Source: Candidatus Bathyarchaeota archaeon | GTDB taxonomy: Archaea; Thermoproteota; Bathyarchaeia; 40CM-2-53-6 | Assembly: GCA_963726255.1 (NCBI GenBank) | Contig: CAVSBL010000002.1 | Span: forward strand, 1,440,001 to 1,504,000 | Length of the DNA: 64,000 nucleotides | Direction: 5' to 3' | Shown: piece after piece, positions 1-64,000 of the stretch | How the letters are laid out: each line of letters opens with the position of its first letter | Position numbering within the stretch: the stretch's first letter is position 1 | The notes under the pieces: generated by a model | Told to the model about the DNA's origin: nothing | Database searches by the model: none | What the model saw: the letters and a program-made list of their open reading frames with translations, nothing else | Position numbers and translations under genes: made by a program

Positions 1-313
1 TCGTCTGCGTGCGCCGGTCAATGTACAAACCTGACCCAAGGTGATCCATCTGCATGTTTCTCATGCGAGCTGTCAACGCGTCGAGAATGTTCACGTAGTT
101 CAGGCCCTCACTCGGTTTCCACTCTGTGACTGGGGAGGGCTCACTCATCGTTATGAGCTTCACGAAGTGTCGTGGAGAACGCTGTTCACTGTGGCCGCCT
201 CGACAAGTAAAGAGCTTTGAGTCCATGAAATCATTGAATTGCTCATAGCTTCCGGCGAACTCAAACTGGAGGCCGCATTTTTGGCAGCAACACAAGAAGA
301 CGCGATTTGACAT
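1..313 (-). CDS. Hypothetical protein with N-terminal CxxC...CxxxH putative zinc-binding motif (partial, runs off window start)
   Basis: Hand translation from ATG at 313 (GAGG just upstream): MSNRVFLCCCQKCGLQFEF...FTCRGGH..., open to position 1. Not in the ORF track. Confidence 0.6.
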   Translation of the reverse strand, partial: MSNRVFLCCCQKCGLQFEFAGSYEQFNDFMDSKLFTCRGGHSEQRSPRHFVKLITMSEPSPVTEWKPSEGLNYVNILDALTARMRNMQMDHLGSGLYIDRRTQT

Positions 314-514
314 GAGCCTCTATAGTCCGCCCACCTAATAGACTCCCCTATCAGCAATCGCACAGACTTCTTTGGACTGCCCCAGCGCATCACCAATACT
401 CCATACCAGAACTGCCTCCAATTTTGGAATTGAAAAACCCAAGCGTCATTCAACCGAACACCGACGATGAACATTTGTTTACGAAGGCTGTGGAAACAAA
501 GTTTGGCCGTGATA

Positions 515-704
515 TGGCGGGCCCGCCGGGATTTGAACCCGGGACCCTTCCCCAAGAAGGCTTCTCAGCCGGTTTCTTTTCGGGTGGCTTCCCATGGGTT
601 CGAAAAGCCCAGAGGTAAAAGCGTCATCGACACCAGTCTGGCGTCTCCGATGCTCTACCTTTTCAGGATCCAGACTTGAAAGGATCTGACTGAGCTACGG
701 GCCC
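515..704 (-). tRNA. tRNA-Lys(UUU) with four BHB introns (D-loop about 17/17a, 30/31, 37/38, 43/44)
   Basis: Removing 687-661 (27 nt), 646-623 (24 nt), 615-586 (30 nt) and 579-548 (32 nt) gives a 77-nt cloverleaf GGGCCCGTAGCTCAGTCAGGTAGAGCATCGGGCTTTTAACCCGAGGGTCCCGGGTTCAAATCCCGGCGGGCCCGCCA. CCA is encoded. Confidence 0.93.
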
Positions 705-756
705 CGGACGCTCACAGCACGGTCCACTATCAAAAGCGTTTCGCAGGGACGAAGAT

Positions 757-1698
757 CTACGACGGTGCTTCCGCGAGAATCACGTTTACTTTGCCTCGGT
801 CGGCTCCGCGTCCAAGCGAGAGTTCAAGGCTTTCCCCGACCTTTCTGTGCTGAATCGTATGCTGCAGGTCGTCCCAACTCTTCAGCAGCTTCTTATCAGC
901 TTCCAGAATCACGTCGCCGGCCGACACACCGCTCTTGTTGGCAGGGCTTCCTCTACCGACTTTGACGATCAGCACTCCGTTCTCATGTGGGATATCATAC
1001 GATTCCGCGATATCCCTGTTCAGAGTTACCCCTGAGATTCCTAGGTACGGTCTGACAACTCGCCCGTTTTGTATAATCTCCTTCGCAATCATCCTAGCTG
1101 TATTGATTGGGATGGCGAAACCGATGCCCTGCGCAAAGGGTATGTTCGCAGTGTTAACGCCGATTACGGAACCCGCACTGTCAACCAAGGGGCCGCCGCT
1201 GTTCCCTGGGTTAATGGCTGTGTCGGTCTGAATCAAATCCTCATACATGTGATCTTCGATGTGTATGTGCCGTCTCAGAGCACTGACTACGCCAACGGTT
1301 GCCGTGGGGCCTGGAAGTAAGAAGCCGTACGGGTTTCCGATGGCGATGGCAATTTGCCCAACGACTAGGCTGTCCGAATCCCCCAACTTGACTTTAGGCA
1401 GGTCCTCGCCGTCAACGCGTACCACGGCGACGTCGGACGTGGCGTCCGAGCCTAGAACCTCTCCTTTGAATTTCTTGCCATCGGTTGTTACGACTTCAAC
1501 GCGGGATGCGTCTTCGACTATGTGGTGGTTGGTCAAGATTCCGCCGTTGGAATCGAATATTATTCCTGACCCTAGGCCACGGAGGGGTATGGTGTCGAAG
1601 AAATTCTCGCGAATCACCCGTAAAGTCGCCACAGACACTACGGCGGGGCTGACTCTCTCGATGGCAGCAATCACATCTTTCTCGGTACCTGGCAACAT
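757..1698 (-). CDS. htrA: HtrA/DegP-family trypsin-like serine protease with PDZ domain
   Basis: TNHH, DVAVV and GNSGGPL catalytic motifs, C-terminal PDZ, no signal peptide. Confidence 0.92.
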   Translation of the reverse strand: MLPGTEKDVIAAIERVSPAVVSVATLRVIRENFFDTIPLRGLGSGIIFDSNGGILTNHHIVEDASRVEVVTTDGKKFKGEVLGSDATSDVAVVRVDGEDLPKVKLGDSDSLVVGQIAIAIGNPYGFLLPGPTATVGVVSALRRHIHIEDHMYEDLIQTDTAINPGNSGGPLVDSAGSVIGVNTANIPFAQGIGFAIPINTARMIAKEIIQNGRVVRPYLGISGVTLNRDIAESYDIPHENGVLIVKVGRGSPANKSGVSAGDVILEADKKLLKSWDDLQHTIQHRKVGESLELSLGRGADRGKVNVILAEAPS

Positions 1699-1782
1699 TT
1701 TCTAGACCTCGAAGAAAATTGAAAGCGACAGCGGTCTATTTAATGACTAACCACAGAGACAATTAGACAAGAGGCGAACGAG

Positions 1783-1923
1783 ATGGATGATGCTAAGTAT
1801 TTCAAATGCGGAAAATGCGGTTACGAATTCCTATCCAAAACAGGCAACTCAACCTGTCCCAAGTGCAAGAGCCAAACGCTTGAGGAGAAAGACCTCAAGA
1901 GCTTGTTGGGGTTGGACGAATAG
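1783..1923 (+). CDS. Small zinc-ribbon protein (46 aa)
   Basis: Hand translation MDDAKYFKCGKCGYEFLSKTGNSTCPKCKSQTLEEKDLKSLLGLDE*. Two CxxC motifs, GAGGCG upstream. Confidence 0.75.
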   Translation: MDDAKYFKCGKCGYEFLSKTGNSTCPKCKSQTLEEKDLKSLLGLDE

Positions 1924-1995
1924 ACTCGGGACCATCCTCTCGAAACACACAAGCATTTGGTTAGCCTTTCTTGTAGAGGAGTGACGACCGCGGGT

Positions 1996-2099
1996 TGGCG
2001 CCCTTCGCCAGGAGAAGGCTAGCTGCTCCTTTGGGCGGGATTCGAACCCGCGTCGACGACGTGACAGGCCGTCATCCTAGACCACTGAACGACCAGGGC
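1996..2099 (-). tRNA. tRNA-Asp(GUC) with one BHB intron at 68/69 in the acceptor stem
   Basis: Removing 2031-2004 (28 nt) restores acceptor stem GCCCTGG/CCAGGGC, a 76-nt tRNA with anticodon loop CT-GTC-AC and encoded CCA. Confidence 0.93.
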
Positions 2100-2199
2100 A
2101 TCGGCAACTCAGAAATCCCTGAGCCAGCTTAAAGCATTGCTACAGCATAGGCACTAGGCGCATCTTACTTGTGTAAGGATGGAATAAGATACGGACTCA

Positions 2200-2310
2200 T
2201 TGTCGACTATTCTCTTAACCATCGTCGCGCTGCTGATCCTCGTCCCAGTGATACTAGTCTACTTTCGTTTTCGTCAACGCCTACTGCAACGAATTCTCAA
2301 AAACTCCTGA
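2200..2310 (+). CDS. Possible small single-pass membrane protein (36 aa)
   Basis: TTG start, MSTILLTIVALLILVPVILVYFRFRQRLLQRILKNS*: hydrophobic helix followed by a basic tail. Confidence 0.35.
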   Translation: MSTILLTIVALLILVPVILVYFRFRQRLLQRILKNS

Positions 2311-2312
2311 TC

Positions 2313-4034
2313 TCACCGATGGGTTGTAAGAACCTGTGCGAAATCGCTCTCGAAGTATTCGTCTCGGTTCCTTGTTGCGGCGCTTCTCAAATCGGTTTCG
2401 AATTTCCGAAGGTCTGCCCTCTTAATTTTTCCACTCACAGTCTTGGGCAACTCGCCAACGAATTGTATCATCCTCGGCCGCTTGTAGGGCGCCATTCGTT
2501 GCCTGGTGAAGTTGAAGATGTCTAAGGCTAGTTCTCTGGATGGAGTTTGGCCCGGCTTTAGCATGATATACGCTTTCGGAACGAACCCTCGCAACGGATC
2601 TGGGCTTGCAACGACTGCGACTTCCGTTATGGAAGGGTGGGCTAGAAGTTCGCTCTCTACCTCGAAGGCGCTTATCCTGTAATCTGAGCTCTTGAACACA
2701 TCATCTGCTCTTCCGATGAACCAGAAGTAGCCGGCGGCGTCGCGTGAAGCTAGGTCCCCAGTAAGATACCAATCACCGACGAAAACTTCCCTATTCTTTT
2801 CTCGCGGATCGATGTAACCTTCCATCACTCCAACGGGTTTTCGCGGCTTAACCCGAATAGCTAGGATACCATCTGTCTTCGGTGGAACAGGATTTTGATC
2901 ATCGTCCAGTATTTCGATTTGAAATCCTGGGGCTGCAACTCCCATTGAACCCAACTTGACATCCATGCCTGGGAAGAAACCAACCGTTACGGTCGTTTCA
3001 CTCTGCCCGAAACCTTCTCGAATCGTAAGCCCGGTACCATCGTGCACTTTCTGGTTTATTTCGGCGTTTAGGGGTTCGCCGGCACTGACAAGTTGTCTAA
3101 GCGAGAAATGGTAGGCCTTCAAGTTCTCTAAGAGTAGGAATCTCCAGACCGTTGGAGGGGCACAAAGGGTCCTTACACTATAGCTTTCAATCACGCTTAG
3201 AACATGTTTGGGGTCGAATTTTCCAGCGTAATTGTAAAGGAAGCTTGTGGCTTCTGCGTTCCAAGCCCCGAAAATGCTGCTGTATGCGTACTTCGCCCAA
3301 CCGGGCGCACTTATGTTGTAGTGCACATCACCCTTTCTGGCTCCAATCCAATACATCGTGGTTAGGTGCCCAACAGGGTAGCTTCCGTGGGTCTGCAGAA
3401 CAAGTTTGGGTTTGGCAGTGGTTCCTGACGTGAAGTAGATAAGAAGTTCATCTTCAGGACTAAATGTGTCCTCGCTTCGGAAGTATGCAGACTCGCCGTC
3501 AGCCTCAGCGTAATCAATCCACCCATTCGGCCCCCCCGCAACACTAACCCTAGACACGGAGTCGGCTATGGAAGCAGAATCAATTCGACTAGTTAGCTCC
3601 CTGTTGGTGAAGACGCACTTCGCCTTGCCTCTCCCAATTCTGTCTCGAATATCGTCAGCTGTCAGGAGAGTGGAACTAGGTATGATTACGCACCCTGACT
3701 TCATTGCCCCCAGAAAAATCTCGAATAGCTCAACCGAGCTAGACATCATCAGCACGATGCGGTCCTTCTTCTTGAGCCCGAGGTTCCTCAGGAAGTTGGC
3801 CGCCTTGTTGGACCGCTCCTTCATTTCCTGAAAACTAGCCTTCCTCTCTGCCCCCTTGTCGTCTACGTAGATTAGGGCGGGGTTGGAGTTTCTTCCAGCC
3901 AGTGTGTCGAAGTAGTCCAGAGCCCAATTGAACTTGTGCAGTTGCGGCCACTCGAATCCTGCCTTCGCCTGCTCATAGTTGTGTGCGTTAAGAAGAAAAT
4001 CCCTAGTTGCAATGAACTCTTCTAGGCCTGGCAA
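2313..4034 (-). CDS. Acyl-CoA synthetase (AMP-forming, medium-chain/ACSM-like)
   Basis: YFTSGTTAKPK, EGFGQSET, TGD, GRADD and PKTVSGKI adenylation motifs. Confidence 0.9.
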   Translation of the reverse strand: MPGLEEFIATRDFLLNAHNYEQAKAGFEWPQLHKFNWALDYFDTLAGRNSNPALIYVDDKGAERKASFQEMKERSNKAANFLRNLGLKKKDRIVLMMSSSVELFEIFLGAMKSGCVIIPSSTLLTADDIRDRIGRGKAKCVFTNRELTSRIDSASIADSVSRVSVAGGPNGWIDYAEADGESAYFRSEDTFSPEDELLIYFTSGTTAKPKLVLQTHGSYPVGHLTTMYWIGARKGDVHYNISAPGWAKYAYSSIFGAWNAEATSFLYNYAGKFDPKHVLSVIESYSVRTLCAPPTVWRFLLLENLKAYHFSLRQLVSAGEPLNAEINQKVHDGTGLTIREGFGQSETTVTVGFFPGMDVKLGSMGVAAPGFQIEILDDDQNPVPPKTDGILAIRVKPRKPVGVMEGYIDPREKNREVFVGDWYLTGDLASRDAAGYFWFIGRADDVFKSSDYRISAFEVESELLAHPSITEVAVVASPDPLRGFVPKAYIMLKPGQTPSRELALDIFNFTRQRMAPYKRPRMIQFVGELPKTVSGKIKRADLRKFETDLRSAATRNRDEYFESDFAQVLTTHR

Positions 4035-4197
4035 ACCTATCGTGCCCGAGTCAAATGGAGCTTCTTCTAAGGGTTATTTCCCATTTCTCGCATTAACAAG
4101 AAGCGCTAAGCAGCACTAAGTGTCACCATCGCAAGCGGCTAAATATTTCAGTCGACAAGAGCAAGAATGTCGGGTGATGCCAGGCCTGCCAAGGACG

Positions 4198-4650
4198 ATG
4201 CCAATCAATGAGGGCACGAAAGCACCCGATTTCACCCTGAAAGATCAAAATGGCAAGCGGGTAAGGCTTCGCGATTTCCGGGGGAAGAAGGTTGTTCTAT
4301 ATTTCTATGTTCGCGATGACACGCCCGGATGTACTAAAGAAGCGTGCAGCTTCCGCGACGGCCTTGCAAGATTGAAAGATGTTCCGGTGCTCGGCATTAG
4401 CCCGGACCCGGTTGACTCACACAAACATTTCGCAGACAAGTACGGCCTCCCGTTTACTTTGCTCTCTGACGAGAAAGCCAGGGTCGCCAAGAAGTTCGGT
4501 GTTTGGGGTAAGAAGAACATGTACGGTAGAACCTACTATGGAGTCATACGCTCAACTTTCATCATCGATGAATCCGGTACCATCAAACAAGAATACAAAC
4601 GTGTGAAGGTAGATGGCCATTTAAGCCAAATTATCAAGAATTTACGGTGA
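4198..4650 (+). CDS. bcp: Peroxiredoxin, BCP/PrxQ family
   Basis: TPGCTKEACSFRD motif. Start placed at MPINEG. Confidence 0.92.
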   Translation: MPINEGTKAPDFTLKDQNGKRVRLRDFRGKKVVLYFYVRDDTPGCTKEACSFRDGLARLKDVPVLGISPDPVDSHKHFADKYGLPFTLLSDEKARVAKKFGVWGKKNMYGRTYYGVIRSTFIIDESGTIKQEYKRVKVDGHLSQIIKNLR

Positions 4651-5144
4651 GGGCAACAACCCCTAGCTGGTCAGATCCTGTGGTAAACTTGGACGTTGCA
4701 TACGTCCCAACACCCAAGGACCTCGTTCGCAAAATGCTGAGGGTGGCAGGCGTGCGTCGGGGTGAGACCGTTTTCGACCTTGGGGCCGGGGACGGGCGCA
4801 TACTGATCGCGGCCGTGAGGGGGTTTGGGGCACGAGCCATAGGCGTCGAGATGGACCCGGAACGACTGGCCCGAATACAAGAACGATTAACTGCGACGGG
4901 CACAGAGGCAACAGTGCTTGCAGGAGATTTAATGCGGGTCGACCTGTCCACTGCAGACGTGGTCACGATTTACCTTTCAGAATCGGTGAACACCAAGCTG
5001 GCCGAAAAGCTGAGGAACGAACTCAAACCTGGGGCGCGGATAGTTTCACTAGACTACGTCCTCCCGGGATGGACCTCGGAACGAGACTTGACCGTCGGGA
5101 GCGGGGGTATCACACGCAAGTTATACTTGTACAGGGCTCAATGA
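4647..5144 (+). CDS. Class I SAM-dependent methyltransferase (protein-lysine MTase-like)
   Basis: YVPTP...DLGAGDGR motif I. GTGA overlap with bcp. Confidence 0.85.
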   Translation: MRATTPSWSDPVVNLDVAYVPTPKDLVRKMLRVAGVRRGETVFDLGAGDGRILIAAVRGFGARAIGVEMDPERLARIQERLTATGTEATVLAGDLMRVDLSTADVVTIYLSESVNTKLAEKLRNELKPGARIVSLDYVLPGWTSERDLTVGSGGITRKLYLYRAQ

Positions 5145-5281
5145 TCCGACTGCGCTACGCGCGGAATTACACTGCCAGAGAAAAAGGGCAAAATCAACCT
5201 CTTTTGACTCCGAAAAACACCCCGCCCCCCCAGGGGTACCTCCAACCGTGCGCGCACCGCTGAATCCAGAGATTTTGATGT

Positions 5282-5480
5282 TGGTCCCGCGGGCCGGAGT
5301 TTCATAGGGTTTGGCCCTATTTTGAATTCGCCGGACCGCGAATAGTCCTCCAGCGACACTCCGGTTTCCGTTGTTAGCCTAGTAGGCTGACATGGGCACG
5401 CCTTGGGCGCACACCTACAGCGTCTCCGTCACTCCGTATAAGAGGGACTCGGAAGCTCTACCAGGCTGAGCTACCGCGGG
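5282..5480 (-). tRNA. tRNA-Tyr(GUA) with four BHB introns (30/31, 37/38, 53/54, 59/60)
   Basis: Removing 5449-5422 (28 nt), 5414-5366 (49 nt), 5349-5327 (23 nt) and 5320-5299 (22 nt) gives 77-nt CCCGCGGTAGCTCAGCCTGGTAGAGCTTCCGGCTGTAGACCGGAGTGTCGCTGGTTCAAATCCGGCCCGCGGGACCA, with the archaeal Tyr identity elements C1-G72 and A73. Confidence 0.93.
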
Positions 5481-5612
5481 ACCGAGTCAAAGCCTTCGCC
5501 CTGTAGCCTATAAGGTTTCACGAAGTATCTGCCGACCCAGCCATCTTCGTTGTGAGGGAAGCGCCCGCGTTAAATCCTCGGAAACATTGTCCTCGTCCTT
5601 AGGTTAGTTTCA

Positions 5613-6021
5613 ATGACTTTCAAGCGATCTTTCCGTGTTCACTGGGTCGACACCGACATCGCAGGCGTCATGCACTTCAGCAATTTCTTTCGCTACTTCG
5701 AAGCCTGCGAAGAAGAATTTTACCGTTCACTGTCTCTACCTTTAACCGAAATTCGCGAGAACTTTGGCGTGATGTTGCCTCGCGTCGAGGTCCATTGTCA
5801 GTACACGGCTGCGTGCCGATTCGATGAACAAATTGATGTTACGTTGAGAGTTCGCGAAGTCGAAGAGAAGACCATCACTTACAATTTCCAAATATTTCGT
5901 CAATCAGACGGAAAACTCGACGGCCGAAGGCTACGTGAAATGTATCGCAGTAAATTCGGAATGGAAGGCTGTACCGCTGCCCGCTGAAATCGCAAAGACG
6001 GTTCGCAGCAGCATTGGCTAG
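5613..6021 (+). CDS. Acyl-CoA thioesterase (4HBT/YbgC hotdog family), apparent +1 frameshift near 5920
   Basis: DTDIAGVMHFSNFFRYFE motif. The expected C-terminus AEGYVKCIAVNSEWKAVPLP continues in another frame to TAG at 6019-6021. Confidence 0.85.
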
Positions 6022-6084
6022 GGCAGCCTGTTATACACAATCTCTCGCGGAGGCATAGAGCTTGCATACAGGAGAAAACGAACT

Positions 6085-6747
6085 CTAACGCTGCGACCGT
6101 CCACAGTGCTCGCAGAACGTTTGGTCGCCCGTGTTCACTGCGCCACAGAACCTACATTTCCAACCTAGAGCTTCGGCCGGAATGGTTTCACGCTTTTTTC
6201 CAGTCCCGATTCCAACCAAGGACAAAATCAACCCCACAAGAAAGACCTCGTAGCCGGCGAACTCGACAATTGGATTAAGGACGGTTAGGTTCTCGACTGA
6301 GTCTAGGCTGAAGATTACTACGCGGCGAGTGGTGTCTTGATTGTCGAAGACGAAGAAATAGGTCCCAGGGGTGGTGGGGGTGAACGTGAAGTTGTAGGAT
6401 ATCGCCGTTGGCCTAGCTAGAATGATTGCGCTAGGGCGCCCCGCCCGCCAAAGTGAGAAGTTTCCTTCATCCATCACGTAGAATGCTATTTCGCGTCCGT
6501 CGGTGACTTCCAAAGCCCCCTGCACTTGAACGTCCCCTCTCAGATCTGAGGAGAGGAAGGTGTAGTTTGAAGGCGGGACGGCTAGGAGTGTTGGGGGGAG
6601 GATTGGGTTAACAGTCTGAACGTGCGACGCGAATCCTACCGACTGAGCAATCGGGCTGAGAAATTGGGGGCCCTGCTCAATCGTAAATGCTCCGGCCACG
6701 ATTAGGATTAGACCTATGGTCAGGATTTTTCTTCGCGTCGTACTCAC
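6085..6747 (-). CDS. Membrane protein with beta-sandwich (GOLD/emp24-like) extracellular domain and C-terminal RanBP2-type zinc finger
   Basis: N- and C-terminal TM helices, GTYFFVFDN motif, WKCRFCGAVN...CEHC. Confidence 0.7.
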   Translation of the reverse strand: MSTTRRKILTIGLILIVAGAFTIEQGPQFLSPIAQSVGFASHVQTVNPILPPTLLAVPPSNYTFLSSDLRGDVQVQGALEVTDGREIAFYVMDEGNFSLWRAGRPSAIILARPTAISYNFTFTPTTPGTYFFVFDNQDTTRRVVIFSLDSVENLTVLNPIVEFAGYEVFLVGLILSLVGIGTGKKRETIPAEALGWKCRFCGAVNTGDQTFCEHCGRSQR

Positions 6748-6794
6748 CAGGTTCTATTCAGATTCGTGTGATGCCTCCACTGATGTGGGAGGGA

Positions 6795-6909
6795 TGGCGG
6801 GCCCGCGGGGATTCGAACCCCGGATCCCAGGCTTTCGCCGCGAACGCTCCGAAGGCTTACACGAATCGGTTCCATCTCTGTGTCTTAATCCTGGCTCGAC
6901 TACGGGCCC
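6795..6909 (-). tRNA. tRNA-Arg(UCG) with two introns (29/30 and 37/38)
   Basis: Removing 6877-6857 (21 nt, central helix ACAC/GTGT) and 6848-6834 (15 nt, relaxed BHB) gives anticodon arm CAGGC-CTTCGGA-GCCTG. CCA is encoded. Confidence 0.9.
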
Positions 6910-6955
6910 ACTACTCCGACTAGTCATGCTCAACGTCGGATAATTGTATATGGTT

Positions 6956-7123
6956 TCACCGTAAGCTCCTGTCAACCGCCAGTAAATCCAGCTTATCCTT
7001 CTCATCAACAACGTGCAGCTGACGACCAAATGCAAGAAGCGCTTCCCCCGCCCTCGTACGAGTGCCAGTTTCAGGCATCTCTCTCGAAACCAGGCGGGGT
7101 CGCAAGTCTTTCAAATCGCTCAA
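6956..7123 (-). pseudogene. Possible remnant of a NucS/DUF91-like PD-(D/E)xK endonuclease
   Basis: 55-aa hand-translated ORF containing GEALLAFGRQLHVVDEKDKLDLLAVDR, which stops before the expected IELK motif. Confidence 0.35.
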
Positions 7124-7371
7124 CCGTCCATCTATTGCTGACTATTGTTGCACCTTGCAGAGCTGTGATACATGCTGCTGCTTCAAGGCCTGCTTTGAAG
7201 ATAGAATCAAGGCTAAGAGCACCAATTAGGCCAGAAACATGTCGCCCGAGTCATCTGGCAAAAGCTGCCGGCCTCTTACTGGCTATTTAGGATAGAGGAT
7301 GATTCATCCATTTAACCTAACTACGTGCCATAGTTAAGTGCAGGCAGTACATAGGAATCAACATCAGCGTA

Positions 7372-8616
7372 TTGGGAAGGAGTCTGCTAATTGTGTCGAT
7401 CCACGCGCGGTGGATAATGCTTGGCGCAATCATCATCGTAGCCGTCCTGGGCTTGATCTCAAGCGGGCCCACAGCATGGGCTGGGGCGGTTCACCAAATG
7501 GATGACTCTACGATTACGGTTTCGTCGCTAACATCAGTTACTAGTTCCGAGTCATCCTCAGGGTCGACAACGGGTACGGTTGCATCCACGACACTCGAAT
7601 CGCAAACACCCTCGACCAGCCTGTCTCTCACTTCAACTGAGTCTTCGGTTGCATCTACGACTCTTGCAACTGAGACGGTATCCTCGACATCATCCCTTGC
7701 TTTTTCTTCGAGTACAGAGAATTCTGAGACCTCACTTACGTCGACAAGTGCAACATCTTCGTCTCTGACAACAGCGTCGTCAACAGACGTTACATCCACG
7801 TCGAGTTCCATGGCGACTTCCACGAACACGGAGACGTCATCTTCATCTACGCCGTTGGTTTCGACGACAGCGTCTTCAACGAGTTCCCTGACGTCTTCGG
7901 CAGTATCTTCGCCAGCTACTACAACGACTGCGAAAGTTGAAAGTTCCACGACATCGTCTGTGACCAAGACGATTGTCGTCACTAGTTCGGAAACTGCATC
8001 AAGCGACCCCCCGGGGCAAACTTGCAACTCCTACTATTGGAACCAAGGGAACTGCCATCAATACACCTGCTACTACAACAACTGTAATGGCAATTGTTAC
8101 AACTGTTACGGGAATTGCTACAACAGCAACTGCTATCCTACTCCTTGCTCTTCTAACTATCCAAACTACCCCTATGGTTGCAATCCAAATTACGGTTACC
8201 CGAACCAGTACCAAACAATCACGTCCACGGAAACGAGTTATTCAGCATTCACAGAAACCAGTTTTACAACCTCAACACAAACTCCCCAGCCAGTAACTTC
8301 AACAACCATACTAACAAGCACCACGGCTACAACTGATGCAACTCTCGTGACAACGTTCGGTACATTGGCGGGCATCTTCTTGGGGCTATTCCTCGCCACC
8401 CTGTTTCTACTGATGAGGCGGAACTCGTCCACCAGCCAGCAACTTTCCGATAACACTCCAGTAGAAGCGGGTCCAGTGCCTCAAACAGCGGTAGGAGAGA
8501 CGTCGAAGACATCTGGATCGTTCTGCATGAACTGCGGAATGAAACTCCCCAAGAGCGTTAGGTTTTGTGGCGAGTGCGGCGCGCGACAACCTAAACCTGC
8601 TAAATCCCAGCATTGA
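7372..8616 (+). CDS. Ser/Thr-rich (mucin-like) surface protein with Cys/Tyr/Asn-rich segment, TM anchor and cytoplasmic zinc ribbon
   Basis: Signal peptide, long S/T tract, CYN-rich block, TM helix, CMNC...CGEC. Confidence 0.8.
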   Translation: MGRSLLIVSIHARWIMLGAIIIVAVLGLISSGPTAWAGAVHQMDDSTITVSSLTSVTSSESSSGSTTGTVASTTLESQTPSTSLSLTSTESSVASTTLATETVSSTSSLAFSSSTENSETSLTSTSATSSSLTTASSTDVTSTSSSMATSTNTETSSSSTPLVSTTASSTSSLTSSAVSSPATTTTAKVESSTTSSVTKTIVVTSSETASSDPPGQTCNSYYWNQGNCHQYTCYYNNCNGNCYNCYGNCYNSNCYPTPCSSNYPNYPYGCNPNYGYPNQYQTITSTETSYSAFTETSFTTSTQTPQPVTSTTILTSTTATTDATLVTTFGTLAGIFLGLFLATLFLLMRRNSSTSQQLSDNTPVEAGPVPQTAVGETSKTSGSFCMNCGMKLPKSVRFCGECGARQPKPAKSQH

Positions 8617-8841
8617 ATTAGCAAAAATCTCCAAGGCCTAATATGGCGGCCTCGGTAAGAACACAGACAATTAGACGAGCATAAAGCATAGCCGAGGCTT
8701 TACGAGAAACAGGGGTTGTTTTCAGTGCTGTCCATAAGGCACGGTAAATATGGTATGGGCAGAGCGTGCCGTATCTTCCCAAGGGGAATACTGTTAGGTA
8801 CCATATGTCCACTCTTTGAGCCTGGCTCGGGGTGAAGGAAG

Positions 8842-9276
8842 CTGACGATCTTATCTGGCGAAGAGATTGAGAGGCGCGTTCGATGCGGATCGCTTGGCCT
8901 CACGCCTTTCGACCGTGGATGCTTGAATGGGGGCGGTTACGATCTGCGCTTGGCTATGGATGTAGTCATTCCAGCGGGCGAACATCGCTTGGTCGCAACT
9001 CTTGAAAGAGTTGAACTCGGAGATGATATAGTAGGAACAATGCACATTCGCTCCTCCCTTGCGCGCAGTGGAATCATGGCTAGCTTAGCGCTGGTGGACC
9101 CAGGCTTTCGCGGGCAGCTGACGATCTCACTCTTCAACGCGGGTGCCGATTCGTTCAAAATGAGTCGGAATAGCAGGTTCGTGCAGTTGACGTTGCATGA
9201 GCTTAGCAGTAAGACGAGACTCGTGTACACCGGGAAGTATCAAGATAGCCAAGGAATTGTAGATAGCCGACCCTAG
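8842..9276 (+). CDS. dcd: dCTP deaminase / trimeric dUTPase family
   Basis: RSSLAR, VDPGFRG and YTGKYQ motifs. The frame extends upstream to CTG at 8842 (TILSGEEI), behind a GGTGA Shine-Dalgarno. Confidence 0.85.
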   Translation: MTILSGEEIERRVRCGSLGLTPFDRGCLNGGGYDLRLAMDVVIPAGEHRLVATLERVELGDDIVGTMHIRSSLARSGIMASLALVDPGFRGQLTISLFNAGADSFKMSRNSRFVQLTLHELSSKTRLVYTGKYQDSQGIVDSRP

Positions 9277-9378
9277 TCGCCCTACTCTTTGTGTCAATTC
9301 GTGTCGAAACCGTTATTACTGTTCGGCATGGGCATGTGCATGTCCCTACTTGTCAAAGCGACTAAAGAAGGCGGCATA

Positions 9379-10128
9379 TTGAAAGCAGGTTCACGTATAT
9401 CCGACCTGAAATACAAGCTCATGACCATCGAGCTCCTCAACCTGGCCAAAAACTACTACACATACAGAGAACTCGCACAGATTATCGGCCTCCCTGAGAC
9501 GGTTCTAAGCAGGTACGTGAAAGGCCATGTTCTACCAACAATAGACAGAGCACAGAACATCAACAGAACCCTCCAGAAAATAATGCGACTTGAAGGAGAG
9601 ATTCAGCAAAGAATCCGTTTCGACGAATCGGGATACTTCGACAACACCAAACTCATTTCAGACACACTTCTACTTGAGCGGGCAGTTCAACATGCCGTAA
9701 ACGCATTTGCTGGCATGCGGATAACAAAGATCCTTGCCGCCGCCGTTGACGGCGTACCTCTGGCGGCGCTTCTTGCACACAGACTTGGCGTTGGCCTCGT
9801 AATTGCAAAGAAGAACAGGGAGGTAGGAGTACGAGAATTCATCGAGGAAGTTTACATCCCCAACAGGACTGCGATAATGGTCAGCCTATACGTCCCACGG
9901 GATGCGCTAAGGAAAGGAGACTGCGTACTAATAGTGGACGATGTCATCGACAGCGGTGAGACACAAATCGCTTTGACCAGAATCGTTCAGAAAGCCAAAG
10001 CGGAAGTTACAGGCATGTATGCACTTATCAGTACGGGTTCAGAGTGGAAGAACAGAATCGAAGCAGTCACTCATTGCCCCGTAGAAATCGTTTTGCAAGT
10101 AGGTAAGAAACCGCTACAAGAAGTCTGA
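9379..10128 (+). CDS. HTH-containing purine phosphoribosyltransferase family protein (PurR-like); start uncertain
   Basis: N-terminal HTH (YRELAQIIGLPETVLSRY) and PRPP-binding VLIVDDVIDSGET. Confidence 0.85.
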   Translation: MKAGSRISDLKYKLMTIELLNLAKNYYTYRELAQIIGLPETVLSRYVKGHVLPTIDRAQNINRTLQKIMRLEGEIQQRIRFDESGYFDNTKLISDTLLLERAVQHAVNAFAGMRITKILAAAVDGVPLAALLAHRLGVGLVIAKKNREVGVREFIEEVYIPNRTAIMVSLYVPRDALRKGDCVLIVDDVIDSGETQIALTRIVQKAKAEVTGMYALISTGSEWKNRIEAVTHCPVEIVLQVGKKPLQEV

Positions 10129-10228
10129 GTCAAGACCGGGCTTCGTTCAGCAGCCCGCCCGGATACGACTGGCTTTGCACGCCCATGCCTGTTAGCCTAT
10201 CTCAGTAGCCAGCTGCTGGTTTCATTCG

Positions 10229-11272
10229 CTAACTCTTGGGAATAGACATCTCAGCTTCGAGCACATTTGGCCTTAGCACGCCTCTCTCGGTAATGAAACC
10301 CGTCACAAGTTCCACGGGTGTCAGGTCGAAGGCTGGATTGAAGGCGAAGACACCTTTCGGTGCAATTCGTTTTCCTCCTATGTGGGTAACCTCCTGCGGG
10401 TTTCTTTCTTCGATTTTCACTTCAGACTGGTCGTTCCGGAGGTTGAAAGTTGAGGCAGGGGCCGCAACGTAGAATGGAACATTGTTCGCTTTCGCTGCCA
10501 GCGCAATAAGATAAGTACCTACCTTATTGGCCACGAATTTCTTTGTGATCCGATCCGCGCCCACAATCACTTTTTGCACCATACCCATTTCCATCACGTA
10601 GCCAACCGCTCCGTCAACTATCAATGTGACCGGAATTCCATCCCTGAGTAGTTCGTAAGTGGTCAGTTTGGCTCCCTGAAGCCTAGGCCGCGTCTCAGTG
10701 GCGATAACTCGAACTTTCTTGCCCTGTCGGATAGCTGTGCGAACAGGGGCAATTGCGGTCCCGTAACTTACAGTTGCGAGTGTTCCAGCGTTGCAATGGG
10801 TTAGGACTTGATCGCCATCATCAATAAGGCTGGCTCCGTGTTCGCCGATCCTGTGGTTTGCTTCGACATCTTCCTGGGCGATTTGTTGAGCTTCAGCAAC
10901 GACTTGCGCGGCTATCTCGTTCGGTCCACCCTCTGTTTGTTGGGCTTTCCGAAGAACCCTGTCAATCGCCCAGAATAGATTCCACGCGGTTGGGCGACTG
11001 TTTCGAAGTACTTCCGCTGCAGCTTGAAGGCCCTGCATGAACTGGCCTTTGTCTTTGGTTCGGTTCGCATTGGCCGCTAGCGCAAGCCCCATTGCAGCGG
11101 CAACGCCGATTGCTGGCGCCCCACGCACGGTCATGTCTTTGATGGCCTTTGCAACCTGCCGGTAATTTCGGAAGGATACGTAGGCAAATTTGTTGGGCAG
11201 CTTGGTTTGATCTATCATTCTCACTCGGCCGTCAACCCATTCAACAGTTCTCAGCGCGGACATGGGCTCCAA
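10229..11272 (-). CDS. mtnA: S-methyl-5-thioribose-1-phosphate isomerase (eIF2B-related)
   Basis: VRGAPAIG, SRPTA, THCNAG, ETRPRLQGAKLT, GADRI and ANKVGTY motifs. Confidence 0.92.
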   Translation of the reverse strand: MEPMSALRTVEWVDGRVRMIDQTKLPNKFAYVSFRNYRQVAKAIKDMTVRGAPAIGVAAAMGLALAANANRTKDKGQFMQGLQAAAEVLRNSRPTAWNLFWAIDRVLRKAQQTEGGPNEIAAQVVAEAQQIAQEDVEANHRIGEHGASLIDDGDQVLTHCNAGTLATVSYGTAIAPVRTAIRQGKKVRVIATETRPRLQGAKLTTYELLRDGIPVTLIVDGAVGYVMEMGMVQKVIVGADRITKKFVANKVGTYLIALAAKANNVPFYVAAPASTFNLRNDQSEVKIEERNPQEVTHIGGKRIAPKGVFAFNPAFDLTPVELVTGFITERGVLRPNVLEAEMSIPKS

Positions 11273-11461
11273 GTAAGTCGCCTGTTAAGGACTAGGGTTA
11301 CCTGTTGGATTAGCTTTCCCATACCATTTGCTTGGTTGAGCGTTCGCCGAGTTCAGTGTTGACCAATTTCGGAAACTTACGGAGCAAAATATTGCTATCC
11401 GGCTACCTAGTCACAAAAGCATTAAGGGATGATGCGTCAGCGGTGAGGCAAGTGCTATCAC

Positions 11462-12025
11462 ATGGAGAACAGCCCCGCGCCCGTTCCTCAAGCCCCTTCA
11501 CAGACACAAGAAAAGCCACTGTTCACTCCCTGGAACGCCGTGTCCGACGGGCGTTTGGTCTACTTACCATACAAATCTGAACTCATGGAGCTACGAGACC
11601 GGGGGTTCGGCGAACTCAGAAAAGACAAGCTTCTCCTGTCTTCATACGAATCCTTCTACCTCCTAGAGAAACAGAAAATTCGCGTTTTCACCAAGAAAAG
11701 CAACCGGGAGTTAGAGCTTCGAGACCTTGTCCGGACATTTTCCGTCGGTAGACCCGAGATCTGGATAAAGTACTTGGTCTACAGGGACCTACGGGACCGT
11801 GGTTACATAGTTCGCGAGTCCACCAGGGCTTTCGATTTTGACATTTACGGAAAAGGGCCGCTAAGGCGATTAATCTCGATCGTATACGAGGGTGGCGAGG
11901 CAAGCCTCAGGAAACTGAGAGGACTACTTCAATATTCTGACAAGGAAAAGAAGGAACTGATACTAGCAGTTGTAGACCGACGCACAGACATAGTCTACTA
12001 TACGTTGAACTCGTTAAAGGTCTAG
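11462..12025 (+). CDS. endA: tRNA-intron (splicing) endonuclease, probable structural (beta) subunit
   Basis: YESFYLLE, YLVYRDLRDRGYIVR and LAVVDRRTDIVYY motifs. No His after the DFDIY motif. Confidence 0.85.
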   Translation: MENSPAPVPQAPSQTQEKPLFTPWNAVSDGRLVYLPYKSELMELRDRGFGELRKDKLLLSSYESFYLLEKQKIRVFTKKSNRELELRDLVRTFSVGRPEIWIKYLVYRDLRDRGYIVRESTRAFDFDIYGKGPLRRLISIVYEGGEASLRKLRGLLQYSDKEKKELILAVVDRRTDIVYYTLNSLKV

Positions 12026-12040
12026 AGACCGAACGGCGAC

Positions 12041-12559
12041 TTATTGGGGCTGCCGAGCGTTGCAGTGCGGGCAGATAAGTTCTCCACCGTGCAACTGAGC
12101 ACCGCACTGAACGCAATACCTGACTTGAGCAGGGCCAGTTCCCAGCGGCGGGACTGTTTGGGGTATTGCTGATTCGGCGCCGCGGTGATGAACGGCGCCT
12201 CCTATTGCCCCGCCGAATGCACCCGCAACAACGTTCGTTAGGAGAATAAAAACGACTGCTTCCTGCAACTGCGACAAGGGCGGCGTCGGGCCAGCGGGGT
12301 TGGGGACCACCTCGAAAACCAGGAATATCTCTAAAACACCTAGAAAGAACGGTATCGCAAGGATACTAGCCAATGCACCCGTTGCAGCAGCCTGATTGAT
12401 CTTTCCGTGGAGGACGTAGGCTGCGACTGCCCCCCCAATTATGGCTCCAGTCGCCGTGGAAATGGGCGGATCAACCACAATGCCCAAAACCGCAGCGAGT
12501 ACACCGCCAACAACTAGGCCGCTGCAGGTTGCAGCCCAAAAATCCTTACTCTTGGCGGA
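12041..12559 (-). CDS. Four-TM membrane protein with C-terminal zinc ribbon
   Basis: Gly/Ala-rich TM helices, CVQC...CPHC. Confidence 0.75.
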   Translation of the reverse strand, partial: SAKSKDFWAATCSGLVVGGVLAAVLGIVVDPPISTATGAIIGGAVAAYVLHGKINQAAATGALASILAIPFFLGVLEIFLVFEVVPNPAGPTPPLSQLQEAVVFILLTNVVAGAFGGAIGGAVHHRGAESAIPQTVPPLGTGPAQVRYCVQCGAQLHGGELICPHCNARQPQ

Positions 12560-12683
12560 CATAGCAACTCTAACTCCCAGAATTCCAGCCTCGCTATAAA
12601 GGAATTGCACCTAAGTGGTCCACATTCGACTCACAATGTTATAGGAGGGGCTCTCGTAGCTGCAACCCCGAACGTGAAGAAAC

Positions 12684-13997
12684 TTGACCGCCAAAACATT
12701 CACCCTCCCGCGAGGGATCCGAGACACAGACTCTAATGAGATGAATCGAAGATTATGGCTCTACGACAAGATACGCGACGTTGTTCGAAGGTATGGGTTC
12801 CAGATGGTTGAACCTGCAACGATTGAAAACTTGGAAACCCTTGAAGCGAAGAGTGGGCCAGCCATCCGCAATGAAATCTACTGGTTCAAGGACAAAAGCG
12901 GCCGAAGCCTTGGCCTCCGTTTCGACCTGACAGTAGGCTTGGCGAGGATGGTCGCTAATCGCTCCGACCTACCCGAACCCATCAAGTTCGCCACGATTGG
13001 TGGAAACTGGCGGTATGACGAACCACAATTTGGAAGGTATCGATACTTCACCCAATGGGACGTTGAAATCTTCGGCTCTGAAAGCCCGTTAGCCGATGCT
13101 GAGGTGATTAGCGTTGGGGCGGATATTTTAGGCGGCGTTGGTTTGAAAGATTCCATTATCAGAATAAGTAACCGTAAGCTCACGGAAGCTTACCTAAAGC
13201 AGTTAGGTATTCGTACGGGCAAGGCACTCGACCAGTGCCTCAGAACCATCGATAAGCTACGAAAAGCGAACCGCCCGCAGCTCGAAAAGGAGTTCCAAGC
13301 GGCCAAAGCAAAGAAAGATGCAATTGAAGACATCTTCTCGTTCATTTCTCTGAATGGCTCGCCCGAGAATGTTCTTGCGAGGCTGGATGGCTTCACCTTC
13401 AAGGAAGAGAATGCTAAGAAGGGTTTGGAGGAGTTGAAGATTCTAGCAGACGCATTAGCATCATTCGGGCGTTTGGGAATCTGTGCCTATGACCTCAGCA
13501 TAGTGCGTGGCATCGGTTACTACGACGGAATCGTCTTCGAAGCTTTCGACAAGGGTGGGGAGGACGTGGGCTCAATCTTCGGAGGGGGAAGGTACGATCG
13601 CCTGTGCAAGATATACGGAAAACGCGACATACCCGCAACTGGCGTGGCTGGTGGAATTGAACGCCTCATGATCTCCCTAGAACGGGGCAACCTGTTTCCG
13701 AAAAGCCAACTCGGTGCTAAAGTCTTCGTCGCAACGGTTCAGGAGAGTCTTAAGCAGGAGGCCATCAAGCTAGCCCAGAAACTTCGCGAGAACGGTGTGG
13801 CAACCGAAGTTGACTTGAAAACACGACCTTTCGGTAAGCAGCTAGAGTATGCTAATACGACAAGGATTCCATACTTGATAGTGCTCGGCCCACAAGAACT
13901 TCAATCGCAAATGGTCAAGGTTAAGGATATGGCCACTCGGAACGAAATGGAAGTGCCCTTGACCGGTCTAGTTGAGAAACTTCAGTCGCTGAATTAG
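12684..13997 (+). CDS. hisS: Histidine--tRNA ligase
   Basis: LRFDLT, WRYDEPQFGRYRYFTQ, RGIGYYDG and GGGRYD motifs, C-terminal anticodon-binding domain. Confidence 0.96.
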   Translation: MTAKTFTLPRGIRDTDSNEMNRRLWLYDKIRDVVRRYGFQMVEPATIENLETLEAKSGPAIRNEIYWFKDKSGRSLGLRFDLTVGLARMVANRSDLPEPIKFATIGGNWRYDEPQFGRYRYFTQWDVEIFGSESPLADAEVISVGADILGGVGLKDSIIRISNRKLTEAYLKQLGIRTGKALDQCLRTIDKLRKANRPQLEKEFQAAKAKKDAIEDIFSFISLNGSPENVLARLDGFTFKEENAKKGLEELKILADALASFGRLGICAYDLSIVRGIGYYDGIVFEAFDKGGEDVGSIFGGGRYDRLCKIYGKRDIPATGVAGGIERLMISLERGNLFPKSQLGAKVFVATVQESLKQEAIKLAQKLRENGVATEVDLKTRPFGKQLEYANTTRIPYLIVLGPQELQSQMVKVKDMATRNEMEVPLTGLVEKLQSLN

Positions 13998-14422
13998 TCG
14001 CCGCCTATGAAGACTTCTTTCTCATAAGACTGTAGTATTGCAGTTAGGGTAGCCCGCTCACCGACTAAGTCACGCGTAGACACCACCCCAACCAACTTCC
14101 CTTGCTCGTCGACCACGACCACATGCCTGATTCTGTGTTTGTTCATGGCCTTAGCAGCTTCCGCCACTTCGGAGCTGGCCTTGACGGTGACAACCTGTTT
14201 CGTACTCACCTCGTCTATCGGCGAGGTTAACTTTCTGCCCGACGCTATCGCTTTCATGATGTCTCTTTCGGAGACAACTCCGGCAAGTTTCGTTTTGTCC
14301 CCGGCTTCGCATATGACTAGGAGTCCGATGTTGTTCTCAACCATGAGCTTCGCCGCATCAACCATTGATCTTCCGGCCGGAATCGTGACAGGGGGCCGCT
14401 GGATTATGTCCCCAACGATCAT
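13994..14422 (-). CDS. CBS domain pair protein
   Basis: Two CBS repeats (GVVSERDI, GVVSTRDL). Confidence 0.9.
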   Translation of the reverse strand: MIVGDIIQRPPVTIPAGRSMVDAAKLMVENNIGLLVICEAGDKTKLAGVVSERDIMKAIASGRKLTSPIDEVSTKQVVTVKASSEVAEAAKAMNKHRIRHVVVVDEQGKLVGVVSTRDLVGERATLTAILQSYEKEVFIGGD

Positions 14423-14424
14423 GT

Positions 14425-15593
14425 TTACTGATCCTCCGCCCTGCCAAGTCTAGAATCTATCGGGATATATGGCAGCGCCGTTTTTCCCACGTATAGAGCC
14501 TTAGGTCGAATCAGCCTGTTTGCTTCTAGATATTCAATCGCGTGCGCGGTCCATCCGGCAATTCTACTCATGGCGAAGATGGCGGTGAACAAATCTGTGC
14601 TGATTCCAAGCACGTGAAAGACGATGCCTGAGTACGAGTCCACGTTCGGGAAAATCGGAAGCCCCTCGAGGTGTTTTCGCCGCTCGTCTCAATCGCTTCC
14701 GCTGTGTCGAATAACTTCGTTTGGCCCCTCTTTGCCGCTAGTTCTCCGCCAAGTTTCTTTAGAATCACATATCTTGGATCCCAAGTCTTGTAAACGCGAT
14801 GGCCGAATCCCATGATCTTCTTTTTCTGAGCGAGGCATTCGGTGACGTAACTCTCCGCTCTAGATGGCTCGCCCACCTCCATGACCGTCCGCAATGCAGC
14901 TTCGTTAGCGCCCCCGTGGAGTGGCCCTCTCAACGTCCCGATCCCTGAAGTTATTATGGAGTACATATCCGCTAGCGTTGAAGCAGTCACCGTGCACGAG
15001 AAGGTTGACGCGTTCATCTCGTGCTCCGCGTGAAGAATCAGGGCGACATCCATGACCTGGGCGTCGTACGGCTCAGGCTCCTTTCCCGTTAACATATACA
15101 GAAAATCTGCTGCGTGACTTAGTCCAAGTTTTGGTAAAATGGGCTCTCTTTGGTTTCTTATTCTGTCAAATGCGGTAATTATCGTGGGTGTTTTAGCTAA
15201 GATTCTAAGCGCCTTATCGATTCGTTCCTCGATGCTGTCCGTCATCGGGTGAGGGTCGTACACGCCGAGGGCCGAGACTGCTGTCCTTAAGACGTCCATT
15301 GGATCGCTGCTGGCGGGACATGAGCGAATTAGTTGCAGCACGCCTGGCTCAAGCGTGCGGTAGGACTCAATTCGACCCTTGAATTCGTCCAATTGGGATT
15401 TTGTTGGGAGCCAACCGTAGATGAGCAGGTAGGTAGTTTCTTCGAAGGTGGAGTGTTCGGATAGGTCATCGATGCTGTAGCCGCGGTAGAAGAGTTTGCT
15501 CGCTTCTCCGTCTATAAAACAGATCTTACTCTCTTTCACGTATACATTGTCAAGCCCTTTGTGAATGACAACGGGCTCTTTTACAGCAGTCAA
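14425..15593 (-). CDS. gltA: Citrate synthase / 2-methylcitrate synthase, apparent -1 frameshift near 14680
   Basis: HAEHEMNAST, LHGGAN and MGFGHRVY motifs. FPNVDSYSG...SRIAGW continues in the next frame (ORF 14425-14643). Confidence 0.9.
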
Positions 15594-15674
15594 TTCGACC
15601 TGAATGTGATTCTACCTGGTCGTTTATACAAATTGCTTAGAAAAAAGAGAGGAGGGAAAATTTAGCCGGTTGGA

Positions 15675-16439
15675 CTAGGTGATTGTTACTGTGCCGTCGC
15701 CCAGGAACCAGAAGGGAGGCGTGTAAACCGTATCGAGGGGATCTTTCGGTACCATATTCGAATATGGCGAGACCGTACTGTACACCGAGTCTAGAACGTC
15801 GTTCCCATTTGACAGGTAGCTGACCAGTTGGCCGGTTAGATCGTCAATTAGGCCAAATTGGAGTGAGATGTCCCCGTTGCAAGCGACCGCTGCTCGAGCA
15901 CCTGCACTAACTAAGGCCTGGCCAATTCCGTTGGAATTCGAGGATATGAGCAGAATTAGTTTGACGTTGCTGAGAGAGCCGGGTGAGAAGTGGTTGGTGA
16001 AGAAGTCGAGGTCAACCCCTAGGGTTCCAGCGTTACCATTGATCCAGCCTTGACTGAAGTCCGAGGCGTATTTCTGTTGCGTCACACCATTGACTACCTC
16101 TCCAACGTACCAGTAGGTGGTGTGAGCAAATGTGTACGTGTTCGAGCGCCAGATTATTACATCATAATTATTCAGTTGAGTTAACAGGAAATCAATAGTG
16201 ACTGCGGAGTCGTTAACGAAAGTTACCTGATATCCGGCGTGCTTCAGATCCTCACTGATCAGCTTGCCATGGAAGCCCATGTGGGCCAGTGCCTCGAGAG
16301 ACGACAGTATGACGGCCTTGCGTTGGCTTTGCGCTAGAACGGGGGGCAACCCAAAGCTTAGCGCCGAAACAGGTGCGACCCCAACGACTGGGATAGACAA
16401 TAGTACCATTATGACTGCGGCAAGAAATATTCGTTGCAA
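15675..16439 (-). CDS. Secreted hypothetical protein
   Basis: Signal peptide, 254-aa ORF, followed by a U-rich tract. Confidence 0.7.
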   Translation of the reverse strand: MQRIFLAAVIMVLLSIPVVGVAPVSALSFGLPPVLAQSQRKAVILSSLEALAHMGFHGKLISEDLKHAGYQVTFVNDSAVTIDFLLTQLNNYDVIIWRSNTYTFAHTTYWYVGEVVNGVTQQKYASDFSQGWINGNAGTLGVDLDFFTNHFSPGSLSNVKLILLISSNSNGIGQALVSAGARAAVACNGDISLQFGLIDDLTGQLVSYLSNGNDVLDSVYSTVSPYSNMVPKDPLDTVYTPPFWFLGDGTVTIT

Positions 16440-16685
16440 ATTCTACACCTTTGCGGGCAGGAAGGATTCCGGGAAATAAAGAGTATCCTCGGAGGGTAAC
16501 AAATGCAAGTAAAAAATGCTCGAGAAAATTATTGGGAGTTACGACCCGGATACAACGAGCCCGTAGACGCGGACACTGCAATACGCGTTGTTCGTTTTAA
16601 TGTTTCAGTGACTTCTTGATGCAAAGGCGTCAATGAGTCAACAATGGCTGATGCTTCTAATCGCCTGTTGAAAGAAATGTGAATT

Positions 16686-16874
16686 TCACTTGCTGAAATG
16701 AATAAGCAAAAGCCCGAGAGCTACGAGGACGCTCCCCCGAAAGATCGTGTCCCATGCCAAGTTGAATGGGCCGAATCGCCAGTAAGATGCGCCGTACGCG
16801 TTGCCCAAATAGAGTCCGCCAAATGTGCAGATTAAGCCGCCTAGGTATTTCATGAGCCTTGAAATTAACGCCAT
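16686..16874 (-). CDS. Small two-TM membrane protein
   Basis: 62 aa with two hydrophobic segments. Confidence 0.5.
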   Translation of the reverse strand: MALISRLMKYLGGLICTFGGLYLGNAYGASYWRFGPFNLAWDTIFRGSVLVALGLLLIHFSK

Positions 16875-16983
16875 GTTGATTCAGGGTGAGATGGCGCATT
16901 GGATTTGTGTTAATGGCTTGTGGCCTCATCCCCATGAAACATTAATATACCTATAATGGTACACTATTGTTTCGGCGCCCGAT

Positions 16984-17757
16984 ATGTCCCACGCTTCCAG
17001 AACACCACCCTGTAACTCCGACACGGAAACGAGGTCGGCGACGTTCCCAGCCCTATACGAGCTCTCTCGGCCACTACTGGACTACAATATCGTCATCGCC
17101 ATCGTCAAGGGGGATGTCGGGGCAGTCAACATACTCAAAGACGCGATGAGCATTTCAAAGGACCTTCGCATCGACAACCTAATTCTGGCGCTAGGACCTA
17201 CTACGCCGCTGTCGCTCCGACCACCTTCAGGATCGAGAATATTGTGGGCAACATTCACTGACGGCCAAAACCTCCTAAACGGCCCCCGATTAACCATAGT
17301 GCCACCAAACCAGCTCACAGACCTAAGCTTGAGCCTGGAAAAACTCTCCAAAACAAGAACCGGCCGCATTCCACTAATCATGGGAGACTTTCTTGACAAC
17401 GTGCTCTCCGTCTCCTCAGCCCCAGCAGAACTCTATTCATTCTTATGCAAACTCTTCACCAGAATTCGGACAAACGGGCAGACGGCGTTCTTCGTAGCGA
17501 CAGAGGATTTGCACGACTCAAAGAAAACTGCAATACTCAAGAGGTTCGCCGACGTTGTCATCGAATACCGAGCAGTACAGGAACTAACCGAGAGCAGGCT
17601 GGAAGCTCGTATCTTCGACCACGCAGAGAACCACTACACTATATGGGACGAGAAAAGCACGTACTCGAAATATGAAAATCGACCATTCCTAAGCCACGAG
17701 CTTCCAAAGATCGGGCGCCAGCCCAACCTCATCACCGAAGCCCAAGGATATTTCTAG
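16984..17757 (+). CDS. Hypothetical protein with degenerate RecA/KaiC-like C-terminal half
   Basis: LIMGDFLD...LKRFADVVIEYR resembles inactive KaiC-like folds. No Walker A. Confidence 0.55.
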   Translation: MSHASRTPPCNSDTETRSATFPALYELSRPLLDYNIVIAIVKGDVGAVNILKDAMSISKDLRIDNLILALGPTTPLSLRPPSGSRILWATFTDGQNLLNGPRLTIVPPNQLTDLSLSLEKLSKTRTGRIPLIMGDFLDNVLSVSSAPAELYSFLCKLFTRIRTNGQTAFFVATEDLHDSKKTAILKRFADVVIEYRAVQELTESRLEARIFDHAENHYTIWDEKSTYSKYENRPFLSHELPKIGRQPNLITEAQGYF

Positions 17758-17781
17758 CAAGTCGGACTGAACAACGAGAAG

Positions 17782-19068
17782 TTACGCGGTTCTTATCGTT
17801 GCTGCCCCTTGCAGGCCAAGCTCCTTAATTGAAATCTCCCGCATCTTGAACTTCTGGATTTTCCCCGTAACCGTCATAGGAAACGAGTCTGTGAACTTGA
17901 AGTAGGCTGGAACCTTGAAGTACGCTATTCTCGCTTTGCAGTATTCCTGAAGTTCCAGGGCTGTTGCAGTCTGCCCAGGTTTCAGTTTGACCCACGCCAT
18001 GACTTCTTCTCCGTACTTTCGGCTTGGAACTCCGATTACTTGAACATCCGAAACCTTGGGATGCGTGTAGAGGAAATCTTCCACTTCTCTCGGGAAAATC
18101 TTCTCGCCGCCACGGCTAATCATATCCTTAGTTCGCCCGACGATGTTCACGTAGCCATTCTGTTGCATAACTGCAAGGTCTCCAGTGTGCATCCAACCCT
18201 CGGAGTCAATGGCTTCCCGAGTGGCTTCTGGATTGTTCCAATACTTCAGCATCACGAGGTAACCGCGAACGCACAACTCTCCCGCAGATCCGCATGGTAG
18301 AGTTCGGCGATGAACATTGTTGGTACGCCGTGAAGCGCTGTGCACTTTTCCTCCTCCACAGTCCTGAGGACGGTTTCCGCGCTGAAAGCATCCGAGGGAA
18401 GAACCATGGTTGCACCATGGGTAACGCACGCAAGGTTCCCTAGCACCATTCCGAAACAATGGTAGAAGGGTACTGGGATGCACAATCTGTCGTGGTGAGT
18501 GAAATTCATTCCCTCGCCAACGAAGAAACCATTATTCAAGATGCCATAATGGGTTAGGGTGGCGCCTTTCGGAAAACCAGTGGTTCCCGACGTATATTGA
18601 ATGTTGATGGCGTCATAACATTCGAGCGCCCTTTCTCTTTCTCTAAGCTCGGCTGGGGAGGAGTTCATTGTTCCGATGTCTATGAAACGTTCCCAGGGAA
18701 GCATTGAGGATGGGGAGGGCTCACCGCAATTGCTGAGTGTTATGACTCGTCGTAGGGCGGGGACACGGGTTGCTTTGATTTCCTGGTCAGGCGAATTGAG
18801 TCATGACCCATTCCGCGTTGTTCGGGGACCATATGCCGACGCAATCTCCCTTCTGCACGCCGAACCCGAGAAGCGCTGCGGCAAATTCATCCACCCGTTC
18901 CTTGAGCTGTGCGTAAGTGAACCTGAGGCCCTGATGCCTTGAAACGAGCGCCTCTCCATCCTCATACCTAGAGACTACCTCGTCGAAGAAACTCCCAACC
19001 GTCTTTTCGATGAGAAGCCTATCTGCCGGGCCTTGTTGGTAGCTTGGGCCCGGCCTGTTTTCCTTCAT
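17782..19068 (-). pseudogene. Long-chain acyl-CoA synthetase (ACSF2-like) with two internal deletions and frameshifts
   Basis: Three fragments in different frames (…WVMTQFA | …[12 protein letters not shown]…IAELYHAD | GELCVRGY…TGKIQK). Conserved segments are missing at about 18789 and 18284. Confidence 0.8.
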
Positions 19069-19144
19069 TTGCGCTCGCACGCCGTTTGGGGTTTGGGGGT
19101 GGAAGAATAGTTCTTGGTACCTTTACTAAATACGGTAAAATGCT

Positions 19145-19292
19145 TGGCGGGCCCGCGGGGATTTGAACCCCGGACTTCTGCACTGGCCTTCCAGTTCTAC
19201 AGCTTTTTCCGGGTGTTCCTTAGGGGGTTCGGCAACAATCTCCGCCTCTTTAAGCGGAGCCTGCCGCTCTATCCAACCTGAGCTACGGGCCC
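19145..19292 (-). tRNA. tRNA-Arg(CCU) with three introns (30/31, 37/38, 45/46); C at position 33
   Basis: Removing 19260-19228 (33 nt), 19220-19205 (16 nt) and 19196-19176 (21 nt) gives a 78-nt tRNA with A20 and anticodon arm GCAGC-CCCCTAA-GCTGT. Confidence 0.85.
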
Positions 19293-19382
19293 AGAGCTGG
19301 AACGGGGCGGCTAAAGTAAAAGGATTAAGGCGGGATGATTCGAAGAAGCTTAAAGAATCAACGGGTTTTCCTTTGGGGTTGA

Positions 19383-19546
19383 GCGGGGATACCCGAGCCA
19401 GGTCAAAGGGGCAGGACCACCAGCCCGCTGGTGGGGCCATACTTAAGATCAGAACTTGCCTTGGGCAAAGAGAAGGCATCCTGTGGCGTAGAGCCCACGT
19501 ATGGACGCGAAAGCCTTCAGGGGTTCGAATCCCCTTCCCCGCACCA
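19383..19546 (+). tRNA. tRNA-Leu(UAA) with three introns (30/31, 37/38, variable arm)
   Basis: Removing 19416-19440, 19448-19477 and about 19-21 nt within 19486-19512 gives a class II tRNA of about 88 nt with CAGGA-CTTAAGA-TCCTG, A73 and CCA. Divergent from tRNA-Arg(CCU). Confidence 0.9.
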
Positions 19547-19831
19547 TTTTGAGCATCTTCTGTTATAACTGCGAAGATTGCTGAACATGCGTAGTGGATG
19601 AAAACGTGAAGGTTATTGAGAATCAACGATAAGCGCTTCGGTGAAAGCGCTGGTGCAAACTCTGCGCAGCTAGCACCGATCAAGACATAGTGTCTAATCG
19701 CATGCTTGGAACTCCTCCGCCTACTGTGCCCTTAACCTACCTGCACGAGAAAAGAAACCAAACACAGCATTATTTACGCGTATGTACGAAGATGACTAGC
19801 CATTATTATTCTGGTAAGAGGAGATGCAATT

Positions 19832-21036
19832 ATGGCTCGTTATACCGTTGTGACGATGCCAGGAGACGGGATCGGCAATCAGGTTATGCCGGAGGCACTA
19901 CGTGTCCTAAGGGCAGTTGGTTTCGATGCAGATTATATCCATGCCGACATAGGCTGGGAGTTTTGGCGGAGCGAGGGAAACGCGCTGCCCAGTCGCACGA
20001 TTGACCTGCTGGCTAAGCACAAGCTGGGACTGTTTGGCGCCATCACATCCAAACCAAAGAAAGAGGCTGAAGCCGAGCTGGACCCTAAGCTACGCGATAA
20101 AGGACATGTCTACTACAGCCCCATCGTGACTATGCGTCAACGCTTCAACCTGGATATCTGCGTGCGGCCCTGCGTAGGCTTTCCCGGCAATCCGCTGAAC
20201 TATATCCGCAAAAGACCTGATGGTGGCTTCGAAGAGCCGCAGATCAACGCTACCGTCTTCCGCCAGAACACAGAGGGCCTGTATTGTGGCATCGAGTGGA
20301 CGAACCCGCCGGATATTGTCCGTGCTGCGCTGGACTCGCATCCCAAATTCAAGGCCTTCGCCGACGTTCCCGGGCAGGACCTCGCCGTAAGCGTGCGGAT
20401 CGTTACTCGGCCGGCGGCGCAGCGGATCATCACCGCAGCGTTTGAGTTCGCCAAAAAGAAGGGTTTCAAGGGAGTGACCATTTGCGAGAAGCCAAACGTG
20501 GTGCGCGAAACCTCTGGCATGATGGAGGAAGTTGCGAAGGAAATTCAAAAGACAAAGTTCCCTGACATCCAACTCTGGCGCAACAACATCGATGCGCAGT
20601 TAATGTGGTTGAACAAGAACCCGGAAAGCTTCAACGTAATCGTCGCTTCAAATCTCTTTGGCGACATCCTCTCCGATGCCATAGCCGGGTTGGTTGGTGG
20701 GCTGGGCTTCGCCGCTTCCGGGAATATTGGGAAGGAAGTTGCGGTCTTTGAACCGACACACGGGTCTGCCCCTAAGTACCGGAATTGAATCCGCCAATCG
20801 TGAATCCGATCGCCACCATCCTGGCGGGAGCGATGCTACTGGAACACGTCGGCGAAACTGCCAAAGCGAAAAAGATCTGGGATGCAGTTGGCGCCGTCGT
20901 GAGGGAGGGAAAGGTTCGCACTTACGACATGATGCGCCTCACCGGCGGGCCGAAAGTACTCCAACAAGGGGCAGCCTCAACACCTCAAATGACGGATGCA
21001 ATACTAGCCAAACTGGATAGGGAGAAGGAGGCTTAG
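19832..21036 (+). CDS. Isocitrate/isopropylmalate dehydrogenase family protein, apparent -1 frameshift near 20780
   Basis: PGDGIG, RQNTEGLY, NLFGDILSD and FEPTHGSAPKY motifs, then NPIATILAGAMLL in the next frame. Confidence 0.9.
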
Positions 21037-21041
21037 GCGAA

Positions 21042-22304
21042 ATGACAGGAAAAACATTAGCGGAGAAGTTGATTGGATCACACACCGCTAAGGGATCTGT
21101 TTCGGTTGGAGAGATCGTAATAGTCAAAGTGGATTACACCTTTAGTCACGACGCAGCCGGACCACTTCTAATTCAGCAACTAAGCAAATTGAAAAACGAC
21201 CTCTCTAGCTCCGACAAGAATCGGACGATCTTCTTCATCGATCATGCAGTTCCAAGCCCCACAAAAGAACTATCAAACGATCAGGCAACCGTCAGGAATT
21301 ACGCCTCAATCAACGGACTGATCTTATCTGATGCAGGTAACGGCATTTGTCACCAAATAATCGCGGAAGACTACGCGGCTCCGGGAGACCTACTTGTTGG
21401 AACAGACTCACACAGCTGCACGGCTGGTGGTCTGTGTGCATTCGGAACTGGCATGGGCGCGACAGATGTTGCAATCGCGATGAAACTAAGGAAAACATGG
21501 CTGCGTGTCCCAGAATCAATACGGATGAATATTGAGGGTCGCCTTCCGAGAGGCGTATTCGCCAAGGACTTGATTCTGAAGACCCTATCCATACTCGGAA
21601 CAGACGGAGCAACCTACAAGTCACTAGAATTCGATGGACCAGCAATCGATGAACTAGAAGTTTACGGCAGATTGACCTTGACTAACATGACTGTTGAAGC
21701 TGGCGCCAAGACAGGCCTCGTCAAGTCGGACGCACGCACAAAACAGTATCTCACGGAGTTTGGTCGGGAGCACCAATGGAAGGAAATCCATGCGGATGAT
21801 AATGCTTCCTACGAATCGGAAATCACAATCAACGCTTCGGAACTGCAACCTCAAATTGCTTTCCCCGGTTCGCCCTCCAACGTCAAACCGGTCTCCGAAG
21901 CTAAAGATGTGAAGGTTAACGAGGTCTTCATCGGAAGTTGCACAAACACCCGAATCGAAGATATGCGGATCGTGGCACAAATCTTCAGGAAGAAACAAAA
22001 AGCGAAGAATCTCAAGTTGATAGTAACCCCCTCATCTAGGAACCTGTACCTGAAATTGATGGAAGAAGGAATTCTGGAAACCTTACTACAAGCAGGAGCA
22101 GTAATCACCCCCCCTGGATGTGGAGTATGCTACGGAGCAGTTGGCGGAATCCCCGCCGACAACGAAGTGATCTTCTCCACTTCGAACAGAAACTTTCCAG
22201 GCCGAACAGGAAACCCGAAAGCCCAGACATACCTGGGATCACCAGCAACAGCAGCGGCAACCGCAATCACTGGTATCATTACGGATCCAAGAGAGTTTGT
22301 CTGA
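21042..22304 (+). CDS. leuC: 3-isopropylmalate dehydratase/homoaconitase-type large subunit
   Basis: DSHSCT, GSCTN, CGVC and STSNRNFPGR motifs. Substrate not established. Confidence 0.88.
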   Translation: MTGKTLAEKLIGSHTAKGSVSVGEIVIVKVDYTFSHDAAGPLLIQQLSKLKNDLSSSDKNRTIFFIDHAVPSPTKELSNDQATVRNYASINGLILSDAGNGICHQIIAEDYAAPGDLLVGTDSHSCTAGGLCAFGTGMGATDVAIAMKLRKTWLRVPESIRMNIEGRLPRGVFAKDLILKTLSILGTDGATYKSLEFDGPAIDELEVYGRLTLTNMTVEAGAKTGLVKSDARTKQYLTEFGREHQWKEIHADDNASYESEITINASELQPQIAFPGSPSNVKPVSEAKDVKVNEVFIGSCTNTRIEDMRIVAQIFRKKQKAKNLKLIVTPSSRNLYLKLMEEGILETLLQAGAVITPPGCGVCYGAVGGIPADNEVIFSTSNRNFPGRTGNPKAQTYLGSPATAAATAITGIITDPREFV

Positions 22305-22320
22305 GGAGAAGGTGTAAAGA

Positions 22321-22815
22321 ATGGCTGGACGAGCGTGGAAATTTGGGGACAACATCAGCACGGACGAAATAACTCCGGGACGGTACATGGGTCTTCGGTC
22401 GAACCTGCCCGAACTGGCGAAACACACCCTCGAGGATGCTAGAAAGGAGTTCCCCGGTAGCGTAAAGCCAGGAGACTTCGTTGTGGCTGGAAAGAATTTT
22501 GGGATGGGTTCAAGTCGAGAGCATGCGCCAATTGTCATTAAGACGTGCGGTGTCGCCGCAGTCCTTGCTCAGTCGTTTGCAAGAATATTCTATCGCAACG
22601 CAATCAACATAGGATTGCCAGCGATTGTTTGTGACACAACAATAATCGATGAAAGCGACCAACTCGAATTGCATCTCACGGACGGTGTCGTAGAGAACCT
22701 GACAAGAAAAACCAAGATCCAGTTCCCAGCAATGTCAAAGACCATGGAGACAATCCTTAGCGAAGGCGGACTTATCGCATACGTGGAAAAACATGGAGAT
22801 CTGGTTTTCTCGTGA
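22321..22815 (+). CDS. leuD: 3-isopropylmalate dehydratase/homoaconitase-type small subunit
   Basis: DNISTDEI, NFGMGSSREHA and SFARIFYRNAINIG motifs. Confidence 0.88.
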   Translation: MAGRAWKFGDNISTDEITPGRYMGLRSNLPELAKHTLEDARKEFPGSVKPGDFVVAGKNFGMGSSREHAPIVIKTCGVAAVLAQSFARIFYRNAINIGLPAIVCDTTIIDESDQLELHLTDGVVENLTRKTKIQFPAMSKTMETILSEGGLIAYVEKHGDLVFS

Positions 22816-23338
22816 GAAGAAAACATGACCAATTCAAGAGAATCTTTCCAGAAGTAAGTCAAATCCATAATCCAAAGCTGATCGAGGCCGTCCTGAGGAC
22901 TTGGCAGCTCGCTCAAGAGCGCGGTTGCTGGAAAGTGGACGATTTAGAACATATTCCATTCACCCTACTTGTTCAGACAAAAACGTCCTTGCTTGAACAC
23001 ACGAGACGTGTAACAAGGATGGCGATGGCTGTGGCTCGAGAGAGGGGTGACCTGAATATGGACTATGTTATTGCAGGCGGGCTTCTTCATGATGTGGGTA
23101 AGCTTCTAGAGTACGAAAGTGCGGGCGGCACGTTGTAAAATCGAGACCGGGCGAACTTGTTAGACATCCCGTCTCCGGATATGGCCTCACGCGTGAAACT
23201 GACTTACCCCTAGAGGTAAGTCACATAGTCATGTCTCATTCAGAGGAAGGAGAGAAAGTCAAGAGGACACCTGAAGCGATTCTAATTCACCATTGCGACT
23301 TTATCGACTTTGAGATAGCCAAGAGAAAGGCAAAATGA
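22812..23338 (+). CDS. HD-domain phosphohydrolase, apparent -1 frameshift near 23131
   Basis: EHT...LLHDVGK, then VRHPVSG...SHS...HHCDFID in the shifted frame. ATGA overlap with the next gene. Confidence 0.85.
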
Positions 23339-24624
23339 GACTATACGAAAACGAAGCAAAACAACTCTTCCGGGACAAGGGCATTCCTGTACCTGGGCAA
23401 TATGGAATAATCCACTCGCCCTTGGAACTGGAAGGACTCAACGCACATTACCCATTGATCCTGAAGGCACTCGTTCTGGTCGGAGGACGAGGAAAAGCGG
23501 GAGGAATCAAGAAAGCCAAGAATCAGAATGAAGCCAAGGCCAAGGCTGAGGAGATCTTCAAGCAGGGAGTAAAAGACTACCCTGTCAAGTCCTTACTAGT
23601 CGAGGAAGCTGTAGACGAACTCGCGGCCTGCTACATAGGGACGACGATGGATCCCGCAACCTTCAACAACGTTGTCATAGCAAGCGCCACCGGCGGTGTA
23701 GATGTGGAGACGGTGGCTAGAGACACTCCAGAAGCAATCCACAGAATCGAGGTCTCAGGAAACGAGAGCAAGCTTGCCCCGAGTCTAGCAAACGAGTTAG
23801 CCAGGCAACTTATCGACGAGCTGCCTGCAAGTGCACGCGCCATCGCCAGCACAGAAAACCTAGCAGAGATTACTTCCAAGGTCTACAGCCTCTATCAAGA
23901 AGCTGACACCAAGATCTGTGAGATCAACCCACTGATAATCACGACTAAAGGACTTGTGGCCGCTGATGCTAAGATCGTGCTCGACGATAACGCGTTGTAT
24001 CGTCAGAAAAAGCTACTTGATTCCCTTGGAATCACTGACAAGCGGCATGATGCAGCCGAGACGACCGCGAACGAACGAAAGGCTCAGGCAAACGGTTTCA
24101 AATATGTAGATCTTCTTCCCGAAGACGCCTCAAAGGATCTGAAGAAAATCTACGTAGGGCTTGTCCCTGGTGGGGCTGGCTATGGAATTTTCTCAATTGA
24201 CGAGGTCGCGAATATTGGGAATCGATTCTTTCAAGGTAGAGTCATACCCGTCGATTTCATGGACTCAGGAGGGGGGCCTTCCCAGCGTCAGGTAGCCCAA
24301 ATGTTTCATTTGCTGATGGACTATGACAAAGTCGACCTAATCATAACCTCACGATTCGGGGGCATCTCAAGTTGCGACGTCTTCATCCGTGGACTCGTTG
24401 AAGCCCTCAGGGAAAGACATGCCCAGGGCAAGAAAATCATTCCTGTCTACGGTCGGATGGTCGGAACAGATCTTCCTAGTGCCCGAGAATACTTGGAGAA
24501 GGCCAAGGCCGAGACACCGGAAGCGCTCAAAGAGATGACAATCATCGTGGGAAACCAGCGTATCATGGCTGATGTGATCAAAGACGCCATCAACTGGCTC
24601 TTCACCGCCAAGAGGGAGAAATAA
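23335..24624 (+). CDS. ATP-grasp subunit, succinyl-CoA synthetase beta / ATP-citrate lyase beta-like
   Basis: LYENEAK, GGRGKAGG, GGVDVE, EINPL and ADAKIVLDDNA motifs. Also GGAG and DSGGGP, which are ACL-like. Confidence 0.85.
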   Translation: MRLYENEAKQLFRDKGIPVPGQYGIIHSPLELEGLNAHYPLILKALVLVGGRGKAGGIKKAKNQNEAKAKAEEIFKQGVKDYPVKSLLVEEAVDELAACYIGTTMDPATFNNVVIASATGGVDVETVARDTPEAIHRIEVSGNESKLAPSLANELARQLIDELPASARAIASTENLAEITSKVYSLYQEADTKICEINPLIITTKGLVAADAKIVLDDNALYRQKKLLDSLGITDKRHDAAETTANERKAQANGFKYVDLLPEDASKDLKKIYVGLVPGGAGYGIFSIDEVANIGNRFFQGRVIPVDFMDSGGGPSQRQVAQMFHLLMDYDKVDLIITSRFGGISSCDVFIRGLVEALRERHAQGKKIIPVYGRMVGTDLPSAREYLEKAKAETPEALKEMTIIVGNQRIMADVIKDAINWLFTAKREK

Positions 24625-26759
24625 TGGAGAAAATACGTGCCGACCAAGGATTGCTCTACCATCTCATCATGCAAGTCCGACCGGAACTCGCGAGGCACAT
24701 CAAAGAGACAGGAGAGATTGACACAATTGTTGTGGGCCTGGGAGGCGAGGGCACGCGTCACGCGGGACTAATGCGCGACTTCGGGACTAGAATTGTTGCT
24801 GGAATTGCGCCGGGCCGTGGGGGCACTCGTATCCACGAGACAATTCCAGTATATGACACGGTTGCAGAGTGTCTCAAGGATCACCCATATGTCGCTGCGG
24901 CGAGCATTTGGCGGCAATTTTCCACGGCGAAGGAGGCGGTAATCGAGGTCATTGAAGCAGGTATTCCGCTTGTTGTCGTAATCACTGAAGGAATCCCTCT
25001 GCGCGATGTCCGCGAGATGCTCGTAGCTGCGAGAAGGAACAGAACAGTCCTGATTGGGGGAAACTCGCCTGGCATCATCTTTCCCCCTGAGCAGGTAAAG
25101 ATAGGGATGCTTCCCGACGTCTTCTACCCTGAAGAGATTGCCCCTGGGAAGGTCGGACCAAATGGGGTTACGATAATCTCTCGTAGTGGTGCAATTCTGT
25201 ACCATATGTCCGATGCTCTAGCAAGTGCAGGTATCGCTCAGAACGCGGTCATCGGTATCGGCGGCGATGCAGCGATTGGTTCCACTTTTGTGGATCTGAT
25301 CCCTCTTGTGATGAAGTATCCACACACCGAACTCGTGGTGATTGCAGGAGAGATAGGCGGTATCCAAGAAGAGCGACTGGCCGAGGATATTCTTGCCCAT
25401 CCCGGACGATACTCAAAACCCTTGGTAGCCCTCGTCTCAGGAGCACACGCCCCGGAAGGGAAGACAATGGGACACGCCGGAGCAATCGTCGCTCCAGGAC
25501 AAGCCTACGGCACCTTCAAGTCAAAAAAGGAAGCACTGGAGCGTGCAGGAGTAACCGTTGTCAACTCCCAGTACGACCTCATCGAGGCTGCAAAGACAAA
25601 ACTGAAGAAAACCTACTTCGACCCAGAACGATACTATCAGAAAATGCGACACACCTGGGACGCGAAAGCCACAACCCCGGGGTGGGGGACTGTAATTACC
25701 GAAGTAAAACCGAACAACATCATCATCTCGGGCTACTCACTGCAACAAATCGTTGGCCACAAAGGGCTCTTGGACGTGGTCAATCTCTTATTCGAAGGAG
25801 AGTTCGCCGCTCCAGAATTGATGAAAGAGTTGCGAACCACCGCCATGAAAGGAGCTCTCAAGCCAGGGCCCCCGATCGTAAGGTATGGAGATGAAGATAT
25901 CTCTCAGACCCTTGCTAGGGCTCTCATCTATGACGAAATTCTAGCGACGTTTCCGCAGAAGGGAAGATCAGCACCTAGACTCAAGACTGCCTTCGCTATG
26001 GGAAGAGTCGGAAGGTATCTTGCAGCAATCTTGCGAACTACATCCGCGCTCGACGACCTCTCGGAAGAATCGAGCTTCACTGAACTAATCTACCGAGCTA
26101 TAACTGGCAACACGGCCTTTGATCGTGAAAAAGGAAACCTCCTTGAAGCGATGGCTGTAGCATGTGTGGACCACGGTGTTACTCCTCCCTCAGCTCAGGT
26201 CGCTATCATCTCGGCAACAACAAGACCCGACTACTCGGTGTCGGTTGCAAGCGGAATTGGTGCGATAACGGACATCCACGGAGGAGCAGGAGCGAAGGCT
26301 GCGCATTTCTTCTCCGAATGTGTTTCTCGTTCCAAGAAAAATAAAGTCGATTTGGAGGAAGCCACTAGAATAGTAGTTACTGAGTATGTCAGAGCCGGGC
26401 GGAGGATTGAAGGTCTCGGCCATAGAATCCACACCCAGGACCCTAGGCGAGATGTTCTCTGGAAACTAAGTGAGGTTGCAGGGATAGCCGCAGAGAATGT
26501 AGCCGTTTCCAAGATCGTTTCTAAAGTGTTCAAGCAAGTGCGAGGGATGGACCTCCCAATCAACGTGGATGGAGTCATCGGGGCTATAGTCGCCGACATG
26601 GGACTGAATCCCATAGTCGCAAAAGTCCTCTTCATTTGGGGGCGCGTTGCGGGCCTCTCGGCACATTATTTCGAAGAGATTCTTTCTCAACCCGAGATGC
26701 GATCCATCAACTTCGCCCAAGCCGTCTACAAGGGAAAACTTCACCGGGAGCTACTATAG
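24624..26759 (+). CDS. SucD-like CoA-binding/phospho-His domain fused to citrate synthase/citryl-CoA lyase domain (ATP-citrate lyase alpha-like)
   Basis: ITEGIP, SRSG, GEIGG and MGHAGA motifs, followed by DHG, HGGA, GLGHR and NVDG. Confidence 0.88.
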   Translation: MEKIRADQGLLYHLIMQVRPELARHIKETGEIDTIVVGLGGEGTRHAGLMRDFGTRIVAGIAPGRGGTRIHETIPVYDTVAECLKDHPYVAAASIWRQFSTAKEAVIEVIEAGIPLVVVITEGIPLRDVREMLVAARRNRTVLIGGNSPGIIFPPEQVKIGMLPDVFYPEEIAPGKVGPNGVTIISRSGAILYHMSDALASAGIAQNAVIGIGGDAAIGSTFVDLIPLVMKYPHTELVVIAGEIGGIQEERLAEDILAHPGRYSKPLVALVSGAHAPEGKTMGHAGAIVAPGQAYGTFKSKKEALERAGVTVVNSQYDLIEAAKTKLKKTYFDPERYYQKMRHTWDAKATTPGWGTVITEVKPNNIIISGYSLQQIVGHKGLLDVVNLLFEGEFAAPELMKELRTTAMKGALKPGPPIVRYGDEDISQTLARALIYDEILATFPQKGRSAPRLKTAFAMGRVGRYLAAILRTTSALDDLSEESSFTELIYRAITGNTAFDREKGNLLEAMAVACVDHGVTPPSAQVAIISATTRPDYSVSVASGIGAITDIHGGAGAKAAHFFSECVSRSKKNKVDLEEATRIVVTEYVRAGRRIEGLGHRIHTQDPRRDVLWKLSEVAGIAAENVAVSKIVSKVFKQVRGMDLPINVDGVIGAIVADMGLNPIVAKVLFIWGRVAGLSAHYFEEILSQPEMRSINFAQAVYKGKLHRELL

Positions 26760-28169
26760 GTGGATTCGATCAGTCGCAGAATGGCACAATTTGCTCTGTC
26801 TTTGCGTTATGAGGCGATCCCTGAACCTGTTTTGCGAATGGCGAAGCGGTTGCTTCTGGACAGCATAGGCTGCGCTCTTGCCGCCGTTAAACTGAAGGAC
26901 ATTCAGGCAGCGTACAACTATGTTCAGCAGCTTGGAGGGAAGAAACAGGCAAGCATCATCTGGTACGGCGATAAAACAAACATGCCCAACGCAGCACTTA
27001 TGAACTCCCTTCTAATCCGTGCCATGGATTACAACGATATCTACTGGAAACAGGATCCCTGTCATCCGTCAGACATAATCCCTGCGGCACTAGCCCCAGG
27101 GGAGTATCGTGGCGTAAGTGGAAAGGAGTTAGTTACAGCGATCGTGATCGCCTATGAGCTTGAGATGAGACTGTGCCTTGCCGCTGATCCCGGGATTCGT
27201 GAAGTGGGTTGGCATCACGCAAGCCTTACGCAATTTGTAAGTCCTTTGGTCGCTGGACGAATGCTCGGCTTAAGCGAAGATCAAATGGTGTCAGCCGTCG
27301 GAATCGCCGGCTCAAGTCACTTCACTTTCGGCGGGGTGGTTGCAGGCCATCTGACGAACATGAAGAATGCAGCCGACCCCATGGCAACTGAAGCTGGAGT
27401 TCGCGGAGCGATGCTAGCAGCAACAGGCTATTCCGGTCCGGTGGAGATTTTTGAGGGGAAAGAGAGCCTATTTGAAGTACTATCGAAAGTGAGATGGAAT
27501 AGAAATGCGTTGATCGATCATCTAGGTGAAGGGTTCCTCATCACACAGTGTAGCTTCAAGGCGTTTCCAACGGAAGCACTGACGCATCAGCCGATCACGG
27601 CGACTTTGGAAATAATGCGAGAGAACAAAATCGATTCCCGTGAAGTCAGAGAAGTTCTTGTCGAGACAACGAATCGCGGAGCTGATATTCTATCTGACAA
27701 AAGCAAATACCATCCCACAACGAAGGAAACAGCTGATCATTCTCTTCCTTATTGCATAGCAGTGGCGATTGCCAAAGGAAATGTTCTACCATCTGACTTT
27801 GAAGAAAAAGCTCTCCAAGATCAATCTGTTCTGCAACTTCTTCCTAAGATCAAGGTTATTGCCAACCCTGAGATCGATGCCATTTTTCCAAATGTGAAAC
27901 GAACGATCGTCACCATCACGACAAGAGATGAGCGAACGTTCAAGAAGCAAGAGGACTTCGCTAGGGGAGAACCGGAACGGCCACTTTCCGAGCAAGAACT
28001 GATTGCCAAGTTCCATGCCAACGCGCAAGTCGCTTTGAGCAAGAGACAGCGGGAAGAACTGATTCAAGCTACTCTTGCCATTGACCAGTACAATGATGTC
28101 CGCAAATATGTGTCCCTTCTAGTTCGTGCTGCAACTCCTCGTTTCGACCGGATGCAAGTCCGGCGGTGA
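26760..28169 (+). CDS. prpD: MmgE/PrpD family protein (2-methylcitrate dehydratase-like)
   Basis: DYND...HPSD, GWHH and KETADHSLPY motifs. Confidence 0.88.
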   Translation: MDSISRRMAQFALSLRYEAIPEPVLRMAKRLLLDSIGCALAAVKLKDIQAAYNYVQQLGGKKQASIIWYGDKTNMPNAALMNSLLIRAMDYNDIYWKQDPCHPSDIIPAALAPGEYRGVSGKELVTAIVIAYELEMRLCLAADPGIREVGWHHASLTQFVSPLVAGRMLGLSEDQMVSAVGIAGSSHFTFGGVVAGHLTNMKNAADPMATEAGVRGAMLAATGYSGPVEIFEGKESLFEVLSKVRWNRNALIDHLGEGFLITQCSFKAFPTEALTHQPITATLEIMRENKIDSREVREVLVETTNRGADILSDKSKYHPTTKETADHSLPYCIAVAIAKGNVLPSDFEEKALQDQSVLQLLPKIKVIANPEIDAIFPNVKRTIVTITTRDERTFKKQEDFARGEPERPLSEQELIAKFHANAQVALSKRQREELIQATLAIDQYNDVRKYVSLLVRAATPRFDRMQVRR

Positions 28170-28213
28170 GAGTCGCCCTCCAAATCGAAATGGTATATGT
28201 TTTTTTGTGCGTG

Positions 28214-29272
28214 CTATCCCATCGTCAGCGCCATTACTGCTTTCTGGGCATGAAGGCGGTTTTCGGCTTCGTCGAATATGACGGAGTTCGGTCCATCCAT
28301 GACCTCATCGGTTACCTCGAAGCCGCGGTCTGCAGGTAAGCAGTGCATGTAGAGAGCTTTCTTCTTGCAGAGGTCCATCATCTTCTGGTCGCAGATCCAA
28401 TCTTTGTGCTTGTCTATGAGTTGCCTTACACCGTCTAGGTCAGGGCTAGACCTCTTGGGCGGCAAGTACTCCGTGCTCGTCCATGACTTCGGATAAACCA
28501 CGTCGGCACCTTGAAATGCTTCCTTCATGTCGTAGGACACTTCGAAGGAGCCGCCGTTTTCATCCGCTAGGCGTTTGCAGTTCTGTATCACTTTGGGATC
28601 CAGCTCGAAGCCCTTCGGATGGGCTAGTACGACATCCATTCCGAAGTTTGTCCCAACCAGTGCCACGCTGTGCGGCACGCTGAGCGGTTTCCACGGGCTT
28701 GGGGCGTATGCCCAGCTCATCACTAGCTTCTTTCCTTCAGGTTTCGGTAATTTCTCTTTGATGGTTAGTATATCAGCCATTGCTTGGCATGGGTGGAACA
28801 TGTCGTCTTCCATGTTGATGATCGGGATCTTGGACCATTTCGCGAAGTCGCGCACAATTTGGTTGCCTCTGCCATAGGTCCAGTCTGCGGGTTTTCCGAA
28901 GATCCGGATAGCAATCCCATGCCCATATCGCTCAAGCACTCTGGCGGTGTCTGAGACTCGTTCCTTGGTCTCAGCTGCCACCTTTGTCTCCCCAACATCG
29001 CCCAACTTGATTGTTGGGCTGTAGACCGTTTCGGGCTGCAAGTAGTGCGCATGCCCTCCAAGTTGCGTCATCCCCGCCTCGAAGCTGTTCCTGGTGCGGA
29101 GCGAGGGATTGTAGAATAGCATGAAGAGCGTCTTGTCGGCAAGGATCTTGTGCGGTTCGCCAACTGCGAACTTCCTCTTGAGGTCCTTCGCCAACTCCAG
29201 TACGGCGTCCAGCTCTTCACGAGTCCATTCGGCAGTGTCGATGAAGTCCATGCCCTTCAAATTTGTAAACAT
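28214..29272 (-). CDS. Ornithine-carbamoyltransferase-family enzyme, knotted YgeW/AOTCase type
   Basis: SLRT, HPCQ, SWAY...KPLSVP, MHCLPADRG and EAENRLH motifs. Confidence 0.88.
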   Translation of the reverse strand: MFTNLKGMDFIDTAEWTREELDAVLELAKDLKRKFAVGEPHKILADKTLFMLFYNPSLRTRNSFEAGMTQLGGHAHYLQPETVYSPTIKLGDVGETKVAAETKERVSDTARVLERYGHGIAIRIFGKPADWTYGRGNQIVRDFAKWSKIPIINMEDDMFHPCQAMADILTIKEKLPKPEGKKLVMSWAYAPSPWKPLSVPHSVALVGTNFGMDVVLAHPKGFELDPKVIQNCKRLADENGGSFEVSYDMKEAFQGADVVYPKSWTSTEYLPPKRSSPDLDGVRQLIDKHKDWICDQKMMDLCKKKALYMHCLPADRGFEVTDEVMDGPNSVIFDEAENRLHAQKAVMALTMG

Positions 29273-29341
29273 CTCTTAACGCCTCACGAATTCAGCGGAG
29301 TTTTCCGCTCTAAATCTGCATAAATATCTGCCTCGTGGGCT

Positions 29342-30154
29342 TCATGAGCGGTTTTGGCGCTCGCCTGATGCTATCGAACCTTTTCCGGAATAAGGGCGCC
29401 TTGGCAAAGCGAACTCTGTTCTTATTAGCTCAAGTAACCTTGAGACTGCGATTCGAGTCATCTGTTCACCTTGCTGCGCATTCACCTTCTTGATTTTGGT
29501 TAGAACGCCCGTCTTCGGAATCAGATCCTTGGTCGGAGGGAGAACAACGTACGGAGGATACCGTTCTGCTGAATCTCCTCTGATCCTGTCCTTCTTTACC
29601 AGTTTCGGCCTCAAGTACAACATCATAGCAGTTTCCATGTTGGCTGCGTGTTCCAAGGCTACACCCTCAAAGCCGGGGAAGATTTTGTCGTATTCCTCAG
29701 GTTTTATGAGTTCAAACCACCGGGCGACTACGACCTTTACGTTTGCGGGTCGACCGCTGTCCCTTAATGCGAGGTCGACGCCTTCGTTGAGAAACATGCT
29801 GTTTTCATAATGCCCGTCAAGAATAATGATCTTCTGCACTCCGTGCCGAATCACGTCTCTTAGGAAATCCCGCACAAGTGCCGTTAGGGTTGCTCCGTCC
29901 AAACTGCATGTTCCAGGAAAGTCGGGTCCACCTGAACTTCCGGGTTGAGGTTTGTATCCCAATGCCATCTGCGGGGCTACTACCACATCCGACTTCTCAG
30001 CCAATTTCAATGCAATTTCATAGGGTATGATAGCGTCAACGCCCAAGGGGAGGTGTGGCCCATGCTGCTCGGTTGAGCCGACGGGCACTACTATGACGCC
30101 GTTTCTCTTTACGAATGCATCGAAATCCTTCCATGTGATTTCCTGCATGTTCAA
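29342..30154 (-). CDS. Creatininase family amidohydrolase
   Basis: GSTEQHGPHLPLGVD, DGHYEN and EHAANMET motifs. Confidence 0.9.
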   Translation of the reverse strand: MNMQEITWKDFDAFVKRNGVIVVPVGSTEQHGPHLPLGVDAIIPYEIALKLAEKSDVVVAPQMALGYKPQPGSSGGPDFPGTCSLDGATLTALVRDFLRDVIRHGVQKIIILDGHYENSMFLNEGVDLALRDSGRPANVKVVVARWFELIKPEEYDKIFPGFEGVALEHAANMETAMMLYLRPKLVKKDRIRGDSAERYPPYVVLPPTKDLIPKTGVLTKIKKVNAQQGEQMTRIAVSRLLELIRTEFALPRRPYSGKGSIASGERQNRS

Positions 30155-30170
30155 TTCGAATCACATTCGA

Positions 30171-31190
30171 TTAGCTGTGGTTTGATTTGAAGTATGGGAT
30201 TACGTGTTTTGCGTACATGTCGATATACTTGTACTCGTCTTGGCTCCAGTTACAGGTGTGGATCTCTTGGAATCCCTCCTTCACGTACCGTTCCAGCCGT
30301 CGTATGTGCTCGTCCGGATCAGAGGAGATTATCCAAACCTTCGCTAGTTGCTTCTCATCAAGCCAAACTGATGTGGCCTCAACCTCCCTAGGGTCAGAGA
30401 CAGGGTACTTGTAGAAGACAGGCATCATTATTGTTCCCCACCGTTTGCATGCTTGAAGAGCCTTGTCGTAGTCTTCATCGTAGGCAACGTTCACTTCAAG
30501 TATCTTCGTTACTTTATCGGGGTCCCTTCCAACACTTTTGGCGCCCTTAACCACCGCAGGGAATAGGATCCGTTTGTAGAAGGAGACATCTGTATTCTCC
30601 ATGGTAAGGAACCCATCGCCATATTTGCCTGCAATCTCCGCGTTGATTGGTCCGTTTGCAGCGACGTACAGCGGAATCGGTTTGTCGGGTTTGGTGTACA
30701 GGTTTGCGTTTCTGAGTCGATAGTACTTGCCCTTGAAGGTGACGAAGTCTCTTGTCCATAAGGCTCGGATTATTCTGATGGCTTCCTCGTAGCGTTCGGA
30801 CCGTTCTCTGAAGTTCGGCCATTCATACCCTAGCGGCACTTCGTTCATTGCTTCGCCGGCCCCGACCGCCAAGAAAATTCGGTTAGGGTACATTACTCCT
30901 AGAGTCGCGTATGCTTGAGCAACCAAGGCGGGGTGGTATCGGAGGATCGGAGCGGTGACAGCGGGGCCTATTGGAATGGTCTTAACGTGTTCTGCGCAAG
31001 CTGCAATCCAAGACCATGTAAAACCGCAACCTGCGTCCGTATGAACCCACGGATGAAAATGGTCGGTCACCCAAACGGCTCCGAAACCGTTCTTTTCGGC
31101 GTAGACGGCTTGGTCGATCAGTTCGTGAGGGTTTCGTACCTTTTCCAACTCGACGAAGTATCCAATTCTCAATGTTCCTGAGCCCTGCAT
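30171..31190 (-). CDS. F420-dependent LLM oxidoreductase (FGD/G6PDH-like)
   Basis: DHFHPW, RYHPALVAQ and GAGEAMNE motifs. Confidence 0.88.
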   Translation of the reverse strand: MQGSGTLRIGYFVELEKVRNPHELIDQAVYAEKNGFGAVWVTDHFHPWVHTDAGCGFTWSWIAACAEHVKTIPIGPAVTAPILRYHPALVAQAYATLGVMYPNRIFLAVGAGEAMNEVPLGYEWPNFRERSERYEEAIRIIRALWTRDFVTFKGKYYRLRNANLYTKPDKPIPLYVAANGPINAEIAGKYGDGFLTMENTDVSFYKRILFPAVVKGAKSVGRDPDKVTKILEVNVAYDEDYDKALQACKRWGTIMMPVFYKYPVSDPREVEATSVWLDEKQLAKVWIISSDPDEHIRRLERYVKEGFQEIHTCNWSQDEYKYIDMYAKHVIPYFKSNHS

Positions 31191-31300
31191 AGTACGTAGT
31201 AGATGTCCGTTTTAGACTATGCCACTTACAGTGTATGCAGTTAACCAACACGGCAAATCTTTTAACGCGTTCAACCGCACTACGCGATTAGGTCTTTCGC

Positions 31301-32908
31301 TTGGAAACTCCGTCGAAAGTCTTCCTAAGAAAGGCATCTGGCCTTGTACGAGAAATATCGTTTACGGACGTTCTGTTGTACAATATCGCACAGATAAGCA
31401 TCGGTATCGGCATCGCGTACATTGTGCTCTTTGTTCCGTCCTTCTACCCTGGCAGCAGCATGGAACTATCAATAATCATAACCACAATTGGATGCATGTT
31501 TTTCGCGCTGGTCTATTCCCTGTTCTCGGTGACAATGCCGCGTTCTGGTGGGGACTATGTGTTCGTCACTAGAACACTGCATCCGGCAATCGGTTTCGCA
31601 ATGAACTGGAACTTCGCCTTATGGGAAATATTCTACGTCGGATGGTCCGCGGGTCTCTTCGGCTTCTTGGGACTATCTACCTTCTTCGCCATACTCGGAT
31701 CGATCACAGGGAACCCACAGATGGCGACCTATGCCCAGGCGGTCAGTACTCCGAATGGGTATGTCCTCCTAGGAACTGTGGTCCTTATCTTGTTCACATT
31801 GCTCCTGATCTTCGGAGTCAGATCGTACTTCAAGTTCCAGACGGCGAGTTTCATAATCGCTTTTGTTGGCAGTCTGCTTACAATAGTTGTCCTTGCAGCT
31901 ACAAACCCTGCTTCGTTCATAACTGCGTTCAACCACTACGCTTCTGCGCTGGGCGTGGCATCACCCGACGCATATCACGACATTATCAACGAAGCGGTCA
32001 AGGCAGGCTACACGACTGGTGCTGCCTTCAGCTGGGATGCAACATTGAAGAGCACTCTCTGGCCTTTCCTTGCTTTAGCAATCTCAATGCTCTCAACCGT
32101 TTTTGCTGGTGAGATCAAAAGCGTCAAGAAGAACCAGATGGTCGGCATACCAGCCAGTCTGGTATTATGTGGCGGTCTCTTCGTTGTAATGGCATACCTC
32201 ATCGTCAGAACCGTTGGGTACGATTTTCTGGGTGCGGCAGGATACCTCTATTATGTTAACCCATCCGCGTACCCACTTCCAACAGCGCCTTGGTACAGCC
32301 TTTTCGCAGCGTTAGTGAGCTCCAACATCGTTGTCACTTTTCTGATTTTGGTGAGTTTCGCAATTTGGTCGATTTACTGGGTTGCTGTATGTGCGATCTA
32401 TTCGTCCCGAAGTATGCTCGCATGGTCCATTGACAGGCTAACTCCAAAATGGGTTGGAAACGTCAGCGAGAAATATAGGACACCCGTCAGTGCAATACTC
32501 ATTTCAATGTTTGGCGGATGGATTTTTCTCCTAATCTATGCATACACGCCTTACCTGGTTACTCTAGTAGGAATGCTTGGACTGGCGATCACAATTCTGT
32601 TTGTCTGCATCGCTGGACTGGTACTACCATACCGTAGGCGAGAAATTTTCGAAAAGTCGCCTGCTAACTACAGAATCGCCGGCATTCCCGCCATAAGTAT
32701 CTTCAGCCTTGGAGGAATTATCTATCTACTCTATACAATCTATCTCTTCTTGATTGACAGCGTAGTCGCCGCAAACACGCCGAGCAACGAAATCGCAATT
32801 GTAGGCTTCATCGTGAGCGGATTCATCTACTTCTACGCTGCACGCGCATACCAGAAGAGCAAGGGCATTGACGTAGACCTTGCATACAAAGAAGTCCCAG
32901 TGGAGTAA
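31301..32908 (+). CDS. APC-family amino acid/amine permease
   Basis: FLRKASGLVRE and PRSGGDY motifs, about 12 TM helices. Confidence 0.9.
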   Translation: METPSKVFLRKASGLVREISFTDVLLYNIAQISIGIGIAYIVLFVPSFYPGSSMELSIIITTIGCMFFALVYSLFSVTMPRSGGDYVFVTRTLHPAIGFAMNWNFALWEIFYVGWSAGLFGFLGLSTFFAILGSITGNPQMATYAQAVSTPNGYVLLGTVVLILFTLLLIFGVRSYFKFQTASFIIAFVGSLLTIVVLAATNPASFITAFNHYASALGVASPDAYHDIINEAVKAGYTTGAAFSWDATLKSTLWPFLALAISMLSTVFAGEIKSVKKNQMVGIPASLVLCGGLFVVMAYLIVRTVGYDFLGAAGYLYYVNPSAYPLPTAPWYSLFAALVSSNIVVTFLILVSFAIWSIYWVAVCAIYSSRSMLAWSIDRLTPKWVGNVSEKYRTPVSAILISMFGGWIFLLIYAYTPYLVTLVGMLGLAITILFVCIAGLVLPYRRREIFEKSPANYRIAGIPAISIFSLGGIIYLLYTIYLFLIDSVVAANTPSNEIAIVGFIVSGFIYFYAARAYQKSKGIDVDLAYKEVPVE

Positions 32909-33036
32909 ACCCTCACCCCTCTGGTTTTTTCCCGTTTGGTAGACATGAGCCATAAGACCGCATCCACGACACATGTCGTGAGCTGGGCAATTATGAAGTC
33001 CCGGCGAAGCCAAAGAACACGAAAGCGGCCATAGCA

Positions 33037-33639
33037 TTGCCGCCCGCAGCTCTGATCGCAATCCCTGCTCGGCGCGGCAAGGCTGCTCGGGCTAAGAAGG
33101 GGCAGCTTGTCAAAGTGATTAACACACATGGCACGCAAGTCGTCGACACATGGGCGTTCAACGCAGACGATTTGCCTGAGTTTATGTCAATGGAGCACAC
33201 GCGGCCCCACACAGGGCACATAATTCCGAAGGTTGGCGACATCATGTGTACGAACAAGCGTCGCCCGATTCTCACATTCATGGAGGATACGTCGCCTGGA
33301 ATCCACGACACTATCATCGCCGCATGTGACCGATACCGTTACAGGTTCCTAAACTTCGAGGGCTATCACGACAACTGCACAGACAACCTCCACGCCGCTA
33401 TGAGCGAACTCGGTCTCACCCCGCCTGAAACTCCGAGCCCCTTGAATCTGTGGATGAACATCCCGGTGGGCCAGGACGGCAATATTCAGTTTCTGCCGAC
33501 TGTGGCGAAGCCAGGGGACTACGTGGTTCTCCGGGCCGAGATGGATGTTGTGATGGCCTTCTCGGCTTGTCCCCAAGACATACTGCCGATAAATGGCCCC
33601 TCATGCAAACCGGTCGAGTGCCATTTTCAAGTGATATAG
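33037..33639 (+). CDS. Urea-carboxylase-associated family protein (DUF1989)
   Basis: GTQVVD, HDT...AC, NCTDNL, LNLWMN and SACPQD motifs. Confidence 0.88.
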   Translation: MPPAALIAIPARRGKAARAKKGQLVKVINTHGTQVVDTWAFNADDLPEFMSMEHTRPHTGHIIPKVGDIMCTNKRRPILTFMEDTSPGIHDTIIAACDRYRYRFLNFEGYHDNCTDNLHAAMSELGLTPPETPSPLNLWMNIPVGQDGNIQFLPTVAKPGDYVVLRAEMDVVMAFSACPQDILPINGPSCKPVECHFQVI

Positions 33640-33737
33640 CGAATGGATGGATCTAACCACCAAGAACAGTATCGGATTCTCTACGTGTCGGAAGTGACCT
33701 ACGTGCTACGCTGAACCGTGTTCTGAACGCTTAACTT

Positions 33738-35342
33738 CTATTCGACTGGGATTTCCCGGAACGTTAAGCTTACGTCGACTCCCTGTTTCTTCCTGTAAGC
33801 TTTCATCACGTAGAAGAGGATGAAGCCAACGACTATGAATCCCGCGACCATTGCGAGGGAAGTGGTGCTGTTCGCTCCAGCTCGTGGGTCTGTGATCATG
33901 ATGTAAATTGCCACAATGTTCGTTATGGCGTTGATCGCACCGAAGATCGAAATCACTGGGATACCAGCAACTTTCCAGTCCACTCCTGAGCGGTTAAAGA
34001 ACTCCTTCTGTCTGAACGGGAAGATCATGGCTGCAATAGACGCGAGTAAGAAGACGAAACCGATTCCAAGCGAACCTGAAAGTACCCCTAGCCAAGTGGT
34101 GAAGGCGATTCCTGCAAGAAAAAGCGCGCCGCCGATCCCTGAGAGAACTATCGTGTTGATTGGGGTGCGGTATCGCTCACTGACATGTGCGAAGACATCT
34201 GGAAGCATTCCGTCCATAGCCCATGCAAAGGAAGTTCTAGAGGTGAAGACGTAGACAGTTGCTGTAAGGACGAGGAACCAGCTGAACCAACCGAACAGTA
34301 TGAACGAGCTGAGAATCGCGTTGTCAGTGAGCAGAGCCGTGAAGAGGTTGTACCATGGAGACACTGGAATTGGCAGTGCGGATGGGTTATTGAACATCAG
34401 GTACGTCGCCGCCCCAAGGAAGTCGTAACCAAACACCCTCCCGCCCAAGAAGAGTAATAGAAAGAACAACACACCAGTCACGAGAACAGACCCAACCATT
34501 CCGAACAGTTGACTCTTCTTGACGCTCTTCACCTCCCCCGAGTAAGATGCGGAGGTCATGCAGAAACCGATCGCAAGCCAAGGCCAGACAAAGAAGAACA
34601 CGGTTTCCAACAATGAAAAGGGCGTTCCTGAACCGAATCCGTTTTGGACCGCTGTTTGAATAATCGCATGGTATGTGTCGTCCAAGTTTGAGTATGGCTT
34701 CGAAAAGGCGTTGAAGCGGGAAATGAAAGTTTCCTGGCTAGTTGTAGCGAGAAGCGCTATGACCACAATTGTGCTTGCCACAGCAATTATGAAAACGACC
34801 TTCTGGAAGTTGAAATAGTTTTTCATCCCAGAAGCCAACAGGATGCCGTAGAAAACAATGCTGATAAGTCCAATCATGAAGAATGCGTTCGGAGTTCCAG
34901 CCCACTGACTCATCGAGATTAGGCCTGGGCTGTTGGTCACGAAGCCGATGCCGGCTAGCATCGGCGCCACGCCTTGGAACCCAAGCATAGCCGCGTTCAG
35001 GCCGAGATAGAATAGCATCCAGACAAAGAAGTTCCAACTCATAACAAAACCTAGTGTCGGATGAATTATGCGCGTAATGTAGACGTAGTCTCCCCCTGAA
35101 CGTGGATATACTGAAGCCAACAATGCGTATGTGAGACCTTGAAAGAGAGCCACAATCGTCGTGATGACGATCGACAGCTCAAGGCTAGCGCCGGGGTAGG
35201 AGATCCAGTAGAGCACGATGAAGAGTGTGTACCCGATGCTGATCATGAACATGTTATAGGCGAGAACATCAAACCCCGAGACCTCTCGGACAAGGCCTGA
35301 GGCTTTCCTGACAAACGTTCTGGGTTCAGTCATATCTAACAT
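33738..35342 (-). CDS. APC-family permease (tandem paralog 1)
   Basis: FVRKASGLVRE and PRSGGDY motifs, multi-TM. Confidence 0.9.
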   Translation of the reverse strand: MLDMTEPRTFVRKASGLVREVSGFDVLAYNMFMISIGYTLFIVLYWISYPGASLELSIVITTIVALFQGLTYALLASVYPRSGGDYVYITRIIHPTLGFVMSWNFFVWMLFYLGLNAAMLGFQGVAPMLAGIGFVTNSPGLISMSQWAGTPNAFFMIGLISIVFYGILLASGMKNYFNFQKVVFIIAVASTIVVIALLATTSQETFISRFNAFSKPYSNLDDTYHAIIQTAVQNGFGSGTPFSLLETVFFFVWPWLAIGFCMTSASYSGEVKSVKKSQLFGMVGSVLVTGVLFFLLLFLGGRVFGYDFLGAATYLMFNNPSALPIPVSPWYNLFTALLTDNAILSSFILFGWFSWFLVLTATVYVFTSRTSFAWAMDGMLPDVFAHVSERYRTPINTIVLSGIGGALFLAGIAFTTWLGVLSGSLGIGFVFLLASIAAMIFPFRQKEFFNRSGVDWKVAGIPVISIFGAINAITNIVAIYIMITDPRAGANSTTSLAMVAGFIVVGFILFYVMKAYRKKQGVDVSLTFREIPVE

Positions 35343-35421
35343 CTGCTCCGATCGCTCATGATTGAAAGTTCAATCGTATATAACATCGAGGGTGCACCTT
35401 CAGTTAGCGCTTCATTCCCAA

Positions 35422-37065
35422 CTACTCGACAGGTATCTCTTGGAATATCAGGTTCACGTCGACGCCTTGCCTCTTCCTGACATACTTCATGACGTAGAAG
35501 ATTATCACGCCTAGCACCAGGAATGCGCCCACTAATTCCTCTGATGTCGGACTGTTCGCGAAGGCTCTCCAGTCAAAGAGCATAATGTAGATCGCTACTC
35601 CGTTTGTTATCGCATTCAATAGACCGAGGATGCTGATGACAGGCACTCCCGCTATCTCCCAGTTAATTCCGGACTTCTTGTAGAAATCCCTCCGTCTGAA
35701 TGGAAAGATCATCGCAGCCACTGAAGCCAGGAACCAAACGAGTCCGATTCCCAGCGTCCCGGATAACACACCGAGCCAAGTCGTGTATGCGATGCCGGCA
35801 AGGAATATTACTGCGCCGACCGCGGAAAGTATGATTGTGTTGACAGGCGTTCTAAACTTCTCACTTACGTACGAGAAAGCATTGGGAAGCATCCCATCCA
35901 TCGCCCAGGCGAAGGATGTTCGAGTCGTGAAAAGGAAAGCTGCAACTGCCAGAACCAAGAACCAGCTAAACCAACCCACCAATATGAACGAACTCAACGC
36001 GACGTTGTCGGTGAGTAAAGCCGTCCAAAGGTTGTACCAAGGAGTGACAGGAATTAGAAGCGCCGCGGGGTCATTGAACTGCAGATAGCCCATTGCGCCA
36101 ATAAAATCGTATCCAAATACTCTGCCACCCAAGAACGCCAGCAGTATGAATAGGAAGCCCGTAATGATAGCTGAGCCGAGCATGCCGAAGATCTGGCTTT
36201 TCTTTACGCTCTTCACTTCTCCCGAGTACGACGCAGAGAGCATACAGTAACCTATCGCTAGCCAAGGCCAGACGAAGAAGAACATGGTTTCCAACAATGA
36301 AATTGGAGCGCCAGGAGTGAACCCCTCTGCAACAGCGGTCTGAATTGTTGCACTGTACGTGTCATCAACATGGGAATATGGTTTCGCAAGGGCGTTGAAA
36401 CGCGAAACGAATGTCTCGTGGCTTGTTGTTGCCAGTAGGACCATCATGACGATAGTGCTCGCCATCGCGATTACGAAGAGTACCTTCTGGAAGTTGAAAT
36501 AGTTCTTCATGCCAGAGATCAAGAGCAGAGCGTAGATGATTATCGCTGCCGTTCCAATCATGAAGTAGGCGTTCGGGGTCCCAGCCCACTGGCCCATTGA
36601 GATCAGGTTGGCGTCCCCCGTTATGAATCCAATCCCTCCCAGAGTGGGCGCAAGGCCTTGAAAACCAATCATACCAGACTGAAGGCCTACGTAGAATACC
36701 ATCCAAATCCAAAAGTTCCAGCTCATCACGAACCCAAGCGCTGGGTGGAGAATGCGCGTCATGTACACGTAGTCGCCACCCGAGCGTGGGTAGGCGGAGG
36801 CTAACAAAGCATACACGAGGCCTTGGATGATGCTGACAACAATTGTCAGGATAATAGACCATTCAAGGCTGGCTCCTGGGTAGAGTACCCAGTAGAAGAA
36901 CATGAAAAGGGCATAGCCCAAGCTGATGATGAACATGTTGTATGCGAGAACATCGACAGCAGACACTTCTCGGACGAGGCCAGAAGCGCGTCTCACAAAC
37001 GTTTTCCGTTCAGCCAAAAATCCATCCCCTGTTGTGTCCTTAACACTTGCCCAGGTTGTGACCAA
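35422..37065 (-). CDS. APC-family permease (tandem paralog 2; start may be about 37016)
   Basis: FVRRASGLVRE and PRSGGDY motifs. Closely similar to the neighbouring gene. Confidence 0.9.
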   Translation of the reverse strand: MVTTWASVKDTTGDGFLAERKTFVRRASGLVREVSAVDVLAYNMFIISLGYALFMFFYWVLYPGASLEWSIILTIVVSIIQGLVYALLASAYPRSGGDYVYMTRILHPALGFVMSWNFWIWMVFYVGLQSGMIGFQGLAPTLGGIGFITGDANLISMGQWAGTPNAYFMIGTAAIIIYALLLISGMKNYFNFQKVLFVIAMASTIVMMVLLATTSHETFVSRFNALAKPYSHVDDTYSATIQTAVAEGFTPGAPISLLETMFFFVWPWLAIGYCMLSASYSGEVKSVKKSQIFGMLGSAIITGFLFILLAFLGGRVFGYDFIGAMGYLQFNDPAALLIPVTPWYNLWTALLTDNVALSSFILVGWFSWFLVLAVAAFLFTTRTSFAWAMDGMLPNAFSYVSEKFRTPVNTIILSAVGAVIFLAGIAYTTWLGVLSGTLGIGLVWFLASVAAMIFPFRRRDFYKKSGINWEIAGVPVISILGLLNAITNGVAIYIMLFDWRAFANSPTSEELVGAFLVLGVIIFYVMKYVRKRQGVDVNLIFQEIPVE

Positions 37066-37614
37066 GAATCGGTTATATTACTTGTGTTAAGAGAGTATAT
37101 AACCAAAGTCCGGATTCACAGCGTTACTATTGGACAGCTGACAAAGGACTCAGCTGCAATCAGAATCATTTTCAGAACGCAAATTCGGAACGACCATTAG
37201 AGAGCTTGGGCGCGCCTAGAAAAGGAACCAATAAACTCGTTGAACTCGCAGTACGCATCGCACTGCTAATGGCGAGAAGGCACTCTTAAGGGGAGACCCA
37301 TTATGTCCTAGACCGGCAAGTCACAGATCACGATAACGCGTATGCCGCGGCGTCGAATGAAACTCGGTCATACGAGGAAGGTCAAGCTGGGCGTATTTGA
37401 AGGAGGTCCCTTCTTCAGAACCTGGTGCCGTGAACGTGGTGCACGGTATCCAGACAGCCGCGGTCGAGTGAGCCGGCAAGGAAATGAGGATTGGCCGTTT
37501 GTCTAGGTCTACAAGAAATCAGCCGCTGACCATTCCTTCACGAAAGAAACTGGGAGTAAGACATTAGAATTAGCTTTTTCAACTCGTTCGGTTAACTAGC
37601 CCTCCACGTTTGAG

Positions 37615-38385
37615 TTGAGATATGTGTCGACAGACAAGGCGAGCCTCTACGTCAATGAAGCGTTGAAACTAGTTCAGGAAGCGGAGAAGAGAAGCATCGA
37701 TCTTCGTGTCATGGGAGCGGTGGCTTTCAGAATTCATTGCCCCGAATTCATCAAGCTCATTGACGCAATGAACCGGCCACTGACCGATCTCGACTTCATA
37801 GGCTATAGGAAGCAAAGGTCGGACACCATTAAGATGTTCAAGGAGCTCGGGTACACGTTGGACAAGGAGATGCTAATTCTTGGTGAGCGCCTCAAGTTTC
37901 ACAGTCCTTCAAATGGCCCAGATATTGACGTTTTCTTAGATGAACTCCGGATGTCTCATACCCTTGTTTTCAAGGACCGTCTCAAACTGGATTTACCCAC
38001 TATTCCATTGGTCGATCTTCTGCTAGAGAAGATGCAGATAGTACAGATCAATGAGAAAGACATCAAGGACACGATACTTCTTCTACGAGAGCATGCGATT
38101 GGGAATGGTGAATCAGAGACAATCGACTCCCAGCACCTGTCGAAGCTGCTTTCAAACGATTGGGGATTCTACTACACTGTGACAACGAATCTGAAGAAAG
38201 TGATGGAATTCCTACCAGTTTACACCGCACTCTCAGAAGACGACCGGAAAGATGTTTCCTCGAAGGTCTCAGCACTCATCGAAAAGATAGAATCCGCACC
38301 GAAGAGCGCGAAGTGGAAGATGAGAGCGACTGTCGGCACGAAAAGAAAATGGTACGAGGATGTGGAAGAGACCCACATTGGTTGA
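37615..38385 (+). CDS. Uncharacterised nucleotidyltransferase-fold protein
   Basis: MGAVAF...DLDF...DIDVF pattern, plus LLLEKMQI..INEKDIKD. Confidence 0.7.
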   Translation: MRYVSTDKASLYVNEALKLVQEAEKRSIDLRVMGAVAFRIHCPEFIKLIDAMNRPLTDLDFIGYRKQRSDTIKMFKELGYTLDKEMLILGERLKFHSPSNGPDIDVFLDELRMSHTLVFKDRLKLDLPTIPLVDLLLEKMQIVQINEKDIKDTILLLREHAIGNGESETIDSQHLSKLLSNDWGFYYTVTTNLKKVMEFLPVYTALSEDDRKDVSSKVSALIEKIESAPKSAKWKMRATVGTKRKWYEDVEETHIG

Positions 38386-38483
38386 CTGTATCGCTTCGGG
38401 TCTGATGAGATGAGAAATTCATGGGTTTTCACCAGCATTTGTTTGATGTATACCAGGTTTCCAGAGAACAAGAGTAAATTCAC

Positions 38484-39431
38484 ATGAAAAATGTCAGTTT
38501 CGGCATACTAACTCCTCAAATGTCACTTCAATTTGACCAGCTTAAGCGGATTTGGATTGAAGCAGAGGATTGCGGTTTTGAGTCTGCATGGATAGTTGAC
38601 CACTTCATCCCTTACGATTACCCTGATCGCTCCGTCACCGAGCCTATGCTTGAATGCTGGGTGACCTTGGCGGCATTGGCGCGAGAGACCGAGAAGATCA
38701 GGCTAGGCCCGCTTGTGTCGTGTAATTCGTATAGGCCCCCGCAATTACTCGCCAAGATGGCCGCGACTCTCGATTGCATAAGCGGAGGTAGGTTGAACTT
38801 CGCCATAGGAGCTGGATGGTTAAGGCTGGAGCACGAGGCGTACGGCTACGGTTTCCCAAAGACTCAGCTTAGAATAGAGAGGCTTGGAGAGGCGTTTGAG
38901 GTCATCAAGCGTATGTGGACTGAAGAGAAGGCGAGCTTCAATGGAAAATACTACACAATCACAGGCGCCGTGAGCTGCCCTAAACCCGTTCAGAAGCCTC
39001 ATCCGCCGTTTTACATCGGAGCCGAACATGAGAAGATCTTGAAATTCGCTGCAAGACACGCGGACGTCTGGAACTTTCCCTCAGACATCAACGCCTACTC
39101 GCCTGAGCAATACAAGGAACGCGTGAGTATCCTCGAAAATGAGTGCGATGCAATAGGACGCAACCCAGACACAATCAAGAGATCATGGCTAGGCATCGCA
39201 GTCTTAGGGAAGGACGAGAAGGAAGTCAATGAAAAGGTAGCATCGATTAAACCGAAACCACTAGCCAAGCAACAAGTAATGAGGGAGATCGTTGGGACAC
39301 CGGACACTTGTCTTCAAAGACTGGGAGATTACGTCGACCTAGGCGTCTCGGAGTTCCTGCTAATATTTCCAGAACCCTATAGGCCCGAAGTCCTTCATGA
39401 ATTCTCCAACGAAGTGATGGACAGATTCTGA
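38484..39431 (+). CDS. F420-dependent LLM-class oxidoreductase
   Basis: DHF, YRPPQLLAKMAATLD.ISGGR and GAGW...EH.AYG motifs. Confidence 0.88.
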   Translation: MKNVSFGILTPQMSLQFDQLKRIWIEAEDCGFESAWIVDHFIPYDYPDRSVTEPMLECWVTLAALARETEKIRLGPLVSCNSYRPPQLLAKMAATLDCISGGRLNFAIGAGWLRLEHEAYGYGFPKTQLRIERLGEAFEVIKRMWTEEKASFNGKYYTITGAVSCPKPVQKPHPPFYIGAEHEKILKFAARHADVWNFPSDINAYSPEQYKERVSILENECDAIGRNPDTIKRSWLGIAVLGKDEKEVNEKVASIKPKPLAKQQVMREIVGTPDTCLQRLGDYVDLGVSEFLLIFPEPYRPEVLHEFSNEVMDRF

Positions 39432-39457
39432 GACATGTGGACCAAGCCGATCTCAGG

Positions 39458-40408
39458 CTACCCGGACGTGAACTGGTAACTCTTCACCTTTTCATCCTCG
39501 AAGGTTATGAGTGCTCCCCTGAGTATCCCCTCGCCATATTCGCTTCCCGGGTTCAGACAGAGGGTCCGGCCTATCTTCCCTGTTCCTCTCGACTCATGTA
39601 TGTGCCCATGCAAGCCTAGAAGCGGTTGATATTTCTCCATTGCGGCCCTTACAGCTGTGCTTCCTACCGGTATCATGAGCATCTCACCGCCCGGCGACAC
39701 GACTGGTTTCAGGTCTTTGTCGAGTTTTGGCGCCGAGTCTAAGTTCGAGTCGTAGGGTGGGCAGTGAAGGTTGAAGATGCAGTTTTGCATATTGGTAACC
39801 TTTGATGCCATGTCTTCGATTTTCTTCGCCAACTCTTCCTCAGGGATGTCTCGGGGGCAGTTCCACGGCGTTATGTTCGTGTAACCAGTGCTAATCATTT
39901 CATGGGTGTCATCAATGGAAACAACCTTGCCCTCGGGGTTAATCACAAATTGGGATGCGTTGAGTGCCGTATCGATATCCATTCGGTCATCGTTGCCGGG
40001 CGTTATGATGCATTTGATTCCAGTTCCCTTCAACTTCTCCTCAGCCGTCTTGACCCAGTGTTCAACCCGCTGTCGCATTAAGTCAGAAAAGAGTCTGTCA
40101 ACCTCCGCACGATCAGCGTTGAGCTTAGCCATCCCTTCCTTCGTGGTTCTGAATGGGTAGTAGCCAGCGTACATGATGCTCTTCTCAAGCTGCTTCGCGT
40201 TATCCTCTCCTTTTGCGGTCTGCATTTTGCCCAGAAATTCGGCCTCGTAGCCCTGGGCAGTCTGAATCATGGGAATGATCATCTTGCCGGTAATGTCGCC
40301 ACCGCAGATAAGCACGCTTGCCTTGTAGAACTTCCCAGCGTTAATGAATTTCAAGAAGCATTGCTCGGAACCATGAAGGTCAGTTGTGTAAAACATTCTA
40401 GTCTGCAT
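39458..40408 (-). CDS. Metallophosphoesterase (Icc/calcineurin-like)
   Basis: TDLHGS, GGD, PGNDD, HCPP, GHIHES and NPGS motifs. Confidence 0.88.
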   Translation of the reverse strand: MQTRMFYTTDLHGSEQCFLKFINAGKFYKASVLICGGDITGKMIIPMIQTAQGYEAEFLGKMQTAKGEDNAKQLEKSIMYAGYYPFRTTKEGMAKLNADRAEVDRLFSDLMRQRVEHWVKTAEEKLKGTGIKCIITPGNDDRMDIDTALNASQFVINPEGKVVSIDDTHEMISTGYTNITPWNCPRDIPEEELAKKIEDMASKVTNMQNCIFNLHCPPYDSNLDSAPKLDKDLKPVVSPGGEMLMIPVGSTAVRAAMEKYQPLLGLHGHIHESRGTGKIGRTLCLNPGSEYGEGILRGALITFEDEKVKSYQFTSG

Positions 40409-40531
40409 CGAAAGCTCCAGCTCTCCTTGTGTGAGAGTGATTCAATATTAAGGCGACGCTCCAAGATATAGGAATTCGGACCGACTGTTCAACCTCCGAA
40501 CGGCTGACAATGGTTAATACAATATAGACAA

Positions 40532-41571
40532 ATGCGATTGCAGGTACTAGTTATGAACTCCGTCACTTCGAAGTTGGAAAAAGGTAAGCCGCCTCATCCG
40601 GTGCGCGCAAGCTATCTCGAAGAATTGAAGCGTCTATGGGACGAAGAATGGGGAGCCCAAAGCGAGGTTGGAAAGCTCAGAGTTGTCATGGTTCACAAAC
40701 ACGGAGACGAGTTTCGTCCGGATATAATCGAGGATTTGGCATGGTACGGAGTCTCGGAGTTCCCGGACTACCAAAAAGCCGTCCAACAACACGACCACTT
40801 TGTTGACGTCCTGAAACAGGAAGGTGTCAGGGTTCACTATCTCAACCCGCCCTCACCGGCTCACGGGCCATATTCCCCTGCGAATCCCCGAATCTGGGCA
40901 ACCAGGGATCCGGGTGTCGTAATCAGGGGCGGGGCGATAATCGGGCGAATGGCGTTGCCTTGGCGGAAGAAGGATGAAGTGTTCTGGTCCCGGAGAGTCA
41001 TGCAGCTTGGCTGTCCGATCCTGCGGACCGTGACAGGCCATGGAACCTTCGAAGGTGGAAACGTTGTCTGGCTTGACCCCGAGCACGTTTGCATCGGGCA
41101 ATCGATTCGCACAAACTCTGGAGGCATATCGCAAGTTTCTGCGATTATGCAAGAAGTTGGAGGGGTCAAGGAAGTCAGAGTCGTGCCCATTCCTGGGTAT
41201 CTTGAGAATATCGAATGGCCAGCAGGAGGATTTGCACATCTCGACGTCGTTTTCGGGATGGCGGACGTAAATCTGGGAGTGATATACCCTCCAGGTGTTC
41301 CCTTCGACTTCATAGAGTACCTGAAGTACGAGAAGAAGATCCAGCTGATTGAAGCTCAACCGGAAGAAGTGCGTAGTGAGGGCTGCAACATAGTCGCATT
41401 GGCACCGCAAAGATCATCATGAATGAGAAGAACATCAAACTCAGGAAAGGCTTAGAGAAGGAGGGCGTGGACGTTATACCCGTGGACTTCTCAGAGATCT
41501 GCAAGTTCGGCGGCGCAGGGCACTGCGCTACAGGCCCACTCCTTCGTGACCCCGGGCCCATGATTGCATAG
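40532..41571 (+). CDS. Amidinotransferase / arginine deiminase / DDAH (pentein) family, apparent frameshift near 41408
   Basis: TRD, FEGG and HLD motifs. The catalytic Cys motif GGAGHCATGPL is in the shifted frame, ending at TAG 41569-41571. Confidence 0.85.
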
Positions 41572-41771
41572 GCGGTTTGCTTTTTGCGTGAGCAGGAGGT
41601 CCGCACAATGTCCAGAATAAGACGGTAATTGAAGCAGTCTGCGAACCGATTGTGCCTCTGCCATTATCGTCACGCTGCGAGTTGTGTTTCCATTCGGTTT
41701 TCTTGGACAAGGATTATAATTCTGGCGGAGGCCACGTTCGCCAGAGGTTTCGCGCCAGGGGACCAATCGGT

Positions 41772-43739
41772 TTGCTAGAGAGCACCCCGATGAAACGATT
41801 CTACTTGGCCTCACCTTCGAGGTATGAGGACCAAGTAATCGAGGCCCTTGGTCAACTCGGAACAGTCCAGTTAATCACAGACTATACGGTCAACGGCTTC
41901 AAGAAAGTTGACACCGTTGAGAAGTGCGAAAAGTACGTGAAGCTCCAGCAGAGAATGAGCTCTGTCCTGTCAACTCTCCCACCCCAAAAAGGCACGAAGA
42001 AAGGCCTTGCGCGCTCGCTGAAGGAAAGCTTTGGCAAGCCAATGCAGAGGGAAGTTGAGGTCCCAGATGTCGGCCTAGAGCAGATCGAATCACACATTCT
42101 CGAGACCGAAGCTAGGTTAGATGATCGGCTTGCGAAGTTGGAGAAACTACGCACCGAGATGAAGGCGCTCAAGGCGCTAGATGAGAATCTCCTAATTCTT
42201 CAGAATCACGCCCTGAGAGCGGATGATCTGGGTGATTTTGAGAACATCTTCGTCAAAGCCGGTTTCATCAACAAAGCGCTTTCGCTGAAACTCGACAGGT
42301 ACGTCGAAGGAACCGATGTAAAGTTTTCGAAGTGGCCTGATAAACGTGAAGAGGATTTTGTAGTAATTCTCGGCCCGAATCGAGATAAGGCTCACATGGA
42401 GGAAACGCTGACACGGCTCAACTTTGCGGGATTAACCATACCAAAAGGAATCAAGCCGGATCCAACCCAGGCTATAGAAGAGAATCGGGCGTCTGAGGAT
42501 AAGCTCCGGCATGATTTAGATGGCCTCGAAAGAGACGTGAGAAGAATTTGTGAAGAATTTCAGAATAAGGCGGCGGGATTTGAACCTTTAGTGCGTAGGG
42601 CCCTTGCTATAGAAGGCGCTAGGTCGGCCTTCGGCCGAACCGAGACGTTGAGCTTGGTGCACGGCTGGGTCCCCGCGGAACAGGAAGAACCGCTCAGAAG
42701 TGCAGTTACGGAGTCGACGAATGGAGCGACCATTCTGAAGTTCGATAACCCTGCCCCCGGCGAAAACCCGCCCGTGCGAATTAACAATAGAGGGATTGCA
42801 GGGTCTTTTGAACTATTTACGAAGCTGAGGGGAACGCCGCAATACAATGAAATTGATCCCACCCTGATCGTTACCGTTCTTTTCACCATCATGTACGGAA
42901 TGATGTTTGGAGACATCGGCCAAGGAGCCCTGCTTTTTGCGATGGGCTTAATCTTCAGCCGCTTGCAACGGAGCTTCTTGGGAATTCCAGCGCGAGCGAT
43001 GAGAAAGTTAGGGGGAATCCTAGCGACCTGCGGCATATCAGCCATATTCTTCGGAACACTCTACGGCGAGTTTTTCCTATCCGAAGCTTTCCACCCCATC
43101 TTCGTAAACCCAATCCAAGGCCAAACCACCATGATCATAGTGGCTCTATTGTTCGGGGTCGGACAACTATCCGTTGGATTGGTCCTCAAGATTGTAAACC
43201 TGCTTCGGAATAAGGCAATGATTGAAGCTGCGTTTGGGGGAGTGAGACTTCTTTACTATGTCACTGGCGTTATGTTGGCTGTGAAGTACGCCGCAACGAT
43301 GTCTTTCACGGTCTTCACGGATAACTTGGGGCTCCTGGTTCTGGCGCTCACATGCCTCCTACTTGTGTTGCTCGCCCCAACCATTGAAGGCGTCTTGAAG
43401 CATGAATTCAAGATGGGTGAAGGGGTAATGAAGGGTGTCTCGGAATTTATTGAGACGTTCCTGTCGTACATGACAAACTCGATTTCTTATGTGCGATTAG
43501 CCGCGTTCGCGATCGCTCATTCGGCTCTCGGTATAGCAGCCGTCATCTTAGGAGCCTCGATGGGTGTACTGCCAGGTTTCATTGTTATGAATTTCCTGGC
43601 CATGACTATCGAAGCGCTGGGGGTTTTCATTCAATGCATGAGGTTAACATATTATGAGTTCTTCACTAAGTTCTATTCTGGCACGGGAGTACCGTATCGC
43701 CCATTCTCGCTTCCGAGAGTCTTTGGAACCGTTAAATAG
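41772..43739 (+). CDS. atpI: A/V-type ATP synthase subunit I (a)
   Basis: EIDPT, GMMFGDIGQG, ISYVRLAAF and RLTYYEFFTKFY motifs. Confidence 0.93.
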   Translation: MLESTPMKRFYLASPSRYEDQVIEALGQLGTVQLITDYTVNGFKKVDTVEKCEKYVKLQQRMSSVLSTLPPQKGTKKGLARSLKESFGKPMQREVEVPDVGLEQIESHILETEARLDDRLAKLEKLRTEMKALKALDENLLILQNHALRADDLGDFENIFVKAGFINKALSLKLDRYVEGTDVKFSKWPDKREEDFVVILGPNRDKAHMEETLTRLNFAGLTIPKGIKPDPTQAIEENRASEDKLRHDLDGLERDVRRICEEFQNKAAGFEPLVRRALAIEGARSAFGRTETLSLVHGWVPAEQEEPLRSAVTESTNGATILKFDNPAPGENPPVRINNRGIAGSFELFTKLRGTPQYNEIDPTLIVTVLFTIMYGMMFGDIGQGALLFAMGLIFSRLQRSFLGIPARAMRKLGGILATCGISAIFFGTLYGEFFLSEAFHPIFVNPIQGQTTMIIVALLFGVGQLSVGLVLKIVNLLRNKAMIEAAFGGVRLLYYVTGVMLAVKYAATMSFTVFTDNLGLLVLALTCLLLVLLAPTIEGVLKHEFKMGEGVMKGVSEFIETFLSYMTNSISYVRLAAFAIAHSALGIAAVILGASMGVLPGFIVMNFLAMTIEALGVFIQCMRLTYYEFFTKFYSGTGVPYRPFSLPRVFGTVK

Positions 43740-43790
43740 TGAGGCCCCAAATCCTTGGCTGTGGTTTCATTGAGCCGCGAAAGAAAATCG

Positions 43791-44108
43791 ATGTGGAAGA
43801 GGAGACTGCTTCTGCTCACACCCTTTCTCGCCGCGCTGTTCTTGTTCACTTTTTCCGTCACCGGAACGTTCGCACAAGGAACTACAACCAACCAAACATC
43901 GAACTTCGACACCGTAGGCGCTGGCTTGGCGGTCGGTCTGGCAGGACTTGGTGCAGGTTTGGCTATCTACGGGTCTACCTCATCTGGTCTGGCAGCGATG
44001 GTCGAAAGACCCGAGCTTACGACATGGGTTCTGGTTTTTGCAGGTCTGGGGGAAGGAATCGCTATCTACGGCTTGGTTGTTGCAATCCTTATTCTGGGTA
44101 GACACTAG
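43791..44108 (+). CDS. atpK: A/V-type ATP synthase subunit K (c), single hairpin with N-terminal signal/TM
   Basis: GxGxxxGxAGxGAG helix, ERPE loop, GLGEGIAIYG. Confidence 0.9.
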   Translation: MWKRRLLLLTPFLAALFLFTFSVTGTFAQGTTTNQTSNFDTVGAGLAVGLAGLGAGLAIYGSTSSGLAAMVERPELTTWVLVFAGLGEGIAIYGLVVAILILGRH

Positions 44109-44127
44109 TTGTGCGATTAGGCAAATC

Positions 44128-45156
44128 TTAGACGCCGAATAAGCCGTTTGAAATTTCTTCTTCGCTCAGGTTCAGTTGTTTGCCGGTTACGATTGATACT
44201 AAGTTCTTTGCTTCAGCCTCGCAGAGAAGAAGGTACGCGATTACGTATTCAGCTTGAAGTGAGTGTGTCATCAAGGCTGCCGAAGCGTCGCTGTATAGGT
44301 ACCTGAAGAAAACCCGTTCGAGAAGCAATGAGGAACCAGCCTTGAGCAAGCTCGCAGCTTCAGAGGCGAGCTTAGAGTACCCTCCCCTGAGAAGGATCGG
44401 GGCCTCCTCAATCCGGCTTTGTATCAAGGATTGCAGCGTGGTCTTCGAAAGGGCATAGGAAATCGGGACGGTGGCGTCCTCTATCAGTCTTGGAGAAACG
44501 CCTCTCGTCTTCAACGAGAACAATGTGAGTAAGTTCCTAAGATCTATCTCTTCCCCTATCAAATTCCTTGTTCCATGAATCTTGTCCACCAACTCCCAGA
44601 TTCTGCTGAAGTAAATCTTATCGAGCGCTGCTTCTAGGATCAGAGTCGTTCCACTCTCCTTATACGGCTGAAGTTTCGAGAGAATTGAGTGGTACTGCGT
44701 GTCGCGGAGGAGTGAGCCAACCTCATCCACGTCTTTCGCTTTCAGGAGCGCAGGAAAGTTCACGAGTGTATGCTCCCTTTCTAAAGGGACGAGGTTAGAT
44801 TCCTCCGCGGTTTGGCCGCCGTGTTTCGCTCGAATTACGCGTTTTATGTTTTCAACTTCGAATCTCGCACAATACCTGGTTAGGATATCTTGCATCTTTC
44901 CTTGAGCGGCTGAGCGGCGTACGAAAAAGAACCGCTCTACTAGTTTCCTTAGGATCACGTTCTCTAGGGTCGCAGCGTCCTGTTCATGTGTGGGCAACTG
45001 GCCGAGCTCAATGGCGTAGTCTGTTTTGAGCAGGCTGTCCGATACGTCTCGGAGGTTTCTTGTCCTGGCTAGATTTTGCATGTCTCGTTGGGTTATGAGA
45101 TGGGTTCGTAGGCCGTGTGTTCTAGTAACGAGGTAAACGCTGGCTCCTCGTCCCAT
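44128..45156 (-). CDS. atpC: A/V-type ATP synthase subunit C (d/AC39)
   Basis: ENIKRVIRAK, EEIDLRNL and EAEAKNL motifs, operon context. Confidence 0.88.
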   Translation of the reverse strand: MGRGASVYLVTRTHGLRTHLITQRDMQNLARTRNLRDVSDSLLKTDYAIELGQLPTHEQDAATLENVILRKLVERFFFVRRSAAQGKMQDILTRYCARFEVENIKRVIRAKHGGQTAEESNLVPLEREHTLVNFPALLKAKDVDEVGSLLRDTQYHSILSKLQPYKESGTTLILEAALDKIYFSRIWELVDKIHGTRNLIGEEIDLRNLLTLFSLKTRGVSPRLIEDATVPISYALSKTTLQSLIQSRIEEAPILLRGGYSKLASEAASLLKAGSSLLLERVFFRYLYSDASAALMTHSLQAEYVIAYLLLCEAEAKNLVSIVTGKQLNLSEEEISNGLFGV

Positions 45157-45765
45157 CTATTTTGTTCCTCTGATTACTGCTTTCACACGTTTGGCTCTGA
45201 AGAATTCTTCAAGCGTTTCTTCCTCAAGCCTACCCTCTATGTATCGAAGTGTTTCCATCAGTCCAGGCAAAATCACTCTTTCCAAGGCATTGACCTTGCG
45301 GTTAGTCAACATGAGTTCTTGGGCGATGCTTTCGATCCTTGCCTCGGCTTCCGCTATGGTCAGTAATTTTCTCAGAGATTCAGTCATTTGCTGGGCGGCC
45401 GCGTACGCAGAAGGGTCGATTACTGAGTTAATTGTCGACTCCTTTCCCCGAACGATTTCGGGCACCAAGACGCCCATAACGCTACGCAGCCTCACTTTGG
45501 CTTCCAAAGCGGTGACTGTGGACGCTTGCGATTGAAGCCGTGAATAGCCGAGGGTCATGTAGGCGGTTCTCAACGCCGAATACGTTTCCATGAGGCGTTG
45601 TTCGAACTCATGTCTGGCGTTGATCTTGGCGAGGAGCCGGTTCGTTTCCGCCGCCAAGTTGTCCCGCTTCATCTCGAGAAGTTCTTTGCCACGTTTGGTG
45701 AACTCAAGTTGTTCCCGCAGCCTGAGGAGAACCCCTCTTGTGACAGCGACCCTTCCAACGCTCAT
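45157..45765 (-). CDS. atpD: A/V-type ATP synthase subunit D
   Basis: [10 protein letters not shown] and [12 protein letters not shown] motifs. Confidence 0.92.
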
Positions 45766-47180
45766 TGAGACTTAGACGCCTGTTTTTCGTTTGCCACGTG
45801 CTTGGGGTGATACTTCTGAATGTATTCCTCGTGGATACGCGTCAAGGCATCTTCTGGCAATATTCCTAGAAGGGCCCATGCTATGCCAAGGGTCTGCTCA
45901 ATTGTCCTATTCTCGAACTCACCCTGCCTTACCAACCGTGTCTCGAACTCGTCGGCGAACTCTAGGTAAAGCCGCTCTTCTTCACTCAACCCTACGTTCC
46001 CAACAATCCTAGCTAGGTCGCGAGCCTGCCTGCCCCTTGCGTACGCGCCGTACAGCTGGTCGGCCACATCCCCGTGATCTTCTCTCGTCTTACCCTTCCC
46101 TATTCCTTTCCTCATCAGTCTGCTTAAGCATGGCAGCACGTTTATCGGCGGATAGATTCCCTTCATGAACATTTCACGGTCCAGGAAGATTTGGCCTTCC
46201 GTTATGTACCCCGTCAAGTCAGGGATCGGGTGTTGGATATCCCCCCCGGGCATCGTCAAAATAGGCATCTGAGTCAGGGAACCGCGTGAACCTTCGATGA
46301 CCCCGGCCCTTTCGTATATCGAGGCCAAGTCACTATACAGATATCCAGGGTAACCTTTTCTGCTTGGGACTTCCTCCCTGGCGGCGCTCAACTCCCTCAA
46401 GACCTCAGCGTAGTTCGTCATATCGCTGAGAATTACCAGAACGTGCATCCCAAGATCGTAAGCCATGTACTCGGCGACAGTCAATGCAATTCGGGGAGTG
46501 AATAGCCTCTCGATTGCTGGGTCGTCCGCCAGGTTTAGTATGACCACAGATCGTTCGAGCGCCCCAGACTTTCTGAATTCATCTATGAAATACTCTGCCT
46601 CGTCGTGACGCAGCCCCATCGCGGAGAACACCAGCGCAAACTCTTCCTTTTCCCCGAGGACAGTTGCTTGGCGTGCGACTTGCGCAATCAGCTTGTTGTG
46701 GGGAAGGCCGCTTTCAGAGAATATTGGAAGCTTCTGGCCTCTCACCACGGAGAGCATTCCATCTATCGCGGAGATGCCGGTTTGAATGAAATTGTTAGGG
46801 TACACTCGAGCTGTGGGATTTATTGGAGCCCCGTTGATGTCACGCGACTCGTCAGAGACGATTGCAGGCAAACGGTCCACCGGCTCAAAGACGCCGTTGA
46901 ATACCCTCGCAAGAAGTTCATTGGACAAGGGAATCTTGAAGGCCGATCCGGAGAAGCTTAGAATAGAATTGGATTGGAGCCCCATCTCCCCTCCGAAGAC
47001 CTGTATGACCGCCTTACCCCTGCCAACCTCAAGAACCCTGCCCATTCTGTCAATCCCGTCTGGAGCTCGAACCTTGACCAGCTCATCGTAGCCGACGTTC
47101 TCCACATTGTCAACCATTATCAGGGATCCTTTGATTTCGGTGAGGCCCCTGTGGATTAGTCCATAGGTCTTTCCAAGCAT
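45762..47180 (-). CDS. atpB: A/V-type ATP synthase subunit B
   Basis: [31 protein letters not shown] and [11 protein letters not shown] motifs. Confidence 0.96.
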
Positions 47181-47194
47181 ATTCCCACAAACTC

Positions 47195-49027
47195 CTAGGT
47201 TTCCAAGTCGTATTCCCGTGCAATCTTGCCGAGTGCTTCTTGGACTTCAGCTGTGAGTTTTGCGACTCCTTCTATACCGCTCTTTTCTTCTTTGGCTCTC
47301 TCCATCCTCTTGATGTATGGTAGTTCCTTGATTTTCTCGGCCGGAACGCCTTTCCGTACGAGGACGCTGGCTCTCTCGTAGAAGTCTATGAGCATCTGAA
47401 GCATGGCCACTTGCTTCTCCATGTCGCAGAAAGCGTCGACCTCGTGATATGCGAACTGTCTGAGAAAGGCTTCTTTTATCAACTCGGCTGAGAGAAGCAT
47501 TAATCTCTGATCGTCAGGCAGGGAGCGTTCTCCCATTATCCTAGCTATGGATTCGATCTCCGAGGACTCGCTGAGTATTTTCAGGGCTTTGCTCCGTAAG
47601 TCTTCGAAATTCCCGCCAAACCTCCCTTTCCAGTAGGACGCAATCTTTTCTGAGTAGTTACTGAAGCTCTCAGCCCAAGCGCCTGAGAGCCTATCTACGT
47701 ACAGGCTGTAACTCTTCAACCAGTGTATGGCTGGAAAGTGCCTGCTGTAGGCAAGGTCCCGGTCTAGAGCCCAGAACACTCCTGTGAATCTTAGAGTGTG
47801 AATGGTGACAGGCTCATTGAAGTCTCCACCCGGCGGCGAAACGGCTCCGATGATTGATACTGAACCGGTCCTTTTCGGTTCTCCCAGCGCCACTACCTTC
47901 CCAGCCCTTTCGTAGAACTCTGCTATCCTATCCGGGAGATATGCCGGGTACCCGCCTTCTGCAGGCATTTCTTCCAATCGGCCCGAAATCTCACGCAGGG
48001 CTTCAGCCCACCTAGAAGTCGAATCGGCCATTATCGCGACGTCGTACCCTTGGTCACGGTAATACTCAGCAATGGTTACGCCCAGGTATATGCTGGCTTC
48101 TCTAGCAGCGACGGGCATGTTACTTGTGTTAGCGATGAGTATCGTTCTCTCCATGAGGGGCCGGCCGGTCCTCGGGTCGGTAAGTTCCGGAAAGTCCGTC
48201 AGCACTTCACATATCTCATTCCCTCTTTCGCCGCATCCGATGTACACGATAACCTTGGAATCACTCCATTTAGCGAGCGAATGCAACATCACGGTCTTTC
48301 CTGTCCCAAATCCACCTGGGATGCTGGCTGTTCCACCTTTGGGAAGCGGGAAGAACGTGTCTATCACTCTCTGCCCGGTCACCAGTGGTTCCTCCAGGGG
48401 AATCCGTTCGCCAGGCCTGAATGGTCTTGGAATCCTGATCGGCCACTCCTGCATCAATCTAAGTTCGACCTGGCCTCCATCTGCAGTTTCGAGTCGCCCA
48501 ACCGGTTCATCTACCGCATAGTCACCCTCATCTAGTGAGAGGACCTTGCCACCAGTGCCCGGCGGAAGCATTATTCTATGAACGACTGCAGGGGTTTCCT
48601 GAACTAGACCAAGCACAGATCCCCCACCCACCTTGTCGCCCTTTTTCACTTCAGGTTTGAAATGCCATTTCCTTTCCCTGGAGAGTGTGTTTACCCGAAC
48701 ACCCCTTTCGATGAAAGGCCCCTTCAACTTCCTGATTGTTTCCAAAGGCCTTCCTATCCCATCGAGTATACTATCGAGAAGCCCAGGGCCAAGCTCCGCT
48801 ACGAGTCGCTTACCAGTTCCATTCACGATCTCTCCAGGACGAAGCCCGGTCGTTACTTCGTAGACTTGAACTGTGAACTCTCCAACGCCAACTCCTATGA
48901 CCTCTCCGGCTAAGTGCTCGTTTCCAACTTCAACTATCTCGCCCATCTCGATATCGGCGATTCCCGCTGCGACGATGACAGAGCCGCTGATCCACCTAAT
49001 CTGGCCTTGCCGACTTGATTTACTCAC
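47195..49027 (-). CDS. atpA: A/V-type ATP synthase subunit A
   Basis: [27 protein letters not shown] and SPPGGDF motifs. GTG start at 49027, no intein. Confidence 0.96.
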
Positions 49028-49658
49028 CTGCTTTGCCGCCTCCGGAGAGTATCCTACGAATCGTTCCTTCAAGTTTCCGCGATGCGGCAGACAGCCGCGC
49101 TTCCAGAATGTTGTTGAAAGACTGAACTCTGTCTTCGGTGGAGACTATAACTCCGCCTAAGGTTCTTGTCTGCAGCGTTCCCATTTGAAGAATGATTCTC
49201 TCTCCTTTGCTCTTGCCAGCTCTTTCCGCGAGGGTGCCTAGAAGGTTACTGACCACTTCCTTGTCTCGTGCGTTTGTTTCGATAATGAATTTGTTTCCAT
49301 TCATTGCGCTGATTCCCGCAAGTATCAGGTTGCTAAGAAGCTCTTGGTACTCTCGTCCGCCCTTCTCGGCCATTTCCCCGATTCGCTTCTCGGTCTCTTC
49401 GAATACCCGATTGGCCCATTCCGATTGTACTCGAAGAAGCTTCCCCCTTACGTCCATCCTTGCAACGGCTAGCTCAGCCTTCTCTCGAGCATCTAGTTCC
49501 CGCACAAGAAGTCTGGCTCGTTCCTCTCTAAGGCTCGCAGCTTTCGTATTTGCTTCCGCGACTATTCTCTGAGCTTCCTGTCTGGCAGTTTCAAGAATCC
49601 TTGAAACTTCCTCCTCGGCCTTCCTCTCGATCTCAGTCTGCAGCGCTTGAATGCTCAA
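49020..49658 (-). CDS. atpE: A/V-type ATP synthase subunit E
   Basis: Coiled-coil N-terminus, LGGVIV...NNILEARL. Confidence 0.88.
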   Translation of the reverse strand: MSIQALQTEIERKAEEEVSRILETARQEAQRIVAEANTKAASLREERARLLVRELDAREKAELAVARMDVRGKLLRVQSEWANRVFEETEKRIGEMAEKGGREYQELLSNLILAGISAMNGNKFIIETNARDKEVVSNLLGTLAERAGKSKGERIILQMGTLQTRTLGGVIVSTEDRVQSFNNILEARLSAASRKLEGTIRRILSGGGKAGE

Positions 49659-49975
49659 AGTTTCCCTCTCAATGTCTCTTCTATTAGGCGCGCGATGGCC
49701 TTCTCATAATTCTGGTGAGCGACCTTTTCCAGCGCTGAGGCATTTCGCTTGTACTGCTCTTCTATCTCTACCTTCTTCCGGCCAATCTCATCGTTTCTCG
49801 CTCGCCTGAGTTTTTCCCAACCGGGATCAGATTCAATTGCTCTCACAATTGATTCTGCCTGCTCGCGAGCTTGTTTCACTATGGCCTGCGCATCCTCCTT
49901 GGCCTTTCTGACCTTCTCCTCAGAAACCCTCTCTCTGCCAATAAGTTCCTGAAGTTCCTTGATGTCCGCCGACAT
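49655..49975 (-). CDS. atpH: A/V-type ATP synthase subunit H/G (peripheral stalk)
   Basis: Charged helical 106-aa protein between F and E. Confidence 0.7.
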   Translation of the reverse strand: MSADIKELQELIGRERVSEEKVRKAKEDAQAIVKQAREQAESIVRAIESDPGWEKLRRARNDEIGRKKVEIEEQYKRNASALEKVAHQNYEKAIARLIEETLRGKL

Positions 49976-49984
49976 GTGTCAGAT

Positions 49985-50323
49985 TCAACCCTCGAACTTC
50001 AATTCCGCTCCAACCGACTGTGTGACGAGAGAACGGAGTTCCCGGAGTCTATCCCCTCTCGGTCCACTAAAATCGGGAACCACCGCAATCACGGGTCGTT
50101 GTCTCTCTCTTGCTAGGATTGCGTCCCTTTGCGTTTTTAGAGCAGTGGATAAATTCTCAGTAAGGATTATGACTGAATATTTGCCCTCGGCCACGATTTT
50201 CTCGAGGACCTTAGCTGCTTCCTGGGGATCCCGGACCGGAAATGGAGTAACCCCAGCCATCCTGAAGCCGAGGGCAAGATACTTGTCAGCGATTACTGCG
50301 ATGCGATCGCCATCCTGGCCCAT
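49985..50323 (-). CDS. atpF: A/V-type ATP synthase subunit F
   Basis: IAVIAD...GFRMAGV and SVGAEL motifs. Confidence 0.9.
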   Translation of the reverse strand: MGQDGDRIAVIADKYLALGFRMAGVTPFPVRDPQEAAKVLEKIVAEGKYSVIILTENLSTALKTQRDAILARERQRPVIAVVPDFSGPRGDRLRELRSLVTQSVGAELKFEG

Positions 50324-50380
50324 CTTCAGTACTCTCCGCTTGTCAGGGCCTGTGCGACCCGTCACTCTGGCTACGTAAGG

Positions 50381-50590
50381 TTACCGACCTGAAACCCCGT
50401 GTGAAAGAACGGAAGCCCAATACGCCAGAATAGCAATCCATGCTAGGATGAGCAATATGGCTAGGACCCCAGCATTAAAAGACACGAGGTAAGGTACCGC
50501 GGCCGTGTACACCAAGTAAACCACTGTGCTCGTAATGATTAATCCCAGAACCCACAGAAGCACTGCAGCAACACGTGAAATGTATCCCAC
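50381..50590 (-). CDS. Small two-TM membrane protein upstream of atpF
   Basis: 69-aa hydrophobic ORF, co-oriented with the ATPase block. Confidence 0.6.
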   Translation of the reverse strand: MGYISRVAAVLLWVLGLIITSTVVYLVYTAAVPYLVSFNAGVLAILLILAWIAILAYWASVLSHGVSGR

Positions 50591-50699
50591 TAAGATAACC
50601 CTCTGAACAAGCTGCTAATCCCAATAATCAGACAGGTATGCTCACTAAATAACCTCAATGTCTCAGCCTATCCTCGCCAAGCGCCCTTTTCGGGACATG

Positions 50700-50936
50700 T
50701 CAGGTACGTCGAGTAAGTAACAGGCTGATGAACAGAGAGAGGAGGACTACGGCTCCGAACATTATCGCAATCATCTTCCCCATGGAGAAGACCGACAGCA
50801 GCAAGAGCCCTACGATCACTAGAAAGAAGAGGTTGAGCTTGAACCATCCACTCTTTCGTTGCTTGACGATCAATGCAACCAAACTCACGAGCGCAAATAA
50901 AACGAGCAGGTCTACGAGCACACGCAGCAAACTCAC
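50700..50936 (-). CDS. Small three-TM membrane protein
   Basis: 78-aa hydrophobic ORF. Confidence 0.55.
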   Translation of the reverse strand: MSLLRVLVDLLVLFALVSLVALIVKQRKSGWFKLNLFFLVIVGLLLLSVFSMGKMIAIMFGAVVLLSLFISLLLTRRT

Positions 50937-51045
50937 TTACGCCACATCCACAAACTCTGAGAATCAGTGTGCGGGAGCCCTACGTGTAAGTTCCGGTAGA
51001 TCTACTTGCCAGGCTAAGCCCACCAGAGCCTGATGTTTGTTAAGA

Positions 51046-51504
51046 CTAGTAGACGTGGACATACCATATGACTTGGACGTAGATGTCGCCGGTGAAATGT
51101 AGCGAAGGCGTCCATTGTTCGGCCTGAAACGCTGACGGCGTCACGAATAATCCAGAGACTACAACATGAGAACCGCTCAAAACCTCCGGTAGGTCCGCCA
51201 TAGGTGATAAGATCAGCCGGTAGTTGCGACCGTTGACTGCAATGTATAAAATCTGCGTCTCAGGATTTGTGCAAGGAGTGACCAACAGGCTACATGACGG
51301 GGCCAACGTCAACACCCTAAGCGTCCCTATGACCGTCACGTTTTCGCCAACCGGTTGGATTCCGATTGAGGCTGAGGATAATGCGTGGCCGATGAGTTTC
51401 GGATTTTTTGACCCCACGTAATTGTACGTGTAAACGCTAGCCACGATGAGGAAAGCAACTGCACTTAGTACTATGATGGACCTCGCAGGCGCCATGCTCT
51501 TCAA
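51046..51504 (-). CDS. Membrane-anchored hypothetical protein
   Basis: N-terminal TM, beta-rich soluble domain, GGTG upstream. Confidence 0.6.
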   Translation of the reverse strand: MKSMAPARSIIVLSAVAFLIVASVYTYNYVGSKNPKLIGHALSSASIGIQPVGENVTVIGTLRVLTLAPSCSLLVTPCTNPETQILYIAVNGRNYRLILSPMADLPEVLSGSHVVVSGLFVTPSAFQAEQWTPSLHFTGDIYVQVIWYVHVY

Positions 51505-51709
51505 AACGACACACCATTTATTTTCAGCGACTCTTTCGAACGCTAAAGATACTCTTGACTAAACTCATCAAATCCCAAAATGCCGCCGCAACCGAATTGA
51601 TTTCAACTAGCTGGCCTATCTCTCAATAGCTCGACGTTATCGCGTCAGCGTAGGTCTTTACGGTGTTCATTAGACTGTGGGCTTATTATACAACGGTCCA
51701 GAGGGTGCC

Positions 51710-52900
51710 ATGGCTCATGGAAGTGAAAGCCAGTTGACGAAGAAATTCAAACATATTGATACCAAACTCATTCACGCTGGCGAACCCGAACCGCGCATCA
51801 TGGGTGCTGTTAGTATGCCGATTTTCCAGTCGGCCATGTTCGAGTATGCCGGCGAAACAAGTTACCACGACCTCAAGTACATCCGGCTGAACAACACGCC
51901 AAACCATACTGCCCTCCATGAAAAACTGAGAGCGCTGGAGAACGCTGAAGCCTCGTTAGTAACCGCGAGCGGTATGGCGGCCATCTCCACGACCTTACTG
52001 TCCGTTCTCTCCACAGGCGACCATTTGCTTGCCCAAGACTGCCTCTACGGAGGAACCCATGATTTCGTCACGAAAGACCTTCGCACATTTGGGATATCCT
52101 ACGATTTCATTGACGCAGACGACCCAGAGTCCTGGGAGAAGAAACTGAAGCCGAACACGAAGGCGGTGTACGTCGAAACAATAACGAACCCCACCATGCA
52201 GGTTGCCGACCACAAAGCAATTGTTGAATTCGCAAAGTCCCATTCGCTGGTAACGCTCATCGATAACACCTTCGCGAGCCCAATCAACTTCCGGCCATCG
52301 GAGTGGGGCTTCGACCTATCACTCCACAGCTGCACAAAGTACCTGAACGGCCATTCAGACATTGTCGCGGGTGCCGTCATAGGCCGCGCAGAGTTGGTGG
52401 ACAGAGTCAAGCATAAGCTTGACCATTTAGGCGGATCACTCGACCCACACGCCTGCTTTCTACTCCACAGAGGAATCAAGACACTGGGAGTCAGGGTCAG
52501 GTATCAAAACGAAAGCGCACTCAAAATTGCAAAATTCCTACAAGGCCACTCAGCCATTCAGAAAGTCAACTACCCAGGCCTCGACACCAACCCGCAGCAC
52601 GCAAGGGCACGCGAACTGTTTGATGGTTTCGGGGGCATGCTAAGCTTCGAACTCAAAGGAGGAGCTACCGCAGCGCAGCAATTCATGAAGCGCACGACAC
52701 TGCCAATAATAGCTCCCAGCCTCGGTGGCGTGGAAACATTACTCACCTTACCATCAAAGACATCGCACTCCGGAATGTCGCCAGAAGACCGAAACGCGCT
52801 TGGAATCTCCGACGGACTCATCCGCATGTCGGTCGGAATAGAGGCAACAGAAGACATAATCGAAGATTTCCAACAGGCCTTGGGCTCATCAGCTCATTGA
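51710..52900 (+). CDS. PLP-dependent cystathionine gamma-synthase/lyase family
   Basis: SGMAAI, DNTFASP, HSCTKYLNGHSD and SLGGVETL motifs. Confidence 0.92.
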   Translation: MAHGSESQLTKKFKHIDTKLIHAGEPEPRIMGAVSMPIFQSAMFEYAGETSYHDLKYIRLNNTPNHTALHEKLRALENAEASLVTASGMAAISTTLLSVLSTGDHLLAQDCLYGGTHDFVTKDLRTFGISYDFIDADDPESWEKKLKPNTKAVYVETITNPTMQVADHKAIVEFAKSHSLVTLIDNTFASPINFRPSEWGFDLSLHSCTKYLNGHSDIVAGAVIGRAELVDRVKHKLDHLGGSLDPHACFLLHRGIKTLGVRVRYQNESALKIAKFLQGHSAIQKVNYPGLDTNPQHARARELFDGFGGMLSFELKGGATAAQQFMKRTTLPIIAPSLGGVETLLTLPSKTSHSGMSPEDRNALGISDGLIRMSVGIEATEDIIEDFQQALGSSAH

Positions 52901-53045
52901 ACAACAACCCGCTTCTAGTCTGAAAAACCAATGCATGGCGCTTAAGCGCGGTATGGGAAGTGATGTTTAGTCTGATTGCTGAGTAATGTGTAAATATGGA
53001 TTCAACTACGGGCCGTAGTTCGAATCCTAAGGATATGGTTCCGTC

Positions 53046-54269
53046 TTGAAACCCAAACCAATTATCTCGCAAAAGATTGCCGTCGTCCTAATCATCTCGG
53101 TTATGGTCCTGGTATCGCTTTCGGCGTATTCGAGCTTTGTCGTCTTGTCGGAAGCCTCCCAAATCTCACAACTGAAGAGGCTTAGCTCCAATTTGCAAGC
53201 CAGGAACAGCCAATTGGAAAACGCCCTGTCGTCTCAGGCTCCGCTTGCCGGAAACGCTTCTTTCGGCCTCAGTCCGGTTACGATATATGACAGCTCAAAT
53301 CGCAGCGTGGTAACGGTTCAGAGCACCCAGGTCTCCGTTGTTGAAACCATTTTTGGGCCGCAGACCACAACATCGAGCGTGCTTGGGTCGGGTTTCGTGG
53401 TGGACTATTCGAACGCATATTACATAGTGACTAACTTTCACGTGATCGATAGCACCGTCAACACTACCGTAACATTCTGGGACGGTGACTCCTACCCAGC
53501 GAAAGTAATAGGCTCCGACCCCCTCAGCGACATAGCTGTAATTGTAACACATGCGTCGGAGAGCGACCTCCACCCCCTCGAATTCGCATCATCATCTTAC
53601 CTTAGGGTCGGACAGATAGTGATGGCAATCGGTAGCCCCTTCGGCCTTACAGGTTCCATCACATATGGAATAGTAAGCCAGTTGGGGAGAAACATTCAGT
53701 ATCAATCTGCCACTCAGGCAATCTCAGTGGCGGACGTTATCCAGTTCAGTGCCCCCATAAACCCAGGAAATTCTGGAGGACCACTCTTAGACGCTGCTGG
53801 AAGGGTGGTAGGAATCACAACCGCCACAGCAAGTGGCTCCCAAGGTGTCGGTTTCGCGATTCCATCCGACACCATACTTCAGGAGCTCCCCTCTATCATA
53901 ACTAGCGGGGGGTACCATAACCATCCAGCGATGGGAATTGAAGCTGTCGACGTGAATTACGAACTCTCACAAGCGGCGGGCGCAAACGTGACCTACGGCG
54001 TATTAATAGAAAAGACCGTTTTAGGAGGGCCGGCAGACCGAGCAGGCCTGAAAGGCGGGCAGCAAATTGTCACAATCAGCGGCCAACAGTACCTTATCGG
54101 CGGAGACATCATAGTTTCCGTGGACGGAAGCAGGATAGTGAATTATGATGCGCTCTCAACATATTTGGAGAGATACGTCCTCCCGGGACAGACAATTCGG
54201 GTGGGCATAATCAGGTCAGGAAGTTACCAAGAAATACAGGTCACAGTTGGCGCTGCAACCGTCCCATAG
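53046..54269 (+). CDS. Membrane-anchored HtrA-like serine protease with PDZ
   Basis: N-terminal TM, TNFHV, DIAVI, GNSGGPL, C-terminal PDZ. Confidence 0.9.
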   Translation: MKPKPIISQKIAVVLIISVMVLVSLSAYSSFVVLSEASQISQLKRLSSNLQARNSQLENALSSQAPLAGNASFGLSPVTIYDSSNRSVVTVQSTQVSVVETIFGPQTTTSSVLGSGFVVDYSNAYYIVTNFHVIDSTVNTTVTFWDGDSYPAKVIGSDPLSDIAVIVTHASESDLHPLEFASSSYLRVGQIVMAIGSPFGLTGSITYGIVSQLGRNIQYQSATQAISVADVIQFSAPINPGNSGGPLLDAAGRVVGITTATASGSQGVGFAIPSDTILQELPSIITSGGYHNHPAMGIEAVDVNYELSQAAGANVTYGVLIEKTVLGGPADRAGLKGGQQIVTISGQQYLIGGDIIVSVDGSRIVNYDALSTYLERYVLPGQTIRVGIIRSGSYQEIQVTVGAATVP

Positions 54270-54414
54270 ATGAGGAAAAGCTGTCTCAACATCCTGTTTG
54301 CTATTGGGCAAGCTGAACTGCGAAGTACGTTATGAGGTCAAGGCGAAAGCGCAAGCTCTATTGTGTGGATAAACGATTCATCCGATAGTACCAATGAAGG
54401 GATGAAACTGCAGC

Positions 54415-54627
54415 TTGAGTAGGAAGAAAGGCGTGTCGACTGCTGCTTACGTGTTGACCGCCGTGGGGATAGTGGGAATCATCATTTCTCTCGTTACAGA
54501 ACAGTCCGACTACGATCCAGTTGCGTTTGGAATCGCTACCGTTTCAATCTTGATAGCGATTGCCGGCATTGCTCTCGCGTTCAGAATGCCTAATGACAAA
54601 GAAGGAAATAGACCGACAGCCTCTTAG
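54415..54627 (+). CDS. Small two-TM membrane protein
   Basis: 70 aa with two hydrophobic helices. Confidence 0.55.
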   Translation: MSRKKGVSTAAYVLTAVGIVGIIISLVTEQSDYDPVAFGIATVSILIAIAGIALAFRMPNDKEGNRPTAS

Positions 54628-54796
54628 ATGGATTCTAACCTACGTGCGTTATTCCACAGCCTGGCTTCACTTGCTTCCTAACCGTTACGCTGACTTCATC
54701 GACCATTGTCAGTTATTCCCCTCTACCTCGAGTATTGGCAGTTGTGAAGAGTTTTTCTCTGAGAGGATTGGTTTGGCGTAGCCTAGTGTCTAAACC

Positions 54797-56233
54797 GTGC
54801 AGTATCGGTGGGTTGTCCTTTCAGTTACGACAGTCGGCATCTTCATGGCCGGCCTTGACACGCGCATCGTTCTGATCGGCCTTCCCACAATAGCCGAATC
54901 GCTTCGAACTGACCTTGAAACATTGCTATGGGTGACTCAGGGCTACCAGATTGCAATAACGATTGGACTGCTCTTCCTCGGTCGATTCACCGACATCTTC
55001 GGGCGGGTGAAGGTCTACAATCTGGGTTTTGCAATTTTTACTGTCGGTTCTGGGCTTTGCGTTTTTGCGCAAACGGGAGAACAACTGATGATTTTCCGGA
55101 TTATCCAAGGCGCAGGGGCAGCCATGTTGATCGCTAACAGCGCAGCCCTAATTACCGACGCGACGCCGGCGGCGGAGCTTGGCTTTGCTCTTGGGGTTAA
55201 CCAGATTGCGTTTACGCTCGGCGCGGTTCTTGGGTTAACTGTAGGTGGCGTGTTGATCGATACAGTAGGATGGAGAAGCATATTCACACTGAACGTTCCC
55301 ATCGGGATCTTTGGTACTCTCTGGGCTCACCTTCGTCTAAAGGAAATTGCCCAAACCGAAAGACTTGCTAACTTTGATTATGCGGGCCTCTGCTTGTTCA
55401 CGACTTCTCTGACATCGCTTCTGTTGGTGATCACATTCCAGACTATGGCTGCAATCGATAACATCGGAGCCGCAATACTCTATGTCATCAGCATAGTGAC
55501 CTTTGCGCTTTTTCTCTATCTCGAACCGCGCAGGGCTGAGCCGATTCTGGATATGCGGCTCTTCAAAATTCGGCTCTTCTCAGCGGGCAACGTTAGTCAA
55601 TTCTTGTATTCTCTCGGTTTTGGCTCCCTAAGTCTCATCATAATTCTATACTTCCAACTCATTCGAGGGTATACCGCGCTCACTGCTGGACTGCTCTTTC
55701 TACCATTAGATGTCGCCTTCGTGAGCATTGGCCCAATAAGTGGCAAACTTTCGGACAGGTATGGGACACGGGGGTTGGCCACTCTAGGAATGGCTGTGGG
55801 AACAGTTGGTTACGTTGCACTTGCATTTCTTGTAAGTGCTACGACTCCGATAATACAGATAGAGATCGTTCTCATTTTGGTCGGCCTAGGGTTGGGGCTT
55901 TTCTCATCTCCAAACATCAGCGCAGTAATGGGCTCTGTTCCCCCTCAACGGCGTGGCGTTGCCTCAGGAATCAGAGCAACCGTCTTCAACACGGGTAGTG
56001 TGTTAAGCATCGGCCTCGTAGCATACATAATCACGACGGCCATCCCGTACCAAGTTGTATCCGGCATAATCATTGGTGGCTACACGACCCTCATGCCTGG
56101 AGAGGCGTTAGGCTTTGTGACCGGCATCGGCCGCGCATTCCTTGTTGCCGCCGTGATCACCTTGATAGGAATGTTCGCATCGAGCCTACGCGGGCCTGAA
56201 ACGAAGACACATACAGACCTTACCGCAAAATGA
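54797..56233 (+). CDS. MFS transporter (DHA2/EmrB-QacA type)
   Basis: GRFTDIFGR, RIIQGAG and WRSIFTLNVPIG motifs, about 14 TM. Confidence 0.92.
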   Translation: MQYRWVVLSVTTVGIFMAGLDTRIVLIGLPTIAESLRTDLETLLWVTQGYQIAITIGLLFLGRFTDIFGRVKVYNLGFAIFTVGSGLCVFAQTGEQLMIFRIIQGAGAAMLIANSAALITDATPAAELGFALGVNQIAFTLGAVLGLTVGGVLIDTVGWRSIFTLNVPIGIFGTLWAHLRLKEIAQTERLANFDYAGLCLFTTSLTSLLLVITFQTMAAIDNIGAAILYVISIVTFALFLYLEPRRAEPILDMRLFKIRLFSAGNVSQFLYSLGFGSLSLIIILYFQLIRGYTALTAGLLFLPLDVAFVSIGPISGKLSDRYGTRGLATLGMAVGTVGYVALAFLVSATTPIIQIEIVLILVGLGLGLFSSPNISAVMGSVPPQRRGVASGIRATVFNTGSVLSIGLVAYIITTAIPYQVVSGIIIGGYTTLMPGEALGFVTGIGRAFLVAAVITLIGMFASSLRGPETKTHTDLTAK

Positions 56234-56259
56234 GATTAAAGCACTCAAGCGAAACTTGC

Positions 56260-56745
56260 TTAGTTCTCACTGATATCGGCGATTTTAGGGCCCAGAATGG
56301 TAACGATGTCTCTAATCCTAACCTCCAGTAGCTTGTCAACATCTCCCCCACCAACGATTGCCGTTTCGTTCTTGAGAACCTGCGGGTCGAGCAGGATGCG
56401 ATGAATGTCGCTGAAGGGACACACCCCTCCAGCAGGATAGCCCGAATGTTTCAGCACTTCCTCGCGGCTCGCGAGCCGGACGTCACTCACAGCGAGGATA
56501 GTCTTGAGCTTCTTGTGGCTAACCTTGCTTTTCGCCGGCACAATTGCGAGCAACGAATCGCCGGCTGAGTCAACCATCACGATAGACTTGACAATCTTCT
56601 CAACCTCAACATTTCTCGCGGCCTGTTCAACCGTCTTCACGGGCTCGTTGAACTCGATGAAGCGGTGCCAAACCTTCTTGGAGCCGAGCAGCAGCCTAAG
56701 TTTCTCAGCGTAATTCGACGATGGCAACATCTCATTAGAGGGCAT
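56260..56745 (-). CDS. YbaK/EbsC aminoacyl-tRNA deacylase
   Basis: IVKSIV, SGYPAGGVCPF and GGG motifs. Confidence 0.85.
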   Translation of the reverse strand: MPSNEMLPSSNYAEKLRLLLGSKKVWHRFIEFNEPVKTVEQAARNVEVEKIVKSIVMVDSAGDSLLAIVPAKSKVSHKKLKTILAVSDVRLASREEVLKHSGYPAGGVCPFSDIHRILLDPQVLKNETAIVGGGDVDKLLEVRIRDIVTILGPKIADISEN

Positions 56746-56864
56746 TAATGGGGCCAGCTTCCCAAATCTAGGCGATTTAGGTAAACATATTGTTCGAGCA
56801 AACCGCGAAACTCGAAAACCTGTATTAAGAGCATGATGAAACTTCATTCTTGAAGGTGCGGTAA

Positions 56865-57269
56865 ATGCCGCAACGCGCGGGTCTTACAGCTGCTGACATT
56901 ATGACTGAGAATGTTGTGACCAGTGGACCACACGACGGCCTCTGGAGAATCGCGACTCAGATGCAACGCCACAATATTGGATCGGTTGTAATAACGGAAA
57001 AGGGAAAAATACTCGGCATATTGACGGAGAGGGATTTTGTCCGAATAGTTGAACAAGTAGGGGCTTTGCTTGAGAAAAATCTAGCCATACATCATATGAC
57101 CAAGCCCGTCCTTACCGTGCAGTCTGACACGCCGTTGGTGGAAGTCACCAAGCTCATGCGTGAGAAGCATATTAGGCATCTGATTGTGTTAGACAAGAAT
57201 GGTGAAGTGGGGGGAATAATAAGTTCCCGGGACCTGATGAAGGTTACAACTGACATTATGGCGGTCTAA
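56865..57269 (+). CDS. CBS domain pair protein
   Basis: GILTERDF and GIISSRDL motifs. Confidence 0.88.
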   Translation: MPQRAGLTAADIMTENVVTSGPHDGLWRIATQMQRHNIGSVVITEKGKILGILTERDFVRIVEQVGALLEKNLAIHHMTKPVLTVQSDTPLVEVTKLMREKHIRHLIVLDKNGEVGGIISSRDLMKVTTDIMAV

Positions 57270-57316
57270 CGAAACGCGAACGAACTGCCCTTCTTCGATT
57301 CTGGATCGAAGTGACG

Positions 57317-57787
57317 TTACGGGGACGTGAATTCGGCTACGGTTGGTCCTACTAGGTTGACTAATGCTCGAGTGCTGATCTTCACGCTTTTCGTATGCGA
57401 CCCAGGGTTAAAGTAGACATGCTCCTGGCTCAAGAGGGCTTCATCAAAGAATGTTTCGAGGTTGATGATATTCCCGAGCGGGTAGACGCAGCCTACTGAA
57501 CACCGTGTAATCTCTTCAGCCTCTTCCTTTGGAGCCAAAGAAATAGGCGCTGACTTGGTAATTGTGCCTAACCGGTGGAAGTCAATTTTCTTGTTTCCCG
57601 GGAGAACGGCGAGCACGAAGGTGCCGTCGCTTTTTTTCGCTACCATTGACTTTGCGATATGCGCTTCATCGGTCTTGAGGAATTTCGCCATCTGTGGGCA
57701 AGTGTAGACAGGGTTGTGTTCGAAGACCTCAAATTCAATTCCTTGTGCCTTGAGCGAGGACAGAATCTTCTCTTCGATTTCAGTCAT
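57317..57787 (-). CDS. YbaK/ProX-like aminoacyl-tRNA deacylase
   Basis: EH..VYT, IAKSMV, GCVYPLG and FNPGSH motifs. Confidence 0.88.
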   Translation of the reverse strand: MTEIEEKILSSLKAQGIEFEVFEHNPVYTCPQMAKFLKTDEAHIAKSMVAKKSDGTFVLAVLPGNKKIDFHRLGTITKSAPISLAPKEEAEEITRCSVGCVYPLGNIINLETFFDEALLSQEHVYFNPGSHTKSVKISTRALVNLVGPTVAEFTSP

Positions 57788-57793
57788 GTGGGT

Positions 57794-59407
57794 CTATTTC
57801 ACGATCCACCTTGATTGCTCGCGCATGAATTGTTGTACGTAATACGGGCCTAATCCGCTTTTGCCAGTGGAGCCACTTCCTTTCCATCCTCCAAAGGAGT
57901 TGACCCCAGGCCATGCACCGGTAGTCGCACCTGCGCGCCTGTTCGCGTAGGTTACACCGGCCTGTATCTGGTCGAAGAAGGTTTGCATTTCCTTTTTCTC
58001 TTTCGTGTAGATCCCAGCGCAGAGCCCGAATTCGGTCTCGTTCGCGAGTCTGAGCGCATCGTCAAATGATTCTACGCCTGCGACTACAACAAACGGTACG
58101 AACAGTTCTTCCTTGAACAGCCGGTGAGTTGGCGGCAAACCATCTACTATTGCTGGTTCGACGAAGTAGCCGTTGTCGTACCCGCCACCCCGCAGTGTGC
58201 TACCTCCAGTGATGAACCTGGCGCCGTCCCGCCTTGCATCTTCTGCCGCTCGCTGGTATGTTTCAACGGCGGCTTTGGTGATGATTGGGCCCAAGAATGT
58301 CTCTTTCCGCGTGGGGTCGCCTACCTTCACGAATTTCTGAGTGTAATCTTTCAGAGATTCTAAGAACCTGTCCTTGACACGTCGGTCAACGTACACGCGT
58401 GAGCATGCGCTGCACTTCTGTCCTCCAAACCCGAAGGCTGCTCGCATGACCCCCTCCGCAGCCTGGTCAAGGTCTGCGTTAGCGGTGATTATTGCTGGAT
58501 TCTTGCCTCCCATCTCCGTAATGACGGGTTTGGGGTAATCTTTTGCGAAGTGGTGGTACACCTGCATCCCCACATCCTTCGAGCCCGTGAAAACGAGCCC
58601 ATCAACCCCTGGGTTTTCTTGGAGTTCGACGCCCACCGTTCCGCCCGGTCCAGTGACAAAGTTGTATACGCCGCGTGGGATTCCAGCGTCAATGAAGGCT
58701 CTGCAGAGCTCGTAACCTAGCAATGGTGAATCGCTTGACGGTTTGAAGACGGCTGTGTTTCCCGCGGCGAGGACGCCTGCGGACATGCCGGTGGTCAATG
58801 CGAGTGGGAAGTTCCATGGGCCAATAACTGCCCAGACTCCGTACGGCCGGAGTATGCTTTCCGTCTCCTGTCCTGGCCCTGGTGGTTCAAGTGGCCGCAA
58901 GAAACCTTTGTTGAGTTCCATCTGCTCGCAGTAGTAACGGACTAGCTCGGCGGCTTCGTTAACTTCTGCTAAGGATTCGGAGCGGCTCTTACCGACTTCG
59001 AAGGCCATCCAAGCCGATAGTTCATATCGCCTTTCAATTATCAGGTCGGCGGCCTTGCGTAGGATTGCGATTCGATCCTTGTATGGTGTCGCGGCCCATT
59101 TTGGATACGCCTGCCTAGCTGCTGCAATTGCAGATTTTACGTCGTCCGTAGTGCCCTTCGGAAAGTAGCTTACTGTTAAGCGAGTGTCTACAGGGGAAAC
59201 GTGAACCATTTCCTCGCCGGTTGCTGGCCGTTCCTGTCCGTTAATGAAGATTGGGTAGTGCTTACCAAGCTTGGCCCTCACCTCCTCAACCGCCGTTTCG
59301 TACGCTTTATCGTCCTTAGGTGTCACCTTGAGGGTTGCGTACGTGATTCGGGGCACCTTTGCTGTCGACTTGCTTCTCGTTTTTCTCTTCGCTTTCTTTG
59401 CCACCAC
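57794..59407 (-). CDS. Aldehyde dehydrogenase, 1-pyrroline-5-carboxylate dehydrogenase-like
   Basis: PWNFP, FTGS, EMGGKN, GQKCSACSR, EELF and FGGWKGSG motifs. Confidence 0.9.
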   Translation of the reverse strand: MVAKKAKRKTRSKSTAKVPRITYATLKVTPKDDKAYETAVEEVRAKLGKHYPIFINGQERPATGEEMVHVSPVDTRLTVSYFPKGTTDDVKSAIAAARQAYPKWAATPYKDRIAILRKAADLIIERRYELSAWMAFEVGKSRSESLAEVNEAAELVRYYCEQMELNKGFLRPLEPPGPGQETESILRPYGVWAVIGPWNFPLALTTGMSAGVLAAGNTAVFKPSSDSPLLGYELCRAFIDAGIPRGVYNFVTGPGGTVGVELQENPGVDGLVFTGSKDVGMQVYHHFAKDYPKPVITEMGGKNPAIITANADLDQAAEGVMRAAFGFGGQKCSACSRVYVDRRVKDRFLESLKDYTQKFVKVGDPTRKETFLGPIITKAAVETYQRAAEDARRDGARFITGGSTLRGGGYDNGYFVEPAIVDGLPPTHRLFKEELFVPFVVVAGVESFDDALRLANETEFGLCAGIYTKEKKEMQTFFDQIQAGVTYANRRAGATTGAWPGVNSFGGWKGSGSTGKSGLGPYYVQQFMREQSRWIVK

Positions 59408-59515
59408 TAATCATTCCCTCAGATTCGATTGAATCTTGATTACTTGAATTTACCTAGAGCCTCTCCATTATGGGATTATGAGCAGGGCGTGCTTATTTCG
59501 CCGTATTGTAGCCGA

Positions 59516-60229
59516 TTACGAGGCCAGGACCCCCAGGTAAAGCCTCCCGAGTTCCCTGTGTTCGAGCAGTTCCCGAGCGGTTCCTTCGAAAGTATTCTTG
59601 CCACCCACCAGCAGGTAAGCAATGTCGCCTATCTCCAGGGCGCGTTTTGCGTTTTGCTCTGCGAGAATCACGGTCAAGCCGATATCTTTGGCGAGCGACG
59701 CAATGAGGTTTAGGACCTGTGTTGCAATTTTCGGCGCCAAATTTGCGGTCGGTTCATCGAACATCATTACGTTTGGTTCCCTGACGAGCGCTAAGGCCAT
59801 CGCAAGCATCTGCCGCTCTCCACCACTAAGGCTGAATGCTTTGGTGTTCGTGTAGGCTGAAAGCTGTGGAAAGAGTTCGAAGATTCTCTTTAGTCGTCTC
59901 CGATAATCGTCTTGGCTAATCTTGTACCCCGCAAGTTTCAGGTTCTCTGTGATAGTGAGGTTCGTGAATACATTGTCGGTCTGGGGGAGAAAAGCGATAC
60001 CGCTTCTGGCTATTTTATGAGAGGGCCAGCCTGTGATATCCTGCTCGTTATGTTTTATCGTTCCCTGATATAGCGTCGTGAGGCCGGCGACCGTTTTCAG
60101 GAGTGTGCTCTTGCCCGAGCCGTTTGGGCCGACGATGACGGTGACCTCGCTGGCTTTGGCGTTCAGCCTAACGCCGTTGAGAATTTGAAGTTTCCCGTAG
60201 CCAGCGAAGACATCTTTGACGTCCAGCAA
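59516..60229 (-). CDS. livF: Branched-chain amino acid ABC transporter ATPase
   Basis: GPNGSGKST, LSGGERQ, DEP and EQN motifs. Confidence 0.9.
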   Translation of the reverse strand: MLDVKDVFAGYGKLQILNGVRLNAKASEVTVIVGPNGSGKSTLLKTVAGLTTLYQGTIKHNEQDITGWPSHKIARSGIAFLPQTDNVFTNLTITENLKLAGYKISQDDYRRRLKRIFELFPQLSAYTNTKAFSLSGGERQMLAMALALVREPNVMMFDEPTANLAPKIATQVLNLIASLAKDIGLTVILAEQNAKRALEIGDIAYLLVGGKNTFEGTARELLEHRELGRLYLGVLAS

Positions 60230-60232
60230 TTT

Positions 60233-60997
60233 TCACGCGCCCAAGTATGCTTCTATCACTCTTGGATCGTTGATCACTTGTTCGGGCGGGCCGGCTGCAA
60301 GAAGCCTACCGGATGCCATCGCGTTCACGTAATCGACGTATTTGAGAGCGATGTCGAGCCTGTGTTCTACGATGAAGAATGTTATTCCATATTGCTCTCT
60401 CAGCCGAATGATTCTTGCGAATATTTCGTGAGCTAGGGTTGGATTAACTCCTGACACGGGTTCGTCAAGCAAGTATAGGTTGGCATCACTCATTAGGGCT
60501 CTCCCAATTTCAACTAACTTCATCTGTCCACCGCTCAGGAGCGACGCCGGTGTGTTCAAATGTTCGGACAAGCCGAGCAATTCGAGTATTTTCGACGCCT
60601 TCTCAACAGCGTCTGCCTCATGTTTTGCCCAAAGCCGTTTGACAAGCGACTTGGCGAGTGACTCTCCTGGGTGATTCTTCTCGGCGACGAGCAAGTTCTC
60701 CAGCACCGTGAGCTTGCCGAACATCGACGGTATTTGGAAGGTCCTCGCGATTCCTGTTCGATATACCTGCTGGGGTGACCATCCCGTTATCTCGGTTGTG
60801 CCATAATAGATCTGCCCTTCGTCGGGTTTTTGGAAGCCTGTTATGACATTGATCAACGTGGTCTTTCCCGAGCCGTTTGGCCCGATGAGAATGCTCACTG
60901 TCTTCGCGTCCACGTTGAGCGTAACCCCATCCAAGGCGTGAAGATTGCCGAACGACCTCTTTACGCCTTTGACTTGCAGGAGGTTACCCATGCTCAT
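60233..60997 (-). CDS. livG: Branched-chain amino acid ABC transporter ATPase
   Basis: GPNGSGKTT, RTFQ, LSGGQ, VEH and VIEAYLG motifs. Confidence 0.9.
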   Translation of the reverse strand: MSMGNLLQVKGVKRSFGNLHALDGVTLNVDAKTVSILIGPNGSGKTTLINVITGFQKPDEGQIYYGTTEITGWSPQQVYRTGIARTFQIPSMFGKLTVLENLLVAEKNHPGESLAKSLVKRLWAKHEADAVEKASKILELLGLSEHLNTPASLLSGGQMKLVEIGRALMSDANLYLLDEPVSGVNPTLAHEIFARIIRLREQYGITFFIVEHRLDIALKYVDYVNAMASGRLLAAGPPEQVINDPRVIEAYLGA

Positions 60998-60998
60998 C

Positions 60999-62027
60999 TC
61001 ACTTCTTTGGCTGCACGGCTGAAGTCTCTCTTTGCAATGTTCCAACAAGGCCTTCAGGTCTGTAGATGAGAATTAGGATCGTTATGAGGCCAAGTAGAAG
61101 ATAGTTCAGCCAGACTACGTCGAATGGAAGTATCCCGACGAACGCGTACTTGTAGTAGAGTATTAGCTTATTCAGAGACACGAAAACGAAAGTTCCCACC
61201 AGCGCCCCCCTATTGCTTCCCATTCCCCCCAGCAAAATCATAAGCCAAGGCAGAAACGTCCAATCAAACCTAGCATAGGTAGGGGTTACGGCGCCACTGT
61301 ACATAACCCACAGGCTTCCCGCAAATCCACACAACGTCGAGCCAACCAAAATTGCCACGGTCCTATATCGAGTGATGTCCTTACCAAGCGACCTCGCCAC
61401 CACCTCATTGTCCCGAATGGCTTTCAGAGTCCTTCCGAGAGGAGTCTTGATAAGATAACCAGCATAGGCAAAGACTCCGATTGCCACCAAGAGTAGCACG
61501 AAAGTGCCCGCGTAGAATCTATACTGCCCTGCCCATCCTAAGACGTCTGGGACACTAACGCCTGGAGGCCCGCCTAGGAGGGGCTTGTAGCCGACTCCTA
61601 TGACGTTGAGTATCTCTCCGAACGCCAGAAGCGTGATCGCCAAGTAATCTTCCCTAAGCCTAACCGCAGGTGCTGACGAAATGAGGCCCATGGCCGCGCC
61701 CGCAACGCCGCCAATCGCGAGGAACAGAACCAAGAATCCGATGGCTATGAGAGGCTGTGATGTTAAAGTGGGGTTGATCAGCGCCAGTACGGAAACATTG
61801 TTGATAATAGGACTCAGGTCCGTATGAATGCCGAGCAAACTCAAAGCGAGTCTTGTTGATAGACCGCCTGTGAAGTAGGCCCCGCCTGCGACCGCAAAGA
61901 GAATGCCGAAATTAGGTATTCCAGTTATGCCCTCCTGCAAGTTGAGGCCTATGTTGATGATTAAGTAGACTGCGAACAGAGCTAGGAGATCAGTTGTGAA
62001 AAGGACTAGTTGGTCTAGCCCCGACAT
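60999..62027 (-). CDS. livM: Branched-chain amino acid ABC transporter permease
   Basis: RLREDYLAITLL, GRTLKAIRDNE..A.SLG and LGGMGS motifs. Confidence 0.88.
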   Translation of the reverse strand: MSGLDQLVLFTTDLLALFAVYLIINIGLNLQEGITGIPNFGILFAVAGGAYFTGGLSTRLALSLLGIHTDLSPIINNVSVLALINPTLTSQPLIAIGFLVLFLAIGGVAGAAMGLISSAPAVRLREDYLAITLLAFGEILNVIGVGYKPLLGGPPGVSVPDVLGWAGQYRFYAGTFVLLLVAIGVFAYAGYLIKTPLGRTLKAIRDNEVVARSLGKDITRYRTVAILVGSTLCGFAGSLWVMYSGAVTPTYARFDWTFLPWLMILLGGMGSNRGALVGTFVFVSLNKLILYYKYAFVGILPFDVVWLNYLLLGLITILILIYRPEGLVGTLQRETSAVQPKK

Positions 62028-62934
62028 CACTTGGACCTCCGAAACCGCAGGCCTGCTAGGCCCCGGGGCGCAACGATCAACGTGACAGACAGCACGACGA
62101 GCGGAACGATAGGCTCGTAGAATGAAACCCACGGGCCGACGACCGAGGCCAGCACCGACGTTCCGACCACATCGACCAAGCCCAGCAAAAGTCCGCCCAA
62201 TACTGCCCCGTATATCTGCTCAAGACCTCCAACTATGCTCGCGCAGAATATACTGGCCAGCAGGACGGTTCCAGTACTTGGGTTGATCTCTATCCATAGT
62301 GGGATAAGAGCTCCGGCAACACCTGCGAGTCCCCCGCGATGAACCATGACACTGCTAGCATCATGCTAACATTGATGCCGATTGCTTCCGAAAGAGAAGG
62401 GTTTTCCATCGACGCCCTCAACGCTATGCCCAACGTAGTAAAATTCAACAACAGGTACATTGCAGCCGAGCAGAGGGCTAACGTTCCGAGTGCCACGAAA
62501 AGTATACCCGGTTGACCCATGAACTTGAAATCTAATCCGCTTAACAGAACATTCCGGGAAGGAACCTTGTAAACTGTGTTCAAGTAGTCGGCGTGTATGT
62601 TCGTAACGCCGAGCATAATGATATCAAACGCTAGAGTTGCGATCATTAACATTACAGTTGATGAGTTTCTCCTCCTCATCGGTTCGAGAACCGCATAGAA
62701 AAGCAATAAACCGACAAGACCTACCAGGATGAAAGCGATTGGCACGCCGAGATATGGGTTCGGACTTAGGATGACGGTTGAGGTGTAGGTGACGTAGGCG
62801 GCCACAGTCACGAAGGATGCGTGGGCAAAATTAGCAACCTTCGTCGTCCTGTAAAGTAGAGTGACCCCGAGCGCCATAAGTGACAGAATCGCTGAGAAGG
62901 TAAGCCATCCCACAATCGTCGGAAGGAACTCCAT
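62027..62934 (-). CDS. livH: Branched-chain amino acid ABC transporter permease, -1 frameshift in a G homopolymer near 62333
   Basis: NFAH and GIALRA motifs, then FIAG|GLAGVAG and VGGL in the next frame. Confidence 0.88.
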
Positions 62935-63135
62935 TAACCTCAGCCACCCATTCTCGAGCTTCGAGCCTCTTTCAGAGGCACCCTCTTAGGAGTCACGTAT
63001 CAACATCCTACTTACAATTAAGATGACCCACACCGTATATGGTAGTGTCTCTCGGGAATTCGTGCCGTCAGAACTCATGTTTCTCCCGATTGGAGTCACA
63101 CCCTGAAAAAAAGAAAAGAGGGGGTTTTTGTGAGG

Positions 63136-64000
63136 TTACAGTTGCACTAGCCATGTAACTTGTTGATCTACTGATGAGTAGGTGGCAACCCTTTCCCAAT
63201 TGCTTTGGACCACGGCCCAGAACTCCATGTCCATGGTCACTCTGTCTCCAGCTGAGTTGAGTTCAGTGTTGCCTGTCGCACCCCAATACGATGCGGCTAC
63301 CGTTGGCACTGCCGCTTTAATCGCCTCACTGTCGTATTTGCCTGCATTGAGAATTGCGTAAGCCGCTATCCAAGCTGCATCGTATGTGGCCAATGCGTAG
63401 ATATCGGGTTCTTGGCCGATTGCAGATTGAACCTGCTGGTTCAGAGCCAGATGCTTAGAGGTCAATGGCGCCATGAGTTGTACAGAGATTAGATTCACTT
63501 TTGACGCTATAGCGCCAGCGTTTTGTATGATGACCGTGTCCTGCGACAGAGTATCGGGCCCAAACCAAGTTTGTCCAAGCAGCGGGCTGTTTCGGGTGTT
63601 CGCTTGGGATAGCATTGTAGCAACGTCTTCCCACATGTTGGCGAAGACTGCGACAGGTGTCTTGGCCGCCAGGAGAGGTGCCACTTGCCCCTCTAGCGTG
63701 TTGAGTACTACGGTGAAATCTGTCGTAGTCGGATAGGCGTAGGTCACGTCCGCGACCAAGTTGCCTCCGGCCGCTGTCCATGCAGCCTTGAACGAGTCGT
63801 GAATAGAGAGACTGTATGTATCTTCGGCCGAGACCATGATAACGTTCTTGAATCCTTTACTTTGAAGCGCAGCAACGAGCGCGGCGCCTTCAGCCTCAGC
63901 CGCTGGCACAACGCGGAACTCGTAATCTCCGGGTGGAGCTACGGATTCTCTGGCAGCAGTTGAGGTGCCGTCGATTACGACTATCTTGTTAGTGTCGGCG
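63136..64000 (-). CDS. Branched-chain amino acid ABC transporter substrate-binding protein (partial, 5' end outside window)
   Basis: FRVVP, YDAA and GATG..ELNSAGDR motifs of Liv-type periplasmic binding proteins. Confidence 0.85.
   Translation of the reverse strand, partial: ADTNKIVVIDGTSTAARESVAPPGDYEFRVVPAAEAEGAALVAALQSKGFKNVIMVSAEDTYSLSIHDSFKAAWTAAGGNLVADVTYAYPTTTDFTVVLNTLEGQVAPLLAAKTPVAVFANMWEDVATMLSQANTRNSPLLGQTWFGPDTLSQDTVIIQNAGAIASKVNLISVQLMAPLTSKHLALNQQVQSAIGQEPDIYALATYDAAWIAAYAILNAGKYDSEAIKAAVPTVAASYWGATGNTELNSAGDRVTMDMEFWAVVQSNWERVATYSSVDQQVTWLVQL

What the first reader, a model, noticed from the sequence alone, without database searches (positions are those of the whole stretch)
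515..704. tRNA-Lys(UUU) gene in five exons: four BHB introns
Seen in sequence: 113 of the 190 nt are intron. The exons are 17, 14, 7, 6 and 33 nt and join into a perfect 77-nt cloverleaf. Each intron has a BHB with central helices TCAG/CTGA, CATC/GATG, CTTT/GAAG and ACCC/GGGG (one mismatch), 3-nt bulges and internal hairpins. Established: archaeal EndA cuts BHB motifs, and multi-intron tRNAs are known from Thermoproteales. From memory the reported maximum is three per gene, so four may be new; this needs a literature check. Standard tRNA finders would probably miss or mis-call this gene.
Basis: partly seen in the sequence, partly recalled or inferred. Interest (0 to 1): 0.9.

Follow-up and report, generated by a model that had tools for sequence, protein, structure and literature searches.

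The report
Four-intron lysine tRNA gene, Bathyarchaeia
This is a real lysine tRNA gene of a soil/sediment archaeon (Bathyarchaeia) that is cut into five pieces by four short introns, a layout kept in many relatives, and it shows that this group joins the few archaeal lineages whose tRNA genes are almost all interrupted.

Summary
On the minus strand, window 704..515 holds a 190-nt gene. Its five exons (17, 14, 7, 6, 33 nt) join into a 77-nt tRNA-Lys(UUU) cloverleaf with encoded CCA. [quoted passage not shown]

The best evidence is comparative. In 27 distinct orthologues from the same order, 69 of 77 exon positions are invariant against 5 of 113 intron positions. BHB helices covary. Introns 1, 2 and 4 are each precisely absent in some relatives.

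The host is a Bathyarchaeia genome, not Thermoproteales. It encodes alpha- and beta-like EndA subunits and RtcB. No second functional Lys(UUU) gene was found, only a decayed 3' fragment.

Four introns exceed the "up to three" of the 2014 and 2021 papers I read. They are not a record: a 2026 preprint reports up to five in Asgard archaea. I found nothing in print on Bathyarchaeia. No RNA data cover the gene, so splicing is inferred.

The parts
688..704 (-). Exon 1 (17 nt): acceptor 5' strand, positions 8-9, D-stem 5' strand and the start of the D-loop (tRNA positions 1-17).
   Evidence: 16 of its 17 positions are invariant in 27 orthologues.
661..687 (-). Intron 1 (27 nt), in the D-loop after position 17. 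Central helix TCAG/CTGA (4 of 4 pairs) and a 5-bp intron hairpin GATCC/GGATC, which makes it HBh' type.
   Evidence: It is precisely absent in 9 of the 27 orthologues, where exons 1 and 2 are contiguous. Three of its 5 hairpin pairs show changes on both sides.
647..660 (-). Exon 2 (14 nt): rest of the D-loop, D-stem 3' strand, position 26 and anticodon-stem positions 27-30.
623..646 (-). Intron 2 (24 nt), in the anticodon stem between positions 30 and 31. Central helix CATC/GATG, a 7-bp intron hairpin and a 4-bp exon helix, which makes it hBHBh' type.
   Evidence: All 5 counted hairpin pairs show changes on both sides. It is absent in G098, where exons 2 and 3 are contiguous.
616..622 (-). Exon 3 (7 nt, GCTTTTA): position 31 plus anticodon-loop positions 32-37, including the anticodon TTT.
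   Evidence: All 7 positions are invariant in 27 orthologues.
586..615 (-). Intron 3 (30 nt), at the canonical 37/38 position. Central helix CTTT/GAAG, so the anticodon pairs with the intron.
   Evidence: It is present in all 27 orthologues, at 14-31 nt. The central helix is paired in 100% of cells.
580..585 (-). Exon 4 (6 nt, ACCCGA): positions 38-43, that is the last loop base and the anticodon-stem 3' strand.
   Evidence: A43 changes to G together with T27 to C in G057 and G079. The four genus g5 orthologues show the same paired change in their spliced forms; their A43 column is gapped.
548..579 (-). Intron 4 (32 nt), between positions 43 and 44 where the anticodon stem meets the variable loop. 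The central helix ACCC/GGGG has 3 of 4 pairs. The intron hairpin is 5 bp (AAGAA/TTCTT), with an inner GGCT/AGCC stem closed by a GAGA loop.
   Evidence: In 6 of the 23 orthologues that carry it the central helix is perfect (ACCC/GGGT). It is absent in 4 orthologues of genus g5, where exons 4 and 5 are contiguous.
515..547 (-). Exon 5 (33 nt): variable loop, T-arm, acceptor 3' strand, discriminator G and an encoded CCA (517-515).
728..743 (-). Promoter-like element, 39 to 24 nt upstream of the first tRNA base: cgaaa followed by cttttgata. It resembles an archaeal BRE plus TATA box.
   Evidence: Read. An element of one of two forms (..aaa.gcttttgata or ggaaaagtttaNgtag) stands at the same distance in the 27 orthologous loci printed, even where the other flanking sequence differs. 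Calling it a promoter is inference.

Best explanation
This is the genome's working gene for tRNA-Lys(UUU), split into five exons by four protein-spliced (BHB) introns after positions 17, 30, 37 and 43.

Proposed mechanism:
1. The gene is transcribed from a BRE/TATA-like promoter as a precursor of about 190 nt.
2. In the precursor, each intron folds back so that four exon bases lying two nucleotides upstream of the 5' cut pair with four intron bases lying two nucleotides upstream of the 3' cut. This forms the 4-bp central helix, flanked by two 3-nt bulges and closed by an intron hairpin.
3. The heterotetrameric (alpha-beta)2-type splicing endonuclease encoded in the genome cuts in both bulges of each motif.
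4. RtcB joins the exons, giving a 74-nt body plus CCA.

The three motifs in the anticodon arm are tiled back to back (precursor positions 53-83, 84-120, 121-158) with no spare base. The 7-nt and 6-nt exons are as short as a BHB allows: 4 helix bases plus 2 bulge bases.

What is shown: the gene architecture, its conservation, the covariation of the motif helices, and the presence of the enzymes' genes.

What is inferred: transcription, cleavage at these sites, ligation, and any order of intron removal.
For: 1. The spliced product is a standard tRNA. The exons joined by coordinates are called tRNA-Lys(ttt) by ARAGORN, with all 21 stem pairs standard.

2. Purifying selection acts on the exons only. 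In alignment A1 (27 distinct orthologues from genera g1 and g5 and families f7 and f10 of the same order), 69 of 77 exon positions are invariant against 5 of 113 intron positions. The cloverleaf pairs form in 100% of 563 cells. One compensatory change, T27:A43 to C:G, spans exons 2 and 4.

3. Natural intron-less alleles mark the junctions. Intron 1 is exactly missing in 9 orthologues, intron 2 in 1 and intron 4 in 4. In each case the flanking exons are contiguous.

4. The splicing motif is conserved.
- 92.1% of 938 cells of the BHB helices are paired, against 36-50% when the partners are slid.
- 16 of 42 pairs have changes on both sides.
- 0 of 500 shuffles reach any of the five measures.

5. 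The four-intron form is widespread.
- In the window's genus it occurs in 12 of 22 genomes, G000 included.
- Nine genomes of the genus have three introns, one gene is cut by a contig end and one was not recovered.
- One genome of another family (G079) has the same four positions.

6. The machinery is encoded.
- An EndA alpha-like protein of 188 aa matches Aeropyrum pernix EndA chain 3p1z_B at E 7.7e-41.
- A divergent beta-like protein of 187 aa lies at window 11462-12025. Its alignment to 1a79 has a gap where the catalytic His stands (the position of that His is recalled).
- RtcB scores 571 bits.

7. It is the only usable Lys(UUU) gene I found.
- The 3 uninterrupted UUU anticodon arms in the genome lie outside any tRNA context.
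- ARAGORN's other 'Lys' call is not tRNA-like.
- The one paralogous match is a decayed fragment.
- Lys(CUU) is a separate gene with three introns.

8. A promoter-like element is conserved at a fixed distance upstream.
Against: - There is no RNA evidence. The single RNA run that held part of the stretch covers only 1470-1650, inside the neighbouring protease gene. No junction-spanning or circular-intron read was seen.
- The central helix of intron 4 has an A-G mismatch in this genome, so only 3 of 4 pairs form.
- BHB-like motifs are very common by chance under relaxed rules, so the motif alone would not carry the call.
- My tRNA census recognised only 36 genes. An archaeon is expected to have about 46 (recalled figure). 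A second, differently built Lys(UUU) gene is therefore not strictly excluded.
- The EndA subunit assignment rests on sequence similarity alone.
Confidence: 0.92

Rival explanations
1. It is a real gene, but not all four insertions are removed by EndA. One of them, most plausibly the D-loop insertion, stays in the mature tRNA or is removed by another route. The functional tRNA would then be longer or differently processed than the 77-nt product.
For: - No RNA data exist for the locus.
- The exon-side helix of intron 1 is only 1 bp.
- The central helix of intron 4 has a mismatch.
- The 2026 preprint notes that D-arm insertions are the ones annotation leaves inside 'mature' tRNAs.
Against: - Intron 1 has a perfect 4-bp central helix and a 5-bp hairpin that covaries: A-U to G-C, U-A to C-G and C-G to U-A.
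- Nine relatives lack it exactly to the base, leaving a normal 9-nt D-loop.
- A 36-nt D-loop or a 37-nt variable region in a class I Lys tRNA has no precedent that I know of (recalled).
Confidence: 0.05
2. It is a pseudogene, or a decaying relic of a tRNA gene invaded by insertions, and Lys AAA codons are read by another tRNA.
For: - The genome does hold a decayed partial copy at C2:471313-471446. It is 87% identical over precursor positions 52-185.
- Not all tRNA genes of the genome were found.
Against: - 69 of 77 exon positions are invariant across 27 genomes while the introns diverge.
- The cloverleaf is 100% paired, with a compensatory change.
- The CCA end and the promoter-like element are conserved.
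- The true pseudo-copy shows what decay looks like here: no 5' exon, a broken T-stem and acceptor, and no CCA.
- No other Lys(UUU) candidate was found.
Confidence: 0.02
3. It is an assembly or binning artefact, a chimeric contig that stitches tRNA fragments together.
For: The assembly is metagenome-like, with 5 contigs and an estimated 9.34% contamination.
Against: - The same 180-195-nt four-intron gene stands in the assemblies of 11 other genomes of the genus and one of another family, at the same place beside the acyl-CoA synthetase gene in the named MAG records.
- Contigs of public DNA runs cover 336-601 and 643-924 with 0 to 2 differences. One of these runs may be the source sample and is not independent.
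Confidence: 0.01

Closest known systems
Multiple-intron tRNA genes of Thermoproteales (Pyrobaculum, Thermofilum, Caldivirga; Sugahara et al. 2007/2008, cited from reviews)
   Same: - Short BHB introns at canonical and non-canonical positions of one tRNA gene.
- A heterotetrameric alpha-beta type EndA in the host.
- Most tRNA genes of the genome interrupted.
   Different: - The stated maximum there is three per gene (PMC4033280 and PMC8450103, passages read). Here there are four, in at least two genes (Lys UUU and Pro GGG).
- The host is Bathyarchaeia from peat, soil and freshwater sediment, not a hyperthermophilic Thermoproteales.
- 34 of the 36 tRNA genes I recognised here are longer than a mature tRNA. 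Thermoproteales are cited at about 70% with introns in PMC11291895.
[quoted passage not shown]
   Same: - 92-97% of tRNA genes interrupted, and many genes with several introns.
- Frequent D-arm insertions that annotation tools miss.
- Up to five intervening sequences per gene.
- Introns sit at BHB-competent sites.
- A wetland or soil habitat.
   Different: - A different phylum-level lineage. Bathyarchaeia belongs to the TACK/Thermoproteota side, and it is not named in the preprint's main text.
- I could not see the supplementary tables, which would tell whether any Asgard Lys(UUU) gene has the same four positions.
Cyanidioschyzon merolae nuclear tRNA genes with up to three BHB introns (PMC3728597)
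   Same: Several ectopic BHB introns lie in one gene, in the D-arm, at 37/38 and in the T-loop. Ordered removal was shown there by RT-PCR (passages read).
   Different: It is a eukaryote with a maximum of three per gene, and some of its genes are also permuted. Here there is no permutation and no RNA data.
Split and tri-split tRNA genes (Nanoarchaeum, Caldivirga; cited from PMC4033280)
   Same: The tRNA body is encoded in pieces that are joined at BHB-like motifs by EndA.
   Different: Those pieces are separate transcription units joined in trans. Here all five exons are contiguous on one 190-nt stretch behind one promoter-like element.

Membership tests
Archaeal protein-spliced (BHB) tRNA introns | Each exon-intron boundary can form a 4-bp central helix flanked by two 3-nt bulges on opposite strands, with at least one outer helix (h or h') of 2 or more pairs. 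This is the definition quoted in the preprint's section 4.8. | tested here: met
   - Introns 1, 2 and 3 have 4 of 4 central pairs, with h' of 5, 7 and 2 bp.
- Intron 4 has 3 of 4 central pairs with h' of 5 bp, which is the relaxed class.
- Across 27 orthologues, 92.1% of cells are paired and the helices covary.
Archaeal protein-spliced (BHB) tRNA introns | Removing the introns restores a canonical cloverleaf of normal length. | tested here: met
   ARAGORN calls the 77-nt joined product tRNA-Lys(ttt). The cloverleaf is 100% paired in 27 orthologues.
Archaeal protein-spliced (BHB) tRNA introns | The host encodes a splicing endonuclease of a type that accepts non-canonical positions ((alpha-beta)2 or epsilon2), and an RNA ligase. 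| tested here: met
   - There are two PF01974 genes.
- One resembles crenarchaeal catalytic alpha subunits: 3p1z_B at 7.7e-41, 2zyz_B at 3.6e-28.
- The other is divergent and lacks the His-bearing stretch.
- RtcB is present.
- The subunit roles and the heterotetramer are inferred from similarity.
Archaeal protein-spliced (BHB) tRNA introns | The introns are excised in the cell, shown by a spliced tRNA and linear or circular intron RNA. | not testable with these tools
   No RNA run covers the locus.
Multiple-intron tRNA genes of Thermoproteales | The host belongs to the order Thermoproteales. | tested here: not met
   The neighbouring protein's 12 closest matches (64-97% identity) are MAG records, 9 of them titled Bathyarchaeia or Bathyarchaeota. 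The gene works like those of Thermoproteales but is not one of them.
Group I / group II self-splicing tRNA introns | A ribozyme core of hundreds of nucleotides. | tested here: not met
   The introns are 24-32 nt. No Rfam intron family matched in the window.

The most novel reading that the evidence does not exclude
This Bathyarchaeia order is a third, previously unrecognised hotspot of tRNA-gene fragmentation, independent of Thermoproteales and the Asgard lineages.

- Nearly every tRNA gene is interrupted, at roughly two introns per gene.
- Four-intron genes have been stably inherited since before its families split.
- Exons are squeezed to the physical minimum that a BHB allows (6 and 7 nt), so three BHB motifs are tiled without a spare base through the anticodon arm.

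Such tiling would force either simultaneous recognition of adjacent motifs by EndA or a fixed order of removal. The patchy, base-exact absence of intron 1 within one genus would make this a natural system for studying how archaeal tRNA introns are lost.
Probability: 0.5. Interest if true: 0.65.

Novelty: new member of a known kind. Interest (0 to 1): 0.55.

Why it matters
1. Annotation. ARAGORN and the Rfam tRNA model miss or mis-call the only Lys(UUU) gene of this genome. Automatic annotation of such Bathyarchaeia genomes will therefore report an incomplete tRNA set. This may lead to wrong conclusions about completeness or codon reading.

2. Biology. Heavy tRNA interruption has so far been described for Thermoproteales and, recently, a few Asgard families. 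A widespread peat, soil and sediment lineage of Bathyarchaeia with four-intron genes and about 94% interrupted tRNA genes adds an independent case. That bears on why and where BHB introns accumulate.

3. Mechanism. The 6-nt and 7-nt exons and the back-to-back BHB motifs give a sharp test of how an (alpha-beta)2 endonuclease handles adjacent substrates.

4. Evolution. Close relatives differ by the exact presence or absence of single introns. That is the material needed to study intron loss and gain.

Tried and rejected
- RNA evidence. One search for public runs gave 20 holders, only one of them on record as RNA (X20). Laying X20, X23, X1 and X10 showed that X20 covers only 1470-1650. The two joints seen (547 to 644 and 547 to 686) come from runs on record as DNA or probably DNA, and they carry other letters in between. 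They are related tRNA genes of other organisms, not spliced RNA. This says nothing for or against splicing.

- Whole-genome census of multi-intron tRNAs with my own solver, which fits a cloverleaf while allowing jumps at BHB-like sites.
One search returned no answer, although its file was written and was read.
  - The working version gives plausible solutions. However, the null test shows that scores under about 7 also arise from shuffled sequence, so the per-gene intron counts are rough.
  - The motif-free figure I rely on is gene length: 34 of 36 recognised genes exceed a mature tRNA.
  - About ten expected tRNA genes were not recognised, probably those with introns in the T-arm or acceptor.

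- ARAGORN -i 'tRNA-Lys(ctt)' at C2:1428296-1428445 was rejected as a false call, because it has no tRNA features.

- An integrated element as the source of the pseudo-fragment at C2:471313-471446. Seven neighbouring ORFs were scanned against Pfam. Four matched (an MFS transporter, an M24 peptidase, a HAD hydrolase and DUF1801), three had no match, and none was an integrase. The origin is left open.

- Repeated loss of intron 1. A tree built from the other columns needs 5 changes (bootstrap range 4-6), but well-supported branches alone force only 1. Repeated loss is suggested, not shown.

- The minimum-free-energy fold of the precursor (-84.9 kcal/mol, z = -4.04) shows the hairpins of introns 1, 2 and 4 and the acceptor stem. 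It does not reproduce all four BHB cores, so I did not use it as evidence for the motifs.

- Literature. Seven searches found no paper on tRNA introns in Bathyarchaeia or Bathyarchaeota in the searchable library. Supplementary Data 4 of PMC11291895 and Tables S3/S4 of the 2026 preprint may list four- and five-intron genes that I could not see.

Full report
**What is there.**
Window 515-704 read on the minus strand begins with GGGCCCG and ends with its complement, a discriminator G and CCA.
- In window coordinates the exons are 704-688, 660-647, 622-616, 585-580 and 547-515.
- The introns lie after tRNA positions 17 (D-loop), 30 (inside the anticodon stem), 37 (the canonical site) and 43 (end of the anticodon stem).
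- The exons, joined by coordinates in a script, are called tRNA-Lys(ttt) by ARAGORN, and all stem pairs are standard.
- ARAGORN without introns and the Rfam tRNA model (at E <= 1) do not see the gene.
- ARAGORN -i finds the right ends but reports Lys(ctt) with one 119-nt intron.

**The splicing motifs.**
I used the published geometry as quoted in the preprint's section 4.8. Four exon bases upstream of the 5' bulge pair with four intron bases upstream of the 3' bulge. The bulges are 3 nt, and the outer helices are h (exon) and h' (intron).

| Intron | Central helix | Intron hairpin (h') | Exon helix (h) |
|---|---|---|---|
| 1 | TCAG/CTGA | 5 bp | 1 bp |
| 2 | CATC/GATG | 7 bp | 4 bp |
| 3 | CTTT/GAAG (one G-U) | 2 bp, then a mismatch and 4 more bp | the anticodon stem |
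| 4 | ACCC/GGGG (3 of 4 pairs) | 5 bp, plus an inner stem capped by GAGA | 3 bp in the unspliced context |

The three motifs in the anticodon arm occupy precursor positions 53-83, 84-120 and 121-158, with no spare base between them. The 7-nt and 6-nt exons are exactly what a BHB needs on its exon side. The cores can therefore coexist in one precursor. The outer exon helices of neighbouring motifs compete with each other. This last point is my reading of the sequence, not a test.

**Is it more than chance?**
The motif alone is not. Relaxed BHB rules give 186 to 349 candidate introns within the 187 nt. After shuffling the interior, all 150 shuffles still gave some cloverleaf-plus-BHB solution, although the best scored 6.9 against 12.7 for the real sequence. 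The case rests on comparison with relatives.

**Who carries it.**
The neighbouring acyl-CoA synthetase gene has 12 close matches (64-97% identity). All are MAG records: nine are titled Bathyarchaeia or Bathyarchaeota, one is titled only 'archaeon', and two carry bacterial bin names. Ten of these loci carry the orthologous tRNA gene about 1.4-1.7 kb downstream (5 kb in L007), as in the window. The genome is 2.42 Mb with 51% G+C.

**Comparative evidence.**
A BLAST of the 190 nt over the 105 genomes of the order, followed by my solver, gave 27 distinct orthologues, which were aligned as A1.
- Conservation: 69 of 77 exon positions are invariant, against 5 of 113 intron positions. Columns of introns missing in some rows cannot be invariant, so the contrast is somewhat flattered.
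- Intron-less alleles: intron 1 is missing to the base in 9 genomes of the window's genus. Intron 2 is missing in G098 (family f10). Intron 4 is missing in the four genus g5 genomes. Each time the flanking exons are contiguous.
- Intron 3 is always present, at 14-31 nt.
- Cloverleaf: its pairs form in 100% of 563 cells, and one compensatory change (T27:A43 to C:G) links exons 2 and 4.
- BHB helices: 92.1% of 938 cells are paired, against 36-50% for slid partners. 16 of 42 pairs have changes on both sides. 0 of 500 shuffles reach any of the five measures. The tool warns that related sequences can beat shuffles without any structure; the slid controls argue against that here.
- Distribution in the window's genus: 12 of 22 genomes have four introns (G000 included), 9 have three, one gene is cut by a contig end (G054) and one was not recovered (G055).
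- G079, of another family, has four introns at the same positions in a 165-nt gene. The architecture is therefore old.
- A BRE/TATA-like element stands 39 to 24 nt upstream in all printed orthologues.

**Uniqueness.**
- The genome has only three uninterrupted UUU anticodon arms, none in a tRNA context.
- ARAGORN's other 'Lys' call is not tRNA-like.
- Lys(CUU) is a separate gene at C2:1965047-1965173, with three introns. Two of them are at the same positions, 30/31 and 37/38.
- The only paralogous match is C2:471313-471446. It is 87% identical over precursor positions 52-185, including introns 2-4. It has no exon 1 or D-arm, a broken T-stem and acceptor, and no CCA, so it is a decayed fragment.
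- My census recognised 36 tRNA genes, so a hidden second gene is not strictly excluded.

**Machinery.**
- Two genes match PF01974.
- One, of 188 aa, is closest to the Aeropyrum pernix EndA chain 3p1z_B (7.7e-41), to S. tokodaii 2cv8 and to Pyrobaculum 2zyz_B. It keeps the GPGIDHAPF stretch and the loop region that aligns with the crenarchaeal insert. The names of catalytic residues and of that loop are recalled.
- The other, of 187 aa at window 11462-12025, is divergent. Its best match is M. jannaschii 1a79 (7e-15), and it has a gap where the His-bearing stretch lies.
- This pattern fits an alpha-beta heterotetramer, the type that cuts non-canonical introns according to the abstract starts of PMC5829648 and PMC3239211 listed.
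- RtcB is present.

**Context in the genome.**
- Of the 36 recognised tRNA genes, 34 are at least 15 nt longer than a mature tRNA of their class. Only Arg(CCG) and Asp(GTC) are uninterrupted.
- My solver's best solutions sum to roughly two introns per gene. Given, this figure is rough.
- A second four-intron gene, Pro(GGG) at C2:979121-979301, is backed by relatives. 18 of 22 genomes of the genus match it (17 of them full-length). The five orthologues from genera g5 and g2 that I aligned lack its first insertion exactly.

**Literature.**
- PMC11291895 (2024) reports 92-95% intron-containing tRNA genes in Atabeyarchaeia and Freyarchaeia (passages).
- bioRxiv 10.64898/2026.10.13.758758 (abstract, section 2.1 and passages) reports 2.2 intervening sequences per gene and 'up to five in a single gene' in three Asgard families. 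Its main text does not mention Bathyarchaeia.
- Four of the searches paired Bathyarchaeia or Bathyarchaeota with tRNA-intron terms and found nothing relevant.
- Supplements were closed.

**RNA.**
No run on record as RNA covers the gene. Splicing is therefore inferred.

**Verdict.**
- This is a genuine, conserved, five-exon tRNA-Lys(UUU) gene with four BHB introns (confidence 0.92).
- It works like the multi-intron tRNAs of Thermoproteales and Asgard archaea, and it is a new member of that kind in a lineage for which I found no report.
- Four per gene exceeds the 'up to three' of the 2014 and 2021 papers I read, but it is not a record since the 2026 preprint.

Noticed in passing
G000:C2:979121-979301 (minus strand; outside the window): A second four-intron tRNA gene, Pro(GGG), 178 nt plus CCA. 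Insertions of 30, 20, 21 and 31 nt lie after positions 15, 23, 33 and 48, each with a 4 of 4 central helix. 18 of 22 genomes of the genus match it (17 full-length). The five orthologues from genera g5 and g2 that I aligned lack the first insertion exactly.
   Followed up: yes
G000:C2:471313-471446 (plus strand; outside the window): A decayed partial copy of the Lys(UUU) gene, 87% identical over precursor positions 52-185 and including introns 2-4. It lacks exon 1 and the D-arm, has a broken T-stem and acceptor, and has no CCA. G058 and G041 also carry a second partial copy 1-2 kb from their full gene. No integrase was found among the 7 neighbouring ORFs scanned. Its origin is unexplained.
   Followed up: partly
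window 11462-12025 (+): A gene for a divergent EndA-like protein of 187 aa that lacks the His-bearing catalytic stretch. It is probably the structural beta subunit of the splicing endonuclease, and it lies 11 kb from the four-intron tRNA gene. The alpha-like gene is far away, at C2:748xxx.
   Followed up: partly
window 19145-19292 (-) and 19383-19546 (+): Two more interrupted tRNA genes, arranged divergently. One is 145 nt (Rfam tRNA 37.3 bits; my solver suggests Arg(CCT) with three insertions). The other is 161 nt and class II (the solver suggests Leu(TAA)). The solver scores, 4.5 and 5.6, are below the level reached by shuffled sequence, so the anticodons and intron counts are tentative.
   Followed up: partly
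window 6795-6909 (-) and 2025-2100 (-): A 112-nt tRNA gene (the solver suggests Arg(TCG) with two insertions; Rfam 38.5 bits in the genome search) and tRNA-Asp(GTC). Asp(GTC) is one of only two uninterrupted tRNA genes recognised in the whole genome.
   Followed up: partly
G000:C2:1965047-1965173 (plus strand; outside the window): tRNA-Lys(CUU) has three introns. Two of them are at the same positions (30/31 and 37/38) as in Lys(UUU), which hints at introns inherited from before the isoacceptors diverged, or copied between them.
   Followed up: no
whole genome G000: 34 of 36 recognised tRNA genes are interrupted, and nearly all encode their CCA end. About ten expected tRNA genes escaped ARAGORN, Rfam and my solver alike. 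They probably carry introns in the T-arm or acceptor.
   Followed up: partly
window 728-743 (-) and the same place in loci L021-L050: The upstream promoter-like element comes in two forms (..aaa.gcttttgata and ggaaaagtttaNgtag). The forms go with two different genomic contexts of the Lys(UUU) gene among relatives, so the gene seems to have moved or been replaced together with its promoter.
   Followed up: no

Follow-up and report, generated by a model that had tools for sequence, protein, structure and literature searches.

Intron-rich tRNA genes have been described in Thermoproteales and in soil Asgard archaea. For Thermoproteales, the available text of the source report gives a mean of 0.84 introns per gene and "up to three" in one gene, with Pyrobaculum calidifontis as the richest genome (71 introns in 46 tRNA genes, or 1.54 per gene; PMC8450103). 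For soil Asgard archaea (Atabeyarchaeia and Freyarchaeia), the accessible parts of two reports give 92 to 95% of tRNA genes as interrupted, and a corrected census puts the intron-rich Asgard families at approximately 2.2 intervening sequences per gene, with a maximum of five (10.1101/2023.11.21.568159; 10.64898/2026.10.13.758758).

Here, we analyzed a 64,000-nucleotide stretch of archaeal DNA (the window) together with the rest of its genome. With a probability of roughly 85%, we read its tRNA genes as the working genes of a soil-type Bathyarchaeia archaeon, nearly all of them split by one to five short, old introns that would be spliced by EndA and RtcB. Intron density is equal to or above the highest values so far recorded. 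A first-pass annotation of the window had spoken of an undescribed system, a description that we do not retain: the mechanism appears to be the known archaeal EndA/RtcB pathway, and the novelty seems to lie in the lineage and the density.

The intron richness of this lineage may already have been described, in which case nothing here is new, although we consider this rather doubtful. The supplements of the tRNAscan-SE 2.0 paper and of the two Asgard papers may include Bathyarchaeia genomes, and GtRNAdb-type resources may contain such predictions. However, a full-text literature search, with most subscription journals outside its coverage, found no report of tRNA intron richness or multi-intron tRNA genes in Bathyarchaeia, and the main text of the 2026 Asgard census preprint (10.64898/2026.10.13.758758) makes no mention of "Bathy".

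Interrupted tRNA genes in the window

The genes were resolved manually and with a cloverleaf-plus-intron dynamic program (DP) of our own. The six tRNA genes of the window were its calibration set, and it permits weak motifs as well as free jumps. Comparative alignments served as a motif-independent check on the window gene calls. Bulge-helix-bulge (BHB) motifs are given as the number of pairs in the central helix H, the exon-side helix h, and the intron-side helix h'. All six genes are interrupted, by 4, 1, 4, 2, 3, and 3 introns (17 in total), and both these counts and the outer coordinates are identical to those of the first-pass annotation. Its sites in the D-loop, anticodon stem and loop, variable region, T-arm, and acceptor stem were recovered as well; 12 of the 17 introns are noncanonical, and the remaining five are at the canonical 37/38 site.

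The tRNA-Lys(UUU) gene (515..704, minus strand; encoded CCA; DP score 29.7) contains four introns, at 17/17a (661-687, 27 nt, H/h/h' 4/1/5), 30/31 (623-646, 24 nt, 4/4/7), 37/38 (586-615, 30 nt, 4/5/2), and 43/44 (548-579, 32 nt, 3/3/5); the 37/38 motif forms only once the 30/31 intron is removed. The tRNA-Asp(GUC) gene (1996..2099, minus strand; encoded CCA) is interrupted once, by a 28-nt intron (2004-2031) that lies at 68/69 in the 3' strand of the acceptor stem and has a strict hBHBh' motif (4/2/5). ARAGORN and Rfam both report this gene as intron-free at 2025-2100 with three acceptor mismatches, whereas the acceptor stem pairs perfectly once the 28 nt are taken out. The tRNA-Tyr(GUA) gene (5282..5480, minus strand) has no Rfam or ARAGORN call in the window scans and was found solely by our own search; its four introns are at 30/31 (5422-5449, 28 nt), 37/38 (5366-5414, 49 nt), 53/54 (5327-5349, 23 nt), and 59/60 (5299-5320, 22 nt). 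By hand and DP, the tRNA-Arg(UCG) gene (6795..6909, minus strand), which Rfam matches at 38.5 bits with a single large insertion, resolves into two introns, at 29/30 (6857-6877, 21 nt) and 37/38 (6834-6848, 15 nt).

Three introns were assigned to the tRNA-Arg(CCU) gene (19145..19292, minus strand) by the DP after calibration: 30/31 (19228-19260, 33 nt), 37/38 (19205-19220, 16 nt), and 45/46 (19176-19196, 21 nt). Two of these three have weak BHBs (4/1/0 and 2/5/2), and position 33 of this tRNA is C rather than U. The class II tRNA-Leu(UAA) gene (19383..19546, plus strand), solved by hand and DP, likewise has three introns, at 30/31 (19416-19440, 25 nt), 37/38 (19448-19477, 30 nt), and in the variable-arm loop (19492-19512, 21 nt). 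The DP placed the last of these at 19487-19506; we instead took its borders from the comparative register, which is fixed by compensatory stem changes (GGC/GCC to AGC/GCT) among nine aligned sequences and gives a 4/4 central helix in 8/8 relatives and 3/4 in this genome.

With the introns removed, all six genes yield cloverleaves scoring 26.4 to 33.4, compared to 20.3 or less for 141 anchor clusters not accepted as tRNA genes, so the calls represent more than chance. T-loop-like motif matches at 42576, 53017, and 54630 in the window scored 9 to 17.5 and were rejected as tRNA genes. Standard tools recovered few of the window's genes: ARAGORN reported one tRNA, and Rfam reported two at the gathering score and three with permissive filters.

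Genome-wide census and host lineage

Across the genome, we detected 45 tRNA genes with 108 introns (2.4 per gene), a total that could be several too high or too low. All but one gene are interrupted (44/45), with 1, 8, 17, 11, 7, and 1 genes carrying zero, one, two, three, four, and five introns, respectively. The heavy and mostly noncanonical interruption noted in the window thus extends to the rest of the tRNA set, which is not the largely intron-free one that would have spoken against it: the interruptions are of BHB type, and only 30/108 are at the canonical 37/38 site. Intron length ranges from 12 to 62 nt, with a median of 22 nt. The central helix has 4/4 pairs in 71 of the 108 introns, 3/4 in 31, and fewer than three in six. 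A strict hBHBh' motif is present in 26, another 45 have the 4-bp helix and lack one outer helix, and in 17 the best motif forms only on removal of an adjacent intron. No sequence families were found among the 108 introns, which included one weak pair.

The set is the standard archaeal one minus tRNA-His, which was not found in the genome-wide census; each expected anticodon occurs once, besides the usual three CAU genes. The assembly is of metagenome type, with 5 contigs and a 9.3% contamination rating. With one copy per anticodon, a mixed tRNA set appears unlikely despite that rating. ARAGORN finds 7/45 genes in the raw genome (30/45 in single-intron mode), and Rfam finds 17 tRNAs at E ≤ 0.001. 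Once spliced, 44/45 products are recognized by ARAGORN with the same anticodon; among the 45 tested, only Gly(CCC) was not recognized. Pro(CGG) scores only 20.8, close to the null ceiling of 20.3.

The first-pass annotation had called the gene content Bathyarchaeia-like and non-Thermoproteales, and the relatives agree with it. The closest named ones are Candidatus Bathyarchaeia metagenome-assembled genomes (MAGs), and 13 of 16 related loci retrieved with the EndA protein of the window are labeled Candidatus Bathyarchaeia or Bathyarchaeota, the others being labeled "archaeon" (one) or as bacterial bins (two). As a proxy for interruption across the lineage, we used the number of Rfam-detectable tRNAs per genome. 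The median is 14 both for the 16 genomes of the genus itself and for the 20 from elsewhere in the family, 19 for the 25 genomes of the order's other families, and 33 for the 32 genomes of the class's other orders.

Conservation, age, and origin of the introns

In seven genes aligned with their orthologues, the exons are invariant, the introns vary in length and sequence, compensatory changes are seen, and there are as many called introns as variable blocks. The exons of tRNA-Lys are conserved in seven genus sequences and separated by four variable blocks, and the DP finds the same four sites in six of the seven. Invariant exons and three variable blocks are also seen in 18 aligned tRNA-Arg(CCU) sequences. 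The tRNA-Asp 68/69 intron is present in 14/14 genus sequences with a variable loop, and a five-intron tRNA-Trp gene is the same in 11/11. Both tRNA-Arg(UCG) sites are interrupted in four genus sequences as well, and also in loci from two further families within the order (L055 of G027 and L056 of G025). Among six genus sequences of tRNA-Tyr, one (L078, genome G004) precisely lacks the 53/54 intron, a presence/absence polymorphism. In as many as 18 genomes the exons are held constant although the introns drift, which indicates purifying selection on the exons. An early origin is suggested by introns that members of the genus have in common and that, in two genes, recur in more than one family. 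The introns are most likely old and vertically inherited, with positions that hold throughout the genus and in those other families of the order that were sampled. The heavy intron gain proposed earlier is therefore not recent, as the compared introns are shared this widely and form no families.

Fixation of the introns through disruption of attachment (att) sites of integrating elements, the driver suggested in the first-pass annotation, appears improbable. In its favor, four genes, Thr(GGU), Ser(GCU), Ser(CGA), and Pro(GGG), are followed at a distance of 0.8 to 5.5 kb by att-like direct repeats of a tRNA 3' end. A Pro-like 3' end is dispersed over the chromosome in approximately 19 copies, and Ser(GCU) is interrupted at 59/60, in contrast to the uninterrupted T-loop in the repeats downstream of it. 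These duplicated 3' ends suggest that integration into tRNA genes is a past event in the lineage. However, no PF00589 integrase match was found genome-wide, and a partial Lys gene copy at C2:471313-471446 includes the introns, meaning that intron-bearing DNA was itself duplicated. Integrases usually target the 3' part of tRNA genes, whereas the introns are mostly in the D and anticodon arms.

There is only a slight chance that our search over-splits genes and that the true load falls in the Thermoproteales range (≤1.5 per gene). The DP was tuned on only six genes and tolerates both weak motifs and free jumps, six introns have poor central helices, and on orthologues the DP returned the alignment-supported structure in 50/61 sequences (10/18 for the hardest gene) and alternative solutions in the other 11. 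Those errors were chiefly merged or shifted introns, and merges are undercounts. In a count that uses no motifs, the 45 genes exceed their summed mature lengths by 2,557 nt, or approximately 57 nt per gene compared to a median intron of 22 nt, and the agreement of variable blocks with called introns also opposes over-splitting. Of the spliced products for which a class-level relative has a compact tRNA with the same anticodon, 38/38 align with it end to end, with a median identity of 81% and length differences of ≤3 nt. Least credible of all is a reading of these genes as assembly artefacts or as pseudogenes in decay, with working tRNAs elsewhere or absent from the assembly: the contamination estimate, the fragmentation into 5 contigs, and the missing tRNA-His would allow it, but no compact second copy of any anticodon was found by Rfam, ARAGORN, or anchor search, the exons are held invariant while the introns drift, separately assembled genomes show these structures too, and 43/45 genes keep an encoded CCA.

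Splicing machinery and comparison with known systems

The EndA subunit near the tRNA genes is encoded by a real open reading frame (11462..12025, plus strand; 187 aa) with matches to PF01974 (52.5 bits) and PF02778 (33.8 bits). Aligned to Methanocaldococcus jannaschii EndA (1a79), it keeps the Tyr- and Lys-aligned residues and has a gap at His, and it is without an 11-residue loop of its paralogue; we assign it as a beta-like, non-catalytic subunit. The genome has two EndA paralogues. The other, elsewhere on the chromosome (L018:1468-2034, minus strand; 188 aa), is the catalytic alpha subunit: it matches crenarchaeal catalytic chains over its full length (Aeropyrum pernix 3P1Z_B at 143 bits; Sulfurisphaera tokodaii 2CV8 and Pyrobaculum aerophilum 2ZYZ at 131 and 102 bits), and the Y/H/K motifs and the loop align with 3P1Z_B. 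RtcB and Archease are each present in one copy, so the catalytic EndA and the ligase that the first-pass annotation proposed to locate are both accounted for. As judged from these genes, the machinery is of the known archaeal EndA/RtcB kind.

Every tRNA gene would give one precursor transcript, in which the RNA at each exon-intron junction would fold into a BHB or a relaxed variant. The two-subunit endonuclease, with a catalytic alpha bearing the crenarchaeal-type extra loop and the window-encoded beta-like subunit, would cleave within both bulges, and RtcB, helped by Archease, would ligate the exons. The motifs suggest that the predicted introns are excised and, where closely spaced, that they are removed sequentially. 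In the common pair (29/30 or 30/31 plus 37/38), the stem intron would leave first, because the 37/38 motif has no outer helix until then.

The two EndA genes probably form an (alpha-beta)2 tetramer with broad specificity. Shared with the crenarchaeal (alpha-beta)2 endonucleases (3P1Z, 2CV8, and 2ZYZ) are the two paralogous genes, a second subunit without the His-aligned residue, and the loop region of alpha, which is absent from M. jannaschii EndA. In contrast to those enzymes, the beta-like subunit had no match to crenarchaeal structural chains in the solved-structure comparison, where it scored best, at 58 bits, against the homotetrameric enzyme of M. jannaschii.

Compared to Thermoproteales as covered by the available text (PMC8450103), this genome has in common short BHB-type introns, several per gene and many at noncanonical positions (D-arm, anticodon stem, variable loop, T-arm, and acceptor), a two-subunit EndA whose catalytic subunit carries the crenarchaeal-type loop, and motifs that form only after a neighboring intron is removed. 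It differs in density (2.4 introns per gene and a maximum of five, compared to 1.54 and three), in having no intron families, and in belonging to another class, in which its closest named relatives are MAGs rather than cultured thermophiles. The soil Asgard archaea are an unrelated phylum-level lineage, whereas this archaeon is on the TACK side. The Asgard work, in its accessible parts, reconstructed many gains on terminal branches, whereas our comparison found the compared introns shared across the genus and those of two genes crossing families. The likenesses are near-universal interruption (92 to 95% there and 44/45 genes here), several introns in more than half of the genes with many noncanonical, many tRNA genes missed by standard tools, hardly any intron families, an intron accumulation that the presence of EndA does not explain, and a similar density (approximately 2.2 there and 2.4 here) with a five-intron maximum in both.

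Interrupted tRNA genes in the window and the genome

All six tRNA genes of the window are interrupted: tRNA-Lys(UUU) at 515-704 (minus strand) by four introns, tRNA-Asp(GUC) at 1996-2099 (minus) by one, tRNA-Tyr(GUA) at 5282-5480 (minus) by four, tRNA-Arg(UCG) at 6795-6909 (minus) by two, tRNA-Arg(CCU) at 19145-19292 (minus) by three, and tRNA-Leu(UAA) at 19383-19546 (plus) by three. Five of these 17 introns occupy the canonical site 37/38, and 12 occupy other sites. With default settings, ARAGORN detected one tRNA in the 64-kb window and Rfam detected two at the gathering score, with a third appearing under permissive filters. The single intron of tRNA-Asp, 28 nt in the 3' acceptor strand, forms a textbook hBHBh' motif (bulge-helix-bulge, BHB, with both exon-side and intron-side helices); an intron-free call of this gene has three acceptor-stem mismatches, which are gone once the 28 nt are taken out. 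We took our junction rule from this gene: the last six bases of the 5' exon are one 4-nt strand of the helix followed by two bases of the bulge, and the last six of the intron are the complementary 4 nt, again followed by two bases of the bulge. A search of the window with the strict BHB motif recovered tRNA-Asp alone, and relaxed motifs yielded tRNA-Lys and tRNA-Tyr with four introns apiece. We worked out the structures of tRNA-Arg(UCG), tRNA-Arg(CCU), and tRNA-Leu by hand, aided by alignments, and rejected three further T-loop-like motif hits as tRNA genes. Position 33 of tRNA-Arg(CCU) is C, not the near-universal U, in the source genome and in 14 of 17 relatives; three relatives (loci L051, L053, and L054) have T33, and the central helix of their canonical intron has one additional pair.

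We then called tRNA genes across the source genome (2.42-Mb assembly, five contigs), in which the window is positions 1440001-1504000 of contig C2. Our programme solves the cloverleaf by exact dynamic programming and permits introns at any position, with an intron penalty scaled by BHB quality, a separate penalty for site 37/38, and a high penalty for other motif-free jumps; the six window genes served as its calibration set. A motif-free version with a flat intron penalty gave wrong solutions for five of those six genes. A score bonus for similarity to reference tRNAs was slow, left the hardest gene unsettled, and was dropped. Three kinds of anchor were used for the census: contiguous T-arms, D-arms accompanied by CCA and a matching acceptor strand, and blastn matches to 40 compact tRNAs of a class-level relative, which served as references. 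These anchors gave 186 clusters, and their scores separated real genes (at least 21.5) from the bulk of the null (at most 20.3). Targeted searches added the Glu(CUC) and Pro(CGG) genes.

In total, the census comprises 45 tRNA genes with 43 different anticodons, including the usual three CAU genes. This is a standard archaeal set with one copy of each member, from which only His(GUG) is absent. We predicted 108 introns in these genes, or 2.40 per gene: one gene has no intron, eight have one, 17 have two, 11 have three, seven have four, and one has five. The sole intron-free gene is Arg(CCG), and the five-intron gene is Trp(CCA). The first-pass annotation had reported the six window genes with 4, 1, 4, 2, 3, and 3 introns, 12 of the 17 being noncanonical, and had proposed a genome-wide count; every detail of that report agrees with our result, and the remaining genes proved to be interrupted like those of the window (44 of 45 overall). 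Site 37/38 holds 30 of the 108 introns, followed by 30/31 (13), 59/60 (9), 29/30 (7), and 45/46 (7), and intron lengths range from 12 to 62 nt (median 22). Twenty genes have an intron at 29/30 or 30/31, and 15 of these also have one at 37/38. The CCA end is encoded in 43 of 45 genes; in the other two, the discriminator base is followed by CCT (Ser(GCU), C2:1248189-1248362) or CTA (Ala(GGC), C2:2180643-2180749). Beyond the tRNA genes, the 16S match spans 1548 nt against a 1478-position model, and we found no mRNA intron in cbf5, where the TruB_N match is a single open frame with no stops.

Several checks bear on these calls. Intron removal restored a cloverleaf with a sensible anticodon in the 45 genes, and of the 45 spliced sequences ARAGORN recognised 44, giving them the identical anticodon. 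On the raw genome, ARAGORN calls overlapped seven of 45 genes (30 of 45 in single-intron mode), and Rfam found 17 tRNAs, 15 of them longer than 89 nt; the Trp, Pro(CGG), and Glu(CUC) loci gave no Rfam match even at E<=1. All 38 spliced products compared with the same-anticodon compact tRNA of the class-level relative aligned end to end, with a median identity of 81% (67 to 92%) and a length difference of 3 nt or less. The 4-bp central helix, which lies between the two 3-nt bulges of the BHB motif, has four of four pairs in 71 of the 108 introns, three of four in 31, and fewer in six. Four of those six lie at 37/38, where the anticodon stem provides an outer helix of 5 to 7 bp. A strict hBHBh' motif is present at 26 introns, and for 17 introns the best motif forms only after a neighbouring intron has gone. 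Because the motif helped to choose the introns, there is some circularity in testing for it; the comparative alignments are independent of the motif. Run on orthologues, the programme reproduced the structure that the alignments support for 50 of 61 sequences (Lys 6/7, Asp 14/14, Tyr 6/6, Arg(UCG) 7/7, Arg(CCU) 10/18, and Leu 7/9). Its errors were chiefly two introns merged into one, or shifted introns, and the total of 108 is therefore approximate. The least secure calls are Pro(CGG), with a score of 20.8, and Gly(CCC), whose spliced form ARAGORN did not recognise. Judged by their sequence, the intervening sequences are archaeal BHB tRNA introns, predicted to be excised by the known mechanism.

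Neither blastn with reference tRNAs nor the programme run on candidate loci found tRNA-His(GUG) in the source genome, and it was likewise not found among acceptor-plus-CCA candidates (exact pairing or one wobble) or orphan 3' halves. The gene may be split or more heavily fragmented than the others, or the assembly may lack it. Each of the 45 genes in the census has a colinear arrangement.

Conservation and distribution of the introns

We aligned orthologous loci for seven genes (6 to 18 sequences each), drawn from the source genome's own genus; for some of the genes, the sequences also covered other families of the order. In all seven, the exons show little or no variation, and the called introns stand out as blocks of variable length and sequence whose internal helices often carry compensating changes. 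The Asp 68/69 intron is present in 14 of 14 sequences, the four Lys introns are variable blocks in all seven aligned sequences, and the three Arg(CCU) blocks occur in 18 of 18 sequences, two genomes of another family among them. Sites matching the two Arg(UCG) introns are also interrupted in loci of two further families. The Tyr 53/54 intron is cleanly missing from one of six sequences (locus L078, genome G004), which constitutes a presence/absence polymorphism. The Trp gene has the identical five sites in 11 of 11 sequences of the genus. When the 108 introns were compared all-against-all by blastn-short, a single pair matched, over 11 nt at E=0.007, and there was thus no sign of transposition families of the Thermoproteales type. 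Taken with the conservation of sites across the genus, and across families where these were sampled, this absence of intron families points to introns that are old and vertically inherited, with occasional gain or loss.

Within tRNA-Trp (C2:266772-267000, minus strand; locus L132), the canonical intron of 59 to 61 nt and the 19-nt intron at 45/46 are near-invariant among the 11 genus sequences, unlike the remaining three introns, which vary. Such near-invariance may point to a role for these two introns themselves; the intron of tRNA-Trp is the source of a methylation guide RNA in some archaea. The near-invariant introns matched no Rfam family.

The window EndA protein has 16 related loci in species genomes, titled as 13 Candidatus Bathyarchaeia/Bathyarchaeota MAGs, one "archaeon," and two bacterial bins. 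As a proxy for interruption across the class, which is not an intron count and is sensitive to genome completeness and tool filters, we used the number of Rfam-detectable tRNAs per genome (E<=0.001) in genomes at least 85% complete for the genus, family, and order groups and at least 90% complete for other orders of the class. The median was 14 in the own genus (16 genomes with the source genome included, range 8 to 16), 14 in other genera of the family (20 genomes, range 5 to 22), 19 in other families of the order (25 genomes, range 7 to 30), and 33 in other orders of the class (32 genomes, range 17 to 48). Over the family as a whole (36 genomes, source genome included), Rfam detected 5 to 22 tRNAs per genome. 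By this crude proxy, the interruption signal is graded and is strongest in the own family.

Splicing enzymes and tRNA-like repeats

The source genome has two EndA-family genes, corresponding to two PF01974 matches: alpha, at approximately 748 kb on C2 (fetched locus L018:1468-2034, minus strand; 188 aa), and the beta-like subunit in the window (11462-12025; 187 aa). Alpha aligned full-length with the catalytic chains of A. pernix (143 bits), S. tokodaii (131 bits), and P. aerophilum (102 bits). The alignment takes in the Tyr...His...Lys motif region, which aligns to the catalytic motifs of 3P1Z_B and 2CV8, and a loop that is missing from homotetrameric enzymes. The roles of these three residues are presumably those assigned in the M. 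jannaschii literature. The GKPVGIPKPKPEQEF stretch of alpha aligns without gaps to its counterpart in the A. pernix and S. tokodaii chains, and this loop is missing from the beta-like paralogue, which is also gapped at the His-aligned position. Because of that gap and the lack of the loop, the window EndA is the predicted non-catalytic partner of alpha. Two paralogous subunit genes, one of them with the catalytic Tyr/His/Lys, match an (alpha-beta)2-type EndA by sequence. PMC3241643 and PMC5829648 link the crenarchaea-specific loop of EndA alpha to broad substrate specificity. The first-pass annotation had advised locating the catalytic EndA and RtcB, and both are present: in addition to alpha, single copies of RtcB (C2:1172995-1174305; 571 bits) and Archease (C2:276921-277337; 128.5 bits) were found. 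The Archease gene lies approximately 100 nt from the tRNA-Ser(UGA) gene (C2:276703-276827).

Of 41 genomes sampled from the class, 38 have a pair of EndA paralogues, and genomes rich in detectable tRNAs are among them; thus, this type of enzyme allows the intron load without accounting for it. A preprint on Asgard archaea (10.64898/2026.10.13.758758) reaches the same conclusion on EndA for that lineage. Within the class sample, the beta-like EndA scored 46 to 57 bits against PF01974 in the own order and 70 to 89 bits in most other orders. One intron-poor family (f19) scored likewise low, and beta divergence therefore does not follow the tRNA-detection proxy.

Pro-like tRNA 3' ends (T-arm and acceptor strand, often with CCA) are dispersed over the chromosome, with approximately 19 within four mismatches of a 31-nt core when the real gene is counted. 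Examples on C2 lie at 378376, 459575, 465184, 467519, 471426, 486053, 973592, 1087979, 1089143, 1192687, 1967278, 1967898, and 2003423. We found no longer repeat flanking these ends, and their common part is merely about 40 to 48 nt. In addition, four tRNA genes are followed, 0.8 to 5.5 kb downstream, by degenerate direct repeats of their own 3' end (position of the repeat and its distance in parentheses): Thr(GGU) (C2:134675, approximately 1.0 kb), Ser(GCU) (C2:1249146 and 1250397, 0.8 and 2.0 kb), Ser(CGA) (C2:1891492, 2.2 kb), and Pro(GGG) (C2:973592, 5.5 kb). Integration into tRNA genes typically leaves a downstream repeat of this kind. The T-loop is uninterrupted in the Ser-like repeats, whereas the Ser(GCU) gene has an intron at 59/60. 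The 3' part of the window tRNA-Lys is partially duplicated at C2:471313-471446 (87% identity over 134 nt); this copy includes 37/38 and 43/44 intron sequence and is fused to a Pro-like acceptor end. No PF00589 integrase match was found in the genome. The 3'-end repeats, the Pro-like copies, and the Lys partial copy look like integration scars, and none of these observations ties them causally to intron gain, for which the first-pass annotation had suggested disruption of viral att sites as a possible driver. Separately, an orphan Pro-like 5' fragment at C2:907081-907115 (locus L127, 41-75), which comprises the acceptor strand, the D-arm, and the first part of the anticodon stem, adjoins a small ORF on the opposite strand. 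Considered as half of a split tRNA, it had no complementary 3' partner that stood out, and we found no partners in the source genome for this fragment or for the many 3' fragments.

Implications and comparison with known systems

The most far-reaching reading is that this order of Bathyarchaeia, and its own family above all, carries the heaviest tRNA-intron load of known prokaryotes; that the introns are ancient, vertically inherited, and non-transposed; and that the EndA would have to take looser substrates, in a more obligatory splicing order, than any characterised enzyme. The last part of the reading is drawn from the junctions, because about one-quarter have a strict BHB and about one-sixth need prior removal of a neighbour. 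We hold this reading tentatively, giving it roughly one chance in three. With degenerate motifs at many junctions and a predicted dependence on splicing order at some, these genes offer naturally occurring substrates on which the limits of EndA specificity could be probed. The question of how and why tRNA introns build up can be approached by comparison within Bathyarchaeia, because dozens of related genomes are at hand and the signal is graded from class to family. There is also a practical consequence. Counts of tRNAs serve as genome quality criteria, and such criteria would rate good genomes of this group as incomplete, given that Rfam finds 17 and ARAGORN seven of the 45 genes here and that Rfam counts across the family are 5 to 22.

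The first-pass annotation had proposed an undescribed system. The mechanism is instead most probably the archaeal one already known; the lineage and the intron density appear to be new. Our full-text literature search, with subscription journals mostly outside its coverage, returned no account of multi-intron tRNA genes in Bathyarchaeia. According to PMC8450103, archaeal tRNA genes carry up to three introns, approximately 70% of introns are canonical, the mean number of introns per gene is 0.84 in Thermoproteales and 0.21 overall, and P. calidifontis has the most introns (71 in 46 genes). Intron families mark transposition in Thermoproteales, whereas the introns of the source genome form none. 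For Asgard archaea, a wetland preprint (10.1101/2023.11.21.568159) gives 92 to 95% of tRNA genes as interrupted, with 228 introns in three genomes, and the Asgard census preprint (10.64898/2026.10.13.758758), in whose main text the string "Bathy" does not occur, gives 2.2 intervening sequences per gene, a maximum of five in one gene, and almost no intron families. The source genome's lineage within Bathyarchaeia, one of soil archaea unrelated to these Asgard families, now joins them in the near-total interruption of tRNA genes by multiple introns.

Follow-up and report, generated by a model that had tools for sequence, protein, structure and literature searches.

BHB introns at seemingly random positions are a textbook feature of Crenarchaeota-like archaea. 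The hBHBh' form of the motif has been defined by two 3-nt bulges with a 4-bp helix between them (PMC4090602, section 4), and the noncanonical introns of Crenarchaeota named in the same source run from 20/21 to 53/54, 56/57, and 59/60, with those at 3/4 in Thermoproteales described as "extreme." The two-subunit type of the splicing endonuclease EndA has been reported to cut noncanonical introns (PMC5829648); the two-subunit enzyme of A. pernix cuts introns at nonstandard positions and cleaves a minihelix faster than a folded tRNA (PMC3241643). Introns near the ends of tRNA genes have been accommodated in tRNAscan-SE 2.0, which extends its candidates by 60 nt for this purpose (PMC8450103), and a few cases of acceptor-stem introns are mentioned in a preprint on Asgard archaea. 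In the split tRNA described by Chan et al. in 2011, the BHB is followed by a 14-bp G/C-rich stem (PMC3218864). Neither 68/69 nor any other position in the 3' acceptor strand is named as an intron site in the searchable texts, in which positions written with a slash are poorly searchable; the primary catalogues and the figures and supplements of papers lay outside this search, and the 68/69 position may already be catalogued.

Here, we analyze a tRNA-Asp(GUC) gene in the 2.42-Mb genome (51% G+C) of a soil archaeon, Candidatus Bathyarchaeota, within a 64,000-nt stretch of it (the window). The gene lies on the minus strand from position 2099 to 1996 of the window and consists of a 68-nt exon 1, a 28-nt insert, and the exon 2 GGGCGCCA (Table 1). 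Its 5' acceptor strand, GCCCTGG (7 nt), is followed by normal D, anticodon (GTC), and T arms and then by CCA, the insert, and GGGCGCCA, and the insert stands 4 bases before the acceptor stem ends, in its 3' strand. When positions 2031 to 2004 were removed in silico, CCA was joined to GGGC and ARAGORN called a 76-nt tRNA-Asp(gtc) cloverleaf in which all seven acceptor pairs are Watson-Crick pairs, followed by G73 and CCA. The sequence would also allow a junction at 67/68, but the BHB geometry places it at 68/69, and the same register is indicated by relatives that end the intron in G, C, or T or in which base 68 is T, paired with an A at base 5.

Table 1. Features of the tRNA-Asp(GUC) locus and of the second EndA-like gene, in window coordinates
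Feature	Positions	Strand	Basis
Exon 1 of tRNA-Asp(GUC), G1 to A68	2032..2099	-	ARAGORN, Rfam, in silico splicing; nearly invariant across genus loci
28-nt intron between 68 and 69, AAGGAGCAGCTAGCCTTCTCCTGGCGAA	2004..2031	-	Strict BHB; conserved in relatives
Exon 2, GGGCGCCA: G69 G70 G71 C72, discriminator G73, encoded CCA	1996..2003	-	Sequence; ARAGORN after removal of the insert
Central BHB helix, exon strand C63 G64 C65 C66 (part of T-stem 3' strand plus base 66)	2034..2037	-	Paired and without variation in all 36 sequences
Central BHB helix, intron strand GGCG (intron bases 23-26)	2006..2009	-	In 42 of 42 matches, with a pattern that does not demand GGCG
5' bulge C67 A68 and first intron base A, cut after A68	2031..2033	-	First intron base A, T, or G in relatives
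3' bulge A A (end of intron) and G69, cut before G69	2003..2005	-	Relatives have A, G, C, or T as last intron base
Inner helix, 5' strand AGGAG (intron bases 2-6)	2026..2030	-	Changes on both sides at all 5 pairs
Inner helix, 3' strand CTCCT (intron bases 18-22)	2010..2014	-	Covariation of the inner helix
Outer helix, C61 C62	2038..2039	-	BHB finder; invariant
Outer helix, G70 G71	2001..2002	-	BHB finder; invariant
3' trailer ACCCGCG, complementary to C48-G53	1989..1995	-	Genus conservation; predicted fold switch
Proposed trailer partner CGCGGG (base 48 and T-stem 5' strand)	2047..2052	-	Helix 94.1% paired
TATA-like box CTTTAAG, -35 to -29 from tRNA position 1	2128..2134	-	All 23 genus loci have CTTTAAR at this distance
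EndA-like putative beta-type subunit without the catalytic His, 187 aa	11462..12025	+	Sequence comparison

With canonical hBHBh' introns at 37/38 the insert shares the two bulges, the 4-bp helix, a cut after the second base of each bulge, the flanking helices, and a short hairpin intron; it differs in its site, in taking one strand of the motif from the 3' strand of the T stem, and in leaving a 3' exon of only 8 nt. The likeness to the noncanonical introns of Crenarchaeota lies in a BHB away from the anticodon in a lineage with a two-subunit type of EndA, and the 3/4 introns of Thermoproteales are likewise found in the acceptor stem, albeit at a different position: the intron in the window is on the 3' strand at 68/69, and those of relatives at 4/5 or 5/6 are on the 5' strand. 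Split tRNAs have in common with this gene an extra helix outside the BHB that is built from a non-tRNA flank and, in the case of tRNA-Asp, would likewise hold the pieces together. However, the tRNA-Asp gene is contiguous, with collinear exons 28 nt apart that are neither split nor permuted, and its proposed helix of 6 to 9 bp joins the 3' trailer to the 5' strand of its own T stem. A self-splicing group I or group II intron would have a ribozyme core of hundreds of bases, compared to the 28 nt of the insert, and a scan of Rfam at the gathering score returned only tRNA, with one subthreshold match of 16.8 bits in the E-value scan.

To locate BHB motifs we used a strict finder that demands a central helix of 4 bp, bulges of 3 nt in which the cut follows the second base, an inner helix of at least 3 bp, and an outer helix of at least 2 bp, with G-U pairs allowed. 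In the 180-nt region searched it returned exactly one candidate, that with the cut at 68/69, which has two 3-nt bulges on opposite strands and exactly 4 bp between them. By the same definition BHB-like motifs arise by chance about 1.0 times per random 180-nt piece of the genome (1,500 pieces), a rate that falls to 0.15 per piece when the inner helix must reach at least 5 bp, corresponding to about 2e-5 per given splice-site pair, and none of the 1,500 random pieces had a BHB at a prespecified site pair. BHB-like motifs alone are thus common, and the weight of this one comes from its conservation and from its placement on the sole cut to restore the acceptor stem. The folding energy of the gene alone was not significant (z-scores of -0.53 and -0.27), and its minimum-energy folds are not BHB folds. 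The motif takes one of its strands from the T stem (the 3' one), so that the BHB and the T arm are mutually exclusive.

The original prediction had proposed a comparison with the Asp(GUC) genes of related genomes, and this comparison recovered the insert in all 22 congeneric genomes and in four other families. The congeneric matches extend over all 104 nt at 89 to 99% identity; across the genus loci the exons are nearly invariant, and the intron loop varies in both length and sequence. For the wider survey we used a search pattern that specified only the end of the T arm and exon 2 and applied it to 105 genomes of the order and 401 of the class. The insert was found in 42 of the 105 genomes of the order; by group, the matches comprise 22 of 22 in the window's genus (g1, in family f1), 7 of 16 in f2, 5 of 5 in f5, 3 of 4 in f7, and 4 of 7 in f9. 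The pattern was not found in 36 genomes of four other genera of the window's family, in families f3, f4, f6, f8, and f10, or in the 296 class genomes from outside the order, all 42 matches among the 401 falling within it; "not found" does not equal "absent" in these counts, because the pattern requires the exact exon sequence. In all 42 matches, GGCG and two variable bases stand immediately before exon 2, while the rest of the intron has diverged. A search of public records with a separate, tight pattern recovered 35 stretches, of which 29 are titled Candidatus Bathyarchaeia or Bathyarchaeota and 2 "archaeon"; 3 stretches with bacterial titles (L140, L151, and L159) are identical to Bathyarchaeia loci over the stretch compared, and the remaining one (L153) is a chance match. 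A looser pattern used at first had returned at least 119 stretches, mostly chance matches in bacterial records, and was replaced by the tighter one.

Covariation was assessed in 36 distinct sequences, which come from related genomes, so that the counts are not independent. The inner helix shows compensatory changes on both sides at all five of its pairs, and about 97.3 to 97.8% of its cells are paired, compared to 42 to 57% when the partners are slid against each other; the covariation score was reached by none of 500 shuffles. The central and outer helices are invariant in all 36 sequences and therefore uninformative for or against pairing, covariation being impossible there because the pairing partner is exon sequence. 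The BHB finder, the spliced cloverleaf, and the relatives agree on what the original prediction had claimed, a BHB intron at 68/69 in the 3' acceptor strand with an 8-nt terminal exon, and its coordinates, its insert sequence, and its helix and bulge assignments all match the sequence. On the strength of these comparisons we consider it highly probable that the insert is a genuine and conserved intron of the archaeal endonuclease type, almost certainly spliced, at 68/69 of a functional, single-copy tRNA-Asp(GUC) gene. Of 44 GUC-like hairpins in the assembly, only that of this gene is an anticodon arm with a T loop after it, in a scan that would miss a second copy with an interrupted anticodon arm. 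Upstream, CTTTAAR is constant in 23 of 23 genus loci, with the window's copy counted, and its flanks vary; we take CTTTAAG to be a promoter element from its resemblance to the archaeal TATA consensus.

Assembled contigs from RNA libraries offer a further view of the locus. These contigs are sequences of relatives, and the ten RNA runs listed contain only small shares of the query words. Three of them (X1, X3, and X8) carry relatives' genes with the insert in place and may represent either precursor RNA or DNA, and contigs of this kind cannot show an absence of splicing. In the contigs compared (those of X1, X2, X3, and X8) there is no joint across the intron, and the flanks beyond 1989 and 2117 are uncovered. 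The likeness of the RNA contigs to the window ends at 1989, the end of ACCCGCG.

The 3' trailer of the gene has a conserved part of its own. ACCCGCG stands directly after CCA, followed by T or G, and is the only part of the trailer that is conserved in the genus, the rest having drifted. It is complementary to the 5' strand of the T stem, which is free in the BHB fold because the 3' strand of that stem is taken by the intron. A complement is present at other spacings in f2, f5, f7, and f9, and in L029 it tracks an altered T-side strand (GTGAAGCGGG with CCCGC..GCTTCAC). The duplex between the trailer and the T-stem 5' strand has a predicted mean energy of about -13.4 kcal/mol over the 33 combinations listed (among them one chance bacterial match, L085), compared to a mean of -6.1 kcal/mol in 29 other tRNA genes and values of -1.0 to -7.3 kcal/mol in 4 Asp genes that lack an intron at this site. 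A Watson-Crick run of at least 5 nt is available in 29 of 32 intron-bearing variants (all but L004, L080, and L167) versus 0 of 8 Asp genes without the 68/69 intron, with the qualification that in 2 of these 8 the 10 nt tested are sequence of a 53/54 intron.

Minimum-energy prediction suggests that the trailer decides between two folds. When the 3' domain is folded with the trailer, 26 of 36 sequences form the central helix of the BHB and 3 form the T arm; without it, none forms the central helix and 35 of 36 form the T arm. The 10 sequences that lack the central helix despite the trailer are all of those from f2 and f5 and most of those from f9. No minimum-energy fold of the 3' domain showed the strict outer pairs. 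For the window's precursor, 7 bases of trailer suffice in silico to replace the T-arm fold by the BHB fold. The full precursor with 21 nt of trailer has as its minimum-energy fold a near-BHB rod at -52.4 kcal/mol, which prefers a 2-nt second bulge; the strict BHB with two 3-nt bulges lies 3.4 kcal/mol above it. For the trailerless precursor the T-arm fold is predicted at -39.8 kcal/mol versus -30.2 kcal/mol with the BHB enforced. An energy of -18.1 kcal/mol obtained for an enforced "cloverleaf plus intron arm" was set aside, as the constraint was crude.

These folds bear on the order of processing. The original prediction held that the acceptor stem cannot form until splicing has taken place, which overstates the case: positions 1 to 4 are paired with 69 to 72 in the trailerless minimum-energy fold, which also keeps the T arm, so that the stem is not strictly barred before splicing, and positions 5 to 7 can likewise pair with 66 to 68 around the insert. 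The order that had been deduced from this claim, with splicing ahead of the processing of both ends, finds support in silico for the 3' end only and on other grounds, namely, that the trailer is needed for the BHB fold to win. It is possible, though we put it at somewhat less than an even chance, that the trailer is part of the splicing substrate, in which role it would unfold the T arm, clamp the 8-nt exon, and fix an order in which splicing comes first. Such trailer-dependent presentation of a BHB appears to be new, being absent from the searchable texts of the literature.

The same observations can be read with a trailer that has no part in splicing. The intron would still be real and spliced, the complement would be incidental or used otherwise, EndA would capture the BHB by binding it, and the order of splicing and trimming would not be fixed. 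This reading, a serious candidate if one that we too regard as somewhat short of even, gains from the control trailers, given that 60 of 300 shuffled trailers (20%) and 4 of 29 foreign ones produce the same predicted switch, as well as from the three intron-bearing variants without the complement and the 10 of 36 sequences without the switch; moreover, all of the support for the trailer is nearest-neighbor prediction. It does not readily account for the trailer being conserved in the genus at ACCCGCG and nowhere else, for the recurrence of the complement at varied spacings in four other families together with its match to the T-side change in L029, or for its absence from all eight Asp genes without the intron. 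A reading that departs further from ours keeps the insert in the RNA, with the gene working as the gene finders call it, ending near 2027, or decaying as a pseudogene. Both ARAGORN and Rfam (RF00005, 43.4 bits) do accept an intronless tRNA-Asp at 2025/2027 to 2099/2100, and the RNA-library contigs show the unspliced form only. That tRNA would, however, have three nonstandard acceptor pairs and no CCA, compared to 29 other tRNA-like T arms of the genome that a simple scan found to be followed by 7 uninterrupted nt, one base, and CCA. It would also be the only tRNA-Asp detected in the assembly, and the retention of exon 2 and of a BHB with compensatory changes across five families, along with the conserved promoter, speaks against decay; we regard a retained insert as extremely unlikely.

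Mobile elements provide another conceivable origin, in which the 28 nt are the scar of an integration or have been kept because they destroy an integrase attB, with splicing as a side effect. Integrases often use the 3' segment of tRNA genes, and according to a published hypothesis disrupted tRNA genes may resist integration. The original prediction had remarked that the intron interrupts this segment, and in terms of position the remark holds, as the insert splits just the part that integrases favor. It finds no functional support: the neighboring genes encode a trypsin/PDZ protease, an AMP-binding enzyme, a peroxiredoxin, and a methyltransferase, with no integrase or other mobile gene among them; the tRNA 3' end is not repeated in the vicinity; and elsewhere in the genome that end is matched only by the T arm of a different tRNA rather than by a second copy. 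The tRNA-Asp locus lacks the features of an integration scar or attachment site, and a scar would not maintain a BHB by compensatory changes, which makes this origin highly unlikely. An artefact of assembly or binning might be suspected in a genome of 5 contigs with an estimated contamination of 9.34%, but 41 other genomes share the architecture and contigs from independent runs bridge the insert, leaving a probability that is practically negligible.

The genome encodes candidates for the enzymes that a spliced intron would require. Two EndA paralogs are present: one of 188 aa, encoded in the region of 748279-748530 on contig C2, has the region of the Y/H/K catalytic motif and is closest among PDB entries to 3p1z_B (E value, 7.7e-41), with matches also to 3ajv_B and 2cv8_A; the other, of 187 aa (Table 1), diverges exactly in the region of the catalytic His. 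We infer from this pair an EndA of the two-subunit (alpha-beta) heterotetramer type, which the paralogs fit. RtcB is encoded as well (E value, 8.5e-172).

A pathway for the maturation of this tRNA can be proposed on the basis of the gene and its intron boundaries, of the motif with its conservation and covariation, and of the enzyme genes, all documented above in the sequences themselves. Transcription would start a few bases upstream of G1, from the conserved TATA box. In the precursor, C63-C66 would pair with the intron GGCG and C61 C62 with G70 G71, so that an hBHBh' replaces the T arm and the 3-nt bulges carry both splice sites. The alpha-beta splicing endonuclease would then cut after A68 and before G69, and RtcB would ligate the exons, a chemistry of cleavage and ligation that we carry over from established knowledge of EndA and RtcB. 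The T arm, the acceptor stem of 7 bp, and the encoded G73-CCA end would be able to form only after ligation. As an addition to this scheme, to which we give roughly an even chance, ACCCGCG would pair with the freed C48-G53 and tip the precursor into the BHB fold; the trailer helix would tether the 8-nt terminal exon after cleavage, where it would otherwise hang on 2 bp, and splicing would have to come before removal of the 3' trailer. The fold switch and the order of events are predictions of the folding model. With a motif built from the T arm and a last exon of 8 nt, this is an extreme substrate that raises the question of how the cut pieces hold together until ligation. The trailer complement, if its role is true, would give a concrete answer together with a predicted order, splicing before 3' trimming, of a kind that is hard to infer for uncultured archaea.

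Other tRNA-Asp genes of the order are interrupted at further positions. Introns with a strict BHB occur at 4/5, 5/6, the D-arm/26 region, 48/49, 53/54, and 68/69, and the number per gene ranges from none in G039 (f8) to four in L170. Within the window's family, g1 has only the 68/69 intron, g15 has only one at 53/54, and g2 and g3 have the 4/5 intron plus others and an intact 3' end; the 4/5 intron is also found in f2 and f5, and that at 5/6 is found in f9. The BHB motifs at 4/5 and 5/6 use bases of the leader, a mirror image of the use of the trailer at 68/69, and if this reading is correct these leader-built motifs would also require splicing to come before RNase P. In f9, the 5/6 intron has GGCGAA at its end and shares its context with the 68/69 site (CGCCCT^GG at 5/6, CGCCCA^GG at 68/69). 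CGCCCW^GG occurs twice in tRNA-Asp (-1 to 7 and 63 to 70) because the CCWGG of the acceptor stem is palindromic, and with this shared context one intron may have been able to move between 5/6 and 68/69. The idea of a single element inserted in both orientations was dropped after the 4/5 intron and the reverse-complemented 68/69 intron of L026 showed no likeness by eye. The tRNA-Asp genes of the order, from intronless to four introns, form a compact natural series for the study of intron gain, loss, and possible movement.

In the genome as a whole, interruption is nearly universal among tRNA genes: of 17 Rfam matches above the cutoff, 15 span 90 to 126 nt, and the other two are an intronless tRNA-Arg and the truncated call for tRNA-Asp. 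The genomes of the Asgard preprint are similar in that nearly all of their tRNA genes are interrupted and many introns are missed by standard tools, but they belong to a lineage other than Bathyarchaeia. Standard gene finders miscall the essential tRNA-Asp gene of the window, and the tRNA sets of similar lineages would look defective unless introns at the extreme 3' end are modeled. Among the T arms scanned, tRNA-Asp is the only case of an intact T arm with an interrupted 3' acceptor strand. In a splice-and-rescan procedure limited to strict BHB motifs and covering 5,946 spliced states of 68 candidate regions, a clean solution was reached for tRNA-Asp and the intronless tRNA-Arg alone, and a genome-wide intron map was dropped because the other introns fail the strict BHB definition. 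G039 was considered as a compact source of reference tRNAs and rejected, as only about one-third of its 35 Rfam matches have an intronless length. Eight genes have no exact 5' partner within 130 nt; for these, a contiguous 5' strand lies further upstream or no assignment is clear. One tRNA-Pro gene has an intron within the T arm.

Intron positions in tRNA-Asp were compared among loci of relatives (L024 to L030, L167, L170, L173, L177, and L192 to L195), and within the order they fall at 4/5, at 5/6, in the D-arm/26 region, and at 48/49, 53/54, and 68/69, in combinations that differ. Even within one family the introns are wholly different by genus: the window's own genus carries the 68/69 intron, a second genus (g15) has one at 53/54, and two more (g2 and g3) have one at 4/5 together with others, while the tRNA-Asp of one relative in another family (G039, family f8) is free of introns. 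In family f9 (loci L029 and L167) the 5/6 intron ends in GGCGAA at its 3' end and is surrounded by CGCCCT^GG, an 8-nt context common to both sites, reading CGCCCA^GG at 68/69. This context occurs twice in tRNA-Asp because the acceptor stem contains the palindrome CCWGG and the T stem has GC at its end, and such doubling may let introns move between 5/6 and 68/69.

One congeneric genome (G004, locus L004) is the only one with A in place of G at tRNA-Asp position 49, which leaves the T stem with an A-C mismatch and weakens the predicted duplex between the conserved 3' trailer and the T-stem 5' strand (-8.2 kcal/mol). This A may be a genuine variant or a sequencing error. Three public records with bacterial titles (L140, L151, and L159, on contigs binned as Acidiferrales, Acidoferrum, and Methylomirabilota) contain a tRNA-Asp stretch identical to those of the Bathyarchaeia loci L007, L009, and L018, and these contigs are probably archaeal and mis-binned.

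The window holds at least four tRNA genes besides tRNA-Asp, whose lengths of 115 to 190 nt are due to introns. None of these four was called by ARAGORN at default settings, and a single one was matched by Rfam at the gathering score; two lie head to head, separated by about 90 nt. Elsewhere in the genome, the T arm of a tRNA-Pro(TGG) gene is interrupted by about 45 nt of inserted sequence, with the T-stem 3' strand present twice, as CCCGC ahead of the insert and as CCCAC behind it; of the two, CCCAC gives perfect pairing, and CCCCGGC-G-CCA comes after it. Three T arms with 3' ends near-duplicate those of other tRNA genes; two of them have CTA in place of CCA, and one lacks a 5' strand over a distance of 350 nt. 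Each might be a partial copy of a tRNA, a second gene, or the remnant of an attachment site. About 9.4 kb separate the tRNA-Asp gene from the gene for the beta-type (His-less) subunit of the splicing endonuclease EndA; the catalytic paralog of this subunit is encoded at another place in the genome.

Coordinates of tRNA-related features in the window and on contig C2 of its genome (G000)
Feature	Sequence	Position	Strand	Remark
tRNA gene	window	515-704	-	intron-containing
tRNA gene	window	6795-6909	-	intron-containing
tRNA gene	window	19145-19292	-	intron-containing; Rfam match 19148-19292; head to head with next
tRNA gene	window	about 19383-19546	+	intron-containing
EndA, beta-type	window	11462-12025	+	
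EndA, catalytic	C2	748279-748530		
tRNA-Pro(TGG)	C2	1889156-1889300	+	
Near-duplicate T arm and 3' end	C2	459577-459593	+	
Near-duplicate T arm and 3' end	C2	2180654-2180670	-	
Near-duplicate T arm and 3' end	C2	134670-134686	+

Follow-up and report, generated by a model that had tools for sequence, protein, structure and literature searches.

The locus considered here lies on the minus strand of the window, i.e. the 64,000-nt stretch of a Bathyarchaeia genome that was analysed, and comprises a tRNA-Tyr(GUA) gene of 199 nt that runs from position 5480 (C1) to position 5282 (last A of the encoded CCA). Its ends, read on the minus strand, are CCCGCGG on the 5' side and CCGCGGG-A-CCA on the 3' side, and its parts, together with an element upstream of it, are the following:

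5507-5514, minus strand: TATA-like element CTTATAGG, -34 to -27 relative to tRNA position 1, with an A-rich stretch before it
5450-5480, minus strand: exon 1, 31 nt, tRNA positions 1-30 (5' strand of the acceptor stem, D arm, positions 27-30 of the anticodon stem)
5422-5449, minus strand: intron 1, 28 nt, site 30/31, HBh' type
5415-5421, minus strand: exon 2, 7 nt (GCUGUAG), positions 31-37, containing the anticodon GUA
5366-5414, minus strand: intron 2, 49 nt, canonical 37/38 site
5350-5365, minus strand: exon 3, 16 nt, positions 38-53 (3' strand of the anticodon stem, variable loop, 5' strand of the T stem)
5327-5349, minus strand: intron 3, 23 nt, site 53/54, HBh' type
5321-5326, minus strand: exon 4, 6 nt (UUCAAA), T-loop positions 54-59
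5299-5320, minus strand: intron 4, 22 nt, site 59/60
5282-5298, minus strand: exon 5, 17 nt, positions 60-76 (3' strands of T stem and acceptor stem, A73, encoded CCA)

The gene is flanked by a methyltransferase-like ORF (4647-5144) and a thioesterase-like ORF (5613-5987), and no ORF of at least 90 aa overlaps it. When joined, the five exons yield a 77-nt tRNA-Tyr(gta) with a complete cloverleaf, as called by ARAGORN on the spliced sequence. Direct reading of the joined exons finds the anticodon GUA, the C1-G72 pair and A73, the latter two of which we take to be archaeal Tyr identity elements. The cloverleaf thus bears out the preliminary description of this DNA, which had proposed a tRNA-Tyr(GUA) gene with four introns at 30/31, 37/38, 53/54 and 59/60; the proposed exon lengths (31, 7, 16, 6 and 17 nt, with the T-loop TTCAAA as an exon of its own) agree exactly with the strand-corrected coordinates, and the proposed central helices CTTC/GGAG, CTGT/ACGG, CGCT/GGCG and TTCA/TGAA are all present in BHB register in an intron-aware search. 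As all exons follow one another in order on the same strand within 199 nt, i.e. neither located at separate loci nor arranged in permuted order, a split or permuted tRNA gene is excluded. Group I and group II introns, with their self-splicing ribozyme cores hundreds of nucleotides in length, are excluded as well, the introns being 22-49 nt long and an Rfam match being absent in 5282-5480 at E<=10.

Each intron has a BHB core made up of two 3-nt bulges that flank a central helix of 4 bp, with 4/4 pairs in every case. In this register a run of four exon bases, ending two bases short of the exon's 3' end, pairs with four intron bases that likewise end two bases short of the 3' end of the intron, and both cuts of every intron fall after the second base of a 3-nt bulge. 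The core of intron 1 (CUUC/GGAG) is continued by the inner stem GUC/GAC + CUCU/GGAG, that of intron 2 (CUGU/ACGG) by a 3-bp inner stem and two internal hairpins, that of intron 3 (CGCU/GGCG) by GGACU/GGUCC and that of intron 4 (UUCA/UGAA) by UAGGG/CCCUA, the contiguous inner-stem pairs numbering 3, 3, 5 and 5 bp for introns 1-4. The corresponding outer helices, counted with the upstream intron removed, measure 2, 6, 0 and 5 bp, i.e. at least one flanking helix (h or h') backs the core in each of the four introns. After removal of intron 1, intron 2 attains a full hBHBh' motif, its 6-bp outer helix being the anticodon stem, and intron 4 does so after removal of intron 3, its 5-bp outer helix being the T stem. 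The two T-arm motifs have one base in common, U54, which is located both in the 3' bulge of intron 3 and in the central helix of intron 4. All four sites appear as archaeal intron positions in the non-canonical list of PMC4090602.

The gene is detected neither by ARAGORN at default settings nor by Rfam at the gathering score or at E<=10. The custom intron-aware search is anchored on a 7-bp acceptor stem, U8 and an encoded CCA, proceeds depth-first over BHB-bounded deletions and then scores the resulting cloverleaf (maximum 19). It gives the four-intron parse as the sole strict solution for the region, with the top score of 19, and the iterative BHB search that the preliminary description had put forward as a check has thereby been run and returns the same four introns. 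Genome-wide, the strict search reaches a score of at least 17 at 9 of 4565 acceptor anchors and, in a reversed-genome control, at 0 of 3858, the highest control score being 16; the many solutions at 11-15 in the strict genome-wide run represent the noise level. In the tRNA inventory, a solution at C2:500770-500947 is doubtful, having a 15-nt variable loop.

A relaxed version of the search returns an equal cloverleaf score, 19, for a functional gene that is parsed differently, e.g. with intron 2 resolved into two introns (32 + 17 nt) around a 1-nt exon, which would give five introns in total and A37 instead of G37. Such a parse, however, needs an exon of a single nucleotide and leaves the second of the two introns with an inner stem of 1 bp only, whereas the undivided 49-nt intron has a perfect central helix in 16/16 orthologues and the full anticodon stem as outer helix. 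Moreover, the tRNA-Tyr gene of the relative G035, which contains the 37/38 intron only and matches the Rfam tRNA model with 49 bits, fits this model with a single anticodon-loop insertion, base 37 being left unfixed by the fit. We thus regard a different parse of a functional gene as most improbable, and the five-intron parse with the 1-nt exon was set aside as less parsimonious than the four introns listed above.

Conservation was assessed in an alignment of 16 distinct four-intron tRNA-Tyr genes, in which 5/77 exon columns are variable vs 91/140 intron columns, with a mean pairwise identity of 0.970 for exons and 0.734 for introns. Exon 2 is unchanged in 16/16 orthologues, and exon 1 has two variable columns, namely D-loop position 20 and position 5, the latter being compensated at position 68: the acceptor pair 5:68, which spans all four introns, swaps from CG to GC in five orthologues. 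Cloverleaf pairs that span introns are paired in 100% of 336 cells. Judged from this alignment, the exons are under purifying selection. The BHB structure is paired in 97.2% of 704 cells (slid controls: at most 42%), the central helix of every intron pairs in 16/16 orthologues, and nine intron stem pairs have changes on both sides, a number that 0/500 shuffles reach; these compensatory inner-stem pairs are distributed over intron 1 (four), intron 3 (three) and intron 4 (two). The exon boundaries can also be followed in relatives with fewer introns, as the T arm is present as contiguous DNA (GCTGGTTCAAATCCGGC) in the two-intron genes of L012, L014 and L016, and the 30/31 junction, inspected by eye, is uninterrupted in the same-genus genomes G002, G003, G005, G008 and G009. 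In G035, whose gene has the 37/38 intron only, the other three junctions are contiguous as well. Upstream of the gene, CTTATAGG is kept in 12 of the 15 upstream regions of relatives that were examined (L008, L019 and L020 deviate), with diverged flanks. From its position and conservation we infer that this element is the promoter element of the tRNA-Tyr gene.

RNA libraries comprise 12 runs, each with a small share of the stretch, and contigs of four of them (X1, X2, X3 and X8) were examined. These contigs are relatives' sequences with 90-95% likeness that are unspliced across the tRNA-Tyr gene and may be DNA carry-over, e.g. X1 record 1 over 5274-5522 and X2 record 4 over 5276-5485. One X1 contig extends beyond the TATA-like element on its upstream side, which makes read-through or DNA carry-over likely. 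Only exon 1 is matched by two short X1 records, which then continue in unlike sequence and are uninformative on splicing. The contigs of the four libraries, all of which come from relatives and possibly from DNA, contain no splice joints.

The genome (2.4 Mb in a 5-contig assembly, estimated to be 98.5% complete with a contamination of 9.3%) was searched for a further tRNA-Tyr gene. None is present among the 35 ARAGORN calls obtained for the whole genome with introns allowed, and BLAST of the joined exons finds only the gene's own exons, generic D- and T-arm matches and two 12-nt matches. The latter two, which match the anticodon stem-loop and are located at C2:1469017 and C2:2029220, were rejected as they lie inside coding-like sequence without tRNA context. 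The intron-aware search gives no other GTA solution with a score of at least 16 genome-wide. The earlier expectation that this gene is the sole Tyr decoder therefore holds within the detection limits, with no other candidate found by four methods. The inventory is incomplete (19 genes from 43 candidate loci), so that a very divergent second tRNA-Tyr could exist.

In favour of a decaying tRNA pseudogene full of insertions, with the tyrosine codons read by another, unfound tRNA, stand the RNA contigs without a spliced product, the rejection of the locus by standard finders and the gaps in the inventory. Decay is, however, difficult to reconcile with near-invariant exons next to divergent introns, with compensatory changes both in intron stems and in an acceptor stem whose strands are separated by all four introns, with four central helices that are intact in 16/16 orthologues, with a conserved promoter element and with the failure of four methods to find another Tyr gene, and we attribute a very low probability to it. 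Taken together, these comparisons make it very likely that this Bathyarchaeia genome has in the locus its functional tRNA-Tyr(GUA) gene, beside which there is probably no other. If it is the sole tyrosine decoder, protein synthesis depends on the success of eight cuts by the endonuclease and of four ligations, and the gene would constitute a stringent natural test of the limits of BHB splicing, given its 6-nt and 7-nt exons and its base-sharing motifs.

The tRNA-Tyr gene is not isolated in being interrupted. The relaxed intron-aware search resolves 19 genes with 41 introns and leaves 24 of the 43 candidate loci without a solution, one cause being introns inside the acceptor stem; the resulting value of 2.16 introns per gene is a rough figure from a partial, home-made inventory. 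Among the 19 resolved genes only that for tRNA-Arg(CCG) is intron-free, and an encoded CCA is found in every tRNA inspected. All-against-all BLAST of the 41 introns yields no pair at E<=0.01 and thus gives no indication that introns were recently copied from one gene to another. Four introns are found by this search in the genes for tRNA-Tyr, tRNA-Lys(UUU), tRNA-Pro(GGG) and tRNA-Glu(CUC), and the second of these, at 515-704 on the minus strand of the window, confirms that two different four-intron genes lie within 5 kb, as had been noticed earlier, with the boundary of its last intron being uncertain. Of the introns of the tRNA-Lys(UUU) gene, one is located in the D loop, two are at 30/31 and 37/38, and the last one is close to position 45; the uncertainty about the boundary of this last one stems from the 9-nt variable loop that the parse gives.

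Further tRNA genes are present on the minus strand of the window. A tRNA-Asp(GUC) gene at about 1993-2099 is called intron-free by both ARAGORN and Rfam, with three acceptor-stem mismatches. By eye, a 28-nt BHB intron can be placed at 68/69, in the 3' strand of the acceptor stem, with the central helix CGCC/GGCG and the inner stem AGGAG/CUCCU, which moves the true 3' end, GGGCGCCA, further downstream than called. Rfam additionally recognizes two more intron-containing tRNA genes, at 6798-6909 and 19148-19292, for the first of which the intron-aware search returns no solution. In the whole genome, Rfam places only 17 tRNAs above its cut-off. The quality criterion for metagenome-assembled genomes demands at least 18 tRNAs. 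As standard finders miss the tRNA-Tyr gene, and as Rfam counts 17 tRNAs in a nearly complete genome, quality criteria that rely on tRNA counts would under-rate these organisms.

A DNA search finds the tRNA-Tyr gene in most of 40 relatives, 4 of the 40 yielding none. The four-intron form is present in 12 of them, 10 belonging to the same genus, one to a sister genus (G023) and one to another family (G029); within the genus, the gene of G021 is identical to that in the window and nine further genes have 85-91% identity. An exact-pattern scan for the combination of intron 3, exon 4 and intron 4, which covered one genome per species, gives 27 contigs, 23 of which are titled Bathyarchaeota or Bathyarchaeia. 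Seventeen of these contigs carry a four-intron gene and eight a five-intron gene according to the intron-aware search, a ninth five-intron gene was recognized by eye, and one of the 27 matches is located in a 5'-truncated second tRNA-Tyr copy. With 12 of 40 relatives, 27 species-level genomes and at least three further four-intron genes in the genome itself, the suggestion that four-intron genes are a lineage-wide trait is supported. Across the order the tRNA-Tyr gene has one to five introns, at 9/10, 22/23, 30/31, 37/38, 44/45, 53/54, 57/58 and 59/60, and with orthologues that differ to this extent in a single order, a series is at hand in which gains and losses of introns can be dated.

A real outer helix is missing from introns 1 and 3, which would need an enzyme of broad specificity, a requirement that counts against the model. 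The genome encodes two EndA-family paralogues, each of about 188 aa. The first one, at C2:748 kb, reaches 90.9 bits and passes the cut-off of the endA equivalog (59.6), and the second one is a diverged paralogue within the window:

11462-12025, plus strand: diverged EndA paralogue, 187 aa, PF01974 52.5 bits, PF02778 33.8 bits

The diverged paralogue scores 44.8 bits with TIGR00324, i.e. below the cut-off of 59.6, has weak matches to beta-subunit models and is probably a structural beta-like subunit. Its gene is located 6 kb from the tRNA-Tyr gene, in a stretch that contains several interrupted tRNA genes. The presence of two paralogues, together with their model matches, suggests that the splicing enzyme is an (alpha-beta)2 heterotetramer, a form known to process relaxed motifs at non-canonical positions, and an EndA of this type is associated with non-canonical and multiple introns in PMC4090602. 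One RtcB, with a match of 571 bits, is encoded in the genome.

Based on these components, the TATA-type promoter of the gene would give rise to a precursor of about 200 nt, in which EndA would cut within the two 3-nt bulges of the BHB motif at each of the four introns and the RtcB ligase would join the exons, before RNase P and 3' trimming would release the 77-nt tRNA with its CCA already encoded. Introns 1 and 3 would be removed first, their relaxed HBh' motifs being able to form at once in the primary transcript. Their loss would rebuild the anticodon stem and the T stem, and the rebuilt stems would serve as outer helices that turn introns 2 and 4 into full hBHBh' motifs, to be spliced next. 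In such a stepwise removal the 7-nt and 6-nt mini-exons would remain covalently tethered on one side at each step. That introns 1 and 3 precede introns 2 and 4 is what we infer from the geometry of the motifs.

The gene may also be real and the ordered pathway wrong, i.e. the introns may be removed in no fixed order or simultaneously, with the mini-exons held by base pairing alone, and to this we assign an appreciable likelihood, though short of an even one. Central helix and inner stem of all four introns are possible in the primary transcript, and the three-intron tRNA-Ile of Cyanidioschyzon exhibits several coexisting intermediates, as described in passages of PMC3728597. However, simultaneous cuts on both sides of the 6-nt or the 7-nt exon would free it as an oligonucleotide, introns 2 and 4 obtain their outer helices of 5-6 bp only after introns 1 and 3 have been removed, and U54 is claimed by two motifs at a time. 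Ordered removal of introns 1 and 3 before introns 2 and 4 would avoid the loss of the mini-exons. Folding energies are not in favour of the model and were not counted as support for it, as the minimum free energy (MFE) structure of the precursor (-85.2 kcal/mol) does not contain all four BHBs, those of introns 2 and 3 being absent; with all four BHBs and the acceptor stem enforced, the energy is -51.9 kcal/mol.

The 3' segment of intron 2 (window 5376-5385) has a 10-bp complementarity to D-arm positions 14-22 of exon 1 (window 5458-5467), and this pairing forms in the MFE fold of the precursor. It is paired in 97.3% of 300 cells from 30 orthologues. The pair C17:G changes to U:A in three sequences, an outcome matched by 5/500 shuffles, and the local hairpin that competes with the pairing shows unpaired cells at this same pair in four sequences. 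Intron 2 has no Rfam match, and no C/D box motifs are recognizable by eye. By its pairing with the D arm, its 3' segment may act as a built-in chaperone or tether that would keep the fragmented precursor in one piece until the T loop is rebuilt.

Multi-intron tRNA genes as such are already known from archaea, and what is new is a four-intron tRNA-Tyr gene in a lineage for which we found no published report of four-intron or otherwise multi-intron tRNA genes, supplementary intron tables aside. The passages on archaeal tRNA genes in the tRNAscan-SE 2.0 paper of 2021 state up to three introns (PMC8450103), and Pyrobaculum calidifontis, a member of the Thermoproteales, is listed with 71 introns in 46 tRNA genes (PMC8450103, PMC4090602). 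Similar to the present case, these sources describe for the Thermoproteales closely spaced introns, one of which is removed before the BHB of the next one forms, and a two-subunit EndA. The maximum in the passages on this order is three introns per gene, whereas the Bathyarchaeia tRNA-Tyr gene has four here and five in relatives and, in contrast to the Thermoproteales genes described there, contains two introns that enclose a 6-nt exon within the T loop. Thus, the intron load of a single archaeal tRNA gene exceeds the published "up to three" (PMC8450103) outside the Asgard archaea.

Among Asgard archaea, 92-95% of the tRNA genes in soil genomes contain introns (PMC11291895), and an October 2026 preprint gives up to five intervening sequences in one tRNA gene, with about 2.2 per gene (10.64898/2026.10.13.758758). 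According to passages of these two sources the soil Asgard lineages Atabeyarchaeia and Freyarchaeia resemble the present genome in that most tRNA genes are interrupted and many non-canonical introns are missed by standard annotators. The Asgard archaea belong to a different phylum, however, and their value of about 2.2 per gene compares with the 41 introns in 19 resolved genes here; the main-text passages of the preprint contain 0 mentions of Bathyarchaeia, supplementary tables aside. Four introns outside the Asgard archaea imply that heavy tRNA interruption either originated or was retained in one further major lineage at least.

In Cyanidioschyzon, a single tRNA likewise has BHB-type introns in several of its arms, the T loop among the sites, and ordered removal has been demonstrated experimentally, the outer introns being removed before that at 37/38 (PMC3728597). 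This organism is a eukaryote, however, and the tRNAs described in the passages of that paper have three introns, as opposed to four here, and no 6-nt exon. The split and tri-split tRNAs of Nanoarchaeum equitans and Caldivirga maquilingensis rely on the same BHB cut-and-join chemistry, with breaks e.g. at 30/31 and 37/38 (PMC4090602), but their pieces originate from separate loci and are joined in trans, unlike the colinear exons of the Bathyarchaeia gene. A more far-reaching proposal, which we put forward as a rather unlikely one in its entirety, would be that soil and wetland Bathyarchaeia represent a third, as yet undescribed archaeal lineage with hyper-interrupted tRNA genes, i.e. with roughly two or more introns per gene, with an essential tRNA-Tyr gene in single copy that has one to five introns at no fewer than eight positions within one order and with mini-exons of 6-7 nt that would force a splicing order, intron 2 possibly being a chaperone.

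The relatives' tRNA-Tyr genes exhibit two further peculiarities. Five-intron tRNA-Tyr(GUA) genes, found in the Bathyarchaeia L025, L029, L031, L034, L038, L040, L046 and L047 and, by eye, in L036 and L052, have their fifth intron at 9/10, with a length of 22-29 nt, the central helix GCGG/CCGU and an inner stem of 4-5 bp, and in these genes the leader just upstream duplicates the 5' strand of the acceptor stem, so that TCCCGCGG occurs twice in tandem. In L013, L015 and L028, a 5'-truncated second Tyr copy is located about 1.1 kb downstream of a three-intron Tyr gene. This copy lacks exon 1 but has exons 2-5 and the three introns between them, i.e. introns 2-4; it may be a pseudogene or, alternatively, represent the 3' half of a split tRNA. 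In its intron 2 it is similar to a second Tyr-gene type, found in G002, G003, G005, G008 and G009.
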